Positions 1 to 47,772 of a DNA stretch of 47,772 nt are shown here, in pieces. The position numbers were made by a program, and so were the translations under genes. Numbering within the stretch: position 1 is the stretch's first letter; the number at the start of each line of letters is the position of its first letter. The notes below the pieces were generated by a model. It searched no databases, was not told where the DNA came from, and saw only the letters and a list, made by a program, of their open reading frames with translations. Source of the stretch: Sedimentisphaerales bacterium (GTDB lineage: Bacteria > Planctomycetota > Phycisphaerae > Sedimentisphaerales > Anaerobacaceae); NCBI GenBank assembly GCA_049644065.1, contig JBARRE010000118.1, positions 1-47,772 of the forward strand. Reading direction: 5' to 3'.

Positions 1-4
1 CAGG

Positions 5-394
5 GTGCTCGACAGGATGTTGTTGTACGAACGACGAATCGAGAACAGCCTGCACAAGACGATAAACAGGCTTAAAACGCAACAAATGATTCGGGTAATA
101 CAACAGGCCGATGCCCGCAAGCAGGAATCCGCTCAGGCCTCCCCATCCCTAAGGGATGAGGCTGCCACCCGGTACCAGTCGGCAGGGAAAAAGGGCGATT
201 TGAAAAAACAAAGCCAATTTACAACAGTCCAGGATGGCACAAAGTCTATTGAGAAAGAGGATTACGGCAATAAACCGGTCTGCGGAATCGAAGAAAACAA
301 AGCCAATCAAAGCCAATTTGACGTTCCCGAATTGACAAAAGGAGCGGAAAAAAGAAAAAAATCGCTTGAAGCGGTTAATTCATTAACCGGGTGA
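5..394 (+). CDS. Hypothetical protein, C-terminal part. The reading frame is open to the left window edge. It has a K/Q/E-rich low-complexity tail.
   Basis: The ORF runs from the window edge (frame open at nt 2). It contains three QSQF-type motifs (KKQSQF, NKANQSQF) and no recognisable catalytic motif. A 460-nt AT-rich spacer follows. Confidence 0.3.
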   Translation: MLDRMLLYERRIENSLHKTINRLKTQQMIRVIQQADARKQESAQASPSLRDEAATRYQSAGKKGDLKKQSQFTTVQDGTKSIEKEDYGNKPVCGIEENKANQSQFDVPELTKGAEKRKKSLEAVNSLTG

Positions 395-608
395 AGCGAA
401 AATAATTGCTGATACTACAATAATATCGGGGGAAAAGGCTATTCCTGAAACTGAGAATCTGAAACCGGTTCTTTCTCGTACATGAAAATAAACCGATATG
501 GGAAGATGTGTATCATTATAATAACTGTATTTTAAATATATTATAAGTCTTATGTTGGCATGGCTTTATGGAAGAGTCTGGGTGTTCTCGTGGTTATTTT
601 CAATGTAT

Positions 609-624
609 TGGCACATTGTTTGCT
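609..624 (+). promoter_or_regulatory. Sigma-54 (RpoN) -24/-12 promoter
   Basis: TGGCAC-attgt-TTGCT matches the consensus TGGCAC-N5-TTGCW exactly. It is on the + strand, about 234 nt upstream of the decaheme cytochrome start at 858. Confidence 0.6.
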
Positions 625-634
625 ATTTTACTAA

Positions 635-650
635 TGGTGCTTTGTTTGCG
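635..650 (+). promoter_or_regulatory. Second, weaker sigma-54-like -24/-12 element in tandem
   Basis: TGGTGC-tttgt-TTGCG keeps the invariant GG and the GC at the correct 10-nt spacing plus TTGC, with two mismatches in the -24 box. It starts 26 nt downstream of the start of the first element. Confidence 0.35.
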
Positions 651-857
651 CTTTTTTAAGGGTAGCTTAAGGAAAACAAAACAATAAGTAGTAACATTTT
701 GTTCGGCGTGATTGGCTTGGAAAGGAGGTGGTGCTCCCCGGGATTATGCTGACAAGATTTGGCTTAACATGTTGATATTTCTCATGTTACAGCCAACACA
801 TAATGAGATTTGTGCACAAATTAGTTAGTAGTAAAGAAGAACAATGTAAAGGAGAAA

Positions 858-3131
858 ATGATGCAAAAACGAACAAGCTTAATGGCTGTAGTGTTCGCTC
901 TTGTCGTCCTGTTGGTGAGCACCTCCGGCGTGTTTGCTCAAGTGCAATTAAACCATTTTGATGTTTTAGCCCCACCTGAGTCTTGTGTAACTTGTCATAG
1001 CGAAGCTGGCGCTGAACATCAGGCCGTTTACGATGATTATGCGGATACCAGCGCTTTTGAAGTTACGATTGATAGTGTTGCGAGTGTCGATAACGGGGAT
1101 GGAACCTATGACGTAACTATGACGTTCACCATTATGAAAGATGGCCTGCCGTATATCGATGCGGATGAACTTCCGTCTCTGGATCAAATGAGAGCTTATG
1201 CGGTGGCTTACGACAGCGCGACTGGACAGTTTGATAACGATCATCGATTATCAAATAGAGGCGCAGGAGTAATCGCCTTGGGTGGCGGTCAATACTCTGT
1301 GACTTCTGCAATGGATTTTGCGCCTGAATCTACCAATGCTCAAGTATATATATATATTGGCAAGGACCCACTTGACACTGAGGGTATGACGTTGTACTCA
1401 GACGTATACAACGTGGGTATGGCCTTTGGTGATACGGGTACCTATGAATCCGCTGCCAAGGTAGAGGGTTGTGAAAAATGCCACGGTACGCCTTATATGA
1501 AGCATGGCTACAGGGCAGCTGCGGTTCCTGGCCTGTCTGATTTTGCCGCTTGTAAGGTTTGCCATTACGATACGCGTAACGGCGGCCATGAAGACTGGCA
1601 GATCTTAGTTGATAATCCTGCACGGTATGCTGAGATACATGCAGGTGCTGAATTGACGGCTGAGGAAGAAGCCCAGTACGCATATACAGCCAATGTCATG
1701 AATGACGTGCATATGTCGCATGCCATGGAATTCCCCTATCCTCAGTCTATGTCAACCTGCGCGACATGCCACGAAGGCAAACTTGATCTCATATTGACGG
1801 ATGCCAACTTCAAAGTGGAGACCTGCAAGAGCTGTCACCCTGTGAATGGACCAGAGGATGGAACCGGAGCCAACAGGGCACCGGCGCTGGCAACCCTACC
1901 GCCTCATGGCCTCGACGTTGGCAAGTGCAGTAACTGCCATTCCAGCGGCAGTATTGCTCAACCATTCAGTGAAATTCACACCGGTTATGACAAGGTAATC
2001 TATGCTGATGCTGCTGGAACCAGGTATTCTGAAATCTTTACCGTCTCCATTGATGCAGCATCTCTAACTGATAACGTGCTTACAATCGAATTCAGCGCGG
2101 TTGGGGATCCAAACCTTGCAGGGTTAGCTGTAAGGGATATTGTACCAACCGTTCTGGTCGGATTGTATGGCTATGACACCAAGGATTACCTCGCTGGTCC
2201 GCACCGCCGTACAATAGACGGCGATAGAGATTTGGAATCTCCCGTTGGTCTTCCAGATGCAGGTCATCCGCGTATAACGACCATATCGGCACCAGGCAGC
2301 GGCGGTGGAACCGGAGGCGGCGGCGGAACCGGAGGCAGCGGCAGTTGGGTAGTTACGGCAGACTTGTCAACCTGGGCTGACAAGATCGCTGATGGCACAG
2401 TTAAGAGAGCAGAAATTGCTGTCGAGCCGGCTTTGGACAATGCTGATGGTGATGAGGTTGCAATCAATGCTGTTTCCAGAACCTTTGACCTCGGTGCCAA
2501 TGCTTTTGATGATGACTTCTACAGTGATATCGTAGATGTTGAGAATGGATGTAACACCTGCCATGATGCGCTTGCAACAACCTTCCATTCGCCGAAGAGA
2601 GGTGGAAGTATCGCTGTCTGCAGGATGTGTCACATGTCGCTTGATGATGGTTCTCATATAGAAATGCAGTCAAGGGCGATCGAGAGCTATGTCCATGCTA
2701 TCCACTCGTTCCAGGCTTTTGATATTGGCGATGTCAATTTTGCCGATCCGGTAGAAGCGGTACATTATGATCTCCATGTCGAGCATGTATACCCCAATTT
2801 CACAATTAAAAATTGTGTATCCTGCCACAATGAAGGTACCTATGAAGTGCCGGATCAGTCCAAGTCGTTAACTGGCCGACTTTCGAAGGCTGATGAAGTT
2901 GCGACCTGGGACAGAAACATCGGTGCTGTACCGAGCTATGTCACCGGTCCTGCTTCAAGAGCCTGTGGTGCATGTCACAGAGCTAACTTGATCAAGGAAG
3001 ATGATGCTGGTAGGCTTGCAGCATTTAACCAGCATACGAAAGATGGTGGTTATCTTATCGCAGTCGAGGAAGAGGAAGCCGAGGGCGTTCTCGCGACAGT
3101 AATTGAGACAATCATGTCAATTTTTAAGTAA
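858..3131 (+). CDS. Secreted decaheme c-type cytochrome with two beta-rich non-heme domains (OmcA/MtrC-like layout)
   Basis: An AAGGAG RBS lies at 849-854. The N-terminal signal peptide ends ...GVFAQ. There are 10 CxxCH motifs: CVTCH, CEKCH, CKVCH, CATCH, CKSCH, CSNCH, CNTCH, CRMCH, CVSCH and CGACH. They are arranged 1+5+4 and separated by beta-strand-like segments. A Gly-rich linker is present. Confidence 0.9.
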   Translation: MMQKRTSLMAVVFALVVLLVSTSGVFAQVQLNHFDVLAPPESCVTCHSEAGAEHQAVYDDYADTSAFEVTIDSVASVDNGDGTYDVTMTFTIMKDGLPYIDADELPSLDQMRAYAVAYDSATGQFDNDHRLSNRGAGVIALGGGQYSVTSAMDFAPESTNAQVYIYIGKDPLDTEGMTLYSDVYNVGMAFGDTGTYESAAKVEGCEKCHGTPYMKHGYRAAAVPGLSDFAACKVCHYDTRNGGHEDWQILVDNPARYAEIHAGAELTAEEEAQYAYTANVMNDVHMSHAMEFPYPQSMSTCATCHEGKLDLILTDANFKVETCKSCHPVNGPEDGTGANRAPALATLPPHGLDVGKCSNCHSSGSIAQPFSEIHTGYDKVIYADAAGTRYSEIFTVSIDAASLTDNVLTIEFSAVGDPNLAGLAVRDIVPTVLVGLYGYDTKDYLAGPHRRTIDGDRDLESPVGLPDAGHPRITTISAPGSGGGTGGGGGTGGSGSWVVTADLSTWADKIADGTVKRAEIAVEPALDNADGDEVAINAVSRTFDLGANAFDDDFYSDIVDVENGCNTCHDALATTFHSPKRGGSIAVCRMCHMSLDDGSHIEMQSRAIESYVHAIHSFQAFDIGDVNFADPVEAVHYDLHVEHVYPNFTIKNCVSCHNEGTYEVPDQSKSLTGRLSKADEVATWDRNIGAVPSYVTGPASRACGACHRANLIKEDDAGRLAAFNQHTKDGGYLIAVEEEEAEGVLATVIETIMSIFK
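2301..2336 (+). repeat. 2 x 18-nt in-frame tandem repeat encoding a GGGTGG GGGTGG linker
   Basis: ggcggtggaaccggaggc is followed by ggcggcggaaccggaggc (1 mismatch). The repeat lies inside the decaheme CDS, within the peptide GSGGGTGGGGGTGGSGS. Confidence 0.9.
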
Positions 3132-3141
3132 GGGAGAATGC

Positions 3142-3163
3142 GAGGTGGGCTTCGGCCCACCTC
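3142..3163. terminator. GC-rich hairpin immediately after the decaheme stop codon
   Basis: gaggtgggc-ttcg-gcccacctc forms a perfect 9-bp stem with a tetraloop. No U-tract follows on either strand. Confidence 0.4.
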
Positions 3164-3215
3164 AGTCGAAGCGCTGCAGTAAGCTGCTTAGCATTGAAAA
3201 CTTAGATAAGTAGTC

Positions 3216-3253
3216 AAACTGGGACTGCCCCAAAGGTGGTCCCAGTTTTTCTT
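3216..3253. terminator. Intrinsic terminator between convergent cytochrome genes
   Basis: aaactgggac ... gtcccagttt forms a 10-bp stem with a 13-nt loop, followed by a T-run (ttttt) on the + strand. It lies between the 3' ends of the 858..3131 (+) and 3354..5003 (-) genes. Confidence 0.55.
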
Positions 3254-3353
3254 GGAAAAAACCGAGTACAGTGGGGCTAACGATCCTCACAAAATTCGTA
3301 AAGGCAGAGCAGACTTCGACGGTGATACTAAGGAAGGCAAAATTTGCGCTTCG

Positions 3354-5003
3354 TCAATACTCTTGCGGAGAATGCGTTTTGCTATGACACTCGAGATAAC
3401 ATCGGCCGTGAAATACTCCGGTGTCCTCGAATTCCAACCGTCCGGTCGCAGGATCCTGGCGCACAATGGTTGTGTCGAAATTTATCAAGTGACTGTTGTT
3501 CGAGCGTGTGCCCTGGACGGCACTTATGCCGTGAGCATCGTGACATGCCGAGCAGGGAATTTGCTTCTGCAGGTGTTCGGTATGCTTAGTAAAGCTTTCA
3601 TTGTTTAGAATGCTGTTTCGGCTGTGACATGTATAGCAAAGCTGATACGAATAATTGCTCTCTTGTGTATAATCGGATGTCTCGTACCGATAGGCGAGAA
3701 GATTCGGATAATTGGAGCCGTGGGGGCCTTTAGCGCCTGAAGCACTGTCTGAATTGTGGCAATCCGTGCAGTATATCATGGTCGCCACTGTCATTGGTGG
3801 TTTTAAGCTGGGAACGTTGCGGTTCACGCCGGGCGCCACAACAGGATGAAATGAGAAGGCGGATGGGTCGAATTCCAGACGGGTATTCGTTTGGGTTATT
3901 TGTCTGGTTATCGTAGATTGAGGTCTGTTCGGATTATCCGCGTGACATTTGAAGCAGACTTCATATTCGTACTGAGCTCTTTCGGTGCTGCCCCCGGAGG
4001 CTGTCACGCCGGAGACTCCGACCATCTGGCTATGCACGACAGGGGCCTTTGCAAGCGTATTTTGCACGGCATGCGGATTGTGACAATCGACACACTCGAC
4101 GTGTCTGATTGATGCCGACGGCGATTCTTTCAGATCGTGAATGCCCTCGTATCGACCTACATCGTGCCTGCTGAACTTTGACATCTCGGATTTCAAATTG
4201 GTCTTCGCTACTGAGCCATCGTGGCAGTTCAGGCAGTTGTCCTCTAATCTTATGAAATGAAGCAGCCGTTCATGTCCGCCGGCGGAATGTGGTCTGTGAC
4301 AACTTACACAACTGTTCTCTGCAACTGTGTCATACTCATTGCTTTGTAGATATGAATCATTTGCGACAGAAGCCAAAGCCGTTGAATTCGCGTGCGATGA
4401 AAGTCTCCATCCGGATAAATCATGACACGCCATACACATTCTTGAGAGGCGATTGGGCATTACCAGGAAGTTGCCGTACCGGTTATCATGCGGGTCATGA
4501 CAAGTCGTGCATTGTAGTTCGCTTAATCTGTCAAGCTTAAGCTGCTCCGGCAATGTCGAAGGCGGGCGTATCTGCACGTCTTCCGTTGACAGGGCCGTAG
4601 AGTAAACAAAACTGATTGGGTGGTCGTCCGAGAGATCGGTGCCGATGTTTGCTGCGCCAGGAGTTATATAAGCGCCGCCGGAAAAGCCGCCCCGTATCGA
4701 TTCGGTCAGGGCTACGGTCCCATCATGACAACTGAGACATAGTTTGCTCGAACCGGTAGGTTGGCCAACATTGGCTTCCAGCGAGGAGCTTTGGTAGATG
4801 TTGTAAACAGCCGAGGAAAGCTCGTGACTCCAGAGCGGAGTTCCTGCTAAAGCTCCGTGTGGAGTATGGCAGAAGCTACAGGCACTTCTCCCGGCGACGG
4901 CGGACAAGTCGTGCGGCGAACCCTCAATCTGAGCTAAGGTCGCTGGATTTGCAAATGCGAAAACCAAGAGCAGCACTATTAATTTAGTCAATCTGAGTTT
5001 CAT
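3354..5003 (-). CDS. Secreted multiheme c-type cytochrome (11 CxxCH + 1 CX3CH)
   Basis: It has a signal peptide (...NPATLAQ). The CxxCH motifs are CSFCH, CLSCH, CTTCH, CMACH, CVSCH, CLNCH, CVDCH, CFKCH, CTDCH, CYTCH and CSACH, plus CYLECH. Several are CxxCHxPH-type paired motifs. The N-terminal ~190 aa is paralogous to the tetraheme at 11431..12009. Confidence 0.9.
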   Translation of the reverse strand: MKLRLTKLIVLLLVFAFANPATLAQIEGSPHDLSAVAGRSACSFCHTPHGALAGTPLWSHELSSAVYNIYQSSSLEANVGQPTGSSKLCLSCHDGTVALTESIRGGFSGGAYITPGAANIGTDLSDDHPISFVYSTALSTEDVQIRPPSTLPEQLKLDRLSELQCTTCHDPHDNRYGNFLVMPNRLSRMCMACHDLSGWRLSSHANSTALASVANDSYLQSNEYDTVAENSCVSCHRPHSAGGHERLLHFIRLEDNCLNCHDGSVAKTNLKSEMSKFSRHDVGRYEGIHDLKESPSASIRHVECVDCHNPHAVQNTLAKAPVVHSQMVGVSGVTASGGSTERAQYEYEVCFKCHADNPNRPQSTITRQITQTNTRLEFDPSAFSFHPVVAPGVNRNVPSLKPPMTVATMIYCTDCHNSDSASGAKGPHGSNYPNLLAYRYETSDYTQESNYSYQLCYTCHSRNSILNNESFTKHTEHLQKQIPCSACHDAHGISAVQGTRSNNSHLINFDTTIVRQDPATGRLEFEDTGVFHGRCYLECHSKTHSPQEY

Positions 5004-5011
5004 TTGTCACA

Positions 5012-6070
5012 TCACTCCACGAGTTCAAACACCTGGATTCGTTTATTGAATGAGTCGGCAACGTAAATTCTGTTTCGATTATCGATGAAGATGCCTGCCG
5101 GCAACCAGAACTGCCCGGCCTGTGTTCCTTCCTGCCCGAAGGCCAAAAGTATCCGGCCCTGCTGGTCGAATACCTGCACATTTTCAAACTGTCTGTCTGT
5201 AACATAGATGTTGCCGAAACCATCCGTGGCAACGCCGCACGGATGGGCAAAGTTACCCGGCCGGTCTCCCTGCTGGCCGAACATTTGGAGGAACCTGTGT
5301 TCACGTGAAAATACCTGAATCCTGTAATTTAATGTGTCACTGACATACAATCTGCCGCTTTTATCCACCCACAAGTGTGTTGGAAAGTTGAACCTTCCGG
5401 ACCCCATACCTCTGGATCCGATTTGTTCGATGAACTTACCGCCTCTTGTAAATACCTCGATAGTATGGCCGACCGTATCTGCCACATACACTATCTCATC
5501 TTCCTGCGAATAGGCAATGCCGGACGGCCTTGTGAAGTGTTCACGTCCAAAAGAGAATATGAATTTTCCCTTTTTGTCAAAAACACACACTTTACGAAGT
5601 ATGCTATCGACAACATAGATCCTATTGCCTACTATTGTCAAACCGACCGGCTTGAGCAGTTTCTCCTGGCCAGCCAAGTCGGCGAATTGTTTATATGTGC
5701 GTTTGTTCAGATCGAAGACATGCACTGCCGCACCTGCGCTATCAGTAACAAACAATCTATCGCTCTGGTCAATAGCGACGGCGGAAGGGGCAACAAGAAC
5801 ACCGATTTTACTTTTGCCAAAGAGCAACTCACCCAAGCCCTGTGTCCACGATACTTTTGCTTTCAAGTCGGCTTCTGTCGATATCACTCCAAGATAAATT
5901 ATACGAGGCTTCTCCGGGGGGGCAGGCCAGGCAAGCTGTACATCAGGCCGTAAGGATAACTCGTCACGGTTACTACCACATCCATGGCAGAATGACAACA
6001 GTACAAGCGACCAAACGTATAATAACATAAAGACGAGATATTCTTTAGAGTATCTTTTTTTTGCTGCCAT
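5012..6070 (-). CDS. NHL-repeat six-bladed beta-propeller protein, exported (possible lipoprotein)
   Basis: It has six hYVxDxxNxRIQVF-type repeats, for example RIYVADSFNKRIQVFE, NIYVTDRQFENVQVFD and RLYVSDTLNYRIQVFS. The N terminus is hydrophobic with Cys residues (LLSFCHGCGS). It ends 8 nt before the next gene. Confidence 0.85.
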   Translation of the reverse strand: MAAKKRYSKEYLVFMLLYVWSLVLLSFCHGCGSNRDELSLRPDVQLAWPAPPEKPRIIYLGVISTEADLKAKVSWTQGLGELLFGKSKIGVLVAPSAVAIDQSDRLFVTDSAGAAVHVFDLNKRTYKQFADLAGQEKLLKPVGLTIVGNRIYVVDSILRKVCVFDKKGKFIFSFGREHFTRPSGIAYSQEDEIVYVADTVGHTIEVFTRGGKFIEQIGSRGMGSGRFNFPTHLWVDKSGRLYVSDTLNYRIQVFSREHRFLQMFGQQGDRPGNFAHPCGVATDGFGNIYVTDRQFENVQVFDQQGRILLAFGQEGTQAGQFWLPAGIFIDNRNRIYVADSFNKRIQVFELVE

Positions 6071-6090
6071 TTAACATTCCCTTGTACTGA

Positions 6091-8169
6091 TTAGAAAAAG
6101 CGTTTTAGCTGAAAATATAGAAGACTGCTATCGATTTCATCGTTTCTGCGATCGAGTACGTTAAACTCGACGCCTACGAGTATACTCAGTTGACGAAAAT
6201 TATACTTTAATTCAGAGCTAATTTGAAATCCTCTTGTTATGCCGAACCTTGTGTCGTCTTCATCCCGATAGTCGGCACGGGCTGAAATACTGTACTCGTT
6301 AGTCAATCTACTGATAAACTCAGCACCACTTTTAAAGAGTACAACATCCCGCTCATCCGGTTCACTAAAATCAAGCCAGTGATTTATGACTCTCATACTA
6401 ACGCTTGTATTGCTGTTTACAGGCCAACTGTATCTGCCTTGTATTTTCTTGCTCGTTGAGGGAATCTGAGTCGAGTCCTCTTTGCTGTACTCGGCCTGTA
6501 AGAAGAGGCCTTTATAAAGATAATCTGTGCCTACTGTATTGACTGTGTACTCATCGGGAGTAATTTCCATGATCTTCGCGCTGACATCTTCCTCTTGCCG
6601 TCGATGGGCATAATACAAAGACATACCATTTTTAAACCGCTCCCTGATGGTAAAGTTCTGACGAAGTGTATCTTCCTGCCTGTCCGGCTCGATGAGGACT
6701 GTATAATCTACTAAAATTTCCTGATCATTGCTAATGTTGGGAAGTGTGGTTCCCGGAATTATAATTTCTAACTGCACCTGTCTGTTGATTTCTTCGATGG
6801 TGTAATCGTCACCCAGGGTATATGTGTATAATCCGGTGCTGTCTGTCACCACAATGCTCGATATGTTAATGTTTGTTCTGTTCAAGGTTACAGGTAGCGG
6901 ATCATTAACAGTATGTGATTCGTCCGTCACGATTCCTCCACTGGTGCCTGATTGTTTGTTCAAACTTGCCGTATATGTGCTTAGCAATATCCCCCAGGGA
7001 TTCTTTTTTTGGTAATTAAAAGCAAGAATACCGCCATATTGCTCAAAATCTCCTTGGATGTCAAAGTAGGTTTTTGGCGGGATGTAGTCTTTTGATGTAA
7101 AGTCAGTTCTTGACGCAAAAATGTTTGCTGTTGTAACAAGGCTTTCATATAACCTGTGCTCGAAGCCGGCTTGGCCGCGAACCTCTTTATTCCTGTCTGC
7201 ATCTCGTTTGGAGTCTGTGAGCCGCAGTTCATAATTGGTCAGGAAATCGTCGAAGTGCTGCAGTCTTAAGCGTTCATCCAACTGAATATTTTCGAAGTCA
7301 AATGAGCCGGATTGATCGACATAGTTAAAAAATGAATCGAGCCTGTGTTGTTCGTCGCCGCCGAATATCAAATCGTGCAACATTGTGTACCGATCAGTAT
7401 CTGTTTCTATTGATGCACCCACGCTTCGTTGCGAGACCAACGTTCTGTCGATGTCAATACTCAGGTGCGATAATTCACCAAAATCATGATTGACAGAATA
7501 TCTGAATCGCTCATCATCTCTTTCGAAAAAGTCTCTTTCGAGGGACGATAGTCCATCCTGGGCGGTTTCGCTGGCAGTGTACTGGAATATCATCGGCCAA
7601 TCCCTGGACCTCAGCGAAAGCGACGCTCCCCTGTTATGTCTTTCAGTTCTCAAAGACCCCAAAAACTGCCGGGGGATCAGTTCCTCCGACTTGCTCGCAT
7701 AAAAGGTCGTTGGATATGATTTTCCTCTCAAGAATTGAGTAAATATGCTGTAATCATTAAGTGATTCACCGTGCCTGTCGGACTCTTCATCCGAGTTTAT
7801 GCTTTGCTGGGCAAGGCCAAAACCAAGAATGGCGTTGTAAAACAGAAGGTCCGGATGATATATGTCGCCTTCAGTTTTGAGCCTTACTCTTTCCTCAAAT
7901 ACTGTCGTTTCGCTCTTGCGTTTATTTTCACTTGTTCCCTGTTCGTCGGTACGATTCTCAGCGACAAATTCCAGCTCACCACGAATTCCTTCGTGTCTTA
8001 TAAAAGGTTTTTGTTTGCCGCCAACATTGACATTGCAGCCGGCAAGAGCAACCGCACTTAAGGTGCAAAATGCAAAAGCCCAGCGGATTCTTCCGGCAAG
8101 TATCCGCTTGTTAGATTCGAGTATTGTCTCATTATACGGCTGCTTCTGCAATGTTCTCGGTTCCTTCAC
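6091..8169 (-). CDS. Putative outer-membrane beta-barrel protein (692 aa) with a lipobox-type signal
   Basis: The N terminus has ...LSAVALAGC (L-A-G-C lipobox). The sequence shows amphipathic alternating strands throughout. The C terminus is ...LLYFQLKRFF, an aromatic-terminal beta-signal typical of OMPs. I recognise no known enzymatic motif. Confidence 0.6.
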   Translation of the reverse strand: MKEPRTLQKQPYNETILESNKRILAGRIRWAFAFCTLSAVALAGCNVNVGGKQKPFIRHEGIRGELEFVAENRTDEQGTSENKRKSETTVFEERVRLKTEGDIYHPDLLFYNAILGFGLAQQSINSDEESDRHGESLNDYSIFTQFLRGKSYPTTFYASKSEELIPRQFLGSLRTERHNRGASLSLRSRDWPMIFQYTASETAQDGLSSLERDFFERDDERFRYSVNHDFGELSHLSIDIDRTLVSQRSVGASIETDTDRYTMLHDLIFGGDEQHRLDSFFNYVDQSGSFDFENIQLDERLRLQHFDDFLTNYELRLTDSKRDADRNKEVRGQAGFEHRLYESLVTTANIFASRTDFTSKDYIPPKTYFDIQGDFEQYGGILAFNYQKKNPWGILLSTYTASLNKQSGTSGGIVTDESHTVNDPLPVTLNRTNINISSIVVTDSTGLYTYTLGDDYTIEEINRQVQLEIIIPGTTLPNISNDQEILVDYTVLIEPDRQEDTLRQNFTIRERFKNGMSLYYAHRRQEEDVSAKIMEITPDEYTVNTVGTDYLYKGLFLQAEYSKEDSTQIPSTSKKIQGRYSWPVNSNTSVSMRVINHWLDFSEPDERDVVLFKSGAEFISRLTNEYSISARADYRDEDDTRFGITRGFQISSELKYNFRQLSILVGVEFNVLDRRNDEIDSSLLYFQLKRFF

Positions 8170-8183
8170 TCAAATTGCTTTGG

Positions 8184-9326
8184 TTATTTCGATGTTTTAT
8201 TCCTGGCCAGGGAATTATCTATATCCGATATGTAACCTCGGATTGTCTTTGCCATCGATTCCGGGATTAAGCCGCCATTGAGAATTTTAACAAAACCCTC
8301 TCGGGCTTTTAAGAGTTGGCCGGTCCGGTAGAAGGCCATGCTGCTGTAATAGAGTTCAGCAATTTCTCTTGCCTGTTTGTCAGACTGGTTGTTATTCTCA
8401 AGCTGCTGTTCGTTCCTGTTTATAACGGAGTCGATCATTCCGAGTACGCGTACGATTTGTGCTCTCTCTTCGGCAGTGAAAGATCTACTGTCTTTGAACT
8501 TTCCAAGATATGCTCCGGCTTGCTGCAGCTCGCCCAGCTCGATTAATCTGCTGGTTTCCCGGAACACCTCAGATAAACTCTTGCTCTCGGGTAAAGTGCC
8601 AGATGCTGTTGGTCCTTGCTTGGGATAAATTTGTTCTTCCGGATCCTTCGCGGACTTAATATATTCTTGCGATGTTGCTTTGGCCACGTTTGCCCGGCCA
8701 AATCCATCGTTTGTCTCGGATGAGCTACCTTTTAAAAGCGCTTTGGCAGAACTTGCGTGAGCGTTGTGGCAGTCAGTACATGCAGATAATTGTTTTGGTA
8801 AATGTGCAGCTATTAATTCGATCGTGTCAATGTCATGGCATTGGTAGCAAAGTCCCGGTTCCGGTGCTATTAGCAGATGTTCGATTTTGCTTTTATGTGG
8901 ATTGTGGCAAAACAGGCACTGGCCAACCGCCACAGGCCCGTGAACAAATGATGCTGATGCAGTATAGTTAGTGTGACAATCGTAGCATAATTTTGGCACC
9001 GGGGCGGTTAAATACGTTTGGGAAGAAAAACTCCGTTGTTTGCGTTTGCCGTGACAAATGCTGCAGTCCTTGCGCGGCTCGTGTACATACCAGACCGGTG
9101 CCTGACCCATCTGTGCAAGCTCAGGAGAGTTTGGATCGAAAGATTCTCCCTGGAGGCCTTCCGGTCCCAGGGGTGGAACACCGTCAAATAAGAAGGTTAG
9201 AGCCTCATGGCGATCAACATCATCGCAGCTTACAAAAAATATGCCAAAAAAGACGAGCAGCATTAACCCGACTGATGCAGGTCTAATGCGAAATTTCATG
9301 ATGTAACGATTTTTAGAACCACACAT
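8184..9326 (-). CDS. Pentaheme c-type cytochrome, putative lipoprotein, with a C-terminal helical (TPR-like) module
   Basis: There are 5 CxxCH motifs: CSICH, CYDCH, CLFCH, CYQCH and CTDCH. The signal ends ...FFVSC. The likely true start is the internal MKFRIR. The C-terminal 58 aa (AELYYSSMAFYRTGQLLKAREGF...) also occurs, in two copies, in the protein encoded by the adjacent upstream gene (9409..11070). Confidence 0.85.
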   Translation of the reverse strand: MCGSKNRYIMKFRIRPASVGLMLLVFFGIFFVSCDDVDRHEALTFLFDGVPPLGPEGLQGESFDPNSPELAQMGQAPVWYVHEPRKDCSICHGKRKQRSFSSQTYLTAPVPKLCYDCHTNYTASASFVHGPVAVGQCLFCHNPHKSKIEHLLIAPEPGLCYQCHDIDTIELIAAHLPKQLSACTDCHNAHASSAKALLKGSSSETNDGFGRANVAKATSQEYIKSAKDPEEQIYPKQGPTASGTLPESKSLSEVFRETSRLIELGELQQAGAYLGKFKDSRSFTAEERAQIVRVLGMIDSVINRNEQQLENNNQSDKQAREIAELYYSSMAFYRTGQLLKAREGFVKILNGGLIPESMAKTIRGYISDIDNSLARNKTSK

Positions 9327-9408
9327 AACTATTAAATACAGAAGCTTAAAATATCTCTTGCCATCAGGCCTTCAAACTTAGCTTATATCATCTCACTATC
9401 TAATTTTA

Positions 9409-11070
9409 TCAAGGCCCGCTACTTTGTCTCTTGATCAAAGTTTTGTTGATATCCGCTAAGTAGTTTTCTATTGTCTTTGCCATTGCCGGCGGAATTAGGC
9501 CGCTTCTCAAGACCCTTGTCAAACCCTCCCGGGCTTTCTCGAGCTGACCGGTACGGTAAAATGCCATACTGCTGTAATATAGCTCTGCAATTCCCTGCTT
9601 GTGTTCATCCGTTGTCAGAACACTGTTGATATCTGTTAGGTAGCCTTGAATCATTTGTGCCGTTTGTGCAGGAAGCAGGCCGCTCTTCAAAACTTCGAGG
9701 AAACCATCTCGTGCTTGTTCAAGTTGACCGGCTTTATACAAGGCTATGCTTCTGTGATAGAGGTCAGCGGTTTTTCTCTGCGGCTCCCACTGTTGAGTGT
9801 CCGTTTTCTGAGGCTCGGGCGACTTCAATGCCGGAGCTTGAATAAGCTGTTGTTGTTGCTCAGGCTTGGGCTCAAACTTCTGAACAAACTCTTCCGGTTT
9901 GTCTATTACCTTGCCATTCGAAGGGAAACTGCCAAAGCCGTATACACTGACCTTGTTCGGGCCGTATTGATTTGTGACTAAAACTAAAAATTCTATATTC
10001 GCGCCTTCTACGGCGTATTGTTTGAAAAATTCTATGTTGTCGTAGTCCAGAACAATCTTCGTGGGCAGATTCATCATTCCCGGTTTATTGCCGGGCAGAC
10101 CGAAAAACAATAGGAGCTGGGCTTGCTCATTATATATTTTTGCAACTTCCGTCCCTGCGTCAACAATCCATATCCTATCTTCTTTATCTATGGCGATGCC
10201 CTTAGGCCTGGCGAACTCATCTATGTTCCTGCCCAATCTGCCGATAGTTCGTCTGAATGCTCCGGATCTGTCAAACTGTGTTATGCGTGCTCCGGCTTTG
10301 TCCGTAACATAAATGTTGCCCTGTCGATCAAGAGCCAGATCGCTAATGAGGGAGAATTCACCATTTTTCAACACCGCCAGAGGTTCTTCCTGTCCTTGTC
10401 CCTTACCTGTCTGTCCCAGGCGTGCTATCTCTCTGCCGGTAGCCTTGTCCATGACAACAATCCGGTTACTGGCAAAGTCAGTCACGTAGCATAGCGAACC
10501 ACGAACAACGACATCGATGGGATTAATCTTTGAATCCTTCCCCAGCATGGCACTAATGTTGTTGTCCCTATCAAATACAAATACGATGCCGGCCGTAGGA
10601 TCAGCTATGTATTTCGTACCATCATCATCGATATAAATATTAACCGGATTCATCAAACGCCGGTCTTTTGTCAGATAACCAAACGTGTGATTCCTGAGAT
10701 CAAGTACCTCCACCATTCTCTTGCCGACATCACATACATACAATTTGCCTTCGAATATCGCTACTCCGTACGGCGTCCTGATACCTTCTGCCTGTTCAGG
10801 TTCACCAAGTATGAACGTTTCGAAAGCACTTGTCTTAACTGCCCCGAGCTCCTCAGGTCCGGAGAAGGACTTGAGGAATTGTAGGCGCGGCGTCTCCGGG
10901 GCAGGAGGAAAGAAAACAGGCTTTGACTCCTGCTCCTGGATGTTAGCAGACCTGCACCCTGAAAAAAGGCACATCGCCCAGATAGCGGTTATATATGCTA
11001 ACCTGTTAATTAATACAGATTTGTGCATTCTCATGACCCTTATTTCGGCAATTTTCGAGGGGCAGGACAA
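9409..11070 (-). CDS. NHL-repeat beta-propeller protein with two copies of the C-terminal helical module; possible lipoprotein
   Basis: It has six NHL-like blades (KLYVCDVGKRMVEVLD, NIYVTDKAGARITQFD and others). The signal ends ...CLFSGC. The likely start is at M13 or M15 (11034 or 11028). After a Q/P/E-rich linker come two ~51-aa repeats (ADLYHRSIALYKAGQLEQARDGF... and AELYYSSMAFYRTGQLEKAREGL...). Confidence 0.85.
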   Translation of the reverse strand: MSCPSKIAEIRVMRMHKSVLINRLAYITAIWAMCLFSGCRSANIQEQESKPVFFPPAPETPRLQFLKSFSGPEELGAVKTSAFETFILGEPEQAEGIRTPYGVAIFEGKLYVCDVGKRMVEVLDLRNHTFGYLTKDRRLMNPVNIYIDDDGTKYIADPTAGIVFVFDRDNNISAMLGKDSKINPIDVVVRGSLCYVTDFASNRIVVMDKATGREIARLGQTGKGQGQEEPLAVLKNGEFSLISDLALDRQGNIYVTDKAGARITQFDRSGAFRRTIGRLGRNIDEFARPKGIAIDKEDRIWIVDAGTEVAKIYNEQAQLLLFFGLPGNKPGMMNLPTKIVLDYDNIEFFKQYAVEGANIEFLVLVTNQYGPNKVSVYGFGSFPSNGKVIDKPEEFVQKFEPKPEQQQQLIQAPALKSPEPQKTDTQQWEPQRKTADLYHRSIALYKAGQLEQARDGFLEVLKSGLLPAQTAQMIQGYLTDINSVLTTDEHKQGIAELYYSSMAFYRTGQLEKAREGLTRVLRSGLIPPAMAKTIENYLADINKTLIKRQSSGP

Positions 11071-11430
11071 ACAAAGTGTACGTCTTTTTGACCGATAGGA
11101 ACTTTTTTGTCTTCGCCGAGTACGTCAATCTTAAAAGTGCTTAGGATTGTATTTATAGATTTGAAAAGGCTACTTTCATTCTCCTGTTCTCAGCCGGTCT
11201 ATAACTTTAGATACTTGGCATCAATCTTCATGGCTAATATGCCTGAAACAGTGGTTTCGAGGAAGGTATTGTAGCGAATACGTGAAGCCTTATGTCAAGC
11301 GCATTTAAGCACCTGACATAAGACATATGAAAGCCTGAATATCTTCGGACGTTATCCCTGCTCATGTCATATGGACAGCAGGCTTTTGAGTATCAGTTGA
11401 AACGCCGATATCACACAGCTTCACACCTGA

Positions 11431-12009
11431 TTATTTCATGTGACACATGCGGCACAGTTCGGGCCCATGCTGGCTGCCGTAATCGTAGCCCCGCAACAGG
11501 CTATCACCGATGCCGGATGTATGAACGTCATGGCAACTGCCGCACTGGATCTTACTCTCCGGATCGAGCAGATCTTCCAGGATTGTTCCTCCAAGCGTGC
11601 TTGCTTCTGAAGGATCTTTCAGAGCTCCATCCTGGGTAGCCAGGGCGGAATCGTACACGAAAGAGATTGGGTGTGAACTTGCCAGTTCATCAGAACCAAA
11701 GCTGTGGTCCGGATTCATCCATGCGAAATTGGGATTGGCACCATCGTGGCAACTCAGGCATAGTTTGGAATTGCCGCTGGGCTGGCCGTCTGCAGTGCCC
11801 TGGAATGTATCGCTGGAATACATCACAAATGTTATAGTTGTTTCGTTGCCGTTCCACAAGGGTACGCCCGGTAACGCTTCTGCGTTGTGCGGCGTGTGAC
11901 ATCCATTGCAGCCAAACAAGTCCGAATGTGCCAATGCCATTACGACCGCCGGTGTTAACAAACCGACAAGGACCACCAGTAAACGTAGTTTCAAAAAATT
12001 CTTATTCAT
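11431..12009 (-). CDS. Small secreted tetraheme c-type cytochrome (192 aa), OmcS/OmcE-like motif pattern
   Basis: It has a signal peptide (...VVMALA) and 4 CxxCH motifs (CNGCH, CLSCH, CGSCH, CRMCH). The last motif is 2 residues from the C terminus. The mature N terminus is HSDLFGCNGCHTPHN. Six additional His residues are available as distal ligands. Confidence 0.9.
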   Translation of the reverse strand: MNKNFLKLRLLVVLVGLLTPAVVMALAHSDLFGCNGCHTPHNAEALPGVPLWNGNETTITFVMYSSDTFQGTADGQPSGNSKLCLSCHDGANPNFAWMNPDHSFGSDELASSHPISFVYDSALATQDGALKDPSEASTLGGTILEDLLDPESKIQCGSCHDVHTSGIGDSLLRGYDYGSQHGPELCRMCHMK

Positions 12010-12351
12010 AACCTCTTCTCCAATTTCGACCTAATGGCTCATTTTACTCATCATGAGCGGTAAGCAAAATCTCTATAGTAACAAACGGTTAATTCATTTC
12101 TTCGGGACCATGAAATATGCTAACGCAAACATACCTCCAAACTCATCAACCGGCCGTATCCATTATAATCAATTTCCGTGCGTAATTCAAGATTTATGAC
12201 TGGTCAGAAAAAAGTTTTTTCCTCAGTCAGGTCATCAATTCCAGGATCCTCTTTCTATGCGCCTGAAGCCCATTGCCCTGGCCCATCATTCTCATTTACG
12301 AGAATAAGGGATGGTAAAATTACTATCGATGAGAAAATTTACTGCTCGCGA

Positions 12352-13374
12352 CTAATCAAAAATAAGCGTTAAGGCTTTGTAGTATGTCTCCATTGCTTTA
12401 TCATTCTGCTGCCTGGTCCGATAAATCTTTCCGAGTTCAAATAAAGCACGTGCGGATTTGGGATCGAGTGTTGTTGCCTCAAGAAGAAGTTTTTCAGCCG
12501 CGTCGAGTTCGCCCATTTGACGTTTTGCCCAGCCGGATATCAATAACAGTCTTGCTTTATCGAGACGGCTGGTGACACTCAGCGATTCTGTTATATCTAA
12601 AGCTGCTTTACTGCGGCCGGCTCTGCAGAAAAGCTCACCGAGCTCCAAAGCTGCTTCGGGGGAATTAGGATCGAGTTCCCTGGCTTTTTGGATTTCCGCA
12701 ACAGCCGATTCAAGGCGGCCTTTTTGCTCGAGTATTTTTGCCATTTGCAGATGCCTTTTGAGACGGGCGGTAATCGTGTCATTGGCGACAGTCTTGACGC
12801 GACCTGCGTCTTCCGGGGCCTTTTTCTGAGCAAGGCCGAGTGCCTGGTTCACATAAGCCCGGACCACCGGGGCAAAGTCGTATCCATGTCCCGCTTTTAT
12901 ACAAAGGACCTTATCATTTGTATCGGAGACGACAACAGTGGGAACAGCGATGATTCCAAACTTGCCCCAAAGCTTGTACTCCGAATCCAACAGGACATGG
13001 ACATTTTTTGCCGGGCCTTTTTTACTTGAAGGAAAATCTAAACCGTTAGGATCATTGACTGCGAAAACGGTCTCCAGACGTTCTGTATTTGTCCCGAGTT
13101 GACGGATAATCTCTTGAACGTCCTCTACGGCTCGGGCCGAGCGTTTATGCCCGGGGGACAAGAACACTACTATTAGAGCTTTGCTCTGGTTGTGCTTGTA
13201 GGTAAACACCTGTCCGGTTATGGTAGTGCCGGAGAATTCCGTCATTATATCGCCGACGGCAAACGTGTGCCGGTCAGCTTGTGCTGTAATGCACCATAGA
13301 GATTGTGCTATTACCAGCACATAGACCGCATAAGTGGCAATTCTACTTCTGACTCCCATTGTTGTCCCTTTCAA
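12352..13374 (-). CDS. Exported thioredoxin-fold (TlpA/ResA-like) domain lacking CxxC, fused to TPR repeats
   Basis: It has a signal peptide (...CITAQA). A redoxin-like segment, KALIVVFLSPGHKRSARAVEDV, has GHKR where the CxxC normally sits. The C-terminal half has TPR-like repeats (ELDPNSPEAALELGELF..., TLDPKSARALFELGKIY...). Confidence 0.65.
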   Translation of the reverse strand: MKGTTMGVRSRIATYAVYVLVIAQSLWCITAQADRHTFAVGDIMTEFSGTTITGQVFTYKHNQSKALIVVFLSPGHKRSARAVEDVQEIIRQLGTNTERLETVFAVNDPNGLDFPSSKKGPAKNVHVLLDSEYKLWGKFGIIAVPTVVVSDTNDKVLCIKAGHGYDFAPVVRAYVNQALGLAQKKAPEDAGRVKTVANDTITARLKRHLQMAKILEQKGRLESAVAEIQKARELDPNSPEAALELGELFCRAGRSKAALDITESLSVTSRLDKARLLLISGWAKRQMGELDAAEKLLLEATTLDPKSARALFELGKIYRTRQQNDKAMETYYKALTLIFD

Positions 13375-13385
13375 CCATCTCTTTC

Positions 13386-14729
13386 CTACTCGGCAGGCCA
13401 GGAAGGATAATCGACGGGATCCTTCCTATCGTAATCTTTCGGCAGGTGACAACCAGGTGCGCAGGAGCCGCCTGTCTGCTTTTTAGTAAATCCAATCGGT
13501 AGTGACCAGGTCCCAAATGTAACACTCTTACGAATGTGCTTGGGCAAGTTGCTGGCGTGTGTCGCATGGCATGAACGACATGTTCGGCCTCTCCGCTCCT
13601 TATTGACATGCAAATAGTGTAGATTCAAGCCGCCGTTCCTGAAATCGGTCAGGTCGGATGTTTCTTTTGTCATGACCAGGTCTTCGGAGTGACAGGCGAA
13701 GCAAAGTTCGTAATTCTCCTTGCGGAAGGGCGCATAAAACTGGGAGGGGTACTCCTTTGCCAAAAGGCGGAAATGCTCGCTGCCGTGTGTGACATGGCAT
13801 CCGCTGCAGTCGTTTTCCGCAACGGGACCGTGTAGAAATTCCTTGCCTTCAAGTTCATCGCTAAAGGCAGGCAGAACCTCGTCTTGGCCCAGATCGTGCG
13901 GCTTGTCATGGCAGGTCAGGCAAAGGCTTTTCGCATCCTTTTGCAGCAGAAACTTCACTGTCGAGGCATGCGGAGTATGACATTGCATGCAGCCGTCGAT
14001 ATCGCCCACGATGCTGTGCTGGTACGTGGAGTTTTCAGCGATTTTCTGGATATCCTTATGACAAGTGTAGCATAGAAAGGGCGCGAGGTTCTTGACCATC
14101 TTTGAGTTGCCCGCTCCGTGCGGATCATGACAGCCGATACAGTCGCTTTTTACAGGCTCGTGTACAAAATCGTATGTCTTCAACTCGTTTTTCATGATGA
14201 CATGGCAAGAGAAACAAAGCTCCGCTTGCTCAGCAACCAATAAGTCTTTATGGTCAGAGCTGTGCATCTCGTGACAGACAGTACATTCGCCGACGGCTGT
14301 CGGCCCATGCAGAAACGAGAGTCCTTCTGTAATTTTATGGCAGTTGTCGCAAAGAGCGGCGACCGTTTTTTCTTGAATCAGGAATTTGTTATCACTGCTG
14401 TGCGGGTCATGGCATTGCATGCAATCGCCTGTCTTCAGAGGTTCGTGAACGATCTTCTTGGCGGCTTGCTCCAAATGGCAGTATTCGCAAAGGTCTCTGC
14501 CTTTCCGCTCGAACTGCCAGGTGTGCTCTTCAGGTTTCAGTGGTTTGTGGCACGAAGTGCAGTCGCCGAGGCTGACTGGGCCGTGGACGTGTGCTTTTTG
14601 GCCGTACTCCGCATGACATTCTTCTGTAACGCATGTCTTTTGCAGCGAAGTCGGTTTTTCCACCGCGAAGCCGTTTGAGATTAATACACAGATTAACAAA
14701 ACTGCCGACTTATAAACTCTGTCTAACAT
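13386..14729 (-). CDS. Periplasmic multiheme c-type cytochrome (13 CxxCH + CX4CH + CX3CH)
   Basis: It has a signal peptide. The CxxCH motifs are CTSCH, CEYCH, CMQCH, CDNCH, CTVCH, CFSCH, CIGCH, CYTCH, CMQCH, CLTCH, CSGCH, CFACH and CRSCH, plus CVTEECH and CAPGCH. The repeated HGPxxxGxCxxCH units are typical of c3/c7-type polymers. Confidence 0.9.
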   Translation of the reverse strand: MLDRVYKSAVLLICVLISNGFAVEKPTSLQKTCVTEECHAEYGQKAHVHGPVSLGDCTSCHKPLKPEEHTWQFERKGRDLCEYCHLEQAAKKIVHEPLKTGDCMQCHDPHSSDNKFLIQEKTVAALCDNCHKITEGLSFLHGPTAVGECTVCHEMHSSDHKDLLVAEQAELCFSCHVIMKNELKTYDFVHEPVKSDCIGCHDPHGAGNSKMVKNLAPFLCYTCHKDIQKIAENSTYQHSIVGDIDGCMQCHTPHASTVKFLLQKDAKSLCLTCHDKPHDLGQDEVLPAFSDELEGKEFLHGPVAENDCSGCHVTHGSEHFRLLAKEYPSQFYAPFRKENYELCFACHSEDLVMTKETSDLTDFRNGGLNLHYLHVNKERRGRTCRSCHATHASNLPKHIRKSVTFGTWSLPIGFTKKQTGGSCAPGCHLPKDYDRKDPVDYPSWPAE

Positions 14730-14824
14730 TATGACACCCTCTCATACTCACTAATGCTCATAATACACTCGTGTTAATAGGTTGACTTCTTATAAAAGTT
14801 TCGTACATATATCAGTTCAACGGT

Positions 14825-15994
14825 CTACCTTGAAGACGCCTGCGTGCGTCTGTAAAGCAGTACTAACATTCCGGACTTTATTCTATAATGGATGGGCTTG
14901 TTTAACTCTAAAACGGCCTGGTGATTTGTGCTGTTTTGCTTAATCGTTGCAATAACAGCAGGGCGCAACAGCCTCTCAGATCCATTTGTATACTCGGTCT
15001 TAATAATTGCCCCGTCCATAACCTTTTCAACGCTGAAAGAGTATTCCATGTCTGCAAAAGGATAAGGGCGGCCAAGGACGGTCCTTTCTGCACGTTTCTT
15101 ACCTTTTTTAGACATAAGTAACCACGGCTTAGTTCCGCTTGCTACGACAAGAATGTGTTTTCCTTCAGCCCCGCGAAGGTCAAAATCACTGAATCTCATA
15201 CGCAAGGGAAGTTTTGTTTCTTCGTGCGGAGATGACGGAAATTTTGCCCAAAGCCATTGCTCGATTGTTTTTTTCCCGTCGTCAATGGCAACTTTAACAG
15301 CAGGATTGACCGGCTTTTGCGATTGACTGACTACCTTCTTTGTCTCAGTATCAATCGAATAATGCGGCAGATATTCTACGATCGTTACTCTGTATTTAGA
15401 CCTTGGTATACTTATTGTTTCTGCAATTTTAGCTACGCACTCGAACGGCTGGCTACCGTCCTCAGGTAAGATCGAAAGAATGCCGACCGCTCTGGAATGT
15501 GTAAGTCCTCGCATCAGCTTCTCAACGCCATTAGTATCATGGAGCCTTCTTATCGTAACACCTCCGATGCTGGAAGATATAGATTGCCTCGCAGGATCAC
15601 CCGAATGGAGCCACATCTCTTGCTTCATATTCTTGCCATTGATTAATAATTTTGCGGCAATTCCTCCGCTGGGATGCTTGACCACATTCGTTTCCCACTT
15701 CAGATCGGGGACATAATCTTCAAGCCTGATCTCGATGGGCGTACCCTTTATCGGCAGGACAGTGTCAAGCTTTTGAGGCTGGGTCTCATCGGAAACAATC
15801 AGCGGGAAACGCAGCCCTTCTCCGTCCAGGCGCATCTTGATGACAATTTCCCATGGTCCTCCAAGAAATGAGTGGTGCGGTCCTGCGGGGGCAGCCAGCG
15901 CCCGATCGACCAAAGTTAGGTTTGCAAATGCTGCTGTGGCGACAATACCCACGACAGCATTCCTAACAAATTTTTTATGTGCCATTGATCCCAT
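14825..15994 (-). CDS. Exported protein of unknown function (389 aa)
   Basis: It has a signal peptide (...DRALAAPAG) and no heme motif. It is tightly packed, 14 nt downstream of the NapC-type gene. The C-terminal segment LELNKPIHYRIKSGMLVLLYRR weakly recalls the ResB/Ccs1 periplasmic VNxPLxYxG motif (speculative). Confidence 0.55.
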   Translation of the reverse strand: MGSMAHKKFVRNAVVGIVATAAFANLTLVDRALAAPAGPHHSFLGGPWEIVIKMRLDGEGLRFPLIVSDETQPQKLDTVLPIKGTPIEIRLEDYVPDLKWETNVVKHPSGGIAAKLLINGKNMKQEMWLHSGDPARQSISSSIGGVTIRRLHDTNGVEKLMRGLTHSRAVGILSILPEDGSQPFECVAKIAETISIPRSKYRVTIVEYLPHYSIDTETKKVVSQSQKPVNPAVKVAIDDGKKTIEQWLWAKFPSSPHEETKLPLRMRFSDFDLRGAEGKHILVVASGTKPWLLMSKKGKKRAERTVLGRPYPFADMEYSFSVEKVMDGAIIKTEYTNGSERLLRPAVIATIKQNSTNHQAVLELNKPIHYRIKSGMLVLLYRRTQASSR

Positions 15995-16008
15995 ATCTGC
16001 AACTTACA

Positions 16009-17388
16009 CTATCTTGCTCCACTGACTATTTCATCTGCTCGGAGAAGCATTGCTTCGGTGTATTTGAAATTATGAACTCCCCAGCTTCCATCTGCTAATA
16101 CTGATTCGAGAATCGATTGGGCTTGTTCAATGCTCTGGTTTAACCGCGAGGCTGTTTGTCCGCTTGTTGTATTCCGAGCCCTGCTCTTGAGTTGATCCAG
16201 CTTGCGGCTGACTTGTTCGTGCATTGCTTTAATCTTATCCTGCCAGAAAGGTATATACTGTTGACCGGTTCCTTCCTCGTGGCACTTGTCGCAGGCATGA
16301 GGTACGGCTTTGGCAACTGTTCCGTGACTATCCAGGACGCCGGATTTTTGTGCCACCCGCTCGATATGACATCCGGTGCATTCCACGTGTGTGAGAAACA
16401 TCGGGCTGAGAACCCGATCCGTCTGCTGGGTCTGCATCGGATGCTGGGTTGAGTAGATAGTACGCTGGATCTGGTGAGTATCACTGTGACAGTTCTGACA
16501 ATCCATCATGACCGAAATGGATGCCACTTCCGTCTGGCCATGTGACACTTGTCCGTGGCACGCGAAACACTCGACCTTTTCATGATTCGTGTGGGTTTTA
16601 TGCAGTTCCACGCTGTCGGCATGCTGTTCCTTGCTGAAACTGTGGCAATTCAAGCACACGTTATCGTTTACCTTGCTTGTCTTGTGAATATCTTTTTTGT
16701 GACACGAATCTTCACAGCTTGCTTTGTAGGAAACAAACTCGGTATGGTTAATTGTTACCAGGCCTCGCTTAATGATCCTGTCGGGCACCTCGTGGCAATC
16801 TGTACAGCTCGTCTTAATCGCACTGCTGTCGGCCTCGCTGCCCTTGAGGAAGTGGCAGGTATAGCAGGCATCTTTGTTAACGGTGAAGTGCTGGTTTCCT
16901 TCGAAGTGGTTGTGGCAAGTGCCGCATGAAATTTTTATCCCATGGACGTCTTTGTCGATGTGATTTTCGTGGGTGAATTTGATGCCGGCGTAGTCGATTT
17001 CCGTTGAGACAAGCTCTTCATTGCTATGACACTCGGACCTCAGGCAGGAAGCGTCCTGAACGGTGGCATTTGGCTTTGTGCCAACCCGGCCAACTATGCA
17101 ATCGACCGCCTGGGCCAGCCCGTTAATTTTCCCTTTTACGTAACCGGTAAAGCCCGGCTGTAAATGACAGTCAAGGCAGTTGACCTTCGAGTGTTCGGAA
17201 CGTTTCCAACTGTCATAATGGTCATTCATGATGTGGCAGGAATTGCAAAAGCCCGGTTGTCCTGTAACAACAATTGCCCCTGCGGCAAAAAAGGATGCGC
17301 ATAAAACAAGAAGTAATATCTTTACTGGCCACTTCATTTGCCAGAAGATATTCCATCCGAATACAAATATCGCTTTGATATAATTCAC
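16009..17388 (-). CDS. Membrane-anchored NapC/NirT(CymA)-family multiheme cytochrome, extended (10 CxxCH + CX4CH + CX3CH); putative quinol dehydrogenase
   Basis: An N-terminal TM helix is followed by the family hallmark CNSCHIM...Y..W..S.H....C.DCH. Further motifs are CGTCH, CYTCH, CTDCH, CLNCH, CFACH, CQNCH, CTGCH and CDKCH, plus CLRSECH and CEDSCH. The C-terminal helix contains GSWGVHNF. An alternative start is M18 at 17337. Confidence 0.85.
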   Translation of the reverse strand: MNYIKAIFVFGWNIFWQMKWPVKILLLVLCASFFAAGAIVVTGQPGFCNSCHIMNDHYDSWKRSEHSKVNCLDCHLQPGFTGYVKGKINGLAQAVDCIVGRVGTKPNATVQDASCLRSECHSNEELVSTEIDYAGIKFTHENHIDKDVHGIKISCGTCHNHFEGNQHFTVNKDACYTCHFLKGSEADSSAIKTSCTDCHEVPDRIIKRGLVTINHTEFVSYKASCEDSCHKKDIHKTSKVNDNVCLNCHSFSKEQHADSVELHKTHTNHEKVECFACHGQVSHGQTEVASISVMMDCQNCHSDTHQIQRTIYSTQHPMQTQQTDRVLSPMFLTHVECTGCHIERVAQKSGVLDSHGTVAKAVPHACDKCHEEGTGQQYIPFWQDKIKAMHEQVSRKLDQLKSRARNTTSGQTASRLNQSIEQAQSILESVLADGSWGVHNFKYTEAMLLRADEIVSGAR

Positions 17389-17553
17389 TGTTCCACGTCT
17401 TAACTTAACAATAAATTAAATTCATGCTCTTCTTTAAGAACTTCATTTATTTGTGAGTGCCGTCGTTGCCGACAGCTTTTCAAAATCCAACCAATAGCCT
17501 GCTCATATTATATGTGCATTTCAGGCAATTTGTTCACAACACCCTATTGCCTA

Positions 17554-18654
17554 TTAGAACTCGTCATAAAAAATATCATCCGGACGTAAGCCTTTTTCCT
17601 CAAGAACTCGGGTGACCGCTTCGATCATTAGAGGTGGGCCGCAAAGAAATGCCTGACGAGGTATGCCGTGCTCTAAATGCTTATCCGCGGCAAGATGAAT
17701 GAATCCTGTCTCTCCGTCCCATTTTTCTTCGGGCTTCAGTTGGTCGGACAGGGCATAGATTACATGGAAATTCGGATGCTTTCGCTCCAGGTCCTTGAAT
17801 TGTTCGAGGTAAAAGATATCCTCTGTCGTCCGGCAGCCGAAGAATAACCAGCACGAGCGGTTGGGCCAACGGTCGTAGAGTGTGTAGATGATATTCTTCA
17901 TAGGCGCCATCCCACAGCCTCCTCCTACACAAATAATCTCAACAGAGGGGTCCTCATTCAGATAAAAATCCCCGTACGGGCCTGTGAAAGCTACCTCATC
18001 GTTCACGTTTAAATTGTGCAGATATGTCGAGCCAATGCCACCCGGAACTAACCTGACATCAAGCTCCACGACTGTCGGTTCATAAGCCGGCGAACTAATT
18101 GAGTAGGCGCGGAAAACCGGACCGTCGGGGGATGGGGCCTGAATCTGCACATATTGGCCGGGTCGTTGAGAAATTTCCTGAGAATCATCTAATTTCAGTC
18201 TGATTTCCTTTATATCATATGTGAGCTGGCGGGTGCTTTCCACAGTAGCATTAAAGAGCTTAACATTAAGGAAATCCTCGGGAATACGAACGTAGATATC
18301 TTCCCGTATTTTAACCTGACAGGCCAGCCTGGCACCGGAACGAATTTCCTTTCGTGTTAAGTACGGCGTCTCTGTGGGAAGCAGCGGGCCTCCCCCCGAA
18401 GTCACTGTGATTTTGCAGTGTCCACAGGAACCTTTGCCGCCACAAGCGGATGGGATGAAAATCTCGTTGGCGTAAAGGCTCGAAAGCAGCGTCTGTCCGC
18501 CCTCGAGCTCAAGCGGCTTTTCGCCGGCATTGATATCGAGTTTGCAGATCCCGTAATTTATCAGGAAGTGTTCAGCAACCATCAGTCCGGCTGCGAGAAG
18601 TATTACCAGGCCGGAGAAAGAAAGTACCGAATACAAATAAATCGCAAAACCCAT
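17554..18654 (-). CDS. nqrF: Na+-translocating NADH:quinone oxidoreductase subunit F
   Basis: It has an N-terminal TM helix, a plant-type 2Fe-2S motif (CGGKGSCGHC...C) and an FNR-like FAD/NADH domain (RAYSISS, GGCGMAPM). Confidence 0.9.
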   Translation of the reverse strand: MGFAIYLYSVLSFSGLVILLAAGLMVAEHFLINYGICKLDINAGEKPLELEGGQTLLSSLYANEIFIPSACGGKGSCGHCKITVTSGGGPLLPTETPYLTRKEIRSGARLACQVKIREDIYVRIPEDFLNVKLFNATVESTRQLTYDIKEIRLKLDDSQEISQRPGQYVQIQAPSPDGPVFRAYSISSPAYEPTVVELDVRLVPGGIGSTYLHNLNVNDEVAFTGPYGDFYLNEDPSVEIICVGGGCGMAPMKNIIYTLYDRWPNRSCWLFFGCRTTEDIFYLEQFKDLERKHPNFHVIYALSDQLKPEEKWDGETGFIHLAADKHLEHGIPRQAFLCGPPLMIEAVTRVLEEKGLRPDDIFYDEF

Positions 18655-18663
18655 TGAGCACTC

Positions 18664-19254
18664 CTATTGGATCGATACCATTCCGGCAAAGCCCATAAAT
18701 GTCATGGCAAGCACGCCGGTGACGATCATTGCTATAGCTACACCCTCAAAGCATTTCGGGACATGGCTGTATCTCATTTTCTGTCTCAAACCGGCTAAAA
18801 GCACAATGGCAACAGCCCAGCCGATCCCTGCACCCAGGCCAAAGCCTATAGACTGCATAAAACTGTAGTTGCGAATGATCATGAACAGAGATGCGCCGAG
18901 AATTGCGCAGTTTACGGTTATCAAAGGTAAAAATATGCCGAGTGCAAAGTACAGCTTCGGACTGAACCGTTCGACAAACATTTCAACTAATTGTACGAAG
19001 GCGGCGATGACCGCTATGAAGACAATAAATTGCAGATGACCGAGACTCAATGGCATCAGGACAAAGTGGTAAATTACGTAATTTATAATTGTTGTCATAA
19101 TCATCACGAAAATAACGGCGGTGCCCAGTCCCAGTGATGTCTTTATCTGGCCTGAGCACGCGATAAACGAGCACATGCCGAGAAAATTCGTCAGCAGGAT
19201 ATTGTTCGTAAATATCGCCGCGATGAATATCACCCATGCCGATGTCTCACTCAT
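18664..19254 (-). CDS. nqrE: Na+-translocating NADH:quinone oxidoreductase subunit E
   Basis: This polytopic membrane protein has the conserved FLGMC..., ALGIFLPLITVNCAILG and GLG.GIGW blocks of NqrE/RnfA. Its start overlaps the nqrD stop (TAATG). Confidence 0.85.
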   Translation of the reverse strand: MSETSAWVIFIAAIFTNNILLTNFLGMCSFIACSGQIKTSLGLGTAVIFVMIMTTIINYVIYHFVLMPLSLGHLQFIVFIAVIAAFVQLVEMFVERFSPKLYFALGIFLPLITVNCAILGASLFMIIRNYSFMQSIGFGLGAGIGWAVAIVLLAGLRQKMRYSHVPKCFEGVAIAMIVTGVLAMTFMGFAGMVSIQ

Positions 19255-19919
19255 TATTTATTCTCCTCAGGCGCTGGGCCCTTGATAGCATTAAAAATTC
19301 CGATCACGATACCGAGAGCAAAAAATGCTCCGGGGGCCAGAATCATTAGCTGGTTGGGAGTATACCATTCACTGAACGCCGGAATCGTACGTCCCATGAT
19401 CTCTCCGGTACCCAGCAGTTCTCTGAAAAAGCCGATTATCGCCAGTACCACGGCGTAACCAATGCCGTTGGCCAGCCCATCTACAATGGACAGAACCGGC
19501 GGATTCTGGAGTGCGAAAGCTTCGGCCCGGCCCATCACGATACAGTTTGTGATAATCAAGCCGACATAGGGGCCGAGTTGTTTCGACATGTCCCAATAGA
19601 AGGCTTTGAGAAACTGGTCGAAAAGTATGACGAAGGTAGCGATGATAGCCACTTCCGCGATCATCCGGATTCGATGGGGGGTGCGTTTTCGCAGGAGAGA
19701 GACTATCAGGTTTGAGCCGACACAAACGAAGATAAGCGCCGCACCCATTACGAGCGAGTTCTCCAGGCGATTCGTGACCGCCAGAGCCGAACATATCCCC
19801 AGCACCTGAATCGCGAGCGGATTGTTTGCCCAGGCGCCCTCTTTCAGAGTGAGCAGCCCCTTGCCTCCACATAGTCCCTTGGGTTCACAGGCTGCACACG
19901 CTAACTGTTTATCTGCCAT
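19254..19919 (-). CDS. nqrD: Na+-translocating NADH:quinone oxidoreductase subunit D
   Basis: This polytopic membrane protein has the NPLAIQVLGICSALAVT and LIITNCIVMGRAEAFA blocks typical of NqrD/RnfE. Confidence 0.85.
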   Translation of the reverse strand: MADKQLACAACEPKGLCGGKGLLTLKEGAWANNPLAIQVLGICSALAVTNRLENSLVMGAALIFVCVGSNLIVSLLRKRTPHRIRMIAEVAIIATFVILFDQFLKAFYWDMSKQLGPYVGLIITNCIVMGRAEAFALQNPPVLSIVDGLANGIGYAVVLAIIGFFRELLGTGEIMGRTIPAFSEWYTPNQLMILAPGAFFALGIVIGIFNAIKGPAPEENK

Positions 19920-19924
19920 TATTA

Positions 19925-20530
19925 TTACTTCTCCTCAACAATGCTCTTTATGGCCTCGTTGAGCATTTCCTGCACTTTGTCACAGGTCATTGTCGCTCCA
20001 CTTATGCCGTCGACTTTGTTCGCCGCTGCCTCGCCACCGTTCTTAATGATTATTCCCGGATTTCCGGCTTCATCTCGTATCACCAAGCCCACAAACTTGT
20101 CACGAAACGATGGTTTGACGATCTCACCGCCAAGACCAGGTGTCTCTTCCTGTTCGTAAAACGTTATACCCTGAATTTTTGTTATCTTCGGGTCCATAGC
20201 CAGGAAGCCTTTGATCGGACCCCACAAACCGGGACCGGCAAAGCGCATCGCGATTGCGCCGTCATTATTAGCCGATGGAGTATAAACATAAGTCGTTATC
20301 CCTCCTCGCGTCTCCTCTTGAACATTTTTCTCGTATATCTCCACGAGTTCCTCGGAGGATGCCTCGTCCGGCATAGACACGTTTAACGCCAGCAGGATGT
20401 TTTTCACTTCCTCAGCTTCGGCGTTAGCTTTCTTATAAGGAGCCGTAAAACTCGCCGCGAATGTCAGTACCAGTGCACATACCGTACCCAGCGTCGCTGC
20501 GTAAAAGAGAGTATATATATTACCCTTCAT
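19925..20530 (-). CDS. nqrC: Na+-translocating NADH:quinone oxidoreductase subunit C
   Basis: It has a single N-terminal TM helix and a covalent-FMN motif (DGISGATMT). I chose the start at ATG 20530 (MKGNIY...), which has AGGAGG 7 nt upstream and overlaps the nqrB 3' end. The track ORF extends to 20557. Confidence 0.8.
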   Translation of the reverse strand: MKGNIYTLFYAATLGTVCALVLTFAASFTAPYKKANAEAEEVKNILLALNVSMPDEASSEELVEIYEKNVQEETRGGITTYVYTPSANNDGAIAMRFAGPGLWGPIKGFLAMDPKITKIQGITFYEQEETPGLGGEIVKPSFRDKFVGLVIRDEAGNPGIIIKNGGEAAANKVDGISGATMTCDKVQEMLNEAIKSIVEEK

Positions 20531-21623
20531 TTCTAAGCCTCCTGATACGAATCCCAACGACTATTTCATCGAGAATCGGAGCGACAATATTTCCCAGCAG
20601 GATGGCAAATGTCACCCCCTCGACGTATCCGGTGAAGTTCCGGATCAGAACAGTAGTCGAGCCGATTATGATGCCGTAGAACCATTTGCCTGTATTTGTT
20701 GTCGGGCTTGTCACCGGGTCGGTCGCCATATAAAACGCGCCGAAAAGTAATCCTCCGGCAAACAAATGCCACATCACCGGGGCGAACACGCCGGGTATTG
20801 GGTAGGCCACCGTATCGCCTACAATTAAGGCGACTGTCAGAATGACGAATGAACCGAGCATGCTCAAGACTGTTCGCCAATTGGCGACGCGGGTAAACAG
20901 CAAAAACACGCCGCCGAGTATAATCAATATGGCCGAGGTCTCCCCGGCACTTCCTGAAACACTTCCCAATAACAGATGCGCGATAGAACCCATCTCTCCC
21001 TGCTTGGCCAGGGCCAGCGGTGTGGCTCCGCTCACGGCGTCAAGTGAGGGGCTAACCCAGGTCAACAATCCGCCCACAAGCTCGTGACTGGGCTCGACCC
21101 AACTGGCTGCCATTGTCTTCGGGTAGGCGAGCGAAAGAAAGCAACGACCGACAAGTGCGGGATTGAATATGTTTCGTCCCGTTCCACCGAATAATTCCTT
21201 GCCGATGAACACGCCGAATGCGACACCCAGCGCAACCATCCAGAGAGGCAGGTTAGGTGGCAGAATCAATGGAAAGAGTATGCCCGTTACGAAGAAGCCC
21301 TCGTTAATGCCTTCCTTGCGTATCATCGCAAAAATAACCTCAACTGTCAGCCCCGCCGCATACGAGACGATGATCATGGCTAAAAACCGCAGCCCGAAAA
21401 AGTAGAAAGCCGCCAGTACACATGGAACCACAGAGATGATGACCATGGACATGACTCGCTTCAAATCAAGCGGATCACGAATGTGAGGAGCCCCTATCGT
21501 CCTTGTCGATGGCGCAAAGAAGAGATGCTCCAGCGCCCCGAACACAGGATTAAGAATCTGCAGCTTGTCGCCTTCCTCAAAAGTGGGGCGAGCTGCATCA
21601 ATAATCTTTAACAACCACTTCAC
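20520..21623 (-). CDS. nqrB: Na+-translocating NADH:quinone oxidoreductase subunit B
   Basis: This polytopic membrane protein has the FMN-threonine motif AVSGATPLA. I chose the GTG start at 21623, which overlaps the nqrA stop (GTGA) and follows GAGGAG. The longer track ORF (to 21785) would add 54 aa that overlap nqrA. Confidence 0.8.
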   Translation of the reverse strand: MKWLLKIIDAARPTFEEGDKLQILNPVFGALEHLFFAPSTRTIGAPHIRDPLDLKRVMSMVIISVVPCVLAAFYFFGLRFLAMIIVSYAAGLTVEVIFAMIRKEGINEGFFVTGILFPLILPPNLPLWMVALGVAFGVFIGKELFGGTGRNIFNPALVGRCFLSLAYPKTMAASWVEPSHELVGGLLTWVSPSLDAVSGATPLALAKQGEMGSIAHLLLGSVSGSAGETSAILIILGGVFLLFTRVANWRTVLSMLGSFVILTVALIVGDTVAYPIPGVFAPVMWHLFAGGLLFGAFYMATDPVTSPTTNTGKWFYGIIIGSTTVLIRNFTGYVEGVTFAILLGNIVAPILDEIVVGIRIRRLRNEG

Positions 21624-23041
21624 TCGGCTTTCTCCTCTGATTTTCTGCGTGCCTCTTCCTGGCGCAGTTGTTCCTGAAGTATTTCTTCCTTTTCCTTCTC
21701 GATAAGTACCTTTGCGTCGATTAGCTGTTTTCTCAGGTCTATCTTCGACGGACAGACATAAGAGCACAGCCCGCACTCCACACAAAGATCCACTCGGGCC
21801 TGCTCAGCTTCCTCAATCAGGTCCGCATACAGGTATTTGTGGATTAGATAAGGCATGATGCCCGCAGGACATACCTCTTCACAATAATTGCAGGAAATGC
21901 ATGGTCGCAGTTCTCCTCGTATGCCTGTATTTAATTGCTCCCGGAATTTTTTTCGCAGAGAACTTAAGAAACAATCGGCATAACAATGTCGATCCCATCC
22001 CGGCCTGATGAATCCGAGGAATTCCCTTTCCTCCTGTTCGCGAAGGATTGTTATTCCTCTGCATTCCGTATCCACGCCCAATGTTTCTGCCGGTAATATC
22101 TCGCCTGTTAGTATACCGCCGTTGATCACCCTCGCAGCGGGTTCAAACACATATTTATCTTTGATTTTCTGTATCGGATATCCCGGCGTAACCTTCATAT
22201 GCGTCGGCATGTTGACGCCCATTCCACCTATGGATACGATCCTGACCGTACACGGCTTTGTCAGTGTCAGGGCGCGGTCCACCGCCAGGACTCCCTCTGT
22301 ACGAACCGCCCAGACAGGACCTCCGCTCGGTTTGAGGTTCAATCTCCTGGCAAGAATTTCGAAATGATCATACGGGTACTTGAGTGGTATCTCCAGCATC
22401 TTCACTGATGCATACCCACGTATCTGATTTCGAATTAGATTCGCAAATTCAGATGAAATATTAGGCATTACCAGATAAATAGGCTGATATTCCAGCAGAG
22501 ACTGCAAATGTTCCAAACCCCTTGTGAAGTTCAAAAGTCTCTTGTGGAGCTGCACATCTCCTCTGGTAAGAAACGGTTCGAGGCTCAAAGTAGAGACAAT
22601 AACTGCCTGCGGCGTGCCGAGCGGGTCGGGTAATGCTCCCGTAAAAGCATCGTAGAAGAATTGCCAGGCACCAAGGGACAAGAGCTTATATCGCTTAATA
22701 CCGGCCGTGCCCATTTCCCGTTCTACATGCGACATTTCCTTTGCAGCAATATCGGCGCGCTCCTCAAGCTGAGCAGTGTCTTCAATTACTATATGGCCCT
22801 CAACGGCCTTTAAACGGACAGTACCAGTCCGCGGCGCCAGCAGGGGGACTGCATAGTTATCAGGATCAGTTGCCAGAACATCGCCGCCGCTCACTTTCTG
22901 ACCATTATTAACACGGACGTCAGTGAACGTGAAACGTTCGCTGCGCAAAGGCAGGTAGAGAACCTTAGGTTCCGGCATTGCCGTCACTGCGCTCGCAGGT
23001 TTTCCCTTCAGTAGTATGTTATAACCGCCTCTGAATCTCAC
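21620..23041 (-). CDS. nqrA: NqrA-like subunit carrying an RnfC-type C-terminal 2x[4Fe-4S] ferredoxin motif
   Basis: It is the first gene of the operon. It has a GTG start with GAGGGA upstream and an NqrA/RnfC-like N-terminal barrel-sandwich segment. I see no GxGGAGFP (51K-type FMN/NADH) motif. The C terminus has CISCNYCEEVCP and CVECGLCSYVCPS, followed by a K/E-rich tail. Confidence 0.75.
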   Translation of the reverse strand: MRFRGGYNILLKGKPASAVTAMPEPKVLYLPLRSERFTFTDVRVNNGQKVSGGDVLATDPDNYAVPLLAPRTGTVRLKAVEGHIVIEDTAQLEERADIAAKEMSHVEREMGTAGIKRYKLLSLGAWQFFYDAFTGALPDPLGTPQAVIVSTLSLEPFLTRGDVQLHKRLLNFTRGLEHLQSLLEYQPIYLVMPNISSEFANLIRNQIRGYASVKMLEIPLKYPYDHFEILARRLNLKPSGGPVWAVRTEGVLAVDRALTLTKPCTVRIVSIGGMGVNMPTHMKVTPGYPIQKIKDKYVFEPAARVINGGILTGEILPAETLGVDTECRGITILREQEEREFLGFIRPGWDRHCYADCFLSSLRKKFREQLNTGIRGELRPCISCNYCEEVCPAGIMPYLIHKYLYADLIEEAEQARVDLCVECGLCSYVCPSKIDLRKQLIDAKVLIEKEKEEILQEQLRQEEARRKSEEKAE

Positions 23042-23399
23042 TTTGTCGGTTCCCTCAAAAGCCGTTTATCAAATCTAATTTGAATTCAGCGTCTTTGGTA
23101 TATAAACCCTTACCTCTAATATTCATCGACCTTGTATAGAACGGAATAATCTGTCACTCTTGAAACCATACATTACTTATATAAACAACATTTTACCCTA
23201 ATTGGCGGCTAAATTCAATCTTTGAATTAAGCCCTGAGACTCATTGATAGGCCAAAATGACACCATGTTCCCATTTATGAGAATTTGTCAGGGCGGCGAG
23301 GCTGCCGTTAAACAACACTTTGCAGCATCCCGAAGAAATGCCATTCGAATGTTGTGGATATCATATTCTGTATAATTGTTTGCCAGTAATCACCATTAT

Positions 23400-23879
23400 T
23401 TAGGAAACACGAAAACGGGCATCGAGCTTGAAAAGCCGTTTCATGGGTAAATTTAGGACCTTCGACCTTTCAAGACATAAAGATTTACGGATTTGCTCAA
23501 GTATGTTCTCTATCCTATTGTTATCGACTGCGATTAACGTAAACCAAATATTGAAAACATCGTTACGCAGATAGCTGTGGGTCACTTCATAAAACTGACC
23601 GATAACGTCGGCAGCACGGTCTACAACCTCAGAGTCAACACTCACAGCAGCCAATGTGCTATAAAAGCCAAGTTTATTGGAATCGAAACTGGCCCCCATA
23701 CGGCGAATCACACCTTCATCAAGCATTAACTGGATTCTGTCCCAAAGTTCTTCTTTCGAAATCTGCAGTCTATCGGCGACAACCTCATAAGGTCTCTCGC
23801 TCAGAGGGAAATTATCTTGAAGCTCTTGGAGTATCTGGCTGTCGATTTTATCCATAGCGTCCTTTCTGACGTATGACAA
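23400..23879 (-). CDS. Siroheme decarboxylase subunit (AhbA/AhbB, NirD/L/G/H family; Lrp/AsnC-like)
   Basis: The N terminus has DKIDSQILQELQDNFPLSERPYEVVADRLQISKEEL...EGVIRRMGASFD, characteristic of AhbA/B-NirDLGH proteins. A second family member lies at 34366..34875. Confidence 0.75.
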   Translation of the reverse strand: MSYVRKDAMDKIDSQILQELQDNFPLSERPYEVVADRLQISKEELWDRIQLMLDEGVIRRMGASFDSNKLGFYSTLAAVSVDSEVVDRAADVIGQFYEVTHSYLRNDVFNIWFTLIAVDNNRIENILEQIRKSLCLERSKVLNLPMKRLFKLDARFRVS

Positions 23880-24108
23880 ATGTTATCATTCTGACTCTAT
23901 TGCCAATTCAAGTTTTCACTTGATCTTTGTCTATTAGATTATTATACATAAAGACTATAATGGAAAACTGCAGAAAAGTAAAGGCAAAGCCCAACAAAGA
24001 TCGCTCACACTTCCATAGAGACATGGCTTGCAGGGCAAAGTTTCTCATTTGTAAGAAAAGCAAAAAAAACTCAACTTTCTTCTATAATATTTCCAATTTA
24101 GGATAAGA

Positions 24109-25500
24109 ATGTCAAAGGGAAAAGTCTATCTTGTCGGTTCAGGACCTGGGGACGTCGAGTTGATTACATTGAAGGGTTATAAGCTTATCCGCCAGGCTGA
24201 TGTTATTCTCCACGATCACCTTATTCCGCTCGAATTGCTTCAATTTGCCAAACCAGAGGCCGAAGTAATATCTGTTGGCAAATTTGCCAGCCGACATACA
24301 ATGTCACAGGATCGGATAAACACACTTTTGATAGAAAAGGCAGGAGATAACAAAATTGTTCTCCGGCTCAAGGGGGGTGATCCTTTTGTCTTCGGCAGGG
24401 GCGGTGAGGAAGTCGAAGCTTGTGCCGAGGCGGGAGTAGATTTTGAAGTTGTACCAGGCATCACCAGTGCGCTGGCCGCTCCATCGTATGCCGGAATTCC
24501 GCCTACACATCGGGACTTCACCCCAAACCTTGCTATAGTAACCGGGCATCGTAAAGAAGGCAAAGAAATCGAAATACCTAATGCGGGCACGATTGTTTTT
24601 CTTATGGGGGTAGCTAACATTCCAAAGATTATCGAAGCGTTGCTAAAGGCAGGTTGGCTCCCACAAACAAAGATAGCTGCCGTTGAAAACGGCACCCGAT
24701 ATAATCAAAGAGTTATTACAGGAACGCTGGAAAACTTTATTCAGATCATTAAAGAAGCAGATTTACATACTCCTGCTATTTTTATTGTTGGTAAGGTAGT
24801 TGAACTTCAGGAAAAATTGAATTGGTTTGACAAAAGGCCGAAAGTGCTTGTCCTCGGCACACACCCGGAAAAATATGCACACCTCGGCACCATAGTACAT
24901 CGGCCGATAGTAAAATGTGTGGGCCTGGAAGATTACTCACGCTTTGATGAAATACTAAAACGGCTGGAAACATTTGATTGGCTGATATTTACAAGTGCCC
25001 ACAGTGTGAGATTCTTCTTTGAACGCCTGCGACTGGTGGGTTCTGATGCCAGGTCGCTGGCCTCCGTGAGAATTGCTGCTATTGGTAAGACGACTGCCGG
25101 AGAGCTTGCCTGTTTTGGTATTTTGGCCGACCTGGTCCCGGATAATGAGTCGAGTGCGGGGCTCCTCGAAAAATTCAGTACAATGGACATTAAAAACAAT
25201 CGGGTGCTTCTGCCTCGGGCGAAAGTTGCCTCTCGTGAATTGCCCGAGGGACTCGCAGCGATGGGTGCAGAGGTAGCGGAGGTTCCTGCATATATGACTG
25301 TTGAAGTTGAGCCTGCGGATGTCGACTTCGAACATATCGATAAAATACTCTTCACAAGCGGTTCTACAGTGCGAGCATTTGTGAAAAAATTCGGCCATGT
25401 ACCGACAAAGGCCAAGGCTTATTGCCTTGGAACGCCAACACAAGCAGAAGCGAAGAAACATGGTATCAGCGCCGAGATTATGTCGCAGTCAGATCATTGA
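24109..25500 (+). CDS. cobA-hemD: Uroporphyrinogen-III C-methyltransferase / uroporphyrinogen-III synthase fusion (CobA-HemD)
   Basis: The N-terminal SUMT motifs are KVYLVGSGPGDVELITLKG, LKGGDPFVFGRGGEE and VVPGITSA. The C-terminal ~220 aa is HemD-like (WLIFTSAHSVRFF, ILFTSGSTVRAF). Confidence 0.85.
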   Translation: MSKGKVYLVGSGPGDVELITLKGYKLIRQADVILHDHLIPLELLQFAKPEAEVISVGKFASRHTMSQDRINTLLIEKAGDNKIVLRLKGGDPFVFGRGGEEVEACAEAGVDFEVVPGITSALAAPSYAGIPPTHRDFTPNLAIVTGHRKEGKEIEIPNAGTIVFLMGVANIPKIIEALLKAGWLPQTKIAAVENGTRYNQRVITGTLENFIQIIKEADLHTPAIFIVGKVVELQEKLNWFDKRPKVLVLGTHPEKYAHLGTIVHRPIVKCVGLEDYSRFDEILKRLETFDWLIFTSAHSVRFFFERLRLVGSDARSLASVRIAAIGKTTAGELACFGILADLVPDNESSAGLLEKFSTMDIKNNRVLLPRAKVASRELPEGLAAMGAEVAEVPAYMTVEVEPADVDFEHIDKILFTSGSTVRAFVKKFGHVPTKAKAYCLGTPTQAEAKKHGISAEIMSQSDH

Positions 25501-25641
25501 CCGGGTCAAAGGAGCTGTGGTTATCATCGAGCCAATAGCGGAGAATATAGTAGCTGTGCCATCTATTAAGCCATATGGCAGTGTATACCACTCAGTTGTA
25601 CGCTCTCAATATTGTCAAATACCTTGGGATTTAGTAATCCT

Positions 25642-26142
25642 TTATAAAGGTATCGTTCCTGACTGAGCCAGCCTTGTTTTCTTCTTACTCTTTGGGCCAG
25701 CCAGTGATTCCGGCAGGCTCAAGAAGCGATGCTCGGGGTGATTCCATGTGGCAGCAGCGACGGTAGTCTCCTCAAGTATCTTTTTGACTCGTTTTGTGGC
25801 ATTGGCCCAGGCTGAAAAAATACGACAATTCTCCTTAGTTCCACCGCATTCGCAATGTCTTAAGAAGCAGTCATCAAATAATGGACTGACTTCAATAGCT
25901 TCAAACAGCTCAAGTAAGCTGATCTCCTCCGGCGGTCTGGCAAAAACATATCCTTTGTTCTTGCTTTTGACAGCCTTCACAAAACGCGCTTTTACAAGTT
26001 GCTGAAATATCTTGGCAAGATAGTTAGACGGTATCCCCTCTGCCTTAGCGATCATAGCAGTTGTGGTGGGTAACTGCGTACTGTGCCTGACCATATACAT
26101 CAATGCATGCAGCGCATATGCTGTTGACTTTCTAATTTTCAT
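25642..26142 (-). CDS. Rrf2-family transcriptional regulator with a C-terminal Cys cluster
   Basis: The N-terminal winged helix (MKIRKSTAYALHALMYMVRH...) is typical of Rrf2/BadM. The cysteine cluster is CFLRHCECGGTKENC. Confidence 0.8.
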   Translation of the reverse strand: MKIRKSTAYALHALMYMVRHSTQLPTTTAMIAKAEGIPSNYLAKIFQQLVKARFVKAVKSKNKGYVFARPPEEISLLELFEAIEVSPLFDDCFLRHCECGGTKENCRIFSAWANATKRVKKILEETTVAAATWNHPEHRFLSLPESLAGPKSKKKTRLAQSGTIPL

Positions 26143-26207
26143 CTGTTTGTCTCCAGAATCATAGCTTGAACTTTTCGATCTAAAACTATTGGCTTATTCC
26201 TAATAAT

Positions 26208-27596
26208 CTAACTCGCAACCTTTTCTTTCCTGCTATGCCTGCGTTTTTGAGAATCAATCTCCAGTTCGTCAATCTTCCGGTACAAACTCGACAATCCAAC
26301 ATTCAAAGCTTTAGCCGCTTCAACTTTGTTCCAACCATGTTTGTTTAATACCCGGCAGATATGCTCCCTTTCATATGCTCTGACAGCCGCCTGAAGGCTT
26401 TGGTTTTCTTCACTTAATGTCACTGAATGGTAGCCCAACGACCCAATATCTGATATCTTTATGACATCATCTTCAGCAAATATTACTGCCCGTTCAATCA
26501 CGTTCTGCATCTCTCTTATATTGCCTTTCCACTCGTAACCCATAAACAGCCGCATAACCTCGTCGCTAACTCCGATAGAGTGCTTGCCCATCTCGGCATT
26601 ATACTTCTTTATGAAGTGTTCCACTAAAAGTGGAATATCTTCCTTCCTCTCACGCAGAGGGGGAAGGTGGATGCCCACAACATTCATCCTGTAATATAAA
26701 TCCTCTCGAAACCGCCCCGCTTTGATTTCTTTTACCAGATCCTTGTTCGTAGCGGCGATTAGCCTTACATCAATGTCAACCGGCTCCGTTGAGCCGACAG
26801 GTATTATCTGCTTATGTTCCACCGCCCGCAGGAGCTTCACTTCGCAGCCCATAGGCATGTGACCGATCTCGTCTAAGAACAGAGTTCCGCCACGAGCGCA
26901 TTGAAAAAGACCTTCTTTGTCCTGACAGGCGGAGGTGAAGCTACCCTTCATATGTCCGAACAATTCGCTCTCGAGCAGGCTCTCCGGTATTGCACTGCAA
27001 TTGATTGCAAGGAAACGTTTGCTGTTTTGAGGCGCCAGAGAATGTATGGCGCGAGCAACTAATTCTTTGCCGGTGCCGCTTTCCCCTGTTACCAAAACGT
27101 TGCTCTTTGTCGGCGCCACTTTCCGAACCATCTCAAAAACTTTTTCTATCCCCGGAGATTTGCCTATGATTTGCCCAATCTCAAATCGGCCGTTCAGCTC
27201 CTGTTTAAGCTGCACGTTTTCCTCATGCAACTCGATATATCGCAGATTCTGATGGATTTTCGTCAATATATCGTCCATCACTACCGGCTTGACTACGTAA
27301 TCACAAGCACCAAGCTTGATCGCTTCGACAGCCATCTCAACCGTGCCAAAAGCTGTTATCATTATGACACGTGTCTGAGGTCTTATTCGCATTATCTCGC
27401 GCAGAACCTTTATACCATCTGCTCCCGGCATTCGGATATCCAGTATGGCCACAGCAAAGGGCTGCTTCGTAACCGCATCTATTGCATCAGTTCCATTGCC
27501 TACCGCCGTAACCGTCATGCCTTCTTCCTGAAGAACCTTTGCGAAAGTTTCCCTGAAGGTTGCTTCATCATCTGCCAACAATATTCTTCTATTCAT
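26208..27596 (-). CDS. Sigma-54-dependent response regulator (NtrC family)
   Basis: It has a receiver domain (ILLADDE...DIRMPG), an AAA+ domain with Walker A GESGTGKE and a GAFTGA-like loop (GSFTSA), ESELFGH, and a C-terminal Fis-type HTH. Confidence 0.9.
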   Translation of the reverse strand: MNRRILLADDEATFRETFAKVLQEEGMTVTAVGNGTDAIDAVTKQPFAVAILDIRMPGADGIKVLREIMRIRPQTRVIMITAFGTVEMAVEAIKLGACDYVVKPVVMDDILTKIHQNLRYIELHEENVQLKQELNGRFEIGQIIGKSPGIEKVFEMVRKVAPTKSNVLVTGESGTGKELVARAIHSLAPQNSKRFLAINCSAIPESLLESELFGHMKGSFTSACQDKEGLFQCARGGTLFLDEIGHMPMGCEVKLLRAVEHKQIIPVGSTEPVDIDVRLIAATNKDLVKEIKAGRFREDLYYRMNVVGIHLPPLRERKEDIPLLVEHFIKKYNAEMGKHSIGVSDEVMRLFMGYEWKGNIREMQNVIERAVIFAEDDVIKISDIGSLGYHSVTLSEENQSLQAAVRAYEREHICRVLNKHGWNKVEAAKALNVGLSSLYRKIDELEIDSQKRRHSRKEKVAS

Positions 27597-27668
27597 CTAT
27601 TGTTACCATCCTTATACAGTAACTATCTTTCCGTCTTAAAAGTTACAACATTACAATTATCGTGTCAC

Positions 27669-29501
27669 TCAAACTGCTTTGGCTCTCTCAAAAAAACCTT
27701 CCTCCCCATCATTTCTGCTAATCAGTTCCCTCCTGGTCCTCAGGGGGATTTGGATTATTACAGTAGTACCTATACCAATCTCTGATTCCAACTCAATCGT
27801 ACCGTCCACTTCCGTGACAAGATTATGGCTTATAAAAAGTCCCAGGCCTGTTCCCTTACCAATTTCCTTGGTCGTAAAGAACGAATCAAAGGCCCGTTTA
27901 CAGATTTCAGGACTCATTCCAATGCCGGTATCACTGATTCGGATCTCAATCACATCGTCCTTCAATGCCCTTGTTATTCTGAGAAGATGTTCCCCCTCAT
28001 ACGACTTGGCGTTCATTGCATCTAAAGCGTTGATAAAGATGTTGAGAAAAACTTGCTCAAAATGCTGCGGATTTAGCCACACCTTCGGCAAATCAAGAGT
28101 TGCAGTATTTTCTATAGTGACAGAATTTGCACGCTTGTCAAAGTTGATAAGTGACAAAGTGTTTTCTATCAATGAGTTGACATCTGTCCACTTGTACTCA
28201 CCTGTAGCCGGTCGCGACAGACTCAGCATTCGCCTCAGAATATTCGAAATTCGGCTGACGTGATACTGTATAACCAAAAGTTGTTTCTTTTGTTCTTGAT
28301 TTTTAAGCCTTCTGACCAGGTACTGTGCCACCGAAGAAATACTTGCCAGAGGATTACCTATCTCATGTGCGATGCCGGTTGCCATCTGACCGATTGCGAC
28401 CATCTTCTCTCGCTGGGCCATTTCTATACGTGACATCCTCAGGAGTTCGTTTATTGCTGTTACCTCTTCGGTTCGTTCCCGCAACTCAGTCTCGAGCTTC
28501 TTATGCTCTGTCAGATCCTGACCTACAATAACGTATCCCAGCCTCTTTCCATCGATACCAACGACCGGGCAGCCCTTTGCTTCCACGTACCTTTTCTCCG
28601 GGCCGGTGGTCTCGAATGAAATCGCTCTTTCCGCTGCCGCAGCGTTATCATCAGAAGAGACAACACCGCTTAATATCTCCGCCATAGGACGTGGGAAATC
28701 TTCGAACGAATGTTTTTGCTTGTTTAAAACTCCATCTCGTTTCCAGAGATTTGCTGTTGGATTGCAAATCGCTACATCTCCATTGTTTGCAATAAATATT
28801 AATCCTTCCGACATTGCGTTTATGACTGCCTTGAGAAGATCGCTGTTTCTTGCCGCCTCAAGCTCCTTGGCGGTCATTCGTATAATTATCATCCTGGTCA
28901 GGTACTGGGCCAGCATCACAGTGAACGAAAATGCGGCAAATACACCAAGTGAATATAAAGGATTTCTCCACGGACCACCTGAAGCAGAAAGTTGAAGCGG
29001 ATAATATCCTAAAAGTGCACCTCCGTAAAGCTCGTTAACTTCCAAAAGGCCGAAGAGCAGTATAGCTGTCAGTCCTACTATAAATGATAAGCTGTGGGGC
29101 AGTATTATCGCGGCTATGATTACGTGGAATATATAGAAAAGAAAACACGGATTAATTACACCGCCAGAGAAATGTAAAACTGCTGTCAGTATAATCAGGT
29201 CAACTTCAACCTGTATCATTCCTAAAAATATATCTCTCGGCCCAGCATCTTCTGGTTTCTTGGTGGCCGTCAGGAAGTAGAGAATATTACAACCAAGCAA
29301 TACCGCAGCGCAAGCGTAGATCAGAATCGGAGCGGCCAGAACAGGAAAGACAAAGCGGCCCAATATAGCAGATGCTATTAGTGCTCCAACTGCAATCCAC
29401 CTAAGCCGGATTAGCCAAAGTATCTGCTCTACAAGAGCTTCACGTGTACACTGACTTGATTTATCCATATGATTTATTATCACATCAGATTCCACAGACA
29501 T
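27669..29501 (-). CDS. Sensor histidine kinase (multi-TM N-terminal domain, PAS, HisKA, HATPase_c)
   Basis: It has about 6 N-terminal TM helices, a PAS-like segment, an H-box (HEIGNPL), an N-box (NIFINALDAM) and G-boxes (DTGIGM, GTGLGL). It lies 72 nt upstream of the NtrC-type regulator. Confidence 0.85.
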   Translation of the reverse strand: MSVESDVIINHMDKSSQCTREALVEQILWLIRLRWIAVGALIASAILGRFVFPVLAAPILIYACAAVLLGCNILYFLTATKKPEDAGPRDIFLGMIQVEVDLIILTAVLHFSGGVINPCFLFYIFHVIIAAIILPHSLSFIVGLTAILLFGLLEVNELYGGALLGYYPLQLSASGGPWRNPLYSLGVFAAFSFTVMLAQYLTRMIIIRMTAKELEAARNSDLLKAVINAMSEGLIFIANNGDVAICNPTANLWKRDGVLNKQKHSFEDFPRPMAEILSGVVSSDDNAAAAERAISFETTGPEKRYVEAKGCPVVGIDGKRLGYVIVGQDLTEHKKLETELRERTEEVTAINELLRMSRIEMAQREKMVAIGQMATGIAHEIGNPLASISSVAQYLVRRLKNQEQKKQLLVIQYHVSRISNILRRMLSLSRPATGEYKWTDVNSLIENTLSLINFDKRANSVTIENTATLDLPKVWLNPQHFEQVFLNIFINALDAMNAKSYEGEHLLRITRALKDDVIEIRISDTGIGMSPEICKRAFDSFFTTKEIGKGTGLGLFISHNLVTEVDGTIELESEIGIGTTVIIQIPLRTRRELISRNDGEEGFFERAKAV

Positions 29502-29775
29502 ATCCTAAATTCACCCTTCTCTGCACTATATCATTGTTTTTCAAATATAAAATCTTGATTAATTGCATGAGGTTATATTCCAGACAATATATATTTTAAC
29601 ATATTTTACGCCAATAACCAGAAAAAGTTCTCATAATAGAGAAAAAATATTGATAAGCAATGTTGATGCATATCCATTAATTTCTTTAATTAGGGAATTT
29701 CTCTGATATGAAACACTCTGACCAATGATTCAAAAAAAATTATGCAAAACCCTCCTCAGAGCAGGTACACTAAAA

Positions 29776-31026
29776 CTAATCAGGCATCTGGAAAATTTCC
29801 CCGCTGCGTTCCAATTCCGCCTGTTTTTCCTCATCCAGGCCGATTTCAATATCAGCTAAATAACACCCTGGGTCTGGAGCCCATGCATCGCCAAAATGTA
29901 AATCTGCCCGGACCCGCAAACTCCCACCGCAACCGTCAAAAAACTTACAAAGCCTGCATCTTCCCTTGATATGCTGGCGGCGTTCTTTCAAACCTTTTAG
30001 AAGGGGATCGCTCGTATCAGTCCAAATCCGGCTAAAAGGTTTTTGACGCACATCACCAAGATCATAATGCCACCAGAACTGGTCCGGATGCACCTTCCCA
30101 TGAAAATCAATACAGCCAATCCCAACCCCGCTGCTGTACATACCGCCACCGTTCCATGTCAGTAGCTTCCAGACCTCGTCTGCACGTGCGGGATCCTCCT
30201 GCTTTAATTTCAGATAAAGATATACGCCATCTACATGGTTATCGACCGTCAATATATCGGTAGTCTTGCCTGCTTGTTTATACTGTCTCGTCTTTTTTGC
30301 TATTGTATCAACGGCTTCTCTGCTTTGGGCGTGAGTCAGATCCTCGCTTGCCATGCTCCCTCCTCTGCCGCTTGGGACAAAATGATAAAAGCAGGCCCTC
30401 TCAATATTCTTTGCTTCGAAAAAACCAAACAAGCTCTCCAAATCCTGAACATTTTTCTTGGTCAAAGTCAATCTAAGGCCGATCCGCACACCGGCATCCT
30501 GGCAATTCTTTATGCCCTGTACGGCCCTGTCAAACGCACCGTCTACGCCCCTGAACTTATCATTGATTTCGCCTATGCCATCGAGACTTATACCTACGTA
30601 CGAAACTCCATGCTGCTTTATTTTTTTCGCCATCTCGGTTGTTATGAGGGTTCCATTTGTTGAAATGACCGTCCGTACGCCGCGCTCGACTGCGTATTCG
30701 ATCAATTCGAACAGATCGGGACGTGTCAGAGGCTCACCGCCGGAGAATAAAACCGATGGGACGCCGAACTGTATAAGATCATCCAATACGGTTTTGGCCT
30801 CGTCTGTCGATAGCTCATCGTCAGCTTTTAATACTCCGCTGTCGTTGTAACAATGCACGCATTTGAGATTACACGACCGGGTAATGTTCCATACGACGAT
30901 AGGGCGTCTCTCGGATGCTGTCTTTGGTACGATTTCACCTTTTCGCTCGCCCGAACCCTTAGCCCCATAGCGAAGCCAATCGCCCGGCGTAACCTGGTCA
31001 CAATATAATTTGCTGAAATTTATCAT
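29776..31026 (-). CDS. ahbC: NirJ-like radical SAM/SPASM enzyme, probable Fe-coproporphyrin III synthase (AhbC)
   Basis: The radical SAM motif is CNLKCVHC, in the context VVWNITRSCNLKCVHCY (NirJ-like). The C terminus is Cys-rich and SPASM-like (GRCRLCKFFDGCGGS). I chose the start at ATG 31026 (MINFSKLY...). The track ORF (to 31092) would overlap the upstream gene. The AhbC versus AhbD assignment is tentative. Confidence 0.65.
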   Translation of the reverse strand: MINFSKLYCDQVTPGDWLRYGAKGSGERKGEIVPKTASERRPIVVWNITRSCNLKCVHCYNDSGVLKADDELSTDEAKTVLDDLIQFGVPSVLFSGGEPLTRPDLFELIEYAVERGVRTVISTNGTLITTEMAKKIKQHGVSYVGISLDGIGEINDKFRGVDGAFDRAVQGIKNCQDAGVRIGLRLTLTKKNVQDLESLFGFFEAKNIERACFYHFVPSGRGGSMASEDLTHAQSREAVDTIAKKTRQYKQAGKTTDILTVDNHVDGVYLYLKLKQEDPARADEVWKLLTWNGGGMYSSGVGIGCIDFHGKVHPDQFWWHYDLGDVRQKPFSRIWTDTSDPLLKGLKERRQHIKGRCRLCKFFDGCGGSLRVRADLHFGDAWAPDPGCYLADIEIGLDEEKQAELERSGEIFQMPD

Positions 31027-31058
31027 AGAAAAACCTGTAATAAAAATTCTAATAGAGA

Positions 31059-32168
31059 TCAACGAGTTGCTTCGGGCGGCACATAAGCGCAAAAAGGCTC
31101 TTCGGCCATATAATTACCCGTGCCGGCATACGCTCTGCCCCGACACCCGCCGCATACCTGTTTGTACCCACAGACGCCGCATTTACCTTCCAGCTCATTG
31201 CTGTTACGCATACGTGCAAGATCTTCGCTGCCGTACCAAATATCTGAAAGCTTCTCTTTCAGCACGTTGCCGCAATTGACGGGCAGGTAGCCGCATGGAA
31301 AAACGTCGCCCTGATGCCCGACAAACAACACTCCGAGGCCGGCCAGACATCCTTTCGACGCTCCTTTGTGTCCGCTCCTGCCTGGAACATCACCTCGGCC
31401 ATGGCCTGTTTCGGCGCGGGATTTATACAAACCCTGCTGCCTGATAACACGCTCGTAATGAGGGCCGCAGGTCACTTTCATTTGTAATTCACTCCGGCCG
31501 TCCAGTTCACAGATATCGAGTAATTTCTGCTCGTACTGCTCGGGTGAGAGCATGTCGGTTTCCGCCAGGGACTGGCCGCAACCGACGGGAACGAGCATAA
31601 ATATATGCACCGCTACTGCACCGAGTGATTTTGCAAGGTCGTAAACTTCTTCTAATTGCCCGGCGTTATGTTTCGTCAGGGTAATGTTTATCTGGAAAGG
31701 CACCTCTTGTTCACGAAGATATCCGATGCCTTCAATCGCACTTTCAAACGATCCTTCGAGCTGACGCAGCTTGTTATGAATCTCAGCGGTAGCACCATCC
31801 AGGCTCACCGATACCCTTGCGATTCCACTGTCGCGTATCTGTTTGGCCACGGCCGTATCTATCAGCGTCCCATTCGTCGCAAGGGCGGGAGTAATTCCCA
31901 GAGTACGAGCATGTTTGACTAACTCAAACAGATCCTCGCGACAGAGCGGCTCACCGCCCGAAAAAACCAGTACAGGCATCATGGGCTGACCTCGCCCCAA
32001 CTCAGCCAGTTGCTCAATCAGCACCTTCGCCTGAGCCGTTGTAATATCTCTATGGGCTTGCTCATCAGATTCTATGCGCCGGCAGTGAGCGCAGGTCAAA
32101 TTGCACCGTATTGTGCTCTCCCAAAACAAGAGCCTTAGAATCTGCTTTGAATTCGAATTGTCTTTCAC
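31059..32168 (-). CDS. ahbD: Radical SAM/SPASM enzyme, probable heme synthase (AhbD)
   Basis: The radical SAM motif is CNLTCAHC, in the context FWESTIRCNLTCAHCR. The SPASM-type C terminus is GKCGVCGYKQVCGGCRGRAY. The GTG start overlaps the hemA stop (GTGA). The AhbC versus AhbD assignment is tentative. Confidence 0.65.
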   Translation of the reverse strand: MKDNSNSKQILRLLFWESTIRCNLTCAHCRRIESDEQAHRDITTAQAKVLIEQLAELGRGQPMMPVLVFSGGEPLCREDLFELVKHARTLGITPALATNGTLIDTAVAKQIRDSGIARVSVSLDGATAEIHNKLRQLEGSFESAIEGIGYLREQEVPFQINITLTKHNAGQLEEVYDLAKSLGAVAVHIFMLVPVGCGQSLAETDMLSPEQYEQKLLDICELDGRSELQMKVTCGPHYERVIRQQGLYKSRAETGHGRGDVPGRSGHKGASKGCLAGLGVLFVGHQGDVFPCGYLPVNCGNVLKEKLSDIWYGSEDLARMRNSNELEGKCGVCGYKQVCGGCRGRAYAGTGNYMAEEPFCAYVPPEATR

Positions 32169-33472
32169 TCTTTTACATCCTCCTTATCGCCAGGTTCGGA
32201 CATTATCTCTTCGGCCTGCCTGACAATGCTGTCGACCATCTTTGCCGCCTCAGTCGCGCCGTTTTCCTTCGCTACGATGTTGACGTTCTTGATCACGCAA
32301 TGCAGCAGCTTATTGACAACGCGGTTGACCATGGCTTCCATAACCTCTTTGCACGAGGCCTCCTGCCTGACTCCGACGAAGAAGCGTTCCATCTCATTTT
32401 CGCTGATCTGCCTGAATTGCTCCTTCATCCGGCCTATCAGGGGCCCTATATCCTTGGAACCAAACCATTCGGTGAAGTCCATAACATTTTCAAGGATGAT
32501 CTCCATACCCCTGGCCATATCCCGCTGGCGGGCCTTACGATTCTGCTCGACAACTGCGGCTAAATCATCGACGCTGTAAAGATAAAGCCCCTCCAATTCG
32601 TTTACAGCAGGCTCGATGTTACGCGGCACGGCGATATCGATAATCAGCAGTGTCCCTTCTTTTCGGCGGGCTGTTATTTCCCTGAACGAGTCCTTCCTGA
32701 ACAGGTAATCCTGCACCGAAGCTGATGCTATCGCTATATTTGCGTCAATCAACTGCTCGTTAAGCCGCTCCCATTTCTCCGCCCTGATACCGTATTGTTC
32801 AGCCACTTTCAGGCCACGATCGTAAGAGCGGTTAACGACAGTTATATTTTTGGCTCCGGCCTGGAGCAGGTGCTGAACGAGCAACTGGCCGGTATCGCCG
32901 GCACCAATGACAACTACTTTCGCCGACGAGATATCTGCGAAGAGCTGTTTGGCCAATTCGACCGCAACGCCGGCAACACTCACCCGGCCATTCGAGATAG
33001 AGGTCGTCGTATATACCTTTTTACTGGTAGTAAAAGCACAATGAAACAGCCGATTCAGAGTTTTGCCCGCGGTTTTTGCGGCACAGGCAAGCTTGTAGCT
33101 GTCTTTGACCTGCCCGATTATCTGCGCCTCACCCACCACAAGACTGTCCAGGCTCGATGCTACCATCAGCAGATGCCTGACCGCTTCTTCATCCTCGTAC
33201 GTGTAGAGGAACTGGCGGAATTTGTCCAACTCAATGTTGTGAAACTCTGCGAGGAACTCTGCAAGTTTAGCCGTATCGGCTCCCTGGCAGTGTTTGCCGG
33301 CACAATACAGTTCGACACGATTGCATGTCGATATAAGTACGAACTCAGCCTGGCCGAACCTCTTCTTCAGTTCGCAAAGCGCCCTGCTCGTCTCGGCGGT
33401 ATCGAAGGCCAGCTTTTCACGAATCTCCACCGGAGCAGTTTTGTGGTTGAGTCCTAATACTACAATCTTCAT
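32165..33472 (-). CDS. hemA: Glutamyl-tRNA reductase
   Basis: The N terminus has MKIVVLGLNHKTAPVEIREKLAF and the catalytic STCNRVELY. The NADPH-binding GAGDTG motif is present. Confidence 0.92.
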   Translation of the reverse strand: MKIVVLGLNHKTAPVEIREKLAFDTAETSRALCELKKRFGQAEFVLISTCNRVELYCAGKHCQGADTAKLAEFLAEFHNIELDKFRQFLYTYEDEEAVRHLLMVASSLDSLVVGEAQIIGQVKDSYKLACAAKTAGKTLNRLFHCAFTTSKKVYTTTSISNGRVSVAGVAVELAKQLFADISSAKVVVIGAGDTGQLLVQHLLQAGAKNITVVNRSYDRGLKVAEQYGIRAEKWERLNEQLIDANIAIASASVQDYLFRKDSFREITARRKEGTLLIIDIAVPRNIEPAVNELEGLYLYSVDDLAAVVEQNRKARQRDMARGMEIILENVMDFTEWFGSKDIGPLIGRMKEQFRQISENEMERFFVGVRQEASCKEVMEAMVNRVVNKLLHCVIKNVNIVAKENGATEAAKMVDSIVRQAEEIMSEPGDKEDVKE

Positions 33473-33481
33473 CTCTTGCTC

Positions 33482-34363
33482 TTACTTTGCCTGTTCGGCA
33501 GCCTCTACGTTGCTGCCGCCAAAGTTATGCCCCGTTCCGCAGAACAATGAAGTGCCCACTATTGCAAACAGAATCAAGGCGAATGCGACAAGCGTTACAT
33601 GGGCAATCGTCTTTTTCTTTAATTTAACTGTTTTCCACAGTACCATGATCGTCCCTAAAAGTAGCCAGACAATAGCGATAAGGATAATTTTAGCATCTGT
33701 GAGCCAATCAATGGCGGTCATATTGAGCGAGGCCGAGGTAGCCGCCAGGCCGATACCGCTTGCCAGCCCAAAAGTCATCAGTACGAAGCATGACTTAAGG
33801 CCTAAGAGGTTCATACGCTCGAGTTTCTCAATGTTGGGTACCTTGCCAAGAACATGGAGAAGATTCTTTTGCTTGAGCTTTCGCTCGGCAAAGAGGTATA
33901 GCACAGCGCTTGCAGTAGCGAGCATCGCCGATGCGCTACCAAGAATCATTGCAATAGCATGGGCAATCGCCCAGGGAGTAGAGGCCGCGGTGTGGGCTTG
34001 CGAAGCAGGTTCGGCGACAATACCCGCCATTAAAACAAGCAATAACATTACCCAAACCATAACCGAAGCAAACCATACTCTATGTATGGCTATACTTAAA
34101 AAGAGGTATGTCAGGCCAAATACAATAGTAAGGACAATCATAGACTCGAACAGTCCTGTCAGCGGTACAGCCTTTATCGCTATGGCCCTGAATATAAGAA
34201 TCACCGCTTCGAGTGTTACGGCCAGTGAAACAAGGGCTAAAAGAGATCGCCTGAGTTTCTCGCCCCGCCTCAGCAACTGAAGGACCCCAACCACTGCTGC
34301 TGCGACACATATAACAACAACAAGAATAAATACGGCCATCTCAGGTAAAGGCAGGTCAAACAT
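33482..34363 (-). CDS. HemX/CcsA-family (cytochrome c assembly-like) integral membrane protein lacking a WWD motif
   Basis: It has about 8 TM helices, a PLTGLFESM segment and an H...LYLFAERKLKQK segment like HemX/YpjD-type proteins. I see no WGxxWxWD heme-handling motif. It sits directly upstream of hemA, as hemX does in Bacillus-type hem operons. Confidence 0.6.
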   Translation of the reverse strand: MFDLPLPEMAVFILVVVICVAAAVVGVLQLLRRGEKLRRSLLALVSLAVTLEAVILIFRAIAIKAVPLTGLFESMIVLTIVFGLTYLFLSIAIHRVWFASVMVWVMLLLVLMAGIVAEPASQAHTAASTPWAIAHAIAMILGSASAMLATASAVLYLFAERKLKQKNLLHVLGKVPNIEKLERMNLLGLKSCFVLMTFGLASGIGLAATSASLNMTAIDWLTDAKIILIAIVWLLLGTIMVLWKTVKLKKKTIAHVTLVAFALILFAIVGTSLFCGTGHNFGGSNVEAAEQAK

Positions 34364-34365
34364 AC

Positions 34366-34875
34366 TTATCCTTCTTCCTTTATATTCTCGGCGTTCAATC
34401 CCGTAACGTATGTCGGAGGAACCTTCTTGAGTTCCTTTTTGGTTGCCAGTATTCGATAGTCAGATACTCCAGCCGCTTGGCTCATACGCTCGACGATCTG
34501 TTCAACTTCCTGAATATCGGCTCCATGGACCATTGTATATAAGTTAAATGGCCAGTTTTCAGCTATTTTCCGCTCGTATGCGTGGGTGACCTCCTTGAAT
34601 CCTGCCAATGTTGTGCCGACCTGCTCAATACGCTCGGGCTCGACTCGCCAAGCGACCATGGCTCCCCCGGATAAACCTACCTTAAAATGATCTACTATCG
34701 ATCCTATACGTCGGAGCTTGCCTTCGTGTTTCCAATTATCGAGAACCGCTAACAGCCGTTTTGTGTCGATACCCACGAGTTCGGCCATGTCCTTGTATGG
34801 CGTTTCACTTCTCGGAAATCCCCCCTGAAGTACGGCTAATATTCTTCTCTCAATGTCAGATATCTGATTTTTCAT
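34366..34875 (-). CDS. Siroheme decarboxylase subunit (AhbA/AhbB family), second copy
   Basis: DIERRILAVLQGGFPRSETPYKDMAELVGIDTKRLL...EGKLRRIGSIVD places it in the same family as 23400..23879. It is the first gene of a tightly packed five-gene heme operon. Confidence 0.75.
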   Translation of the reverse strand: MKNQISDIERRILAVLQGGFPRSETPYKDMAELVGIDTKRLLAVLDNWKHEGKLRRIGSIVDHFKVGLSGGAMVAWRVEPERIEQVGTTLAGFKEVTHAYERKIAENWPFNLYTMVHGADIQEVEQIVERMSQAAGVSDYRILATKKELKKVPPTYVTGLNAENIKEEG

Positions 34876-35445
34876 CCTCTTTGTTTCGTTAATTCACTGG
34901 CAAAGGATTAAAAGAATCATTTGCAGCTATCAATATTTCCCACCTATAGGAAATGATAAACATTAAATACTATTTTAGTAAGTTCTACTTATAATTGCAA
35001 GGAAAGTTCTGTTACTTGCTTGCCAATCTGGGAATTTGTAGAAAAAACGCTTTTTTTACAAATAGACCTCATGTTTCATACTAATAACCGATAGGATATC
35101 AGGCAATTCGCACGGAATGACGGACTCGGATGATTCAACTCCGGAATATATTGCAGGAATACCCATTTTTCTCGAAATAAACCACATAACTTACACAAAT
35201 CGTTCGGAATAAATGAATATACCATTTGAAATGAGAAATAGACACCATTACGTCTCATAAGAATTCTCGTAAGGTACCCTAAAAAGCCTGGAAGCTTCCT
35301 AAAACATGACATTTTTGCTCTCAATCAATGTATATCCTATATTTTAATAGGGCGCTTACGAATAACCAACACGGATTCAGTACGGATAATAGAGAATTGC
35401 AATATTGTAACCAATTATTGATATTATTAGGTGGAGGGTTAGATA

Positions 35446-36723
35446 ATGGTGGGAGCAACTTCCCCTTTGACAAATCGAAAAAGCACAAACCGTATTTTTG
35501 TCATATTTTGCATTTCGATTGTACTTTCCCTGGGTATTGTTAGCGCATCGGCAGCGCCAGCTCAAAAGGCTTATTCTTCCGGTTCGCTGCGATCAATGGC
35601 AAGAGTTTACATGGCTTGCGGCAGTTACGAAAAGGCCCAACCTCTTTTGGAGAGGGCGCTTAATCTCGCAAAAAAGACGAACACTTCTGATTCCGAAATG
35701 TGCGCCTGCATGATTGACATGGCGTATCTTTATAAGAACCAGGGCAGACTGACTGAGGCCGAGACGATGTGCCTGCAGGGTCTGGAGATGCAGCAAAAGG
35801 TGAATGGCCAAAACCATCCCTATGTGGCGTACACGTTGAGAATTCTAAGCGAAATTTACGGCAGGCAAGCCCGATATAACGAGGCTGTCGGTACACTGGA
35901 ACAGGCATTAACTATTATGCAGGGATTTACCCTTGAAGACGATCAGGAGCTTGCACCGTTTAAGGTAGATATGGCCCGCCTGCTTGCCGCACAGGGTGAC
36001 TATGAAAAGGCCGAGTCATATTTTAAGAACGCGATAGCTTCGATTGAGAAAAGCTATGGGGCGGACCACCTTTATACGGCCAAGGTTTACAGCAGTATGG
36101 CATCACTATATGCACAGCATGGACGATATGCCGATGCTGAAGAATTAATTGCCAAAGCACTTCCGATACAGGAAAGAGTCTATGGCCCGAATCATCATCT
36201 GCTCATACCTGTCTGGCTCGTAAAATCAAGGATATACGAGGCTAAAGTAGACTTGGTTAATGCAAAAATACTTCTCGATAAATCTCTGAGCGCAGTTGAA
36301 AATCAGGCTGACTCCGGGCACGTGGTTGAGTGTGATGTTTTGAGCCGGTTTGGAGAATTCTATCTCATAAACAAAAAATACAGCAAAGCCGAGGATGCTC
36401 TGCAAAGAGCGTTGGAAATTTTGGAAAGCTCGCAAGGAACTAATAATGATCGAACAGCCATAGCTCTTAACAATCTCGCAAAGGTTTATATAAATCAGGG
36501 TAAATACTCCAAAGCACAAAATCTGTGCGGCAGGGCGTTAGGTATAATCGAGAATATTTTTGATGAATATCACCCGAGTGTGGCCGATGTGCTGGAAACG
36601 CTGGTTCAGCTTCACCGCAAGACCGGAAACATGACGGAGGTAGTAAGACTGGAGCAGCGCGTGGAAGAAATCCGTGTGCATAAGCGGGTTGCTTATGCAC
36701 CGATTGCAAAAGCTATACCGTAA
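35446..36723 (+). CDS. Exported or anchored TPR-repeat protein (kinesin-light-chain-type TPR_12 repeats)
   Basis: GGAGGG lies 7 nt upstream. The N terminus is hydrophobic (IFVIFCISIVLSLGIVSASA). There are about 8 consecutive 42-aa TPR units (YxxQGRYxEAExLxxxAL...). Confidence 0.8.
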   Translation: MVGATSPLTNRKSTNRIFVIFCISIVLSLGIVSASAAPAQKAYSSGSLRSMARVYMACGSYEKAQPLLERALNLAKKTNTSDSEMCACMIDMAYLYKNQGRLTEAETMCLQGLEMQQKVNGQNHPYVAYTLRILSEIYGRQARYNEAVGTLEQALTIMQGFTLEDDQELAPFKVDMARLLAAQGDYEKAESYFKNAIASIEKSYGADHLYTAKVYSSMASLYAQHGRYADAEELIAKALPIQERVYGPNHHLLIPVWLVKSRIYEAKVDLVNAKILLDKSLSAVENQADSGHVVECDVLSRFGEFYLINKKYSKAEDALQRALEILESSQGTNNDRTAIALNNLAKVYINQGKYSKAQNLCGRALGIIENIFDEYHPSVADVLETLVQLHRKTGNMTEVVRLEQRVEEIRVHKRVAYAPIAKAIP

Positions 36724-36746
36724 TAATATTATTAGCCTTAAAAGAA

Positions 36747-36787
36747 GTTGCTGTCAGAGGCGGGTATATTGGGCCTCTGACGGCAAC
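36747..36787 (+). terminator. Strong stem-loop terminator after the TPR gene
   Basis: gttgctgtcagaggc pairs with gcctctgacggcaac (15 bp with one G-U pair, 11-nt loop). The hairpin begins 24 nt after the stop codon. The downstream T-tract is weak (ttaaatcttt). Confidence 0.6.
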
Positions 36788-37052
36788 TTAAATCTTTACA
36801 ATTAATAATTGTATCAGCCTGCTTGTTATCTCCTAATCTTAGTAGACGTACAATCTCTCCTGATTTTCTTAAGATTTCACAGAGAAATCAAAGGCTTGAG
36901 CTTCATTTTTCACACTCAAAATCCTCATATCGAACTGCTGGACTTGATTGTATACTTATGATATTGTCCGGATAGCTTAACAATAGCCCAATCGGGAACG
37001 TAGTGATTTGAAACAGTCACTTGGTGGAACTAGTTGAATAAGGAGGCTAAAA

Positions 37053-38405
37053 ATGACCGCCGAAAATGTTATTAAAAACGCCGGAAACCATAATTTTACC
37101 CGCCGGGAATTCCTATCGACAAGTTGTCTGGCCCTGTCCGGCACGGCCCTGGCCCTGAGCGTACAGAAGCTGCCGGGCCGGGAGAGCACAATGCCGAACA
37201 TCGATCCAGGATATATTGGGCCGCAATTTTTCGATGAACGTGAAGAGCAGGCCCTGTTGGATGTGTTGGAATCCCGGTCTCCCTTCCGTTATTGGGGCCA
37301 AGGCAATCCGACAAAGGTGCTGCGATTCGAAGAAAAGTTTGCAGAGTACATGGGCACGCGCTTTGCGCTTGGAGTGACATCGGGGACCGCGGCGCTGGAT
37401 TGTGCCGTGACCGGTCTGGGTATCGGCCCGGGCGATGAGGTGATCGTCCCGGCGTACACATGGTGGTCGGACTATACATGTGTGGTCCACGCCGGAGCTC
37501 TGCCGGTCTTTGCCGATATCGACCGCACCTTGAATATCGATTCGAAGGACTTCGAGCGAAAAATCACTCCTCGCACCAAGGCCGTCATTGCAGTCCATCT
37601 GCTCGGGACGCCATGCGATATGGACCCGATTATGCAGACTGCTCGCGAGCACGGGGTGGCTGTATTAGAGGATTGTGCGCAGTGCGTCGGCGGCTCTTTT
37701 CACGGCAAGAAACTCGGATCCATCGGCGACGTTGGCATTTACAGTTTTCAGGTCAACAAGATGATTACATCTGGTGAGGGTGGCGCGGTGGTCACGAACA
37801 ACCCGCTCATTTACGAACGTGCGGCCCGTTTTCACGATATGGGCACGATCCGCAGACTCTTTCTGGACCGATCGGGCCCCAGCCGGGTGGAAACCTTCGC
37901 GGGGGAAAACTTCAGGATGAACGAGTTCACCGGAGCCGTGCTTGGTGCTCAGTTGTCCAAGCTCGATTCCATGCTGGCCCAGCTTCGCGGAAATGCAAAC
38001 GCTATCTATAACGGTATTGAAAATATCGTCGGCATTCGCCTGCGACACCGCCCCGATCCGGAAGGTGATATCGGGTATGCCATTTATTTCGAGATGCAGG
38101 ACAAGGCGGCCCGTGATCGCTGTATACGGGAATTAAGGCAGCGAAAGGTCCCGGCGTCCACGCTTACCGGGTCGGTTCTGCTGCCCATCGAGGAATCCGT
38201 GATCAACAAGCGGACGCGGCATCCGGATTGGCCTTCGTTTAACAGCACGGAAGGCAAAAAGATCAAGTACGGTCCCGATAGCTGTCGGCAGACGCTTGGG
38301 ATTTTCGACCGCTTCGTCCAGGTCCGTATCGGCGCGAAATACACCGAGCGAATCAATAATTATATTGTTGATAACATCCGCCAGGTCTATAAGGCTCTGG
38401 TGTGA
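37053..38405 (+). CDS. DegT/DnrJ/EryC1/StrS-family PLP-dependent aminotransferase with a twin-arginine (Tat) signal
   Basis: An AGGAGG RBS is present. The Tat motif is FTRREFLSTSCLALSGTALALS. Family blocks are GVTSGTAALDCAV, GPGDEVIVPAYTW, VLEDCAQCVG and the PLP-lysine context YSFQVNKMITSGEGGAV. Confidence 0.85.
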   Translation: MTAENVIKNAGNHNFTRREFLSTSCLALSGTALALSVQKLPGRESTMPNIDPGYIGPQFFDEREEQALLDVLESRSPFRYWGQGNPTKVLRFEEKFAEYMGTRFALGVTSGTAALDCAVTGLGIGPGDEVIVPAYTWWSDYTCVVHAGALPVFADIDRTLNIDSKDFERKITPRTKAVIAVHLLGTPCDMDPIMQTAREHGVAVLEDCAQCVGGSFHGKKLGSIGDVGIYSFQVNKMITSGEGGAVVTNNPLIYERAARFHDMGTIRRLFLDRSGPSRVETFAGENFRMNEFTGAVLGAQLSKLDSMLAQLRGNANAIYNGIENIVGIRLRHRPDPEGDIGYAIYFEMQDKAARDRCIRELRQRKVPASTLTGSVLLPIEESVINKRTRHPDWPSFNSTEGKKIKYGPDSCRQTLGIFDRFVQVRIGAKYTERINNYIVDNIRQVYKALV

Positions 38406-38693
38406 CCTCTTTGCATGAGGGCAAGATTCATTTGACCATTCCTCGTCTGGCTTTTCATGAAATAATTGTGGTTGAATAACTGCATTTCCTTAGCAGCAAT
38501 TCCTCGCTCGTTGCATCGATACGGATTTTTCTGATCGAGCATAGTCCTATAATTAACTTCATTAGCCGCCATATTAATCTATTTTGTCTGAAAAACATAA
38601 CTGATGGTCAGGAAAAGTGTTACGTGTGACATGCAAGGTGGCACTATATAGGTAGAGCCATATAGAAAATGGGCTGTTAAGGACGGGTCGGGA

Positions 38694-39368
38694 GTGATTG
38701 TGATAGGTAGTTTGAAAATGATTTTGCAATTACACCAAAAACAACGTTGGCACCTCCTGATTGATGTAGACACACAAAGGGATTTTTTACTTGCCTCCGG
38801 CCGTGCTTGCGTCAGGAACCAGGCGGAGGTCTTGGCCAACATTCGCAGGGTGATGGCCTGGGCCAGGCGTGAGAATGTTCCTGTTATCTCGACTGCCGAG
38901 GTTTACCCCAACAATAACGGCTGCAGCGAGATCGGCTATTGCCTTGACGGCACCGACGGGCAGAAAAAAGTTCCATGCACACTTCTGAATGATCGGGCGA
39001 GTTTCCCGGCGGACAATAAAAACGCTCTGCCGGCCGATGTGCTGCTGGCTTACAGACAGGTCATTTTGCACAAGCGATGCATCGATCCTTTCGATGAACC
39101 TCGAATAGAGAGGCTGCTTAGTGAAGTGGAGGCTGATGAGTTTATTTTGATCGGTGCCGGGACAGAAGACGCGGTCAGGGCGACTGCTATGGGGCTGCTG
39201 CATCGCGGCAAGAAGGTGAGTATTATTGTCGATGCTCTGGGTTCGCATAACAAAAGAGAGGCGAAGTTGGCTTTACGCAAGATGGAGGCAAAAGGAGCGA
39301 AATTGATTATGACCAAAAACGTTGCTGGGGCCTCGCACTTGAAACCGCGTCTACCTTGGACAGCATGA
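38694..39368 (+). CDS. Isochorismatase-family (cysteine hydrolase-like) protein
   Basis: HLLIDVDTQRDFL resembles the isochorismatase N-terminal LxxDxQxDF block, and a FILIGAGTEDAV segment is present. The start is uncertain (GTG 38694 or ATG 38718). Confidence 0.55.
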   Translation: MIVIGSLKMILQLHQKQRWHLLIDVDTQRDFLLASGRACVRNQAEVLANIRRVMAWARRENVPVISTAEVYPNNNGCSEIGYCLDGTDGQKKVPCTLLNDRASFPADNKNALPADVLLAYRQVILHKRCIDPFDEPRIERLLSEVEADEFILIGAGTEDAVRATAMGLLHRGKKVSIIVDALGSHNKREAKLALRKMEAKGAKLIMTKNVAGASHLKPRLPWTA

Positions 39369-39411
39369 AGTATCGCAGGAGAAGAAAACTAAGCCGGTTG
39401 CGTTTGATTAC

Positions 39412-42400
39412 TTAATCTTCGCTTGCCCACCCTTCGGCAATGATTTCAATTCCGCAAAGCAGGGGGCCGACTTGACTTTCTGCAGGTGGAGTCAGCGTGA
39501 TCCTTAAATCATCTGTTACGTTGATTCCTTTGAATTCTTTCACCACGGGCCGATTTATTCCGCCGGCTTCCTTGACGATATCGAATGCTTCCAGGACCTG
39601 CCTGCCCTGAATGGAGACATTGAAAAGACGCCGGCCGATTTCATTTTCCTCGGTCTCAGCAAAGAACAGCCTCACCGTATATGGTCGGGTCTGCTCGAAT
39701 GCGCCTTTTATCTGATCTTCGGACCATGTGGGAATCTTTTCGATGTGCTTATCGAAGGCGTCAACGCTGGATGGATTCTTGCCCGGTTGAATAAACATGC
39801 GAACATTCACTTCCCTGAGCCCTGTAACGCCTGAGGCGGTGATCCAGTTAAACTCACCTTCTACGCGAGAGCTGTGATGCCGGATCCACTTGGGATTTTC
39901 ATACGTGGCTCGAACAGGAATATCCGGCGAAGGCCCCCCGACGCTGGGGAATTCAAGCCACAATGTCCCATTCTCGGTGTAGCGATTGCCGGGGGCTCCG
40001 AAGTTGATTCCTACCTGTTTGACAGGGGTCGGCTCGCTCGGCTTCAGGTAATAATCAAAAGTCCAATACCCCACCTCCGGCATGTGAATCAGGGCGAGTG
40101 ACGCCTGATTCTGATAGCTACAAACGCAGGTGCGGGTATAGTCGGGGGCATTAAGCACACCGTTGGCGATGATCAGGTTCGATGTGCAGCCGGACTTGAA
40201 TCCGCCGATACTTGCCGTGCCTTGTCCTTTAGTCAAGTCTACAAAAGCCCCCGAGGCTGAGCGAAAAGTCAGCAGGTTTTCACTGGCTATCGCTGTGTTG
40301 CATCCTTTAAACCGAATCCATGTCCAGGGGATTGTCTCGCCTGTCATTGTATGTTTGCGTGTGACATATTCGCCGCTTAGCAGATCGAAGACCTTGGCCT
40401 CAGCGGCTGCAGAGCCGCTGCCTCCTCCGGTTTGAGTTATAATCCGGTCATGGTAGAGTATGGGGGGGCCTTTATATTTGTCATCGGTTCTCCAGAGTAC
40501 TTCTCCATCGGATCCCCTGTGAGCGGTCATGCCCTTGTCCGGTTCATCTGCTGCCCTGTCACCGGACTGGCTACTCGCCTGGAGAAGAACATCATGCTCG
40601 GTTGAATAAGCCAGCCATGTTCCGAAGATGCCATCGTTTGCCTGCCAAATCAGTTCTCCTGTCCGAGCGTCTAACGCGTACAGCGTGTGTCCTTCTTCGA
40701 AGTTAAGCCCCCGGCGTCTCAAGGTGGCGAGCTTCGTGTCGCTCATTCCATCGATACAGAAGACTTTGCCGGCCGCTATGGCAATTGCGTTGTGACGGAA
40801 GGATTGTTCTGCGCTGCGTTTCCAGAGAACCTGTCCCGTTTGGCGATCCATGACAACGAGCATTTTGCTGCTGGAAGCATAATCCGCGTTCAAGGTCACG
40901 CCGGTGACATTATTAAGGGCGAAGCCTCCGGTACTCCCTGCGATTCCAGATTTCCCATTCGGCACAGCGACAAGGTAGGGGTGAAGACAAAAATCGCTGC
41001 CGCCGATCTTTTCATTATGTCCCTCGATTGCCAGCACGTTCGTTCCGGCTCGCAGAAAAGTTGCGTGGTTATCGATCCTGAAATACTCCCAACTATCTGC
41101 CTCGTGTTTTCCGACGCCCGATGCTCTTGACCCGCTGCCTCTGGCGACACCGACGCGGAGGATCTCCACGTCGTTGAGGTAGGCGATAAAGGCGTCGTCG
41201 TACTTGACCACCAATCCAAGCTCGGTGATCTTCTCCGGCTCAGGAAGACTAAATGACTTGCGTAGATAGACGACAGAGTGATGGTTTCTCATGTCACTGA
41301 GAGTGGTTTCGATGTCGTTGTCGCGGTAACCGAAACCCGCCGCTGAATTCTTCCACTCGCTGTCATTGAAATCCGGCTGCGTCCATCCGCTGCTCGGATG
41401 AGTGCCGGCTAAATAATGCCAATCGGCGCCTTTTTCAATTATCGGTTTGCTGTTCTCGGGCAATATTATACACCCTGTTCCATCTATCAGCGGAACATGA
41501 AGCGGCGAGGAAGTTGCCAGCAGCAGGTCTTCCCAGACGGCCAGCGAGCCGAAGCGGGGTTTGTCCTGGCCCGGTATCGAGAATTCCTTCGTCGTTCTGC
41601 CCGTAGCGGGATCGAGGACGTGGATATTGTCTCCATAAACGATATAGACAGCGTCGGATACGGTGACATAATTACTGCCGATTTCGTTGGCTCCCGGCTG
41701 GTGATCCGTGTTGTCGTAGAACTTGCCGAGGTCCTCGAACTGCCTTTCCCACAGCAGACGGCCGGTATAGACATCAACCGCCCGAATCATGTTTCGCCCT
41801 TCGATGAACAGCCTGCCGGCAACGACCTGCGGCGATGGTCCGTGACCGTGACGCGGCAAAACCTTGTCATTCGACGGCCCACCGAACCAGAGAAGTCCCA
41901 GCGGGGCTTTGACAGCTTTGTCGTAGGACATCACGGTGTTGGCGGAATCGCCGTACTGATGTGTCCAATCCGCCGAATCAGGTAGCGGGCCGACTCGGGT
42001 CAATCTGATAAATTCACCCGAACTTGCAATCTCACAGCCGGGCAGTTCCGACCTGACAGTTCGCCTGAAGATCGCGGTATGTTTCCTCTGCGGGACCGAA
42101 AAACAGGCGGTGCCGCCGTACGGGCGCAGCGAACGAAAAACCCGCTCAATGAAAACTTTGCCCTTCTCAAGGCCGGCAGCTCTGAGGTCTTCCGATACGA
42201 CCAGATTGGCCATATAGGGGGCGAGCCGCATCGTCGTGATGTCACCGACATGAACGGAGACTCGATTTCCGTACAGCCCCGCCTCGTCAAGTTTCCGGCG
42301 TATCGCAGCGACCTTTTCGGCATCGGGATCGATCGCGATTATATGCAGATCCGATTGACTTATTAACTCATAGAGAAGTTCGCCGGAGCCAAGACCGGGC

Positions 42401-43830
42401 AACAGGCAGTATCCTTCTTTTTCATTTGTCATTTCCAAGATTTGTTTGGCCTTGTCCACCCATTGATCTGAGCGGGCCGGCAGAGGTTTGGGTTCTAATG
42501 CATAACGTTTTGGCTCGGTTTTCTTCCCTGCGAAACAGTAGAGGCTTCCTTCAAGAGTTATCACAAAAAGCTTGCCGTCTGCGGCGAGCATGTTCCAGAC
42601 TTCGCCGTCCACCTTCGCCTGCCATGAGACTTCGGCTTGACTGTTATTGGCGGGGATATCAATGGCCATAATAGTGCCATCTTCGCCGCTGCCGTACACA
42701 CGCGAGCCGGCTGTCATGTGGATTCTCTCAAGCCCAGGTATGGCCTCTGTCTGCCAAATATCTTTTGCTGTTTTGGCTCCCGGTTCGAGCTGATAGGCCA
42801 CGACGGCATCAATTTTCGTGCCGATGATAACGTCGTCCGCAATCACCGATGCCGGCGCACGGGAGATTCCAAAGCCGTCGGAGAGCTTGTATATGGACCC
42901 ATCGTTGAAAAAATAATCACCTGAGGCCATGACTTTACAGACGCCGATCTTGCCGTACTTATTCAAATGATAGTACAGGAACTGTCCATTTCTGCGGTCG
43001 TAAGCGGCCGGTACGGATCGACCGCCGGATACGAGCAGTTTGTCCTCCGTTGCGACCAAATAGCCCTGCGGCGCCACGCCGGCAAAGGCCGGACTGCTGT
43101 GAGGCTGCATGAGGTACGTCGAACCGCTGCCGCTGTTGGTCCAGAGGATATCTCCTGTCTCGGCGTCGATTGCATGGATGAATGTCCCCATGAAAGGCCA
43201 GATGCTTGCCGCGAAGTATATCGTCCCATCGTACAGCACAGGGCCGCCTCGTACGGGCCACATGCCGACCAGACGATCGTTGCCGATCACCTTATTCGCC
43301 ACCGGGCCTGCGAGAAATTTCCTGATAAGAGAACCGTTTTCGGCGCTGCAGACGTATAAATATCCGTCATCCGAGGCGAAGTAGAGCTTGTCTTTATACA
43401 CCACAGGAGCAAAACGCACCGGCCCATCCGTATAAAAACGCCACTTCTCGGCCCCCGTCTCTGTGTCATAGGCGGTTACGCTATCTGAGACCATCGAGCC
43501 GACGAAAATGGTCTTTCCGGCAACAACAGGTTCGTATGAAGCGTCAAACTGTAGTCTGTCCTGACTTGCCGGCCAGGCGGGTTTCGGAGGTGCCAGCTCG
43601 CGAACCCACTGCAGATTCAACTCTGCAGGCAGCTCATCAGGTGACGCTGCACAGCGATGGGCGTTGTAACGCCACATAGGCCAATCGTCTCCGAGCACAA
43701 CCGCCGATTGAAAAAAAATCAAAAATAAAAAAGCAAAGTGCAAAAAGGAGGATGTCATCATCGCGAAGCGATGATTCCACATTTTTAATTTTTGAAATTT
43801 GATATTTGATTTTCCAGCGTCGTTCAACAT
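39412..43830 (-). CDS. Giant secreted multidomain protein: PQQ-like (BamB-type) beta-propeller repeats, class I methyltransferase fold, galactose-binding-like domain, C-terminal malectin-like domain
   Basis: It has a signal peptide (MMTSSFLHFAFLFLIFFQSAVVLG); the likely start is M17-M25 (43782-43758). Propeller motifs recur (xYAxDxxTGxxxW). The MTase-like blocks are LLPGLGSGELL, IIAIDPD and NLVVSED. WTQPDFNDSEWKNSAAGFGY marks the galactose-binding-like domain. The C terminus (YTVRLFFAETE...GRRLFNVSIQG...FDIVKEAGG) is malectin-like. Confidence 0.8.
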   Translation of the reverse strand: MLNDAGKSNIKFQKLKMWNHRFAMMTSSFLHFAFLFLIFFQSAVVLGDDWPMWRYNAHRCAASPDELPAELNLQWVRELAPPKPAWPASQDRLQFDASYEPVVAGKTIFVGSMVSDSVTAYDTETGAEKWRFYTDGPVRFAPVVYKDKLYFASDDGYLYVCSAENGSLIRKFLAGPVANKVIGNDRLVGMWPVRGGPVLYDGTIYFAASIWPFMGTFIHAIDAETGDILWTNSGSGSTYLMQPHSSPAFAGVAPQGYLVATEDKLLVSGGRSVPAAYDRRNGQFLYYHLNKYGKIGVCKVMASGDYFFNDGSIYKLSDGFGISRAPASVIADDVIIGTKIDAVVAYQLEPGAKTAKDIWQTEAIPGLERIHMTAGSRVYGSGEDGTIMAIDIPANNSQAEVSWQAKVDGEVWNMLAADGKLFVITLEGSLYCFAGKKTEPKRYALEPKPLPARSDQWVDKAKQILEMTNEKEGYCLLPGLGSGELLYELISQSDLHIIAIDPDAEKVAAIRRKLDEAGLYGNRVSVHVGDITTMRLAPYMANLVVSEDLRAAGLEKGKVFIERVFRSLRPYGGTACFSVPQRKHTAIFRRTVRSELPGCEIASSGEFIRLTRVGPLPDSADWTHQYGDSANTVMSYDKAVKAPLGLLWFGGPSNDKVLPRHGHGPSPQVVAGRLFIEGRNMIRAVDVYTGRLLWERQFEDLGKFYDNTDHQPGANEIGSNYVTVSDAVYIVYGDNIHVLDPATGRTTKEFSIPGQDKPRFGSLAVWEDLLLATSSPLHVPLIDGTGCIILPENSKPIIEKGADWHYLAGTHPSSGWTQPDFNDSEWKNSAAGFGYRDNDIETTLSDMRNHHSVVYLRKSFSLPEPEKITELGLVVKYDDAFIAYLNDVEILRVGVARGSGSRASGVGKHEADSWEYFRIDNHATFLRAGTNVLAIEGHNEKIGGSDFCLHPYLVAVPNGKSGIAGSTGGFALNNVTGVTLNADYASSSKMLVVMDRQTGQVLWKRSAEQSFRHNAIAIAAGKVFCIDGMSDTKLATLRRRGLNFEEGHTLYALDARTGELIWQANDGIFGTWLAYSTEHDVLLQASSQSGDRAADEPDKGMTAHRGSDGEVLWRTDDKYKGPPILYHDRIITQTGGGSGSAAAEAKVFDLLSGEYVTRKHTMTGETIPWTWIRFKGCNTAIASENLLTFRSASGAFVDLTKGQGTASIGGFKSGCTSNLIIANGVLNAPDYTRTCVCSYQNQASLALIHMPEVGYWTFDYYLKPSEPTPVKQVGINFGAPGNRYTENGTLWLEFPSVGGPSPDIPVRATYENPKWIRHHSSRVEGEFNWITASGVTGLREVNVRMFIQPGKNPSSVDAFDKHIEKIPTWSEDQIKGAFEQTRPYTVRLFFAETEENEIGRRLFNVSIQGRQVLEAFDIVKEAGGINRPVVKEFKGINVTDDLRITLTPPAESQVGPLLCGIEIIAEGWASED

Positions 43831-44121
43831 TAAATCGGTACTCCTGTGGTTCGAAAGACTTAGCGTTCAGCGGATAGCAAATAGCTTCCACCCCATTGAC
43901 AGCAATTTGTCGTATACGTAATTTCAACGTCCTACCAAAATCTCTGACTTGTTCAGATTACCAAATCCTTCTCAATTTTTCAACTGACTTTTTCGTGACT
44001 TCCGGCGGATATTACTTCTTTCGAGACCGTTGACACTTAGCGAAAGAGCACTCGTTACTGCTCAAATGTATATGGAAGGAGCATTTTCAAGGTGAATAAG
44101 CAGATTAAGAAACGATATCGG

Positions 44122-45573
44122 TTAAGCAAGCTCGCTGAAATTCTGCCACTCGATACTCCCGACTTTCTTCAGTGCATAGCCGACCTCTCGGAGGTAATCG
44201 CCATAGCACACTTGTGCATGGAATCCCTGCATCTCGGTAAGCAGCTTGCGGAAATCTCCGTCGATAGCTATATCAATCTGGGACCGGCAGGCGGGGTTAG
44301 AAGGCGAGTCAAGCACCTTGCCCCGGAATCCCTGCCACTTCGTGCACCCGAGATTCGGAATTATGACTGTGACAATCTGCCCTTTTTTGTAATCTACCTT
44401 CGTCGCGGCACCGTAATCCGACTCGAAATGGGTCATGATTTTAGCCGGCTCGTAATCCTTGCCGTTCATTTTCCTGGGGGCGGCACAATGGGCAACCGTG
44501 AAAATGCCGTCATGCGGAAAATGCGTATTGCACACGAAAGTCGGCTTGCCGGCGATCCATCGAAGCAGCACGCCTGGCAGAGTGTGCGTCAAATCGGTGT
44601 GACAGTAGGCGGTATATCCTTCGTCGTTTGCCATGCTCAATACCAGACATGGCGGCGTGTCGAGCATCTCGATAACCGACCTGCCCATGCAGTTGGCAAA
44701 GCCGAAGTTCGTCGCTCCCGATTCGCGCATCAGTTCTTTACAAACGGTCAGGGCCACAAACGAGTTGACTACGAACTTCCTCTCGGTTTGGAGGGTGACA
44801 TTGGGCAAGGCGAGCAGTTCGTCGGTCTGCCTCTGTGCGTTTTTGATAACATTTTCATCCGCACGGGCCTTTGCCAAACGTTGGGCGAATTGGGCCTCGG
44901 AAACGATTTTGAAGTCATAATCCCAGACCTCTTTCGCGTGAGCAGGGCCGAGTTTTTGGCCTGGTTCGCTGTAGGCGGTCAGACCTCCGATGGCGAGCAT
45001 TTTCGTGCCTTTGGCATTTTTCAGCCCGTAGAGCGCCCGCAACCGCCATAGAATCCCGTCATAGTTGTCGACTACGATATCATCAACATCCATATTCGGC
45101 TCTTCGAATGTGTCGCCGTTTTTCCGTAGGAGTCGCCAATGGGCGATTTCATACCAGAGATAGTGATGACCGGACTTGTGCCGCAGGAACATAATGTTAG
45201 GCGTCTTTGAGGCGGCAAGTTTATAAACCTGCCAGCCGCCGGCCGCATAGATCAAAAGCGCATCGCATTTGGTGTTCGCCGCCTCGTCGGCTTTCTGATC
45301 ACTGTCCACCAGGGCGAGAGGCAAGATTTCGATGGGAAATTCTGCTTTGGATGCAAGCTCTTTCAATTCGGTCCTGATTCTCACGGCCTCCTCATTTACC
45401 TGCCCCTGGGTTTGGAGTCCGCCGTAACTGCGCCAACTGGTTTTCTCCTGCCGTTTTTCTATCTGGTAAGTCAGAACCGGCTTGATTCGCAGCGCCGTAC
45501 CAAGGGGCAGTGCTGATCCGGACGAAACCGATTTCGTGGAAGCGGCACGGGCCGGTGATATTGTTGCCGGCAT
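44122..45573 (-). CDS. L-fucose/L-arabinose-isomerase-like protein; an in-frame Tat signal lies upstream of the first canonical start (possible extension to ~45717 or a frameshifted 5' end)
   Basis: The central and C-terminal pattern (GFANCMG...CLVLSMANDEGYTAYCHTDLTH...VAHCAAP...HAQVCYGDY) resembles COG2407-type sugar isomerases; this is a low-confidence family call. The upstream in-frame codons encode ...TTGISRRGFLGGLASTTALGSL before the first ATG. Confidence 0.45.
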   Translation of the reverse strand: MPATISPARAASTKSVSSGSALPLGTALRIKPVLTYQIEKRQEKTSWRSYGGLQTQGQVNEEAVRIRTELKELASKAEFPIEILPLALVDSDQKADEAANTKCDALLIYAAGGWQVYKLAASKTPNIMFLRHKSGHHYLWYEIAHWRLLRKNGDTFEEPNMDVDDIVVDNYDGILWRLRALYGLKNAKGTKMLAIGGLTAYSEPGQKLGPAHAKEVWDYDFKIVSEAQFAQRLAKARADENVIKNAQRQTDELLALPNVTLQTERKFVVNSFVALTVCKELMRESGATNFGFANCMGRSVIEMLDTPPCLVLSMANDEGYTAYCHTDLTHTLPGVLLRWIAGKPTFVCNTHFPHDGIFTVAHCAAPRKMNGKDYEPAKIMTHFESDYGAATKVDYKKGQIVTVIIPNLGCTKWQGFRGKVLDSPSNPACRSQIDIAIDGDFRKLLTEMQGFHAQVCYGDYLREVGYALKKVGSIEWQNFSELA

Positions 45574-45851
45574 CAGACTGCCCAGTGCAGTTGTGCTGGC
45601 AAGGCCGCCAAGAAATCCCCGCCGGCTTATGCCCGTTGTCGAAGCTTTAGGATGCCCGATGCAAGAGCACGCATGCGTGTGGAACTTGGAATTGATTTGA
45701 TGTTCATCGTGTTGTATGGCAAAAGCCCTCCTAATTTTATAGGCTGAGATATTTTTTATGAATAACGTACAGCCATTCTATAATATCTTTCTATTTTTTC
45801 CAGTACCAAATCATCCTGGCCGGGACAATTTCGGCTCAATGTCGAGCCTTC

Positions 45852-45880
45852 TTGCCTGATTCTTCGTATTATGCTATGAT
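45852..45880 (+). promoter_or_regulatory. Possible sigma-70-type promoter for the histidine kinase gene
   Basis: TTGCCT, a 17-nt spacer and TATGAT lie about 50 nt upstream of the start at 45931. Promoter consensus in this lineage is unknown. Confidence 0.3.
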
Positions 45881-45930
45881 GCGCCGGCGATTAGAAGATT
45901 AAACGCAAAAATTCGTGAAAGATTTTTCTT

Positions 45931-47364
45931 ATGACTGCAGATAAGAATATTCGCCCGGCCTGTTATGAGCTGTTGCCTGTGAGGGAATTGTCAATCAAAT
46001 CCGAGGCCAAAGGCTCCGAAAGGCCTTTTTCGGAATCTCTGCTGGTGCATAACGCGTCGTGGTTCTGCCAGTTCCGATGGCTGGTGATCGCAACTCTTGC
46101 CTGCTATGGCATCGTAGGTTTGTTTCCTCGGTTTATCGGTTCTTATGGGATGCGTCCTCCCGGCGTATGGCCTTTCACCACGGCGGCGGTTCTGGTACTC
46201 AGCAATCTTGCTTTTCTGTATTCGGCTCGGACGAGGACTTCACCCACCCAGATTATGACTAATTTGTGGGGCCAGATTACCGTTGATTTGGTGATCCTCA
46301 CCGGGGTTGTTTACTTTGTCGGCAGTCTGGAGACGAATATCGCGTTTACGTATCTCTTTCACATCGTTCTGTCGTGCGTATTTTTCTCCGGCAGGCAGTC
46401 TCTGATTGTCACCGTGATGGCAATCGGCATGTTCGCAACGTGTATCATGGCCGAATATGTTCTGAAAATTCTGCCGTCCATGAGTATTTTTGCAGGTTCG
46501 TTTCGTGAAGCATATACCTCGCCGATACTGACAATGCTGGCGTTCAACTTTTTCCTAACGATTGGAATCTGGCTGGTGGTGTGGTATCTTGCTTCTCATC
46601 TGTCGTCGATGGTACGCCGGAGAGATTTCGAGCTGGCCGAGACCAACCGCAGGCTTGTGGCGGCTTATGAGGAACGGTCGAGGCACATGCTCACCACGAC
46701 TCACCAGCTAAAGGCACCCTTTGCGGCGATCTATTCCAACGCTCAACTGCTGCTCCAGGGCTATTGCGGCGAGATCCCCGACGAGGCGCTGAAGGTGGTA
46801 GAGCGGATATTGCTAAGATGCCGGCGATTGACGGCGGAAATCCAGGAGATGCTCCAGTTGGCAAATCTCAGCTCGACGAGCCTGGAGTCTATTCCCAGAA
46901 CCAGGATGGTTTCAACCGAGCTGCTGGAGTGGTGCATCTCTCAGGTTGAAAGTGTCGCTCAGGAGCGGGGGATTATTTTCAAAACTGATATCCGGCCGGT
47001 TAGCCTTCTCGGCGCTGAAGATCATTTCAAAATGCTGTTTGTCAATCTGCTGTCCAATGCGGTAATATACTCGCAAAGAAACGGGCAGGTGAATGTTTCC
47101 TGTATGCCGGGACCGAATTTGGAGCCTGTTGTCGTTATTGAGGATAACGGAATAGGCATTCCTGCGGATAAGTTGCCTCGTATCTTCGAGGAGCACTACC
47201 GCGCCAAAGAGGCCGTACAACATAATAAAGAGTCTTCCGGGCTGGGTTTGGCTATAGTTAAGCATGTGGCTGAAATGTACGGAATTCGTATCCGGGTGGA
47301 GAGTCGCCCCGGATTCGGGACGAAGTTTGAGCTGAGATTCCCCGCCTTAGATGAAAGTTCGTAA
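45931..47364 (+). CDS. Sensor histidine kinase (multi-TM N-terminal domain, HisKA, HATPase_c)
   Basis: It has about 6 TM helices, including a QITVDLVILTGVVYFVG...FHIV block. The H-box is TTHQLKAPF, the N-box LLSNAVIY and the G-boxes DNGIGI and GLGLAIV. Confidence 0.85.
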   Translation: MTADKNIRPACYELLPVRELSIKSEAKGSERPFSESLLVHNASWFCQFRWLVIATLACYGIVGLFPRFIGSYGMRPPGVWPFTTAAVLVLSNLAFLYSARTRTSPTQIMTNLWGQITVDLVILTGVVYFVGSLETNIAFTYLFHIVLSCVFFSGRQSLIVTVMAIGMFATCIMAEYVLKILPSMSIFAGSFREAYTSPILTMLAFNFFLTIGIWLVVWYLASHLSSMVRRRDFELAETNRRLVAAYEERSRHMLTTTHQLKAPFAAIYSNAQLLLQGYCGEIPDEALKVVERILLRCRRLTAEIQEMLQLANLSSTSLESIPRTRMVSTELLEWCISQVESVAQERGIIFKTDIRPVSLLGAEDHFKMLFVNLLSNAVIYSQRNGQVNVSCMPGPNLEPVVVIEDNGIGIPADKLPRIFEEHYRAKEAVQHNKESSGLGLAIVKHVAEMYGIRIRVESRPGFGTKFELRFPALDESS

Positions 47365-47388
47365 AAATGATAAAGAAGGAGTAATAAA

Positions 47389-47772
47389 ATGGCTTATATC
47401 TTGATTGTGGATGACGATGAGGACTTCGCCCAGACTACAGCGACTGTCCTGCGTAATGAAGGGCACGAGGTTCAGATTGAGCTGGATACCGACGACGCAG
47501 TGCAGAGTATGCAAAAGAAAACTCCGGATTTAGCGGTTCTGGATGTCATGTTTCCTGAAGATGCTTCGGCTGGCTTTGAATTGGCGCGCTTTATGCGTCA
47601 CGAAAGCGAGCAGCTCAAGATGATTCCAATACTGATGCTCACGGCGATCAATACCAGGTTCCCACTGGGATTTGGGCCCAAGGATATCGACGATGACTGG
47701 CTGCCCGTGACTGAATTTCTCGAAAAGCCCGTAGATTTTGACGTCCTGGTGAACAAGGTATCGAAGCTTCTC
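47389..47772 (+). CDS. Response regulator receiver domain protein (3'-truncated by the window edge; not in the ORF track)
   Basis: An AAGGAG RBS at 47376-47381 lies 7 nt before the ATG at 47389. The translation is MAYILIVDDDEDFAQT...LAVLDVMFPED...MLTA...KP, with canonical CheY-like D-D, D and K positions. The frame is open to the window end. Confidence 0.85.
   Translation, partial: MAYILIVDDDEDFAQTTATVLRNEGHEVQIELDTDDAVQSMQKKTPDLAVLDVMFPEDASAGFELARFMRHESEQLKMIPILMLTAINTRFPLGFGPKDIDDDWLPVTEFLEKPVDFDVLVNKVSKLL

What the first reader, a model, noticed from the sequence alone, without database searches (positions are those of the whole stretch)
3354..17388. Ten-gene, single-strand multiheme cytochrome / NHL-propeller / beta-barrel cluster: candidate non-canonical extracellular electron transfer machine
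Ten consecutive minus-strand genes are separated by gaps of 8-360 nt. In order, they encode:
- a NapC/NirT-type membrane-anchored cytochrome (12 heme motifs), the classic quinol-oxidising entry module;
- an exported unknown protein;
- a periplasmic cytochrome with 15 heme motifs;
- a CxxC-less Trx-fold/TPR protein;
- a small tetraheme;
- an NHL propeller;
- a pentaheme putative lipoprotein;
- a 692-aa putative OM beta-barrel;
- a second NHL propeller;
- a cytochrome with 12 heme motifs.

I count 43 CxxCH plus 5 CX3CH/CX4CH motifs in this run. A further 10 are in the convergent decaheme at 858..3131.

The parts list (quinol dehydrogenase, periplasmic carrier, barrel, lipoprotein or secreted cytochromes) parallels porin-cytochrome conduits such as MtrCAB and Geobacter Pcc. 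However, there is no MtrA-like decaheme next to the barrel. The propeller and TPR-like accessory proteins instead recall the accessory genes found beside Geobacter omcS. The combination and order look unlike the described systems.
Basis: partly seen in the sequence, partly recalled or inferred. Interest (0 to 1): 0.85.

Follow-up and report, generated by a model that had tools for sequence, protein, structure and literature searches.

The report
OmcE-type cytochrome nanowire gene cluster
This is a real ten-gene cluster in a Planctomycetota (Phycisphaerae) genome that most likely moves respiratory electrons across the outer membrane, possibly onto a cytochrome filament; it is a lineage-specific version of a widespread, recently described OmcE-type system, not a new kind of machine.

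Summary
Ten co-directional genes sit at the stated coordinates with 43 CxxCH and 5 CX3/4CH motifs, against about 1 CxxCH expected by chance.

The claim that the cluster is unlike described systems does not hold:
- The 192-aa tetraheme, and the N-terminal 195 residues of the 549-aa 12-heme protein, are homologs of OmcE, the Geobacter nanowire subunit (PDB 7tfs, 9yuq).
- The six downstream genes are: OmcE-like tetraheme, NHL propeller, MtrA-like pentaheme, about 680-aa beta-barrel, NHL propeller, OmcE-headed dodecaheme. In this or a permuted order they recur in many bacterial lineages.
- This set matches the "minimal omcE cluster" of a 2025 preprint and resembles the Desulfovibrio ferrophilus cluster of 2018.

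The four upstream genes form a feeder module:
- an NrfH/NapC-type membrane 12-heme cytochrome;
- an MtrA-like 15-heme cytochrome, so an MtrA relative is present;
- a TPR protein with a weakly Trx-like N-domain.

Only the first two are confined to Phycisphaerae among the loci fetched.

No catalytic-enzyme signature was found. What may be new is the phylum, the feeder module, and the conserved OmcE-headed dodecaheme as a candidate filament base or cap. Filament formation and electron direction are inferred, not shown.

The parts
16009..17388 (-). Membrane-anchored NapC/NirT/NrfH-type cytochrome with 12 heme motifs (10 CxxCH + Cx4CH + Cx3CH). Proposed quinol-oxidising entry point.
   Evidence: PF03264 at 37.4 bits, above its cutoff. 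NrfH TIGR03153 at 1e-15, below its cutoff. PDB NrfH 2j7a_C at 1.2e-6. One N-terminal hydrophobic helix at residues 18-45. The variant motifs are conserved in 4 of 4 homologs.
14825..15994 (-). Exported 389-aa protein homologous to the large periplasmic loop of ResB/Ccs1 (system II cytochrome c biogenesis), but without the ResB transmembrane helices. Possible dedicated heme or apocytochrome handling factor.
   Evidence: No Pfam, NCBIfam or PDB hit for the protein itself. 292 representative homologs were found; the longer ones carry PF05140 ResB. BLASTP against P0502 gives E 6e-14, aligned to the loop between that protein's TM3 and TM4.
13386..14729 (-). Periplasmic MtrA/DmsE-like cytochrome with 15 heme motifs (13 CxxCH + Cx4CH + Cx3CH).
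   Evidence: TIGR03508 at 2.6e-41, below its cutoff. MtrA 6r2q_A at 5.7e-13. The 13+1+1 pattern is conserved in homologs from Desulfobulbaceae, Phycisphaerae and other lineages.
12352..13374 (-). Exported protein with a weakly Trx-like N-domain lacking CxxC and a C-terminal TPR domain. Possible chaperone or scaffold.
   Evidence: Several TPR families score above their cutoffs. The Trx-like assignment is weak: PDB thioredoxin-like hits at E about 0.2, with the CxxC position replaced by SPGHKRS, and faint AhpC/Redoxin hits in the L004 ortholog.
11431..12009 (-). OmcE-like tetraheme cytochrome (E4). Candidate nanowire subunit. It is flanked by the two largest intergenic gaps (342 and 360 nt).
   Evidence: PDB OmcE 7tfs at 9e-12 and D. 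soudanensis OmcE 9yuq at 1e-10. The four CxxCH motifs and His28, 41, 113 and 163 are 100% conserved in 121 homologs.
11286..11325 (-). Strong RNA hairpin about 105 nt downstream of the omcE-like stop codon. Possible transcript stabiliser or attenuator.
   Evidence: Folding energy -26.6 kcal/mol. A hairpin of similar strength but different sequence lies at the same place in L004. Function is inferred only.
9409..11070 (-). NHL beta-propeller, putative lipoprotein (FSGC), with a C-terminal TPR-like domain of about 150 aa.
   Evidence: PF01436 and PF17170. Paralog of the 352-aa NHL protein (28% identity, E 4e-32). The C-terminal domain is shared with the pentaheme protein.
8184..9326 (-). Pentaheme putative lipoprotein (FVSC) with an MtrA-like heme segment and the same C-terminal TPR-like domain. 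Encoded immediately upstream of the barrel.
   Evidence: 5 CxxCH. MtrA 6r2q_A at 6.5e-10. DmsE family at 4e-15, below its cutoff. 34 of 43 homologs have exactly 5 hemes. 35% identity (E 9e-23) to the C-terminus of the 553-aa NHL protein.
6091..8169 (-). All-beta protein of about 680 aa, a putative large outer-membrane barrel. It has a lipobox (LAGC) and a C-terminal Phe. Proposed sheath, anchor or usher.
   Evidence: The AF2 model (pLDDT 63.8) shows about 28 long antiparallel strands. Top Foldseek hits are 22-26-strand outer-membrane barrels (Cir, LptD, BtuB), E 2e-6 to 3e-4, but TM-scores are only about 0.2. G44, C45 and F692 are invariant in 50 homologs. There is no Pfam or PDB sequence hit.
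5012..6070 (-). NHL six-bladed beta-propeller, putative lipoprotein. Always paired with the following dodecaheme gene.
   Evidence: PF01436 at 3.6e-27. The NHL-E12 pair occurs in 57 of the 84 loci. Homologous to the NHL gene beside Geobacter omcE (4e-50).
3354..5003 (-). Secreted dodecaheme (E12): an OmcE-like 4-heme module (residues about 26-195) fused to an 8-heme extension. Candidate filament base, cap or surface terminal cytochrome.
   Evidence: The family profile matches OmcE 7tfs at 1.3e-31 over residues 2-195 and 9yuq at 3.5e-27; the C-terminal part matches OcwA only weakly (2.8e-4). H31, H49, H128, H172 and all heme motifs are invariant in 48 homologs. 55 of 59 homologs across lineages have 11 CxxCH + 1 Cx3CH.
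858..3131 (+). Convergent MtrC/OmcA-family decaheme with a Sec signal and no lipobox. A neighbour that may be functionally linked.
   Evidence: PF22113 at 4.4e-23, above its cutoff. TIGR03507 at 8e-40, below its cutoff. It is not conserved next to the cluster in L004; a smaller MtrC-like gene occupies the same position in L001.
17554..23041 (-). Upstream six-gene Nqr-like NADH:quinone oxidoreductase operon on the same strand, 165 nt away. A plausible electron source for the quinone pool; this is context only.
   Evidence: NqrF, E, D, C, B and A-like family hits. The adjacency is not conserved in L004.

Best explanation
This is a Phycisphaerae (Planctomycetota) version of the omcE-type extracellular electron transfer and cytochrome nanowire cluster.

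Proposed electron path (inferred):
- NADH is oxidised by the adjacent Nqr-like complex, which reduces the quinone pool.
- The membrane-anchored NrfH/NapC-type 12-heme cytochrome (459 aa) oxidises quinol.
- Electrons pass to the periplasmic MtrA-like 15-heme cytochrome (447 aa).
- They then reach the MtrA-like pentaheme lipoprotein (380 aa), associated with or threaded into the roughly 28-strand barrel (692 aa).
- On the outer face they reach the secreted dodecaheme (549 aa). Its N-terminal OmcE module could dock onto, nucleate or cap a polymer of the OmcE-like tetraheme (192 aa).
- In that polymer, the invariant N-terminal histidine would ligate a heme of the neighbouring subunit, as in OmcE.

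Proposed accessory roles (inferred):
- The two NHL propeller lipoproteins, each genetically paired with one OmcE-fold cytochrome, act as scaffolds or assembly chaperones.
- The ResB-loop-like protein and the Trx-like/TPR protein act as cluster-dedicated maturation or holding factors.

What is shown: gene content, homologies, motif conservation and synteny across lineages.

What is inferred: protein localisation, the order of electron transfer, polymerisation, and the direction of electron flow.
For: OmcE homology:
- The tetraheme matches OmcE 7tfs at 9e-12 and 9yuq at 1e-10.
- The profile of the 549-aa family matches 7tfs at 1.3e-31.
- All four CxxCH motifs and four distal His are invariant in both families.
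- OmcE filaments depend on a His from one subunit ligating a heme of the neighbouring subunit (PMC9473688).

Match to a published cluster:
- The literature definition of the minimal omcE cluster is two multiheme cytochromes, two beta-propeller lipoproteins, OmcE and a large beta-barrel. The window's core fits this.

Synteny:
- All ten genes are in the same order in Planctomycetes bacterium B3_Pla, where the barrel is 73% identical.
- The six-gene core is found in identical order in 13 of the 84 loci examined.
- A further 22 loci have the barrel-NHL-E12 run.
- A further 22 have the NHL-E12 pair.
- These loci come from Phycisphaerae, Verrucomicrobiota, Bacteroidota, Ignavibacteria, Calditrichota, Chlorobiota, Acidobacteriota, Nitrospirota, Myxococcota, Zixibacteria, Gammaproteobacteria and Desulfobulbaceae.

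Shared parts with Geobacter omcE loci:
- They contain a homologous NHL gene (4e-50) and an MtrA-like cytochrome (7e-72).
- They also contain a 740-806-aa ORF remotely related to this barrel family.

Individual components:
- The barrel model is all-beta and resembles large outer-membrane barrels.
- MtrA-like segments are present.
- An NrfH-type anchor is present.
- Heme synthesis genes lie nearby.
Against: - No experimental data exist for any Planctomycetota member. Polymerisation of the 192-aa protein is unproven.
- Its N-terminal region is shortened (LAHSDLFGC instead of xKHDLS...20 aa...C), so equivalence of His28 with the trans-subunit ligand rests on alignment only.
- The barrel model has only moderate confidence (pLDDT 63.8, pTM 0.46) and Foldseek TM-scores of about 0.2.
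- Direct profile-profile homology to the Geobacter omcE-cluster barrel is weak (probability 59-67%).
- The AF2 model of the 549-aa protein failed (pLDDT 33.5).
- In two complete Phycisphaerales genomes the modules are not contiguous. One genome was looked up via its barrel and showed NHL-cyt5-barrel-NHL-E12 without a tetraheme gene. The other was looked up via its tetraheme and showed only an NHL-tetraheme pair. The ten genes are therefore not an obligate unit.
- The pentaheme lipoprotein has Asp at position +2, which signals inner-membrane retention in E. coli.
- In Geobacter, OmcE is not essential for Fe(III) oxide reduction or current production (statement in PMC13194489).
Confidence: 0.65

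Rival explanations
1. A porin-cytochrome conduit without a filament. The barrel sheathes the pentaheme or 15-heme MtrA-like cytochrome, as MtrB sheathes MtrA. The dodecaheme and the tetraheme are monomeric or small-oligomer surface cytochromes, analogous to MtrC and OmcA.
For: - MtrA-like segments occur in the 380-aa and 447-aa proteins.
- The barrel is of MtrB-like size.
- An MtrC-family decaheme lies next door.
- The preprint itself restricts its nanowire candidates to OmcE homologs with the characteristic neighbouring genes, implying that not every OmcE-like protein need polymerise.
- The N-terminal segment of the window's tetraheme is shortened.
Against: - The invariant eight-histidine pattern, including the N-terminal His, is exactly that of the filament-forming OmcE proteins.
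- The gene neighbourhood meets the criteria used in the literature to pick nanowire-forming OmcE homologs.
- The barrel family profile has no detectable sequence similarity to any PDB chain, MtrB included.
Confidence: 0.2
2. The same machinery runs inward. It would take up electrons from Fe(II), reduced minerals, cathodes or partner cells into the quinone pool or periplasmic reductases, as proposed for the D. ferrophilus IS5 NHL/cytochrome clusters.
For: - D. ferrophilus clusters with 12- and 14-heme periplasmic cytochromes, extracellular cytochromes and two NHL propellers are induced under electron-donor starvation (PMC5815863).
- Multiheme chains are generally reversible.
- The same core occurs in putative sulfur or iron oxidisers (Sedimenticola, Thioalkalispiraceae, Woeseiaceae loci).
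Against: - Adjacency to an Nqr-type NADH:quinone reductase and an NrfH-type quinol dehydrogenase fits outward flow, although this adjacency is not conserved.
- Homology to the DFE proteins was not tested here.
- Sequence alone cannot decide direction.
Confidence: 0.25
3. The dodecaheme (549 aa), not the tetraheme, is the polymerising unit. It would form an OmcS-style elaborated wire with an OmcE core plus extra hemes, or the two proteins would co-polymerise.
For: - OmcS shares the four-heme core of OmcE and adds further hemes (PMC9473688).
- The 549-aa family keeps the complete OmcE module, including the N-terminal His31.
- It is far more abundant in databases than the barrel family: at least 7,973 hits against 301.
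Against: - There is no structural precedent.
- The structure model failed.
- In most loci a separate tetraheme gene is retained beside it, which suggests distinct roles.
Confidence: 0.1
4. A periplasmic catalytic multiheme enzyme system (of the nitrite, sulfite, tetrathionate or hydroxylamine type) with accessory proteins.
For: Weak local similarities only: the C-terminus of the 459-aa protein to MccA (1.2e-5) and to 6i5b (9e-7); the 549-aa protein to MccA and OcwA at E about 0.01.
Against: - No CxxCK motif.
- No NrfA, HAO, MccA or OTR family hit in Pfam or NCBIfam.
- The strongest matches are to electron-transfer cytochromes (OmcE, MtrA, NrfH).
- The barrel and lipoprotein context argues against a soluble enzyme.
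Confidence: 0.03

Closest known systems
omcE gene cluster / OmcE cytochrome nanowire of Geobacter sulfurreducens and Desulfuromonas soudanensis (PDB 7tfs, 9yuq; bioRxiv 10.1101/2025.10.22.684050)
   Same: - An OmcE-homologous tetraheme with all four CxxCH motifs and four distal His.
- A homologous NHL beta-propeller gene beside it.
- A homologous MtrA-like cytochrome.
- A large beta-barrel gene.
- The overall 'two multiheme cytochromes + two propellers + OmcE + barrel' parts list.
   Different: - The published survey lists five phyla and not Planctomycetota.
- The window adds an OmcE-headed dodecaheme. This is absent from the Geobacter loci fetched, and no such candidate was seen in OmcE operons by the preprint's authors.
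- It adds a 5-heme lipoprotein, an NrfH-type 12-heme cytochrome, a ResB-loop-like protein and a Trx-like/TPR protein.
- Barrel homology to the Geobacter ORF is only remote.
- There is no adjacent glycosylation island.
- The N-terminal segment of the tetraheme is shortened.
Desulfovibrio ferrophilus IS5 outer-membrane cytochrome clusters DFE_448-451 and DFE_461-465 (Deng et al. 2018, PMC5815863; the 'DFE' set of FeGenie)
   Same: - A combination of 12-14-heme periplasmic 'MtrA-like' cytochromes, predicted extracellular multiheme cytochromes and two NHL-repeat propellers.
- Broad distribution in sediment bacteria.
- A FeGenie 'DFE' category is among the functions scored for the Planctomycetota MAGs of PMC10732223.
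   Different: - Sequence homology to the DFE proteins could not be tested here because the sequences are not held.
- The 2018 description did not recognise OmcE homology. It likened the NHL propellers to the barrel proteins of iron reducers and did not report a barrel gene.
- The proposed direction there is electron uptake.
MtrCAB / Pcc porin-cytochrome conduits
   Same: - Functional logic: a periplasmic MtrA-like multiheme cytochrome, a large outer-membrane barrel and surface cytochromes.
- MtrA-like sequence segments in two of the proteins.
- An MtrC-family decaheme encoded next door.
   Different: - The barrel family has no detectable sequence similarity to MtrB or to any other PDB chain.
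- The cytochrome adjacent to the barrel has 5 hemes, not 10.
- NHL propellers and OmcE-fold cytochromes are not part of Mtr or Pcc systems.
omcS-companion (osc) cluster of G. sulfurreducens (Shen et al. 2025, as summarised in PMC13194489)
   Same: Concept: a nanowire subunit gene embedded among accessory genes proposed to serve folding, secretion and morphology, with a porin-like mounting model.
   Different: - No OmcS-type hexaheme is present; the cytochromes hit OmcE only.
- Homology of the window's accessory proteins to OscD-H was not tested because the sequences are not held.
Peatland 'EET1 porin-scaffold-cytochrome' clusters of Acidobacteriota (bioRxiv 10.64898/2026.05.27.727921)
   Same: - Syntenic clusters of multiheme cytochromes, including ones modelled as OmcE-like and MtrA-like, with outer-membrane porins in uncultured lineages.
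- Transcriptionally active in situ.
   Different: - A different phylum.
- Gene-by-gene correspondence was not tested.
- That study does not interpret its clusters as nanowire systems.

Membership tests
omcE-type cytochrome nanowire cluster | Tetraheme cytochrome homologous to OmcE, with four CxxCH motifs and four conserved distal histidines | tested here: met
   7tfs at 9e-12 and 9yuq at 1e-10. H28, H41, H113, H163 and all heme motifs are 100% conserved in 121 homologs.
omcE-type cytochrome nanowire cluster | Large outer-membrane beta-barrel gene in the cluster | tested here: met
   The model is all-beta with about 28 strands. Foldseek top hits are outer-membrane barrels. The C-terminal Phe is invariant. 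Confidence in the fold is moderate.
omcE-type cytochrome nanowire cluster | Barrel homologous to the barrel of Geobacter omcE loci | tested here: inconclusive
   Direct hhalign gives probability 59-67%, E 5e-5 to 9e-5, over 149 C-terminal columns. The link is transitive: window family to OmcE-adjacent 'type-2' barrels at 99.8% (E 6e-30), and type-2 to Geobacter at 94.7% (E 6e-8).
omcE-type cytochrome nanowire cluster | Beta-propeller lipoprotein genes (two) | tested here: met
   There are two NHL propellers. Lipobox-like motifs (FSGC, LSFC) were read from the sequence. The NHL gene next to Geobacter omcE is homologous (4e-50). Lipidation itself was not tested.
omcE-type cytochrome nanowire cluster | Two or more additional multiheme cytochromes | tested here: met
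   5-, 12-, 12- and 15-heme proteins are present. The 15-heme protein is homologous to the MtrA-like cytochrome of Geobacter omcE loci (7e-72).
omcE-type cytochrome nanowire cluster | Subunit polymerises into an extracellular heme filament with trans-subunit His ligation | not testable with these tools
   This needs cryo-EM or AF3 with hemes. Only conservation of the candidate His was shown.
MtrCAB porin-cytochrome complex | MtrB-family barrel | tested here: not met
   The barrel profile against all PDB sequences, which include the MtrCAB entry 6r2q, found no cytochrome-conduit barrel. There is no Pfam or NCBIfam porin family hit.
MtrCAB porin-cytochrome complex | MtrA/DmsE-family decaheme adjacent to the barrel | tested here: inconclusive
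   The adjacent protein has 5 hemes with an MtrA-like segment (6.5e-10). A 15-heme MtrA-like protein lies four genes upstream (5.7e-13). Both score below the TIGR03508 cutoff.
MtrCAB porin-cytochrome complex | MtrC/OmcA-family decaheme lipoprotein | tested here: inconclusive
   The convergent 757-aa decaheme passes the PF22113 cutoff but not that of TIGR03507. It has no lipobox, and its position is not conserved.
NapC/NirT/NrfH quinol dehydrogenases | N-terminal membrane helix followed by an NrfH/NapC-type heme module | tested here: met
   PF03264 scores above its gathering cutoff. NrfH 2j7a_C at 1.2e-6. A helix is predicted at residues 18-45. Quinol oxidation itself was not tested. Eight extra hemes are atypical.
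Catalytic multiheme enzymes (NrfA, HAO, MccA, OTR) | Family-level homology and active-site motif (CxxCK, Tyr cross-link context, or CX15CH) | tested here: not met
   There is no CxxCK in any cytochrome. There are no family hits; only weak local matches.
D. ferrophilus DFE_448-451 / 461-465 cluster | Sequence homology of the cytochromes and NHL proteins to the DFE proteins | not tested
The resemblance rests on the published description.
omcS / osc cluster | OmcS-type hexaheme subunit | tested here: not met
   PDB searches with all the cluster cytochromes returned OmcE, MtrA and NrfH, but no OmcS chain.

The most novel reading that the evidence does not exclude
The conserved 549-aa dodecaheme may be the missing terminal adaptor of OmcE-type wires. 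Its OmcE-fold head, with the invariant N-terminal His31, would join one end of a tetraheme polymer by the same trans-subunit His-heme ligation. Its 8-heme tail would couple the wire to the barrel-associated pentaheme, or to minerals if it sits at the tip.

This would answer the question of what lies at the base or tip, which the 2025 OmcE preprint raises and leaves unanswered for Desulfuromonadia operons.

In the Phycisphaerae version, a ResB-loop-like protein and a CxxC-less Trx-like/TPR protein would additionally act as cluster-dedicated cytochrome maturation or holding factors. The system would also be the first cytochrome nanowire system in Planctomycetota.
Probability: 0.3. Interest if true: 0.75.

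Novelty: new variant of a known kind. Interest (0 to 1): 0.5.

Why it matters
They would be a common module in sediment and subsurface bacteria, including abundant uncultured Phycisphaerae usually regarded as polysaccharide fermenters. That would change how their role in iron, manganese and humic cycling is modelled.
- The widely conserved barrel-NHL-dodecaheme triplet gives a concrete, testable candidate for how such filaments are anchored, initiated or terminated.
- The ResB-loop-like and Trx-like/TPR genes suggest dedicated maturation helpers for heme-dense proteins.
- Cultured carriers of the core identified here (Desulforhopalus sp. IMCC35007, Geothrix fermentans DSM 14018) make these ideas experimentally accessible.

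Tried and rejected
- AF2 model of the 549-aa protein from 48 homologs failed (pLDDT 33.5). No fold comparison was attempted.
- The barrel AF2 model is only moderate. Foldseek gives outer-membrane barrels in general but low TM-scores, so no specific family can be assigned.
- The barrel profile against PDB sequences found nothing.
- Direct hhalign of the window barrel family against the Geobacter omcE-locus ORFs is weak even after adding type-2 barrels.
- Rfam found no RNA family in the window.
- The promoter and terminator scan was not above shuffles in a useful way. There is one sigma-70-like site about 150 nt upstream of the omcE-like gene and no canonical terminator.
- Three sources were not held: Shen et al. 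2025 (osc), Wang et al. 2022 (OmcE) and the Deng 2018 supplements. Homology to the Osc and DFE proteins is therefore untested.
- The catalytic-enzyme reading was rejected: no CxxCK and no family hits.
- The idea that the ten genes are one obligate unit was rejected. Two complete Phycisphaerales genomes show the modules apart.
- The idea that Nqr adjacency is part of the system was not supported by L004.
- The crude lipobox regex on homologs is unreliable because ORF starts are uncertain. It suggests that the barrel lipobox is lineage-specific.

Full report
**1. Observation**

The ten minus-strand ORFs are present at exactly the reported coordinates, with intergenic gaps of 8-360 nt. Translation gives the reported heme-motif counts:

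| Protein | CxxCH | Variant motifs |
|---|---|---|
| 459 aa | 10 | Cx3CH + Cx4CH |
| 447 aa | 13 | Cx3CH + Cx4CH |
| 192 aa | 4 | none |
| 380 aa | 5 | none |
| 549 aa | 11 | Cx3CH |
| Total | 43 | 5 |

- The convergent gene at 858-3131 has 10 CxxCH.
- A six-frame count finds 45 CxxCH in 3354-17388, against 0.88 +/- 0.92 in shuffles and 3 in the other 30 kb.
- The variant motifs are conserved in homologs and so are probably real heme sites.

**2. Identity of the parts**

Cytochromes:
- The 192-aa tetraheme matches the OmcE nanowire subunit of G. sulfurreducens (PDB 7tfs, E 9e-12) and the D. soudanensis OmcE bundle subunit (9yuq, 1e-10).
- The first ~195 residues of the 549-aa protein match the same two chains (3e-19 and 2e-18).
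- A profile of 48 homologs of the 549-aa protein raises this to 1.3e-31 over essentially the whole of OmcE. The remaining 8-heme part matches only OcwA and NrfB weakly.
- In an alignment with both solved OmcE proteins, the four CxxCH motifs and three distal His are invariant.
- The fourth distal His lies in an N-terminal H-D/S-L motif. This motif precedes heme 1 in nearly all small homologs across lineages.
- Among 121 close homologs of the window's tetraheme, His28, 41, 113 and 163 are 100% conserved, while two other His are not.
- OmcE and OmcS filaments are held together in part by a His of one subunit ligating a heme of the next (PMC9473688).
- The 447-aa protein matches MtrA of the MtrCAB structure (6r2q_A, 5.7e-13) and the DmsE family (2.6e-41, below its cutoff).
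- The 380-aa pentaheme matches MtrA as well (6.5e-10).
- The 459-aa protein has one N-terminal helix and an NrfH/NapC-type module.

Non-cytochrome proteins:
- The two NHL proteins are paralogs.
- The 553-aa NHL protein and the pentaheme share a C-terminal TPR-like domain of about 150 aa.
- The 692-aa protein has no family or PDB sequence match.
- Its AF2 model (pLDDT 63.8) is made of about 28 long antiparallel strands.
- Its best structural neighbours are 22-26-strand outer-membrane barrels, but TM-scores are low.
- The protein ends in an invariant Phe.
- The 389-aa 'unknown' is a stand-alone homolog of the periplasmic loop of a subset of ResB/Ccs1 proteins.
- The 340-aa protein has a clear TPR domain and only a weakly Trx-like N-domain without CxxC.

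**3. Taxon and context**

- Close homologs of the barrel, the tetraheme and the dodecaheme come from Planctomycetota / Phycisphaerae / Sedimentisphaerales MAGs.
- Upstream on the same strand lies an Nqr-like operon.
- Further along lie siroheme-route heme synthesis genes.

**4. Conservation**

- In Planctomycetes bacterium B3_Pla all ten genes occur in the same order.
- In two complete Phycisphaerales genomes the modules were seen apart. A look-up from the barrel found NHL-pentaheme-barrel-NHL-dodecaheme. A look-up from the tetraheme in the other genome found an NHL-tetraheme pair.
- A scan of one genome per GTDB species with an OmcE alignment found more than 563 matches; 80 loci were fetched.
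- Searching the window's proteins against these loci shows a recurrent core: tetraheme - NHL - pentaheme - barrel - NHL - dodecaheme.

| Pattern | Loci (of 84) |
|---|---|
| Full six-gene core, same order | 13 |
| Barrel - NHL - dodecaheme run only | 22 |
| NHL - dodecaheme pair only | 22 |

- In Bacteroidota, Ignavibacteria, Calditrichota and Chlorobiota the two sub-modules are permuted.
- 55 of 59 dodecaheme homologs have exactly 11 CxxCH + 1 Cx3CH, 75 of 79 small homologs have 4 hemes, and 34 of 43 pentaheme homologs have 5.
- The MtrA-like 15-heme gene and the Trx-like/TPR gene also accompany the core in Desulfobulbaceae and other lineages.
- The NrfH-type gene and the ResB-loop-like gene were seen only in Phycisphaerae loci.
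- The Geobacter loci have MtrA-like cytochrome(s), one detected NHL gene, OmcE, a 740-806-aa ORF and then glycosyltransferases, as published. They have no dodecaheme.
- The window's barrel family is clearly homologous to the barrels that follow omcE in Geothrix/Acidobacteriota-type loci (probability 99.8%). It is only remotely related to the Geobacter ORFs: 94.7% via the intermediate family, 59-67% directly.

**5. Comparison with the literature**

- It finds such homologs in five phyla, not including Planctomycetota.
- It discusses the barrel as a secretion pore or anchor.
- It notes that no OmcE-like tip candidate with extra hemes is encoded in the operons it examined.
- Deng et al. 2018 described D. 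ferrophilus clusters with 12- and 14-heme periplasmic cytochromes, extracellular cytochromes and two NHL propellers.
- A FeGenie-derived 'DFE' category appears among the functions scored for Oslofjord Planctomycetota MAGs.
- A 2026 peat preprint reports syntenic porin-cytochrome clusters, with some cytochromes modelled as OmcE-like, in Acidobacteriota and Verrucomicrobiota.
- Only these two preprints in the held library use the term 'OmcE-like'.

The kind of system is therefore known. Its presence in Phycisphaerae as an OmcE cluster, the feeder module, and the OmcE-headed dodecaheme as a conserved partner are not described in what I could read.

**6. Mechanism (inferred)**

- Quinol is oxidised by the NrfH-type 12-heme cytochrome.
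- Electrons pass through the periplasm via the MtrA-like 15-heme protein.
- They cross the outer membrane through a barrel-associated pentaheme.
- At the surface they reach the dodecaheme, whose OmcE head could seed, cap or anchor a tetraheme polymer.
- The NHL propellers are each genetically paired with an OmcE-fold cytochrome and would be assembly scaffolds.
- The ResB-loop-like and Trx-like/TPR proteins would be maturation or holding factors.
- The tetraheme gene sits between the two long intergenic regions. It has a sigma-70-like site upstream and a strong 3' hairpin, also present in L004. This is consistent with separate, higher expression of a major subunit, but it is weak evidence.
- Electron direction cannot be read from sequence.

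**7. Rivals**

- A non-filamentous porin-cytochrome conduit.
- The same machinery used for electron uptake.
- Polymerisation of the dodecaheme itself.
- A catalytic enzyme system. This is disfavoured: there is no CxxCK and no NrfA, HAO, MccA or OTR family hit.

**8. Verdict**

- The finding is real and correctly recognised as EET machinery.
- It is not a new kind of system. It is a lineage-specific variant of the omcE-type nanowire / NHL-cytochrome cluster.
- Interest is moderate. It rises if the dodecaheme proves to be the filament's terminal adaptor.

Noticed in passing
window 14825-15994 (-): The 'unknown' exported protein is a stand-alone homolog of the periplasmic loop of ResB/Ccs1 cytochrome c biogenesis proteins. 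It has no ResB transmembrane helices, and no Pfam model covers it. About 292 representative homologs exist.
   Followed up: yes
window 8184-9326 and 9409-11070 (-): The pentaheme lipoprotein and the 553-aa NHL lipoprotein share a C-terminal TPR-like domain of about 150 aa (35% identity; a nearly identical IAELYYSSMAFYRTGQL motif). Homologs in other lineages are shorter, which suggests a lineage-specific shared docking domain.
   Followed up: partly
window ~11286-11325 (-); L004 ~6975-7035: A strong stem-loop (about -26 kcal/mol) lies roughly 105-160 nt after the omcE-like stop codon in both the window and L004, with different sequences. It may be a transcript-stabilising or attenuating element for the subunit gene.
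   Followed up: partly
window 17554-23041 (-): A six-gene Nqr-like operon. Its NqrA-like subunit also matches RnfC and carries two 4Fe-4S motifs, so it looks like an Nqr/Rnf intermediate.
   Followed up: partly
window 23400-34875: Heme supply genes. These are two NirDL/AhbAB-like genes, two radical SAM genes (AhbC/D-like), glutamyl-tRNA reductase, a uroporphyrin methylase/HemD fusion and a CcsA/HemX-like membrane protein. An Rrf2 regulator and a sigma-54 two-component pair are interspersed.
   Followed up: partly
window 858-3131 (+): A convergent MtrC/OmcA-family decaheme with a Gly-rich linker and a Sec signal but no lipobox. L001 has a smaller MtrC-like gene in the equivalent position; L004 has a CcsA-like gene instead.
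   Followed up: partly
window 6091-8169 (-), residues 410-491: An insert in the barrel (short strands in the model) weakly matches an NCBIfam phage tail tube protein model (1.3e-8, below its cutoff). The barrel also carries an invariant lipobox (LAGC) that most homologs in other lineages seem to lack.
   Followed up: no
window 12352-13374 (-): Among the weak PDB hits of the Trx-like N-domain is SOQ1, a Trx-like + NHL protein. The co-occurrence of Trx-like and NHL modules here parallels SOQ1 and NHLRC2.
   Followed up: no
window 39412-43830 (-): A 1472-aa protein combining a BamB/PQQ-like beta-propeller, a methyltransferase domain and a C-terminal malectin domain.
   Followed up: no
L079 (JBHHWA010000004.1, 'Thermoplasmata archaeon'): A contig binned as an archaeon carries the bacterial-type NHL-OmcE-barrel-NHL-dodecaheme cluster. 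This is probably a binning error; otherwise it would be a transfer.
   Followed up: no
L064 (Geothrix fermentans DSM 14018), L080 (Desulforhopalus sp. IMCC35007), L007 (Geobacter argillaceus): Cultured strains carry OmcE-type clusters. Desulforhopalus has the full six-gene core plus the 15-heme and Trx-like/TPR genes. These strains are useful for experiments.
   Followed up: partly

What the first reader, a model, noticed from the sequence alone, without database searches (positions are those of the whole stretch)
11431..12009. Small tetraheme with an OmcS/OmcE-like motif pattern: candidate filament-forming (nanowire) cytochrome
The 192-aa secreted protein has four CxxCH motifs and six extra His residues, enough for bis-His ligation of all hemes. 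Several features echo what I recall of Geobacter OmcS:
- the mature N terminus HSDLFGCNGCHTPHN versus FHSGGVAECEGCHTMHN in OmcS;
- the internal KLCLSCHDG and IQCGSCHDVH motifs;
- the final heme motif lying 2 residues from the C terminus (ELCRMCHMK*, versus ALCNKCHAKD* in OmcS).

The size and heme count are those of tetraheme filament subunits such as OmcE. The gene stands alone between two ~350-nt spacers, consistent with its own strong expression signal. It is surrounded by propeller, barrel and TPR-like genes of the kind reported as nanowire assembly factors.
Basis: partly seen in the sequence, partly recalled or inferred. Interest (0 to 1): 0.7.

Follow-up and report, generated by a model that had tools for sequence, protein, structure and literature searches.

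The report
OmcE-type cytochrome nanowire subunit, Planctomycetota
This small four-haem protein is a clear relative of OmcE, the building block of a known bacterial "cytochrome nanowire", and it sits in the matching helper-gene cluster, so it probably forms conductive filaments in a bacterial phylum where none have been reported.

Summary
ORF 11431-12009(-) encodes a 192-aa Sec-secreted protein with four CxxCH motifs and 10 His.

Its best solved-structure matches are the two OmcE filaments seen by cryo-EM. These are G. sulfurreducens 7TFS (E 9e-12; profile 3e-13) and D. soudanensis 9YUQ (E 1e-10). The alignments reach the C terminus. OmcS is not significant (E 3.3).

Exactly eight His are invariant in close homologs, and they are the eight haem ligands of OmcE. 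The chain ends two residues after the last CxxCH, as in 102 of 110 family members.

The neighbours match the published minimal omcE cluster:
- two NHL propellers (E 8e-50 and 7e-31 to the Geobacter one);
- multihaem cytochromes (E 3e-66);
- a 692-aa barrel (hhalign 92% to the Geobacter-type barrel family).

The same gene order recurs in most of 80 genomes from at least 14 phyla.

Differences: a much shorter N-terminal arm, and an 11-12-haem protein (3354-5003) whose N terminus is a second OmcE module. That protein is a possible filament tip or anchor.

Polymerisation is inferred, not shown; my structure model was unusable (pLDDT 37).

Verdict: new member of a known kind.

The parts
11431..12009 (-). 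OmcE-family tetrahaem c-type cytochrome, 192-aa precursor; candidate nanowire subunit
   Evidence: ORF. PDB matches: 7tfs_A E 9.2e-12 and 9yuq_N E 1.2e-10; profile search 3.2e-13 and 1.5e-12. Eight invariant His.
11929..12009 (-). Predicted Sec signal peptide (residues 1-27, cleavage ALA|HSD). His28 would then be the first residue of the mature protein.
   Evidence: Read from the sequence. The pattern is conserved in homologs. No signal-peptide predictor was available.
11896..11910 (-). Haem motif 1, CNGCH. It is followed by TPH41, giving CxxCHxxH as in OmcE and OmcS.
   Evidence: 96 of 110 family members have CxxCHxxH here.
11746..11760 (-). Haem motif 2, CLSCH, within KLCLSCHDG
   Evidence: KLC[LM]SCHDG was the most conserved family stretch and was used as the scan pattern.
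11530..11544 (-). Haem motif 3, CGSCH, followed by DVH163
11440..11454 (-). Haem motif 4, CRMCH, two residues from the C terminus
   Evidence: 102 of 110 small family members end exactly 2 aa after the last motif.
12162..12190 (-). Sigma-70-like promoter candidate, TTGAAT-17-TATAAT, about 150 nt upstream of the ATG
   Evidence: 10 of 12 matches; site count no higher than shuffles. The hexamers recur as TTGACT and TATAAT in L008. Weak evidence.
9409..11070 (-). NHL beta-propeller protein, with a lipobox-like LFSGC and a C-terminal TPR-like tail. It is the partner gene immediately downstream of the subunit gene. The true start is probably the ATG near 11034.
   Evidence: Pfam NHL. 27% identity over 334 aa and E 7e-31 to the Geobacter omcE-cluster propeller. 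A homolog follows the small cytochrome in most loci.
8184..9326 (-). Pentahaem cytochrome (5 CxxCH) with the same TPR-like C-terminal tail
   Evidence: A homolog is present in 59 of 83 loci.
6091..8169 (-). Large predicted outer-membrane beta-barrel of 692 aa, with an LAGC lipobox and a C-terminal ...KRFF. Putative secretion or anchor pore.
   Evidence: No Pfam match. The family profile finds it in 62 of 80 loci. hhalign to the Geobacter-type omcE-cluster barrels gives Prob 91.9%, E 6.8e-7 over 496 columns. The AF2 model is nearly all long beta hairpins but has pLDDT 54. Foldseek hits are only outer-membrane barrels, at TM about 0.2.
5012..6070 (-). Second NHL beta-propeller, 352 aa
   Evidence: 31% identity over 327 aa and E 8e-50 to the Geobacter omcE-cluster propeller, including the N-terminal WPxxPExPRI motif.
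3354..5003 (-). 549-aa cytochrome with 11 CxxCH plus 1 CX3CH. Residues 1-195 are a second OmcE module, followed by about 350 aa carrying 7-8 more haems. Candidate filament tip, base or adapter.
   Evidence: 36% identity to ORF192, E 6e-29. 7tfs E 3.3e-19 and 9yuq E 1.7e-18. 48 orthologs keep all 8 module His.
12352..13374 (-). TPR protein of 340 aa, immediately upstream. It is syntenic only in Planctomycetota relatives.
13386..14729 (-). Multihaem cytochrome of 447 aa (13 CxxCH), ortholog of the first cytochrome of the Geobacter omcE cluster
   Evidence: 35% identity over 322 aa, E 3e-66. NCBIfam DmsE-family hit at 2.6e-41, below the cut-off.
14825..15994 (-). Secreted protein of unknown function, 389 aa, syntenic in Planctomycetota relatives
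   Evidence: No family hit. Present in L004-L006, L008 and L010.
16009..17388 (-). NapC/NirT-type membrane-anchored multihaem quinol dehydrogenase; the likely entry point for electrons
   Evidence: Pfam Cytochrom_NNT E 2.7e-9 and NCBIfam NrfH hit 1e-15, below the cut-off. An N-terminal hydrophobic helix is visible.

Best explanation
**What it is.** ORF 11431-12009(-) encodes the major subunit of an OmcE-type extracellular cytochrome filament ('insulated nanowire') in a Planctomycetota bacterium of the Phycisphaerae/Sedimentisphaerales group.

**Proposed mechanism**
1. The precursor is exported by Sec and cleaved after Ala27.
2. Four c-type haems are attached in the periplasm. All become bis-His ligated: the proximal ligands are H38, H88, H160 and H190, and the distal ligands are H28, H41, H113 and H163.
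3. As in OmcE, one distal His completes a haem of the neighbouring subunit. Subunits therefore stack head to tail into a continuous haem chain. The invariant two-residue C-terminal tail leaves haem 4 free to abut haem 1 of the next subunit.
4. The co-encoded 692-aa outer-membrane barrel and the two NHL propeller proteins export, assemble or anchor the polymer.
5. Electrons arrive from the quinone pool through the NapC-type cytochrome (16009-17388) and the periplasmic multihaem cytochromes (13386-14729 and 8184-9326).

**Shown here:** homology, ligand conservation, cluster homology and synteny.

**Inferred:** polymerisation, extracellular location, the roles of the barrel and propellers, and the electron route.
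For: **Homology to solved filaments**
- The top two solved-structure matches are the two OmcE filaments. 7tfs_A: E 9.2e-12, query 34-192 against chain 51-232. 9yuq_N: E 1.2e-10. Both reach the C terminus.
- A family profile gives 3.2e-13 and 1.5e-12.
- 7TFS is identified as OmcE in PMC12954529. 9YUQ matches the D. soudanensis OmcE described in bioRxiv 10.1101/2025.10.22.684050.

**Haem ligands and C terminus**
- Exactly eight His are invariant in 30 homologs.
- They align with the only eight His of D. soudanensis OmcE.
- 102 of 110 small family members end 2 aa after the last CxxCH.

**Cluster homology with Geobacter**
- Propellers: E 8e-50 and 7e-31.
- Multihaem cytochrome: E 3e-66.
- Barrel families: hhalign Prob 91.9%.
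- The preprint defines the minimal omcE cluster as 2 multihaem cytochromes, 2 propeller lipoproteins, OmcE and a large barrel. It uses a nearby barrel and propeller as its criterion for nanowire-competent homologs.

**Synteny**
- Of 80 GTDB loci, 72 carry the propeller, 62 the barrel and 48 the fused cytochrome.
- The full 10-gene order is shared with L004, L005 and L006, and partly with L008 and L010.
Against: - No direct evidence of polymerisation or of export.
- The AF2 monomer model was unusable (pLDDT 36.7), so neither the fold nor the interface could be checked.
- The N-terminal arm is much shorter than in the solved filaments. His28 lies 6 residues before Cys34, against 20 in G. sulfurreducens and 18 in D. 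soudanensis OmcE. If the arm forms the inter-subunit contact, the geometry must differ.
- In one complete Phycisphaerales genome, an 87%-identical homolog has only the propeller nearby. No barrel lies within 10 kb (L003).
- The preprint itself warns that OmcE-like tetrahaems are widespread and need not all polymerise.
- Barrel homology is remote: BLASTP E 0.16 and profile against single sequence E 0.013.
Confidence: 0.6

Rival explanations
1. It is a soluble periplasmic tetrahaem shuttle, working like cytochrome c3, c7 or STC. It carries electrons from the NapC-type quinol dehydrogenase to an outer-membrane porin-cytochrome conduit built from the barrel and the other multihaem cytochromes, and it never polymerises.
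For: - The protein is small and has only a Sec signal.
- Pfam Cytochrome_C7 scores exactly at its cut-off (24.8 bits), on residues 151-190 only.
- The homolog in L003 lacks a nearby barrel.
- The OmcE-like superfamily is very large, with 3044 clusters at 50% identity. The preprint notes that many members may not be nanowires.
Against: - The full-length best matches are filament subunits, not c3 or c7 carriers.
- The c3 and c7 hits are local and at or below threshold.
- The two-residue C-terminal tail is rigidly conserved, and all eight OmcE ligands are kept.
- The gene sits at the head of a barrel-and-propeller cluster in most loci. This fits a structural exported subunit better than a shuttle.
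Confidence: 0.22
2. It is the extracellular or surface partner of a 1:1 porin-cytochrome complex, arranged like MtrCAB. The 692-aa barrel sheathes a periplasmic multihaem cytochrome, and the OmcE-like protein docks on the outside as a monomer or short oligomer.
For: - The barrel is about the size of MtrB.
- Two multihaem cytochromes flank it.
- The window also encodes an OmcA/MtrC-family decahaem cytochrome at 858-3131.
Against: - The barrel has no MtrB/PioB or any other Pfam match, even at E <= 10.
- Its only detectable relatives outside its own family are the barrels of Geobacter omcE clusters, and OmcE there is a micrometre-long polymer.
- Nothing in the 192-aa sequence suggests a membrane or lipid anchor.
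Confidence: 0.13
3. The real filament-forming or filament-nucleating protein of this cluster is the 549-aa OmcE-module protein (3354-5003), and the 192-aa protein is an accessory paralog.
For: The OmcE module of the 549-aa protein is closer to OmcE (E 3.3e-19, against 9.2e-12 for ORF192). It also keeps the long HDLS N-terminal arm.
Against: - A 350-aa haem-rich extension follows its fourth haem. The family's free two-residue C-terminal tail is therefore lost, which argues against it being the repeating unit.
- In other phyla the small standalone gene carries the long arm and heads the cluster.
Confidence: 0.05

Closest known systems
OmcE of Geobacter sulfurreducens (PDB 7TFS) and of Desulfuromonas soudanensis WTL (DSOUD_2954; most likely PDB 9YUQ): tetrahaem 'insulated' cytochrome nanowire subunits
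   Same: - Significant sequence homology running to the C terminus.
- Four CxxCH motifs in the same order.
- The same four extra His: an N-terminal His, CxxCHxxH, DHP/SHP and CxxCHxxH.
- The same two-residue C-terminal tail (CHKK, CHSK, CHMK).
- A Sec signal peptide.
- A gene preceded by a long spacer: 342 nt here, about 580 nt in Geobacter L001.
- Homologous NHL propellers, multihaem cytochrome and large barrel nearby.
   Different: - Only about 31% identity.
- The mature protein is about 165 aa, against about 200 aa.
- The spacing from the N-terminal His to the first Cys is 6 residues, against 20 and 18.
- The central loops are shorter.
- Gene order differs: here subunit, propeller, cytochrome, barrel, propeller, fused cytochrome; in Geobacter ResB, CcsB, cytochrome, cytochrome, propeller, OmcE, barrel.
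- No glycosyltransferase block follows the cluster.
- The host phylum, Planctomycetota, is not among the five phyla listed in the 2025 preprint.
OmcS of G. sulfurreducens (PDB 6EF8): hexahaem nanowire subunit
   Same: - The N-terminal motif is similar: xHSxxxxxCxxCHTxHN. His-to-Cys spacing is 7 in OmcS and 6 here.
- A haem motif lies close to the C terminus.
- According to the literature, OmcS and OmcE share haem packing and inter-subunit His ligation (PMC9473688, PMC12203936).
   Different: - No significant full-length similarity (E 3.3).
- Six haems and 407 aa, against four haems and 165 aa.
- The resemblance is at motif level. It may reflect convergence or very deep ancestry.
Small OmcE-like tetrahaem genes in the same cluster type in Bacteroidota, Ignavibacteriota, Calditrichota, Gemmatimonadota, Verrucomicrobiota, Pseudomonadota and other phyla (loci L013-L083)
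   Same: - 40-50% identity.
- The same cluster order.
- The same 2-aa C-terminal tail.
- The same eight His.
   Different: These proteins have a 13-14-residue arm (HDFSxxxWxxxGEIC). The Planctomycetota group has a 2-6-residue arm (AHSDLFGC). None of them has been characterised, as far as I could find.
D. ferrophilus DFE_0448-0451 and DFE_0461-0465 cytochrome/NHL-propeller clusters (FeGenie 'DFE' iron-reduction markers)
   Same: By description, these clusters hold multihaem cytochromes and NHL beta-propellers. 'DFE variants' have been reported in Phycisphaerae MAGs (bioRxiv 10.1101/2022.03.26.485925; PMC9769857).
   Different: This is a lead from the literature, not a test.

Membership tests
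OmcE-family cytochrome nanowire subunit | Significant sequence similarity to a solved OmcE filament subunit, running to the C terminus | tested here: met
   7tfs_A: E 9.2e-12, query 34-192 against chain 51-232. 9yuq_N: E 1.2e-10. Profile search: 3.2e-13 and 1.5e-12. The first six mature residues (28-33) lie outside these alignments.
OmcE-family cytochrome nanowire subunit | Four CxxCH motifs plus four further conserved His that give bis-His ligation of all haems | tested here: met
   H28, H41, H113 and H163 are invariant, as are the four motif His. They align with the eight His of D. soudanensis OmcE. The preprint names these features as the conserved ones.
OmcE-family cytochrome nanowire subunit | Chain ends directly after haem 4 (two residues) | tested here: met
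   The protein ends CHMK*. OmcE ends CHKK* and the D. soudanensis protein CHSK*. 102 of 110 family members do the same.
OmcE-family cytochrome nanowire subunit | A large outer-membrane beta-barrel gene and a beta-propeller lipoprotein gene nearby (the criterion Petersen et al. 2025 use for nanowire-competent homologs) | tested here: met
   Propellers: E 8e-50 and 7e-31. Barrel: hhalign Prob 91.9% to Geobacter-type barrels. The barrel fold itself is only weakly supported.
OmcE-family cytochrome nanowire subunit | Long N-terminal arm carrying the KHDLS His about 18-20 residues before haem 1 | tested here: not met
   The spacing here is 6 residues (AHSDLFGC). Most other phyla have 13-14 and Geobacter has 20. 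The His itself is kept. Arm length varies across the family, so this may not be a strict requirement.
OmcE-family cytochrome nanowire subunit | Alternating stacked and T-shaped haem chain, with one haem completed by a His of the adjacent subunit | not testable with these tools
   The AF2 monomer has pLDDT 36.7. No multimer or haem-aware prediction was available. The OmcE structure paper (PMC9357133) is not held.
OmcE-family cytochrome nanowire subunit | Forms extracellular micrometre-long filaments | not testable with these tools
   Needs an experiment.
OmcS/OmcT hexahaem nanowire family | Sequence similarity to OmcS and six haem motifs | tested here: not met
   6ef8_A: E 3.3 with no significant stretch. 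The protein has four motifs. Only the N-terminal motif resembles OmcS.
Archaeal tetrahaem filament subunits (PcECN 8E5F, AvECN 8E5G) | Sequence similarity | tested here: not met
   Neither appears among the PDB matches, even at E <= 10.
Periplasmic cytochrome c3/c7 carriers | Full-domain match above the Pfam gathering score | tested here: inconclusive
   Cytochrome_C7 scores 24.8 bits, equal to its cut-off, on residues 151-190 only. Cytochrom_c3_2 scores 18.8 against a cut-off of 25. These are local haem-motif matches.
MtrB/PioB-type porin of porin-cytochrome conduits (asked of the 692-aa neighbour) | Match to the MtrB_PioB family | tested here: not met
   No such hit in Pfam, even at E <= 10.

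The most novel reading that the evidence does not exclude
This widespread cluster type encodes both the repeating nanowire subunit (the 192-aa OmcE-like protein) and a dedicated end piece. The end piece is the conserved 11-12-haem protein at 3354-5003.

Its N-terminal OmcE module keeps all eight ligands, plus a ninth conserved His at position 204. That module could dock onto one end of the filament like a normal subunit, while the 7-8-haem extension forms either the mineral-contacting tip or the cell-proximal adapter to the barrel.

This would answer the question posed in the 2025 D. soudanensis preprint about how OmcE filaments are initiated, terminated or tipped. The authors found 'no such candidate' in Desulfuromonadia omcE operons.

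It would also mean that OmcE-type nanowires occur in at least 14 bacterial phyla, including Planctomycetota and Bacteroidota.
Probability: 0.3. Interest if true: 0.75.

Novelty: new member of a known kind. Interest (0 to 1): 0.52.

Why it matters
Only two bacterial OmcE filaments have been solved, both from Desulfuromonadia. The most recent survey I could read lists OmcE-cluster homologs in five phyla.

This locus places a complete OmcE-type cluster in Planctomycetota (the Phycisphaerae/Sedimentisphaerales group). These are abundant sediment heterotrophs that are not known as electroactive.

The same cluster appears in Bacteroidota, Ignavibacteriota, Calditrichota, Gemmatimonadota, Verrucomicrobiota and other phyla. 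If these proteins polymerise, long-range extracellular electron transfer by cytochrome wires would be far more widespread in anoxic sediments than culture work suggests.

The cluster also offers two natural experiments for the assembly mechanism:
- a subunit with a minimal N-terminal arm;
- a co-encoded OmcE-module fusion protein that could be the missing tip or anchor.

Tried and rejected
1. **AF2 model of the 192-aa protein.** Built with a 30-sequence alignment, it gave pLDDT 36.7. It was too poor for Foldseek, so no structural comparison of the cytochrome was made.
2. **AF2 model of the barrel.** It gave pLDDT 54. Foldseek returned only outer-membrane barrels (TonB-dependent transporters), but at TM about 0.2. 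This supports the class only, not a specific family.
3. **Barrel homology by direct comparison.** BLASTP against the Geobacter barrel gave E 0.16. A family profile against the single sequence gave E 0.013. Only profile-profile comparison reached 92%.
4. **The OmcE structure paper.** PMC9357133 is not held. Reviews say only that haem 2 of OmcE takes a His from the adjacent subunit. I therefore could not assign which of H28, H41, H113 or H163 crosses the interface.
5. **Conserved regulatory elements in the spacers.**
   - Rfam found nothing.
   - No intrinsic terminator follows the gene, and promoter-like sites are at chance frequency.
   - No sigma-54 site lies upstream of the gene on its own strand.
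   - Spacer alignments across five relatives show only the ribosome-binding site and, in one relative, the -35 and -10 hexamers.
6. **OmcS family membership.** Rejected (E 3.3).
7. **Archaeal filament families.** Rejected (no hit).
Full report
**1.

The minus-strand ORF 11431..12009 encodes 192 aa:

MNKNFLKLRLLVVLVGLLTPAVVMALA|HSDLFGCNGCHTPHN...KLCLSCHDG...SSHPISFVYD...IQCGSCHDVH...ELCRMCHMK*

- It has four CxxCH motifs and ten His.
- The N terminus looks like a Sec signal peptide with an ALA|H cleavage site. I read this by eye; no predictor was available.
- The flanking spacers are 342 nt and 360 nt.
6EF8 begins FHSGGVAECEGCHTMHNSLGG and carries LCNKCHA at 399-405 of 407.

**2. What the protein is**

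Pfam and NCBIfam recognise only the generic 'doubled CXXCH' domain. A search of all PDB sequences was more informative.

| PDB chain | Identity | E-value | Aligned region |
|---|---|---|---|
| 7tfs_A | OmcE filament, G. sulfurreducens | 9.2e-12 | query 34-192 against chain 51-232, reaching both C termini |
| 9yuq_N | 218 aa, 16 chains in the entry | 1.2e-10 | query 34-192 against chain 45-218 |
| 6ef8 | OmcS | 3.3 | not significant |

- 7TFS is identified as the OmcE filament in PMC12954529.
- 9YUQ fits the bundled D. soudanensis OmcE filament of bioRxiv 10.1101/2025.10.22.684050.
- A profile built from 30 close homologs raises the two OmcE matches to 3.2e-13 and 1.5e-12.
- The archaeal tetrahaem filament subunits are absent from the matches.

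In those 30 homologs (73-94% identical), exactly eight His are invariant: H28, H38, H41, H88, H113, H160, H163 and H190. H102 and H181 vary.

I rebuilt the OmcE sequences from the HMMER alignments. D. soudanensis OmcE has only eight His, in the order KHD, CxxCH, TPH, CxxCH, DHP, CxxCH, DVH, CxxCH. These align one-to-one with the eight invariant His here. The preprint names the same eight positions as the conserved features of OmcE homologs.

The chain ends two residues after haem motif 4, as in both solved OmcE proteins. Among 110 small OmcE-like ORFs collected from related loci, 102 end the same way.

**3. The neighbourhood is an OmcE-type cluster**

According to the preprint, the minimal Desulfuromonadia omcE cluster 'always' encodes two multihaem cytochromes, two beta-propeller lipoproteins, OmcE and a large beta-barrel. 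A nearby barrel and propeller are the authors' criterion for nanowire-competent homologs.

Here, reading along the minus strand:

| Coordinates | Product |
|---|---|
| 16009-17388 | NapC/NirT-type multihaem quinol dehydrogenase |
| 14825-15994 | unknown secreted protein |
| 13386-14729 | cytochrome with 13 CxxCH motifs |
| 12352-13374 | TPR protein |
| 11431-12009 | the OmcE-like gene |
| 9409-11070 | NHL propeller with a TPR-like tail |
| 8184-9326 | pentahaem cytochrome |
| 6091-8169 | 692-aa protein with no Pfam match, ending ...KRFF |
| 5012-6070 | NHL propeller |
| 3354-5003 | 549-aa cytochrome with 11 CxxCH plus one CX3CH |

I fetched the G. sulfurreducens omcE locus (L001) and five further Geobacter-type loci (L084-L088), then compared proteins.

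- The 352-aa propeller is 31% identical over 327 aa to the Geobacter cluster propeller (E 8e-50). The match includes the non-repeat N-terminal WPxxPExPRI motif.
- The 553-aa propeller gives E 7e-31.
- The 447-aa cytochrome is 35% identical over 322 aa to the first Geobacter cluster cytochrome (E 3e-66). The match includes its distinctive C-terminal region.
- The barrels are not similar by BLASTP (E 0.16).
- A profile of 57 relatives of the 692-aa protein ranks the Geobacter barrel as the first hit that is not a family member (E 0.013).
- Profile-profile alignment of the two barrel families gives Prob 91.9%, E 6.8e-7 over 496 columns.
- An AF2 model of the 692-aa protein is of low confidence (pLDDT 54). 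It consists almost entirely of about 26 long beta strands in hairpins.
- Foldseek returns only outer-membrane barrels, at TM about 0.2. I take this as weak support for the barrel class only.

**4. Distribution and synteny**

A scan of one genome per GTDB species with the family alignment found more than 558 relatives.

- The closest (62-76% identical) are MAGs labelled Phycisphaerales, Sedimentisphaerales, Phycisphaerae and Pirellulales. The window therefore most likely comes from a Planctomycetota bacterium of the Phycisphaerae group.
- At 40-50% identity there are loci from Bacteroidota, Ignavibacteriota/Chlorobiota, Calditrichota, Gemmatimonadota, Verrucomicrobiota, Sumerlaeota, Zixibacteria, Myxococcota, Spirochaetota, Deferribacterota, Desulfobacterota, Bdellovibrionota and Pseudomonadota.

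Searching the ORFs of the 80 kept loci with the window's proteins gave these counts:

| Cluster component | Loci with a homolog (of 80) |
|---|---|
| NHL propeller | 72 |
| Barrel | 62 |
| 549-aa-type cytochrome | 48 |

Many of the remaining loci are cut short by contig ends.

The recurrent order is: small OmcE-like gene, propeller, small multihaem cytochrome, barrel, sometimes a 447-type cytochrome, propeller, 549-type cytochrome.

- L004, L005 and L006 share the window's entire ten-gene order. L008 and L010 share the part they cover.
- One counter-example: in the complete genome CP070747 (L003), an 87%-identical homolog has only the propeller beside it.

Planctomycetota is not among the five phyla listed for OmcE-cluster homologs in the preprint. 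A full-text search for cytochrome nanowires together with Planctomycetota found nothing.

A 2022 preprint does report that Phycisphaerae MAGs carry FeGenie 'DFE variant' cytochrome genes. Those D. ferrophilus clusters contain NHL propellers and multihaem cytochromes. They may be the same cluster type, but I could not test this.

**5. How this protein differs from OmcE**

Identity to Geobacter-type OmcE is about 31%. The main structural difference is the N-terminal arm, measured as the spacing from the N-terminal His to the first haem Cys.

| Protein or group | Spacing (residues) |
|---|---|
| This protein (AHSDLFGC) | 6 |
| Other Planctomycetota relatives | 2-6 |
| Most other phyla (HDFSxxxWxxxGEIC) | 13-14 |
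| D. soudanensis OmcE | 18 |
| G. sulfurreducens OmcE | 20 |
| OmcS | 7 |

Reviews state that OmcE and OmcS both complete one haem with a His from the adjacent subunit (PMC9473688). For OmcE that haem is haem 2 (PMC12203936). I could not find out which His does this. All four candidates are conserved here, but the effect of the short arm on the interface is unknown.

**6. A second OmcE module in the cluster**

Residues 1-195 of the 549-aa protein are 36% identical to ORF192 (E 6e-29). They match OmcE even better than ORF192 does: 7tfs E 3.3e-19 and 9yuq E 1.7e-18, alignable from the signal peptide and including the long SPHDLS arm.

- About 350 further residues follow, carrying seven CxxCH motifs and one CX3CH.
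- In 48 orthologs, all eight His of the module are at least 96% conserved.
- A ninth His (H204), just after the module, is 98% conserved.

The preprint's Discussion asks what terminates or tips OmcE filaments. [quoted passage not shown] The 549-aa protein is such a candidate in this cluster type.

Its extension blocks the otherwise invariant free C-terminal tail. It could therefore occupy only one end of a polymer. This is a hypothesis and was not tested.

**7. Mechanism proposed, with status**

| Step | Status |
|---|---|
| Sec export | inferred from the sequence |
| Attachment of four haems | inferred from the motifs |
| Bis-His ligation by the eight conserved His | inferred from homology with solved structures |
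| Head-to-tail polymerisation with one inter-subunit His | inferred from family membership and cluster context; about 0.6 |
| Export or anchoring through the barrel, helped by the propellers | a hypothesis in the literature too |
| Electron supply from quinol via the NapC-type cytochrome and periplasmic multihaem cytochromes | inferred from gene content |

The rest of the window fits a haem-hungry respiratory island. It encodes:
- an NQR/RNF-like complex (17554-23041);
- siroheme-dependent haem biosynthesis genes (23400-25500 and 29776-34875);
- a CcsA-like cytochrome c assembly protein (33482-34363);
- a histidine kinase with a sigma-54 response regulator (26208-29501);
- an OmcA/MtrC-family decahaem gene (858-3131), preceded by a perfect sigma-54 promoter match at 609-624.

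**8. Rival explanations**

- **Soluble periplasmic tetrahaem shuttle, about 0.22.** This is the main alternative. The family is large (3044 clusters at 50% identity), not all members need polymerise, and L003 lacks the barrel.
- **Surface partner of a porin-cytochrome complex, about 0.13.** The barrel shows no MtrB/PioB similarity.
- **The 549-aa protein is the true repeating unit, about 0.05.**

**9. Verdict**

- This is a new, divergent member of a known kind in a phylum where it has not been reported.
- It has two features worth follow-up: the minimal N-terminal arm, and the co-encoded fusion of an OmcE module to further haems.

Noticed in passing
window 3354-5003 (-): The 549-aa cytochrome (11 CxxCH plus 1 CX3CH) starts with a complete OmcE-like module. 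That module is closer to OmcE than the flagged gene is, and all eight ligand His plus H204 are conserved in 48 orthologs across phyla. It is a possible filament tip, stopper or anchor.
   Followed up: partly
window 8184-9326 (-) and 9409-11070 (-): The pentahaem cytochrome and the NHL propeller share a TPR-like C-terminal region of about 150 aa (35% identity, E 9e-23). Its last 45 residues or so are nearly identical (IAELYYSSMAFYRTGQL.KAREG...GLIP..MAKTI). This may be a common docking or assembly tail. Most homologs of both proteins in non-Planctomycetota loci are shorter (roughly 190-290 aa and 350-410 aa), so it may be specific to this lineage.
   Followed up: partly
window 609-624 (+), upstream of 858-3131 (+): There is a perfect sigma-54 promoter consensus (TGGCACATTGTTTGCT) 234 nt before an OmcA/MtrC-family decahaem cytochrome gene. 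A sigma-54 response regulator and a histidine kinase lie at 26208-29501.
   Followed up: no
window 23400-25500 and 29776-34875: These are genes of the siroheme-dependent (alternative) haem biosynthesis route: two NirD/L-like AhbA/B, a CobA-HemD fusion, two radical-SAM enzymes and HemA. A CcsA-like cytochrome c assembly gene is also there. All sit next to the cytochrome island. For comparison, ResB-CcsB sit directly upstream of the Geobacter omcE cluster.
   Followed up: no
window 17554-23041 (-): A six-gene NQR/RNF-like complex lies immediately upstream of the NapC-type cytochrome, on the same strand. The first subunit carries a 4Fe-4S dicluster, like RnfC, and the last is an NqrF-like Fer2/FAD/NAD protein. 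This is a hybrid-looking composition.
   Followed up: no
window 14825-15994 (-): This 389-aa secreted protein matches no family in Pfam or NCBIfam. It is strictly syntenic between the NapC-type and the 13-CxxCH cytochromes in five Planctomycetota relatives (E 1e-107 to 1e-177).
   Followed up: no
L015, L019, L022, L027, L029, L034, L040, L054, L069, L078 (related loci): Many clusters in other phyla carry two to four tandem or dispersed small OmcE-like paralogs. 12 of 110 small ORFs have five haem motifs, matching the '5-haem OmcE-like' proteins mentioned in the 2025 preprint.
   Followed up: no
L003 (CP070747.1, complete Phycisphaerales genome) 8511-11620: Here an 87%-identical homolog sits with only the NHL propeller upstream and a prepilin-type N-methylation-domain protein downstream. 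No barrel or multihaem cytochromes lie within 10 kb.
   Followed up: no
window 6091-8169 (-), residues about 410-491: The barrel has an inserted segment that gives a sub-threshold NCBIfam hit to a phage tail-tube family (E 1.3e-8, 34.6 bits against a cut-off of 60). AF2 models it as short strands separate from the long hairpins. It may be a plug or an extracellular domain. Two database homologs carry a Pfam accession (PF27730) that is absent from the Pfam copy searched here.
   Followed up: no

Follow-up and report, generated by a model that had tools for sequence, protein, structure and literature searches.

The nqr operon and its neighbours

The window, by which we mean the whole 47,772-nucleotide stretch of DNA analysed, carries a six-gene nqr operon on its minus strand. 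The genes stand in the order A-B-C-D-E-F, ending in nqrF, and the order is identical in relatives. The features considered here are the following.

21620..23041, minus strand: nqrA-like gene, GTG start, ORF of 473 aa, built like NqrA, with a 2x[4Fe-4S] ferredoxin domain toward the C-terminus
22634..22684, minus strand: vestigial FMN-phosphate loop of RnfC type, residues ~120-136, LGAWQFFYDAFTGA (from alignments; GMGGAGFPT in RnfC)
21908..22036, minus strand: NqrA-type loop, residues ~336-378, EREFLGFIRPGW..., aligned to V. cholerae KELFGWAMPG...
21749..21901, minus strand: CxxCxxCxxxCP motif pair, residues 381-431, predicted to bind two [4Fe-4S] clusters (from translation and conservation)
20520..21623, minus strand: nqrB, 367 aa, flavinylation motif SGAT (PF03116, 346.6 bits)
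19925..20530, minus strand: nqrC, ~201 aa from an internal ATG, periplasmic FMN_bind domain (PF04205, 68 bits)
19254..19919, minus strand: nqrD, 221 aa (NqrD NF006777, 256 bits, passing the cut-off of 235)
18664..19254, minus strand: nqrE, 196 aa (nqrE TIGR01940, 227.9 bits, versus rnfA, 217.7 bits)
17554..18654, minus strand: nqrF, 366 aa, TM helix, [2Fe-2S] and FNR-like FAD/NADH domain, the NADH entry module (Pfam)
16009..17388, minus strand: NapC/NrfH-type multihaem cytochrome directly downstream, context only, outside the complex (Pfam and NCBIfam)

The GTG start of nqrB overlaps the nqrA stop by 4 nt and was set from relatives beginning MKWLLKII..., and its product scored higher as NqrB (NF003756, 356.8 bits) than as RnfD (TIGR01946, 254.2 bits). 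In nqrC the relatives' start is MKGN..., and the product reached 131 bits on TIGR01938 (cut-off 144). Both conserved cysteines are present in NqrD (GICSAL, TNCIV) and in NqrE (GMCSF, VNCAI). The last gene, which an earlier note on this DNA had taken for an NqrF, indeed encodes a TM helix followed by Pfam domains Fer2, FAD_binding_6 and NAD_binding_1 (TIGR01941, 284 bits, cut-off 295), and the SGAT motifs that it had seen in NqrB and NqrC are there as well (AVSGATP and GISGATM). The ORFs and Pfam searches gave no RnfB-like gene within the operon. Neither apbE nor nqrM was found in it, the NqrM profile (PF04400) being one for which the control also had no match in any genome. A separate, complete rnfCDGEAB operon lies on another contig (C85) of the same genome, so that the rnfB of this organism sits in an Rnf operon of its own. 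The NapC/NrfH-type neighbour is kept next to the operon only in the closest relatives (L004, L006, L007 and L011). The operon is mostly covered, at 90-95% identity, by contigs from three sediment metatranscriptome libraries; these contigs derive from relatives, may include DNA, and say nothing on transcription of this locus.

An NqrA with an RnfC-type dicluster domain

The two perfect ferredoxin motifs announced in the earlier note lie exactly at 21749-21901. Read from the translation, they are CISCNYCEEVCP (residues 381-392) and CVECGLCSYVCP (residues 420-431), spaced by 39 residues and both of the canonical [4Fe-4S] type. Pfam dicluster models match residues 381-434 above cut-off (Fer4_9, 33.4 bits; Fer4_7, 31.4 bits), and the domain can be aligned gap-free with its counterparts in A. 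vinelandii RnfC (8ahx_C) and in the RnfC encoded by this genome. Across 110 aligned homologues, whose identity to the query ranges from 22 to 74%, C391 and C430 never vary; C381, C384, C387, P392, C420, C423 and C426 are conserved in 90% of the sequences or more. This conservation indicates that the motif pair did not arise by chance, and the predicted Fe-S clusters are evidently under selection in the Fe-S NqrA family. With cluster occupancy predicted from the motifs, the window protein would not qualify as a redox-cofactor-free NqrA.

The remainder of the protein resembles NqrA. Its best NCBIfam match is NqrA NF003761, over the full length, with 189.8 bits (below the cut-off of 450). It scored 126.5 bits on TIGR01936 (cut-off 321), a model on which canonical planctomycete NqrA proteins reach 390-593 bits, and 116 bits on the RnfC model TIGR01945 (cut-off 246). 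The Pfam matches to NQRA_N, NQRA_2nd and NQRA_SLBB are weak, and so is that to RnfC_N. Complex1_51K (PF01512) has no Pfam match in the protein, and the GxGGAGFP loop of RnfC, already reported missing in the earlier note, is absent: the alignment places LGAWQFF where RnfC has GMGGAGFPT. The RnfC of the same genome matches PF01512 with 172 bits and has GMGGAGFP. Residues 41-450 are collinear with V. cholerae NqrA (7xk3_A), which is also the top fold match of the AF2 model (pLDDT 94.8), with TM scores of 0.78/0.82 versus 0.71-0.73 for RnfC structures. The NqrA-type loop aligns with V. cholerae NqrA R330-N379, a membrane anchor intertwined with the N-terminus of NqrB (PMC9325719); it was found in all NqrF-linked A subunits aligned, and RnfC shows a gap of ~31-35 residues in its place. 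The vestige of the FMN loop aligns with V. cholerae NqrA F131-K138, at only ~20% identity. Judged by its sequence, the protein is an NqrA in architecture that has kept the RnfC-type dicluster and lost the RnfC FMN/NAD(H) site.

Comparison with known complexes

The operon shares with the V. cholerae Na+-NQR (7xk3, 8a1u) the six genes in the same order, the NqrF entry module, the SGAT sites in NqrB and NqrC, the cysteine pairs in NqrD and NqrE, and the NqrA fold with its membrane-anchor loop. V. cholerae NqrA, however, has no cofactor and only a remnant, LCTFVCPGK, where the window NqrA has two complete [4Fe-4S] motifs. Two of the other subunits are shorter in the window, NqrB with 367 aa (~410 in Vibrio) and NqrF with 366 aa (~408), and unlike those of canonical Na+-NQR, the window NqrA, NqrB, NqrC, NqrE and NqrF fall under the NCBIfam equivalog cut-offs. 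The host also differs from Vibrio, being an anaerobe-type planctomycete that bears Rnf as well. RnfC proteins (8ahx_C; C. tetanomorphum 7zc6_C; A. woodii 9eri_C; and that of contig C85) have in common with the window protein the C-terminal dicluster and its motif spacing, barrel-sandwich and SLBB-like domains at the N-terminus and, as expected from homology, the position beside the D/B subunit. The window protein differs from them by lacking the Complex1_51K signature, by the 31-35-residue NqrA loop, by its partner, NqrF instead of the RnfB polyferredoxin, and by its separate clade.

Two less typical systems offer partial parallels. As described in PMC5109826 and its ref. 49, the Desulfobacula toluolica Tol2-type RnfC is without NADH-dehydrogenase and SLBB domains, and its acceptor must differ from NAD+. 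By that description the Tol2-type complex, like ours, has an RnfC-like subunit that keeps Fe-S and an NAD-binding function moved to the input-side subunit, but this input is an enlarged RnfB of ~700 aa with NAD sites, not an NqrF. In the 'NQR/RNF-like' flavinylation clusters (Meheust et al. 2021, PMC8238504), NqrB/RnfD is fused to an NqrF-type NAD-binding domain. These are partial, single-path systems without NqrC/D/E, whereas the window encodes a full six-subunit complex; one member of the Fe-S A-subunit family, P0213, adjoins such a fusion.

Distribution of the Fe-S A subunits and a proposed order of events

The 150 top-ranking representatives of 50%-identity clusters were scored for the Fe-S cysteines. 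All full-length proteins in this set have them, three keeping one motif only. Named carriers belong to Planctomycetota, KSB1, Lentisphaerae, Poribacteria, Riflebacteria, Elusimicrobia and Desulfobacterales. Co-occurrence with NqrF, a question raised in the earlier note, was seen in most contexts: five of the seven examined have the full A-to-F set (P0231, P0196, P0218, P0208 and P0267), P0213 lies directly upstream of the NqrB::NAD-binding fusion, and P0183 shows A-B-C only. P0267 has lost motif 1, and canonical NqrA proteins retain two or no cysteines. Rnf is also present in 7/7 genomes of the Fe-S type, compared to 2/16 with canonical NqrA. On the sequences surveyed, Fe-S NqrA is not an oddity and is part of a large multi-phylum family, with forms that are widespread in uncultured anaerobes. 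The variant is nevertheless uncatalogued in the literature searched, which extended to reviews of 2025 and a primary paper of 2026. There NqrA figures only as a subunit whose redox cofactors were lost and to which no function is assigned (PMC4014512, PMC9588780, PMC11889175, PMC12174285); the search also returned nothing on Nqr in Sedimentisphaerales.

In the A-subunit trees, the RnfC clade is split from all NqrF-linked A subunits, the window protein included, with 100% support. Canonical NqrA, sampled from Planctomycetota only (TIGR01936, 390-593 bits) alongside RnfC mostly from the same phylum, branches from within the Fe-S forms. The NqrB/RnfD tree agrees with this (support 100/100), and in both sets of trees the Fe-S forms are paraphyletic, as a grade that lies between Rnf and canonical NQR. 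Their monophyly was rejected by an AU test (36 rows, LG+G4) with p-AU 3.6e-10, and with 1.3e-6 when the Fe-S domain columns were left out. In these trees, cofactor-less NqrA is a nested, derived clade within the Fe-S grade, and the Fe-S form looks like the ancestral state of the NQR pump. The root of the trees and the grade are provisional in so far as they rest on this Planctomycetota-heavy sampling.

The earlier note had proposed a subunit intermediate between RnfC and NqrA, a reading that the mixed character states and the grade in the A- and B-subunit trees uphold. Its wording, 'hybrid or evolutionary intermediate', survives in the second half only: since the NqrA and NqrB trees agree, the whole operon is of one descent, and a recombinant hybrid origin was rejected. 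The related suggestion of a relic of the Rnf-to-Nqr transition has to be narrowed, in that the window protein has retained the ancestral state but is a side branch, off the direct line to canonical NqrA. According to the current view, NQR arose in Bacteroidota, RnfB being lost first, RnfC decaying next and NqrF being recruited last. Our data point to an order of events that departs from this view, in which NqrF joined before the A subunit had lost its clusters, the FMN loop then decayed, and cluster loss was confined to the branch toward the textbook enzyme. In one KSB1 form, the A subunit has both the clusters and a recognisable 51K-like domain. Seen in this way, the well-studied Vibrio-type NQR is a derived form of a far broader enzyme family of anaerobes.

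A possible role of the clusters

In Rnf, the flavins of RnfD pass electrons to the clusters of RnfC, and these pass them to FMN (PMC11889175). In V. cholerae NQR, ubiquinone probes label NqrA at L32-M39 and F131-K138, a pocket ~30 A from the riboflavin, a distance that the authors judged too long (PMC9325719). Where NQR reduces quinone was still debated in 2026 (PMC12901251), and another structural study, as cited in that paper, places ubiquinone in NqrB beside the riboflavin. Tentatively, and as a reading that may quite possibly hold, we propose that the window protein serves, on the cytoplasmic side, as the A subunit of an NQR pump driven by NqrF, in which the clusters wire the riboflavin to an acceptor in NqrA. 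Electrons would pass from NADH to the FAD and [2Fe-2S] of NqrF, through the [2Fe-2S] of NqrD/E to the FMN of NqrC, and from there to the FMN and riboflavin of NqrB. By likeness to Rnf, they might then continue from the riboflavin over the two [4Fe-4S] clusters into NqrA. We propose this last step because the Rnf flavins feed the RnfC clusters and because F131-K138 aligns with the FMN loop. Where the wire ends in FMN in RnfC, it would here end at an acceptor in the former FMN pocket of NqrA, most likely a prenylated quinone head group. On this reading, NADH:quinone reduction would drive the pumping of Na+ (or H+), with the quinone site of the enzyme in NqrA. Cluster binding is predicted from sequence, as are the redox activity and the acceptor. 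If ubiquinone does bind in NqrB beside the riboflavin, the wire is unnecessary. A natural version of NQR whose two-cluster wire should bridge the gap of ~30 A would give a handle on the site of quinone reduction in this enzyme.

The quinone side of the proposal was examined in the carriers. Neither MqnA/D nor MenB was found in G000 (95% complete) or in five operon-carrying relatives, and MenD was not found in G000. The matches seen were to other enzymes, with 58 bits for MenD (cut-off 244) and no more than 52 bits for MenB in the relatives (cut-off 343). The nature of the quinone, and even its presence, is therefore uncertain in these organisms. Directly downstream of nqrF, four contigs (L020, L027, L012 and that of P0218) carry genes for a MenA-like prenyltransferase and a long-chain polyprenyl synthase, in line with a quinone as the acceptor.

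Among the alternatives, one that we consider somewhat unlikely holds that quinone is reduced at NqrB by riboflavin and that the NqrA clusters are off-pathway relics that merely hold the C-terminal domain together. Cluster N7 of bacterial complex I is a known off-pathway, structural cluster. Canonical NQR functions without clusters, and the fold of the domain outlives their loss, the Vibrio C-terminus being collinear and keeping its LCTFVCPGK. The stepwise loss of cysteines in P0267 and canonical NqrA shows that the clusters are dispensable in some lineages, and the ubiquinone modelled in NqrB (by the study cited in PMC12901251) would fit as well. Yet eight cysteines and two prolines are kept over ~100 50%-identity clusters, down to 22% identity and in many phyla, which is strong conservation for a purely structural role, though such a role could account for it; moreover, the proximal cluster would be expected within transfer distance of the riboflavin and hence to be reduced anyway. 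Less probable still is an exit other than quinone, with the clusters feeding a soluble or docking cytoplasmic partner (an Fe-S protein, flavoprotein or reductase) in an NADH:X oxidoreductase pump. The menaquinone head-group pathway that is not recognisable in G000 or the five relatives, the anaerobe-like genomes with their frequent Rnf, and the Desulfobacula toluolica-type Rnf, with an acceptor other than NAD+ by the description in PMC5109826, all speak for such an exit. It is countered by the operons examined, which have no conserved partner gene, by the prenyltransferase and polyprenyl synthase genes linked to nqrF, by the retained membrane-inserting loop, and by the NapC/NrfH-type quinol dehydrogenase that comes next after the window operon.

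That the protein is the RnfC of a second Rnf complex, or that the operon is a recent recombinant mislabelled as Nqr, is hardly conceivable. The TIGR01945 score, the weak RnfC_N match and the name given to its relatives by NCBI could be read in this sense, but the FMN domain is absent, the NqrA-only loop is present, the protein falls outside the RnfC clade, the congruent NqrB tree leaves no mosaic, and the operon ends in NqrF without RnfB in a genome with a complete rnfCDGEAB elsewhere.

Returning to the two-cluster wire, a broader version of it, which we regard as unlikely on balance, is that Fe-S NQR is ancestral to all NQR and that the clusters link the riboflavin to an acceptor in the former FMN pocket of NqrA, either a quinone or a similar prenylated compound. 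If true, an ancestral wire would explain why ubiquinone probes label the distant Vibrio NqrA pocket, and the original acceptor site of the NQR family would be identified. Carriers without Men and Mqn may then make an undescribed prenylated acceptor, for which the source would be the cassette of radical-SAM/SPASM, MenA-like and polyprenyl-synthase genes linked to nqrF. Relatives of the window protein are labelled by NCBI only as '4Fe-4S dicluster domain-containing protein', a name because of which the pump may be missed or mislabelled when metabolism is reconstructed for Planctomycetota from sediment and for other phyla.

An nqr operon whose first subunit carries two ferredoxin motifs

Six genes lie close together on the minus strand of the window. 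They encode an NqrA-like A subunit followed by NqrB to NqrF, and a cytochrome gene lies further downstream.

23041..21620, minus: A-subunit gene, 473 aa
21623..20520, minus: nqrB, GTG start, 4-nt overlap with the A-subunit stop
about 20530..19925, minus: nqrC
19919..19254, minus: nqrD (NqrD NF006777, 256 bits, above cut-off)
19254..18664, minus: nqrE
18654..17554, minus: nqrF (Fer2, FAD_binding_6 and NAD_binding_1; TIGR01941, 284 bits)
17388..16009, minus: NapC/NrfH-type multihaem cytochrome with 10 CxxCH motifs, after nqrF

By Pfam and NCBIfam, the B to E genes belong to families shared by Rnf and Nqr, with the NQR models scoring ahead, and the F gene is assigned to NqrF. In the translations, NqrB and NqrC show their flavinylation motifs, and NqrD and NqrE their cysteine pairs. 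The nqrA stop and the nqrB start share four nucleotides (21620-21623), GTGA here and ATGA in relatives, an arrangement that points to coupled translation of the two subunits. Sediment metatranscriptome contigs from three libraries, at 90-95% identity, span most of the operon (17554-23041) and take in part of the Fe-S region. They hint weakly at expression in relatives; DNA carry-over may contribute. In four compared loci (L004, L006, L007 and L011) the cytochrome gene comes straight after nqrF or one to two genes later; in six others (L013, L020, L024, L025, L027 and L012) it was not at that position. Because the adjacency is limited to the closest relatives (at least 79% identity), the nqr-cytochrome link is recent and lineage-specific.

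The A subunit carries the motifs CISCNYCEEVCP (residues 381-392) and CVECGLCSYVCP (residues 420-431), exactly where the earlier note had placed them (21901..21749), and Pfam dicluster models match this region above threshold. Its best full-length family is NqrA (NF003761, 190 bits, residues 2-450, far below the equivalog cut-off), with RnfC TIGR01945 reaching 116 bits. A PDB search found residues 41-450 collinear with Vibrio cholerae NqrA. About 40 residues before the first cysteine motif align with the Vibrio KELFGWAMPG... segment, a stretch that RnfC lacks (31-residue gap in BLAST against the RnfC of the same genome); in Vibrio NqrA, this loop (R330-N379) is entwined with the N-terminus of NqrB and reaches into the membrane (PMC9325719). 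With 110 homologues as input, AlphaFold2 gave a model (mean pLDDT 94.8) whose best match was V. cholerae NqrA (7xk3_A, TM 0.78/0.82), followed by RnfC chains (TM 0.71-0.73). The earlier note had seen no RnfC-type GxGGAGFP motif, and this was borne out: Complex1_51K found no match in the A subunit (Pfam), and the glycine-rich FMN loop, GMGGAGFPT in the RnfC of the same genome, is replaced by LGAWQFFYDAFTGA, which resembles the GLWTAFRTRPFSK of canonical NqrA.

A complete rnfCDGEAB operon lies elsewhere in this genome, on another contig (C85:7226-13379); it includes RnfB, and its RnfC matches Complex1_51K with 172 bits. A convergent ApbE gene follows that operon, and a second ApbE is encoded on contig C694. 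Given the fold, collinearity and loop evidence together with this separate rnf operon, the A subunit has the architecture of an NqrA and retains the dicluster domain of RnfC; it is not a second RnfC.

Distribution of Fe-S-bearing NqrA

At 73% identity or higher, a word-indexed search found more than 120 clusters, each with Fer4 domains and each from Planctomycetota, Phycisphaerae or Sedimentisphaerales MAGs; they are named "4Fe-4S dicluster domain-containing protein" at NCBI and NqrA at JGI. An exhaustive search of 50%-identity representatives gave 3961 matches at E<=1e-3 and 198 at E<=1e-30. Among the best 150, reaching down to about 22% identity with the query, all full-length proteins carry both motifs, except three with one, and none has GxGGAGF. 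In a 110-sequence alignment none of the eight cysteines falls below 90% conservation, and some are invariant. Named members come from KSB1, Lentisphaerae, Elusimicrobia, Poribacteria, Riflebacteria, Desulfobacterales and Planctomycetota, and ESM Atlas clusters combining NQRA_N, NQRA_2nd and Fer4 occur most often in Thermodesulfobacteriota and Spirochaetota. Two representatives carry lineage-specific additions to the ferredoxin domain. P0160 has 29 extra residues, rich in Gly, Ala and Pro, between the cysteine motifs, and P0123 (570 aa) has an insert of about 70 ahead of motif 1.

NqrA model scores are bimodal among 401 Planctomycetota genomes: 47 carry canonical NqrA (390-593 bits), and about 16, assigned by score alone, fall in the 84-136-bit band of the window's type. 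Canonical planctomycete NqrA has no cysteine in motif 1 and either an LCxFVCPGK remnant or nothing at motif 2. When 80 genomes were searched for both families, true RnfC was co-present in all seven Fe-S-type genomes and in only 2 of 16 with canonical NqrA.

We inspected the genomic contexts of seven diverse representatives. The order A-B-C-D-E-F with NqrF recurs in a KSB1 MAG (P0196), a Riflebacteria MAG (P0208, plus ApbE), the P0218 contig (where UbiA and a polyprenyl synthase come next) and an Elusimicrobia contig (P0267, plus ApbE), whose A subunit has lost motif 1. In the window, unlike in the Riflebacteria and Elusimicrobia operons, apbE is not adjacent. A Poribacteria contig (P0183) shows A-B-C only. 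In P0213 the Fe-S subunit lies directly upstream of an NqrB::NAD_binding_1 fusion. Meheust et al., 2021 (PMC8238504) characterise their partial "NQR/RNF-like" system by this fusion and, in the sections consulted, make no mention of an A subunit. A KSB1 contig (P0231) has the order rnfD-G-E-A-(164 aa)-C-nqrF, and its A/C subunit combines Complex1_51K (86.6 bits), the loop GGGKGGFPT and both Fe-S motifs with the NqrA anchor loop. This form appears to represent a still earlier stage and may have an NAD(H)-type module at either end. Across 95 representatives scanned, Complex1_51K matches weakly in 43 and NQRA_2nd in 55, and the alignment shows the FMN loop decaying by degrees.

Fe-S forms are a grade from which canonical NqrA descends

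A FastTree of A/C subunits (137 rows) and an IQ-TREE LG+C20 PMSF analysis (76 rows: 11 RnfC, 54 Fe-S forms and 11 canonical), in which canonical and Rnf sequences are almost all from Planctomycetota, agree. RnfC forms one clade (support 100), and the NqrF-linked A subunits all fall on the other side (100). Within the latter the Fe-S forms are a grade, with the KSB1 51K-like form at its base and the window's protein in a 15-row clade (SH-aLRT 95). The canonical NqrA sequences group in one clade nested within this grade (100); its nearest neighbours are Fe-S forms, and its sister is the one-motif Elusimicrobia form. In AU tests (LG+G4, 36 rows), forcing the Fe-S forms together cost 217 log-likelihood units (p-AU 3.6e-10); without the Fe-S domain columns the cost was 193 units (p-AU 1.3e-6) and the topology the same. 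A carefully searched NqrB/RnfD tree recovered the same order with 99-100% support; therefore the operon evolved as a unit, and a mosaic is ruled out. The earlier note had proposed a "hybrid or evolutionary intermediate": the second term stands, given the Fe-S grade below canonical NqrA, and the first does not.

The sources consulted all describe NqrA as lacking a cofactor (PMC4014512, PMC9588780, PMC11889175, PMC12174285, PMC9325719). A 2014 evolutionary paper postulated cysteine loss and showed no intermediate, and according to a 2025 review NQR arose in Bacteroidota. Among published proposals the Tol2-type Rnf comes closest, its RnfC being devoid of the NADH domain (PMC5109826); we found no description of an Fe-S-bearing NqrA in the open-access literature. 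The finding is real and testable, the variant is widespread, and it is informative on NQR evolution.

Electron path and acceptor

In Rnf, electrons pass from the RnfD flavins through the two RnfC clusters to FMN and NAD+ (PMC11889175). In the Fe-S NQR, NADH would enter via NqrF, that is, from the opposite side, placing the [4Fe-4S] clusters on the exit side, downstream of riboflavin. Since the FMN/NAD site is gone from the A subunit, the wire needs another terminus. Photoreactive ubiquinone labels L32-M39 and F131-K138 of Vibrio NqrA, in a pocket that lies some 20 A above the membrane. Its separation from riboflavin, about 30 A, was considered by the authors too long for electron transfer (PMC9325719), and a 2026 paper still treated the location of the NQR quinone site as unsettled (PMC12901251). 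In our alignment, F131-K138 coincides with the former FMN loop, the end point of the RnfC wire. The reading we tentatively prefer, at somewhat less than even odds, is that electrons travel from riboflavin over the two clusters to an acceptor in this NqrA pocket, most likely a prenylquinone head group.

Less probable, though still to be taken seriously, is that the clusters are off-pathway structural relics. That the subunit is a mislabelled RnfC or the operon a hybrid can hardly be right, given the separate rnf operon and the congruent trees. An electron exit to a non-quinone partner appears unlikely. Against the preferred reading, MqnA/D and MenB were not found in the source genome or in five operon-carrying relatives (G404-G408, one a closed chromosome), nor was MenD in the source genome, so the acceptor may be scavenged, novel or non-quinone. 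A quinone link is suggested by the prenyltransferase and polyprenyl-synthase genes beside nqrF, both in the distant P0218 clade and in three relatives, where nqrF is directly followed by genes for a radical-SAM/SPASM protein, a MenA-like prenyltransferase and a long-chain polyprenyl synthase (L020:14426-17306, L027:14763-17411 and L012:7963-10996). The MenA-like prenyltransferase scores below equivalog cut-offs, and in the source genome its gene is on a contig other than that of nqr; L084:1471-2364 is a further locus on which these observations rest. The pattern may reflect a prenylated redox carrier made by a pathway not yet recognised, or scavenging of precursors.
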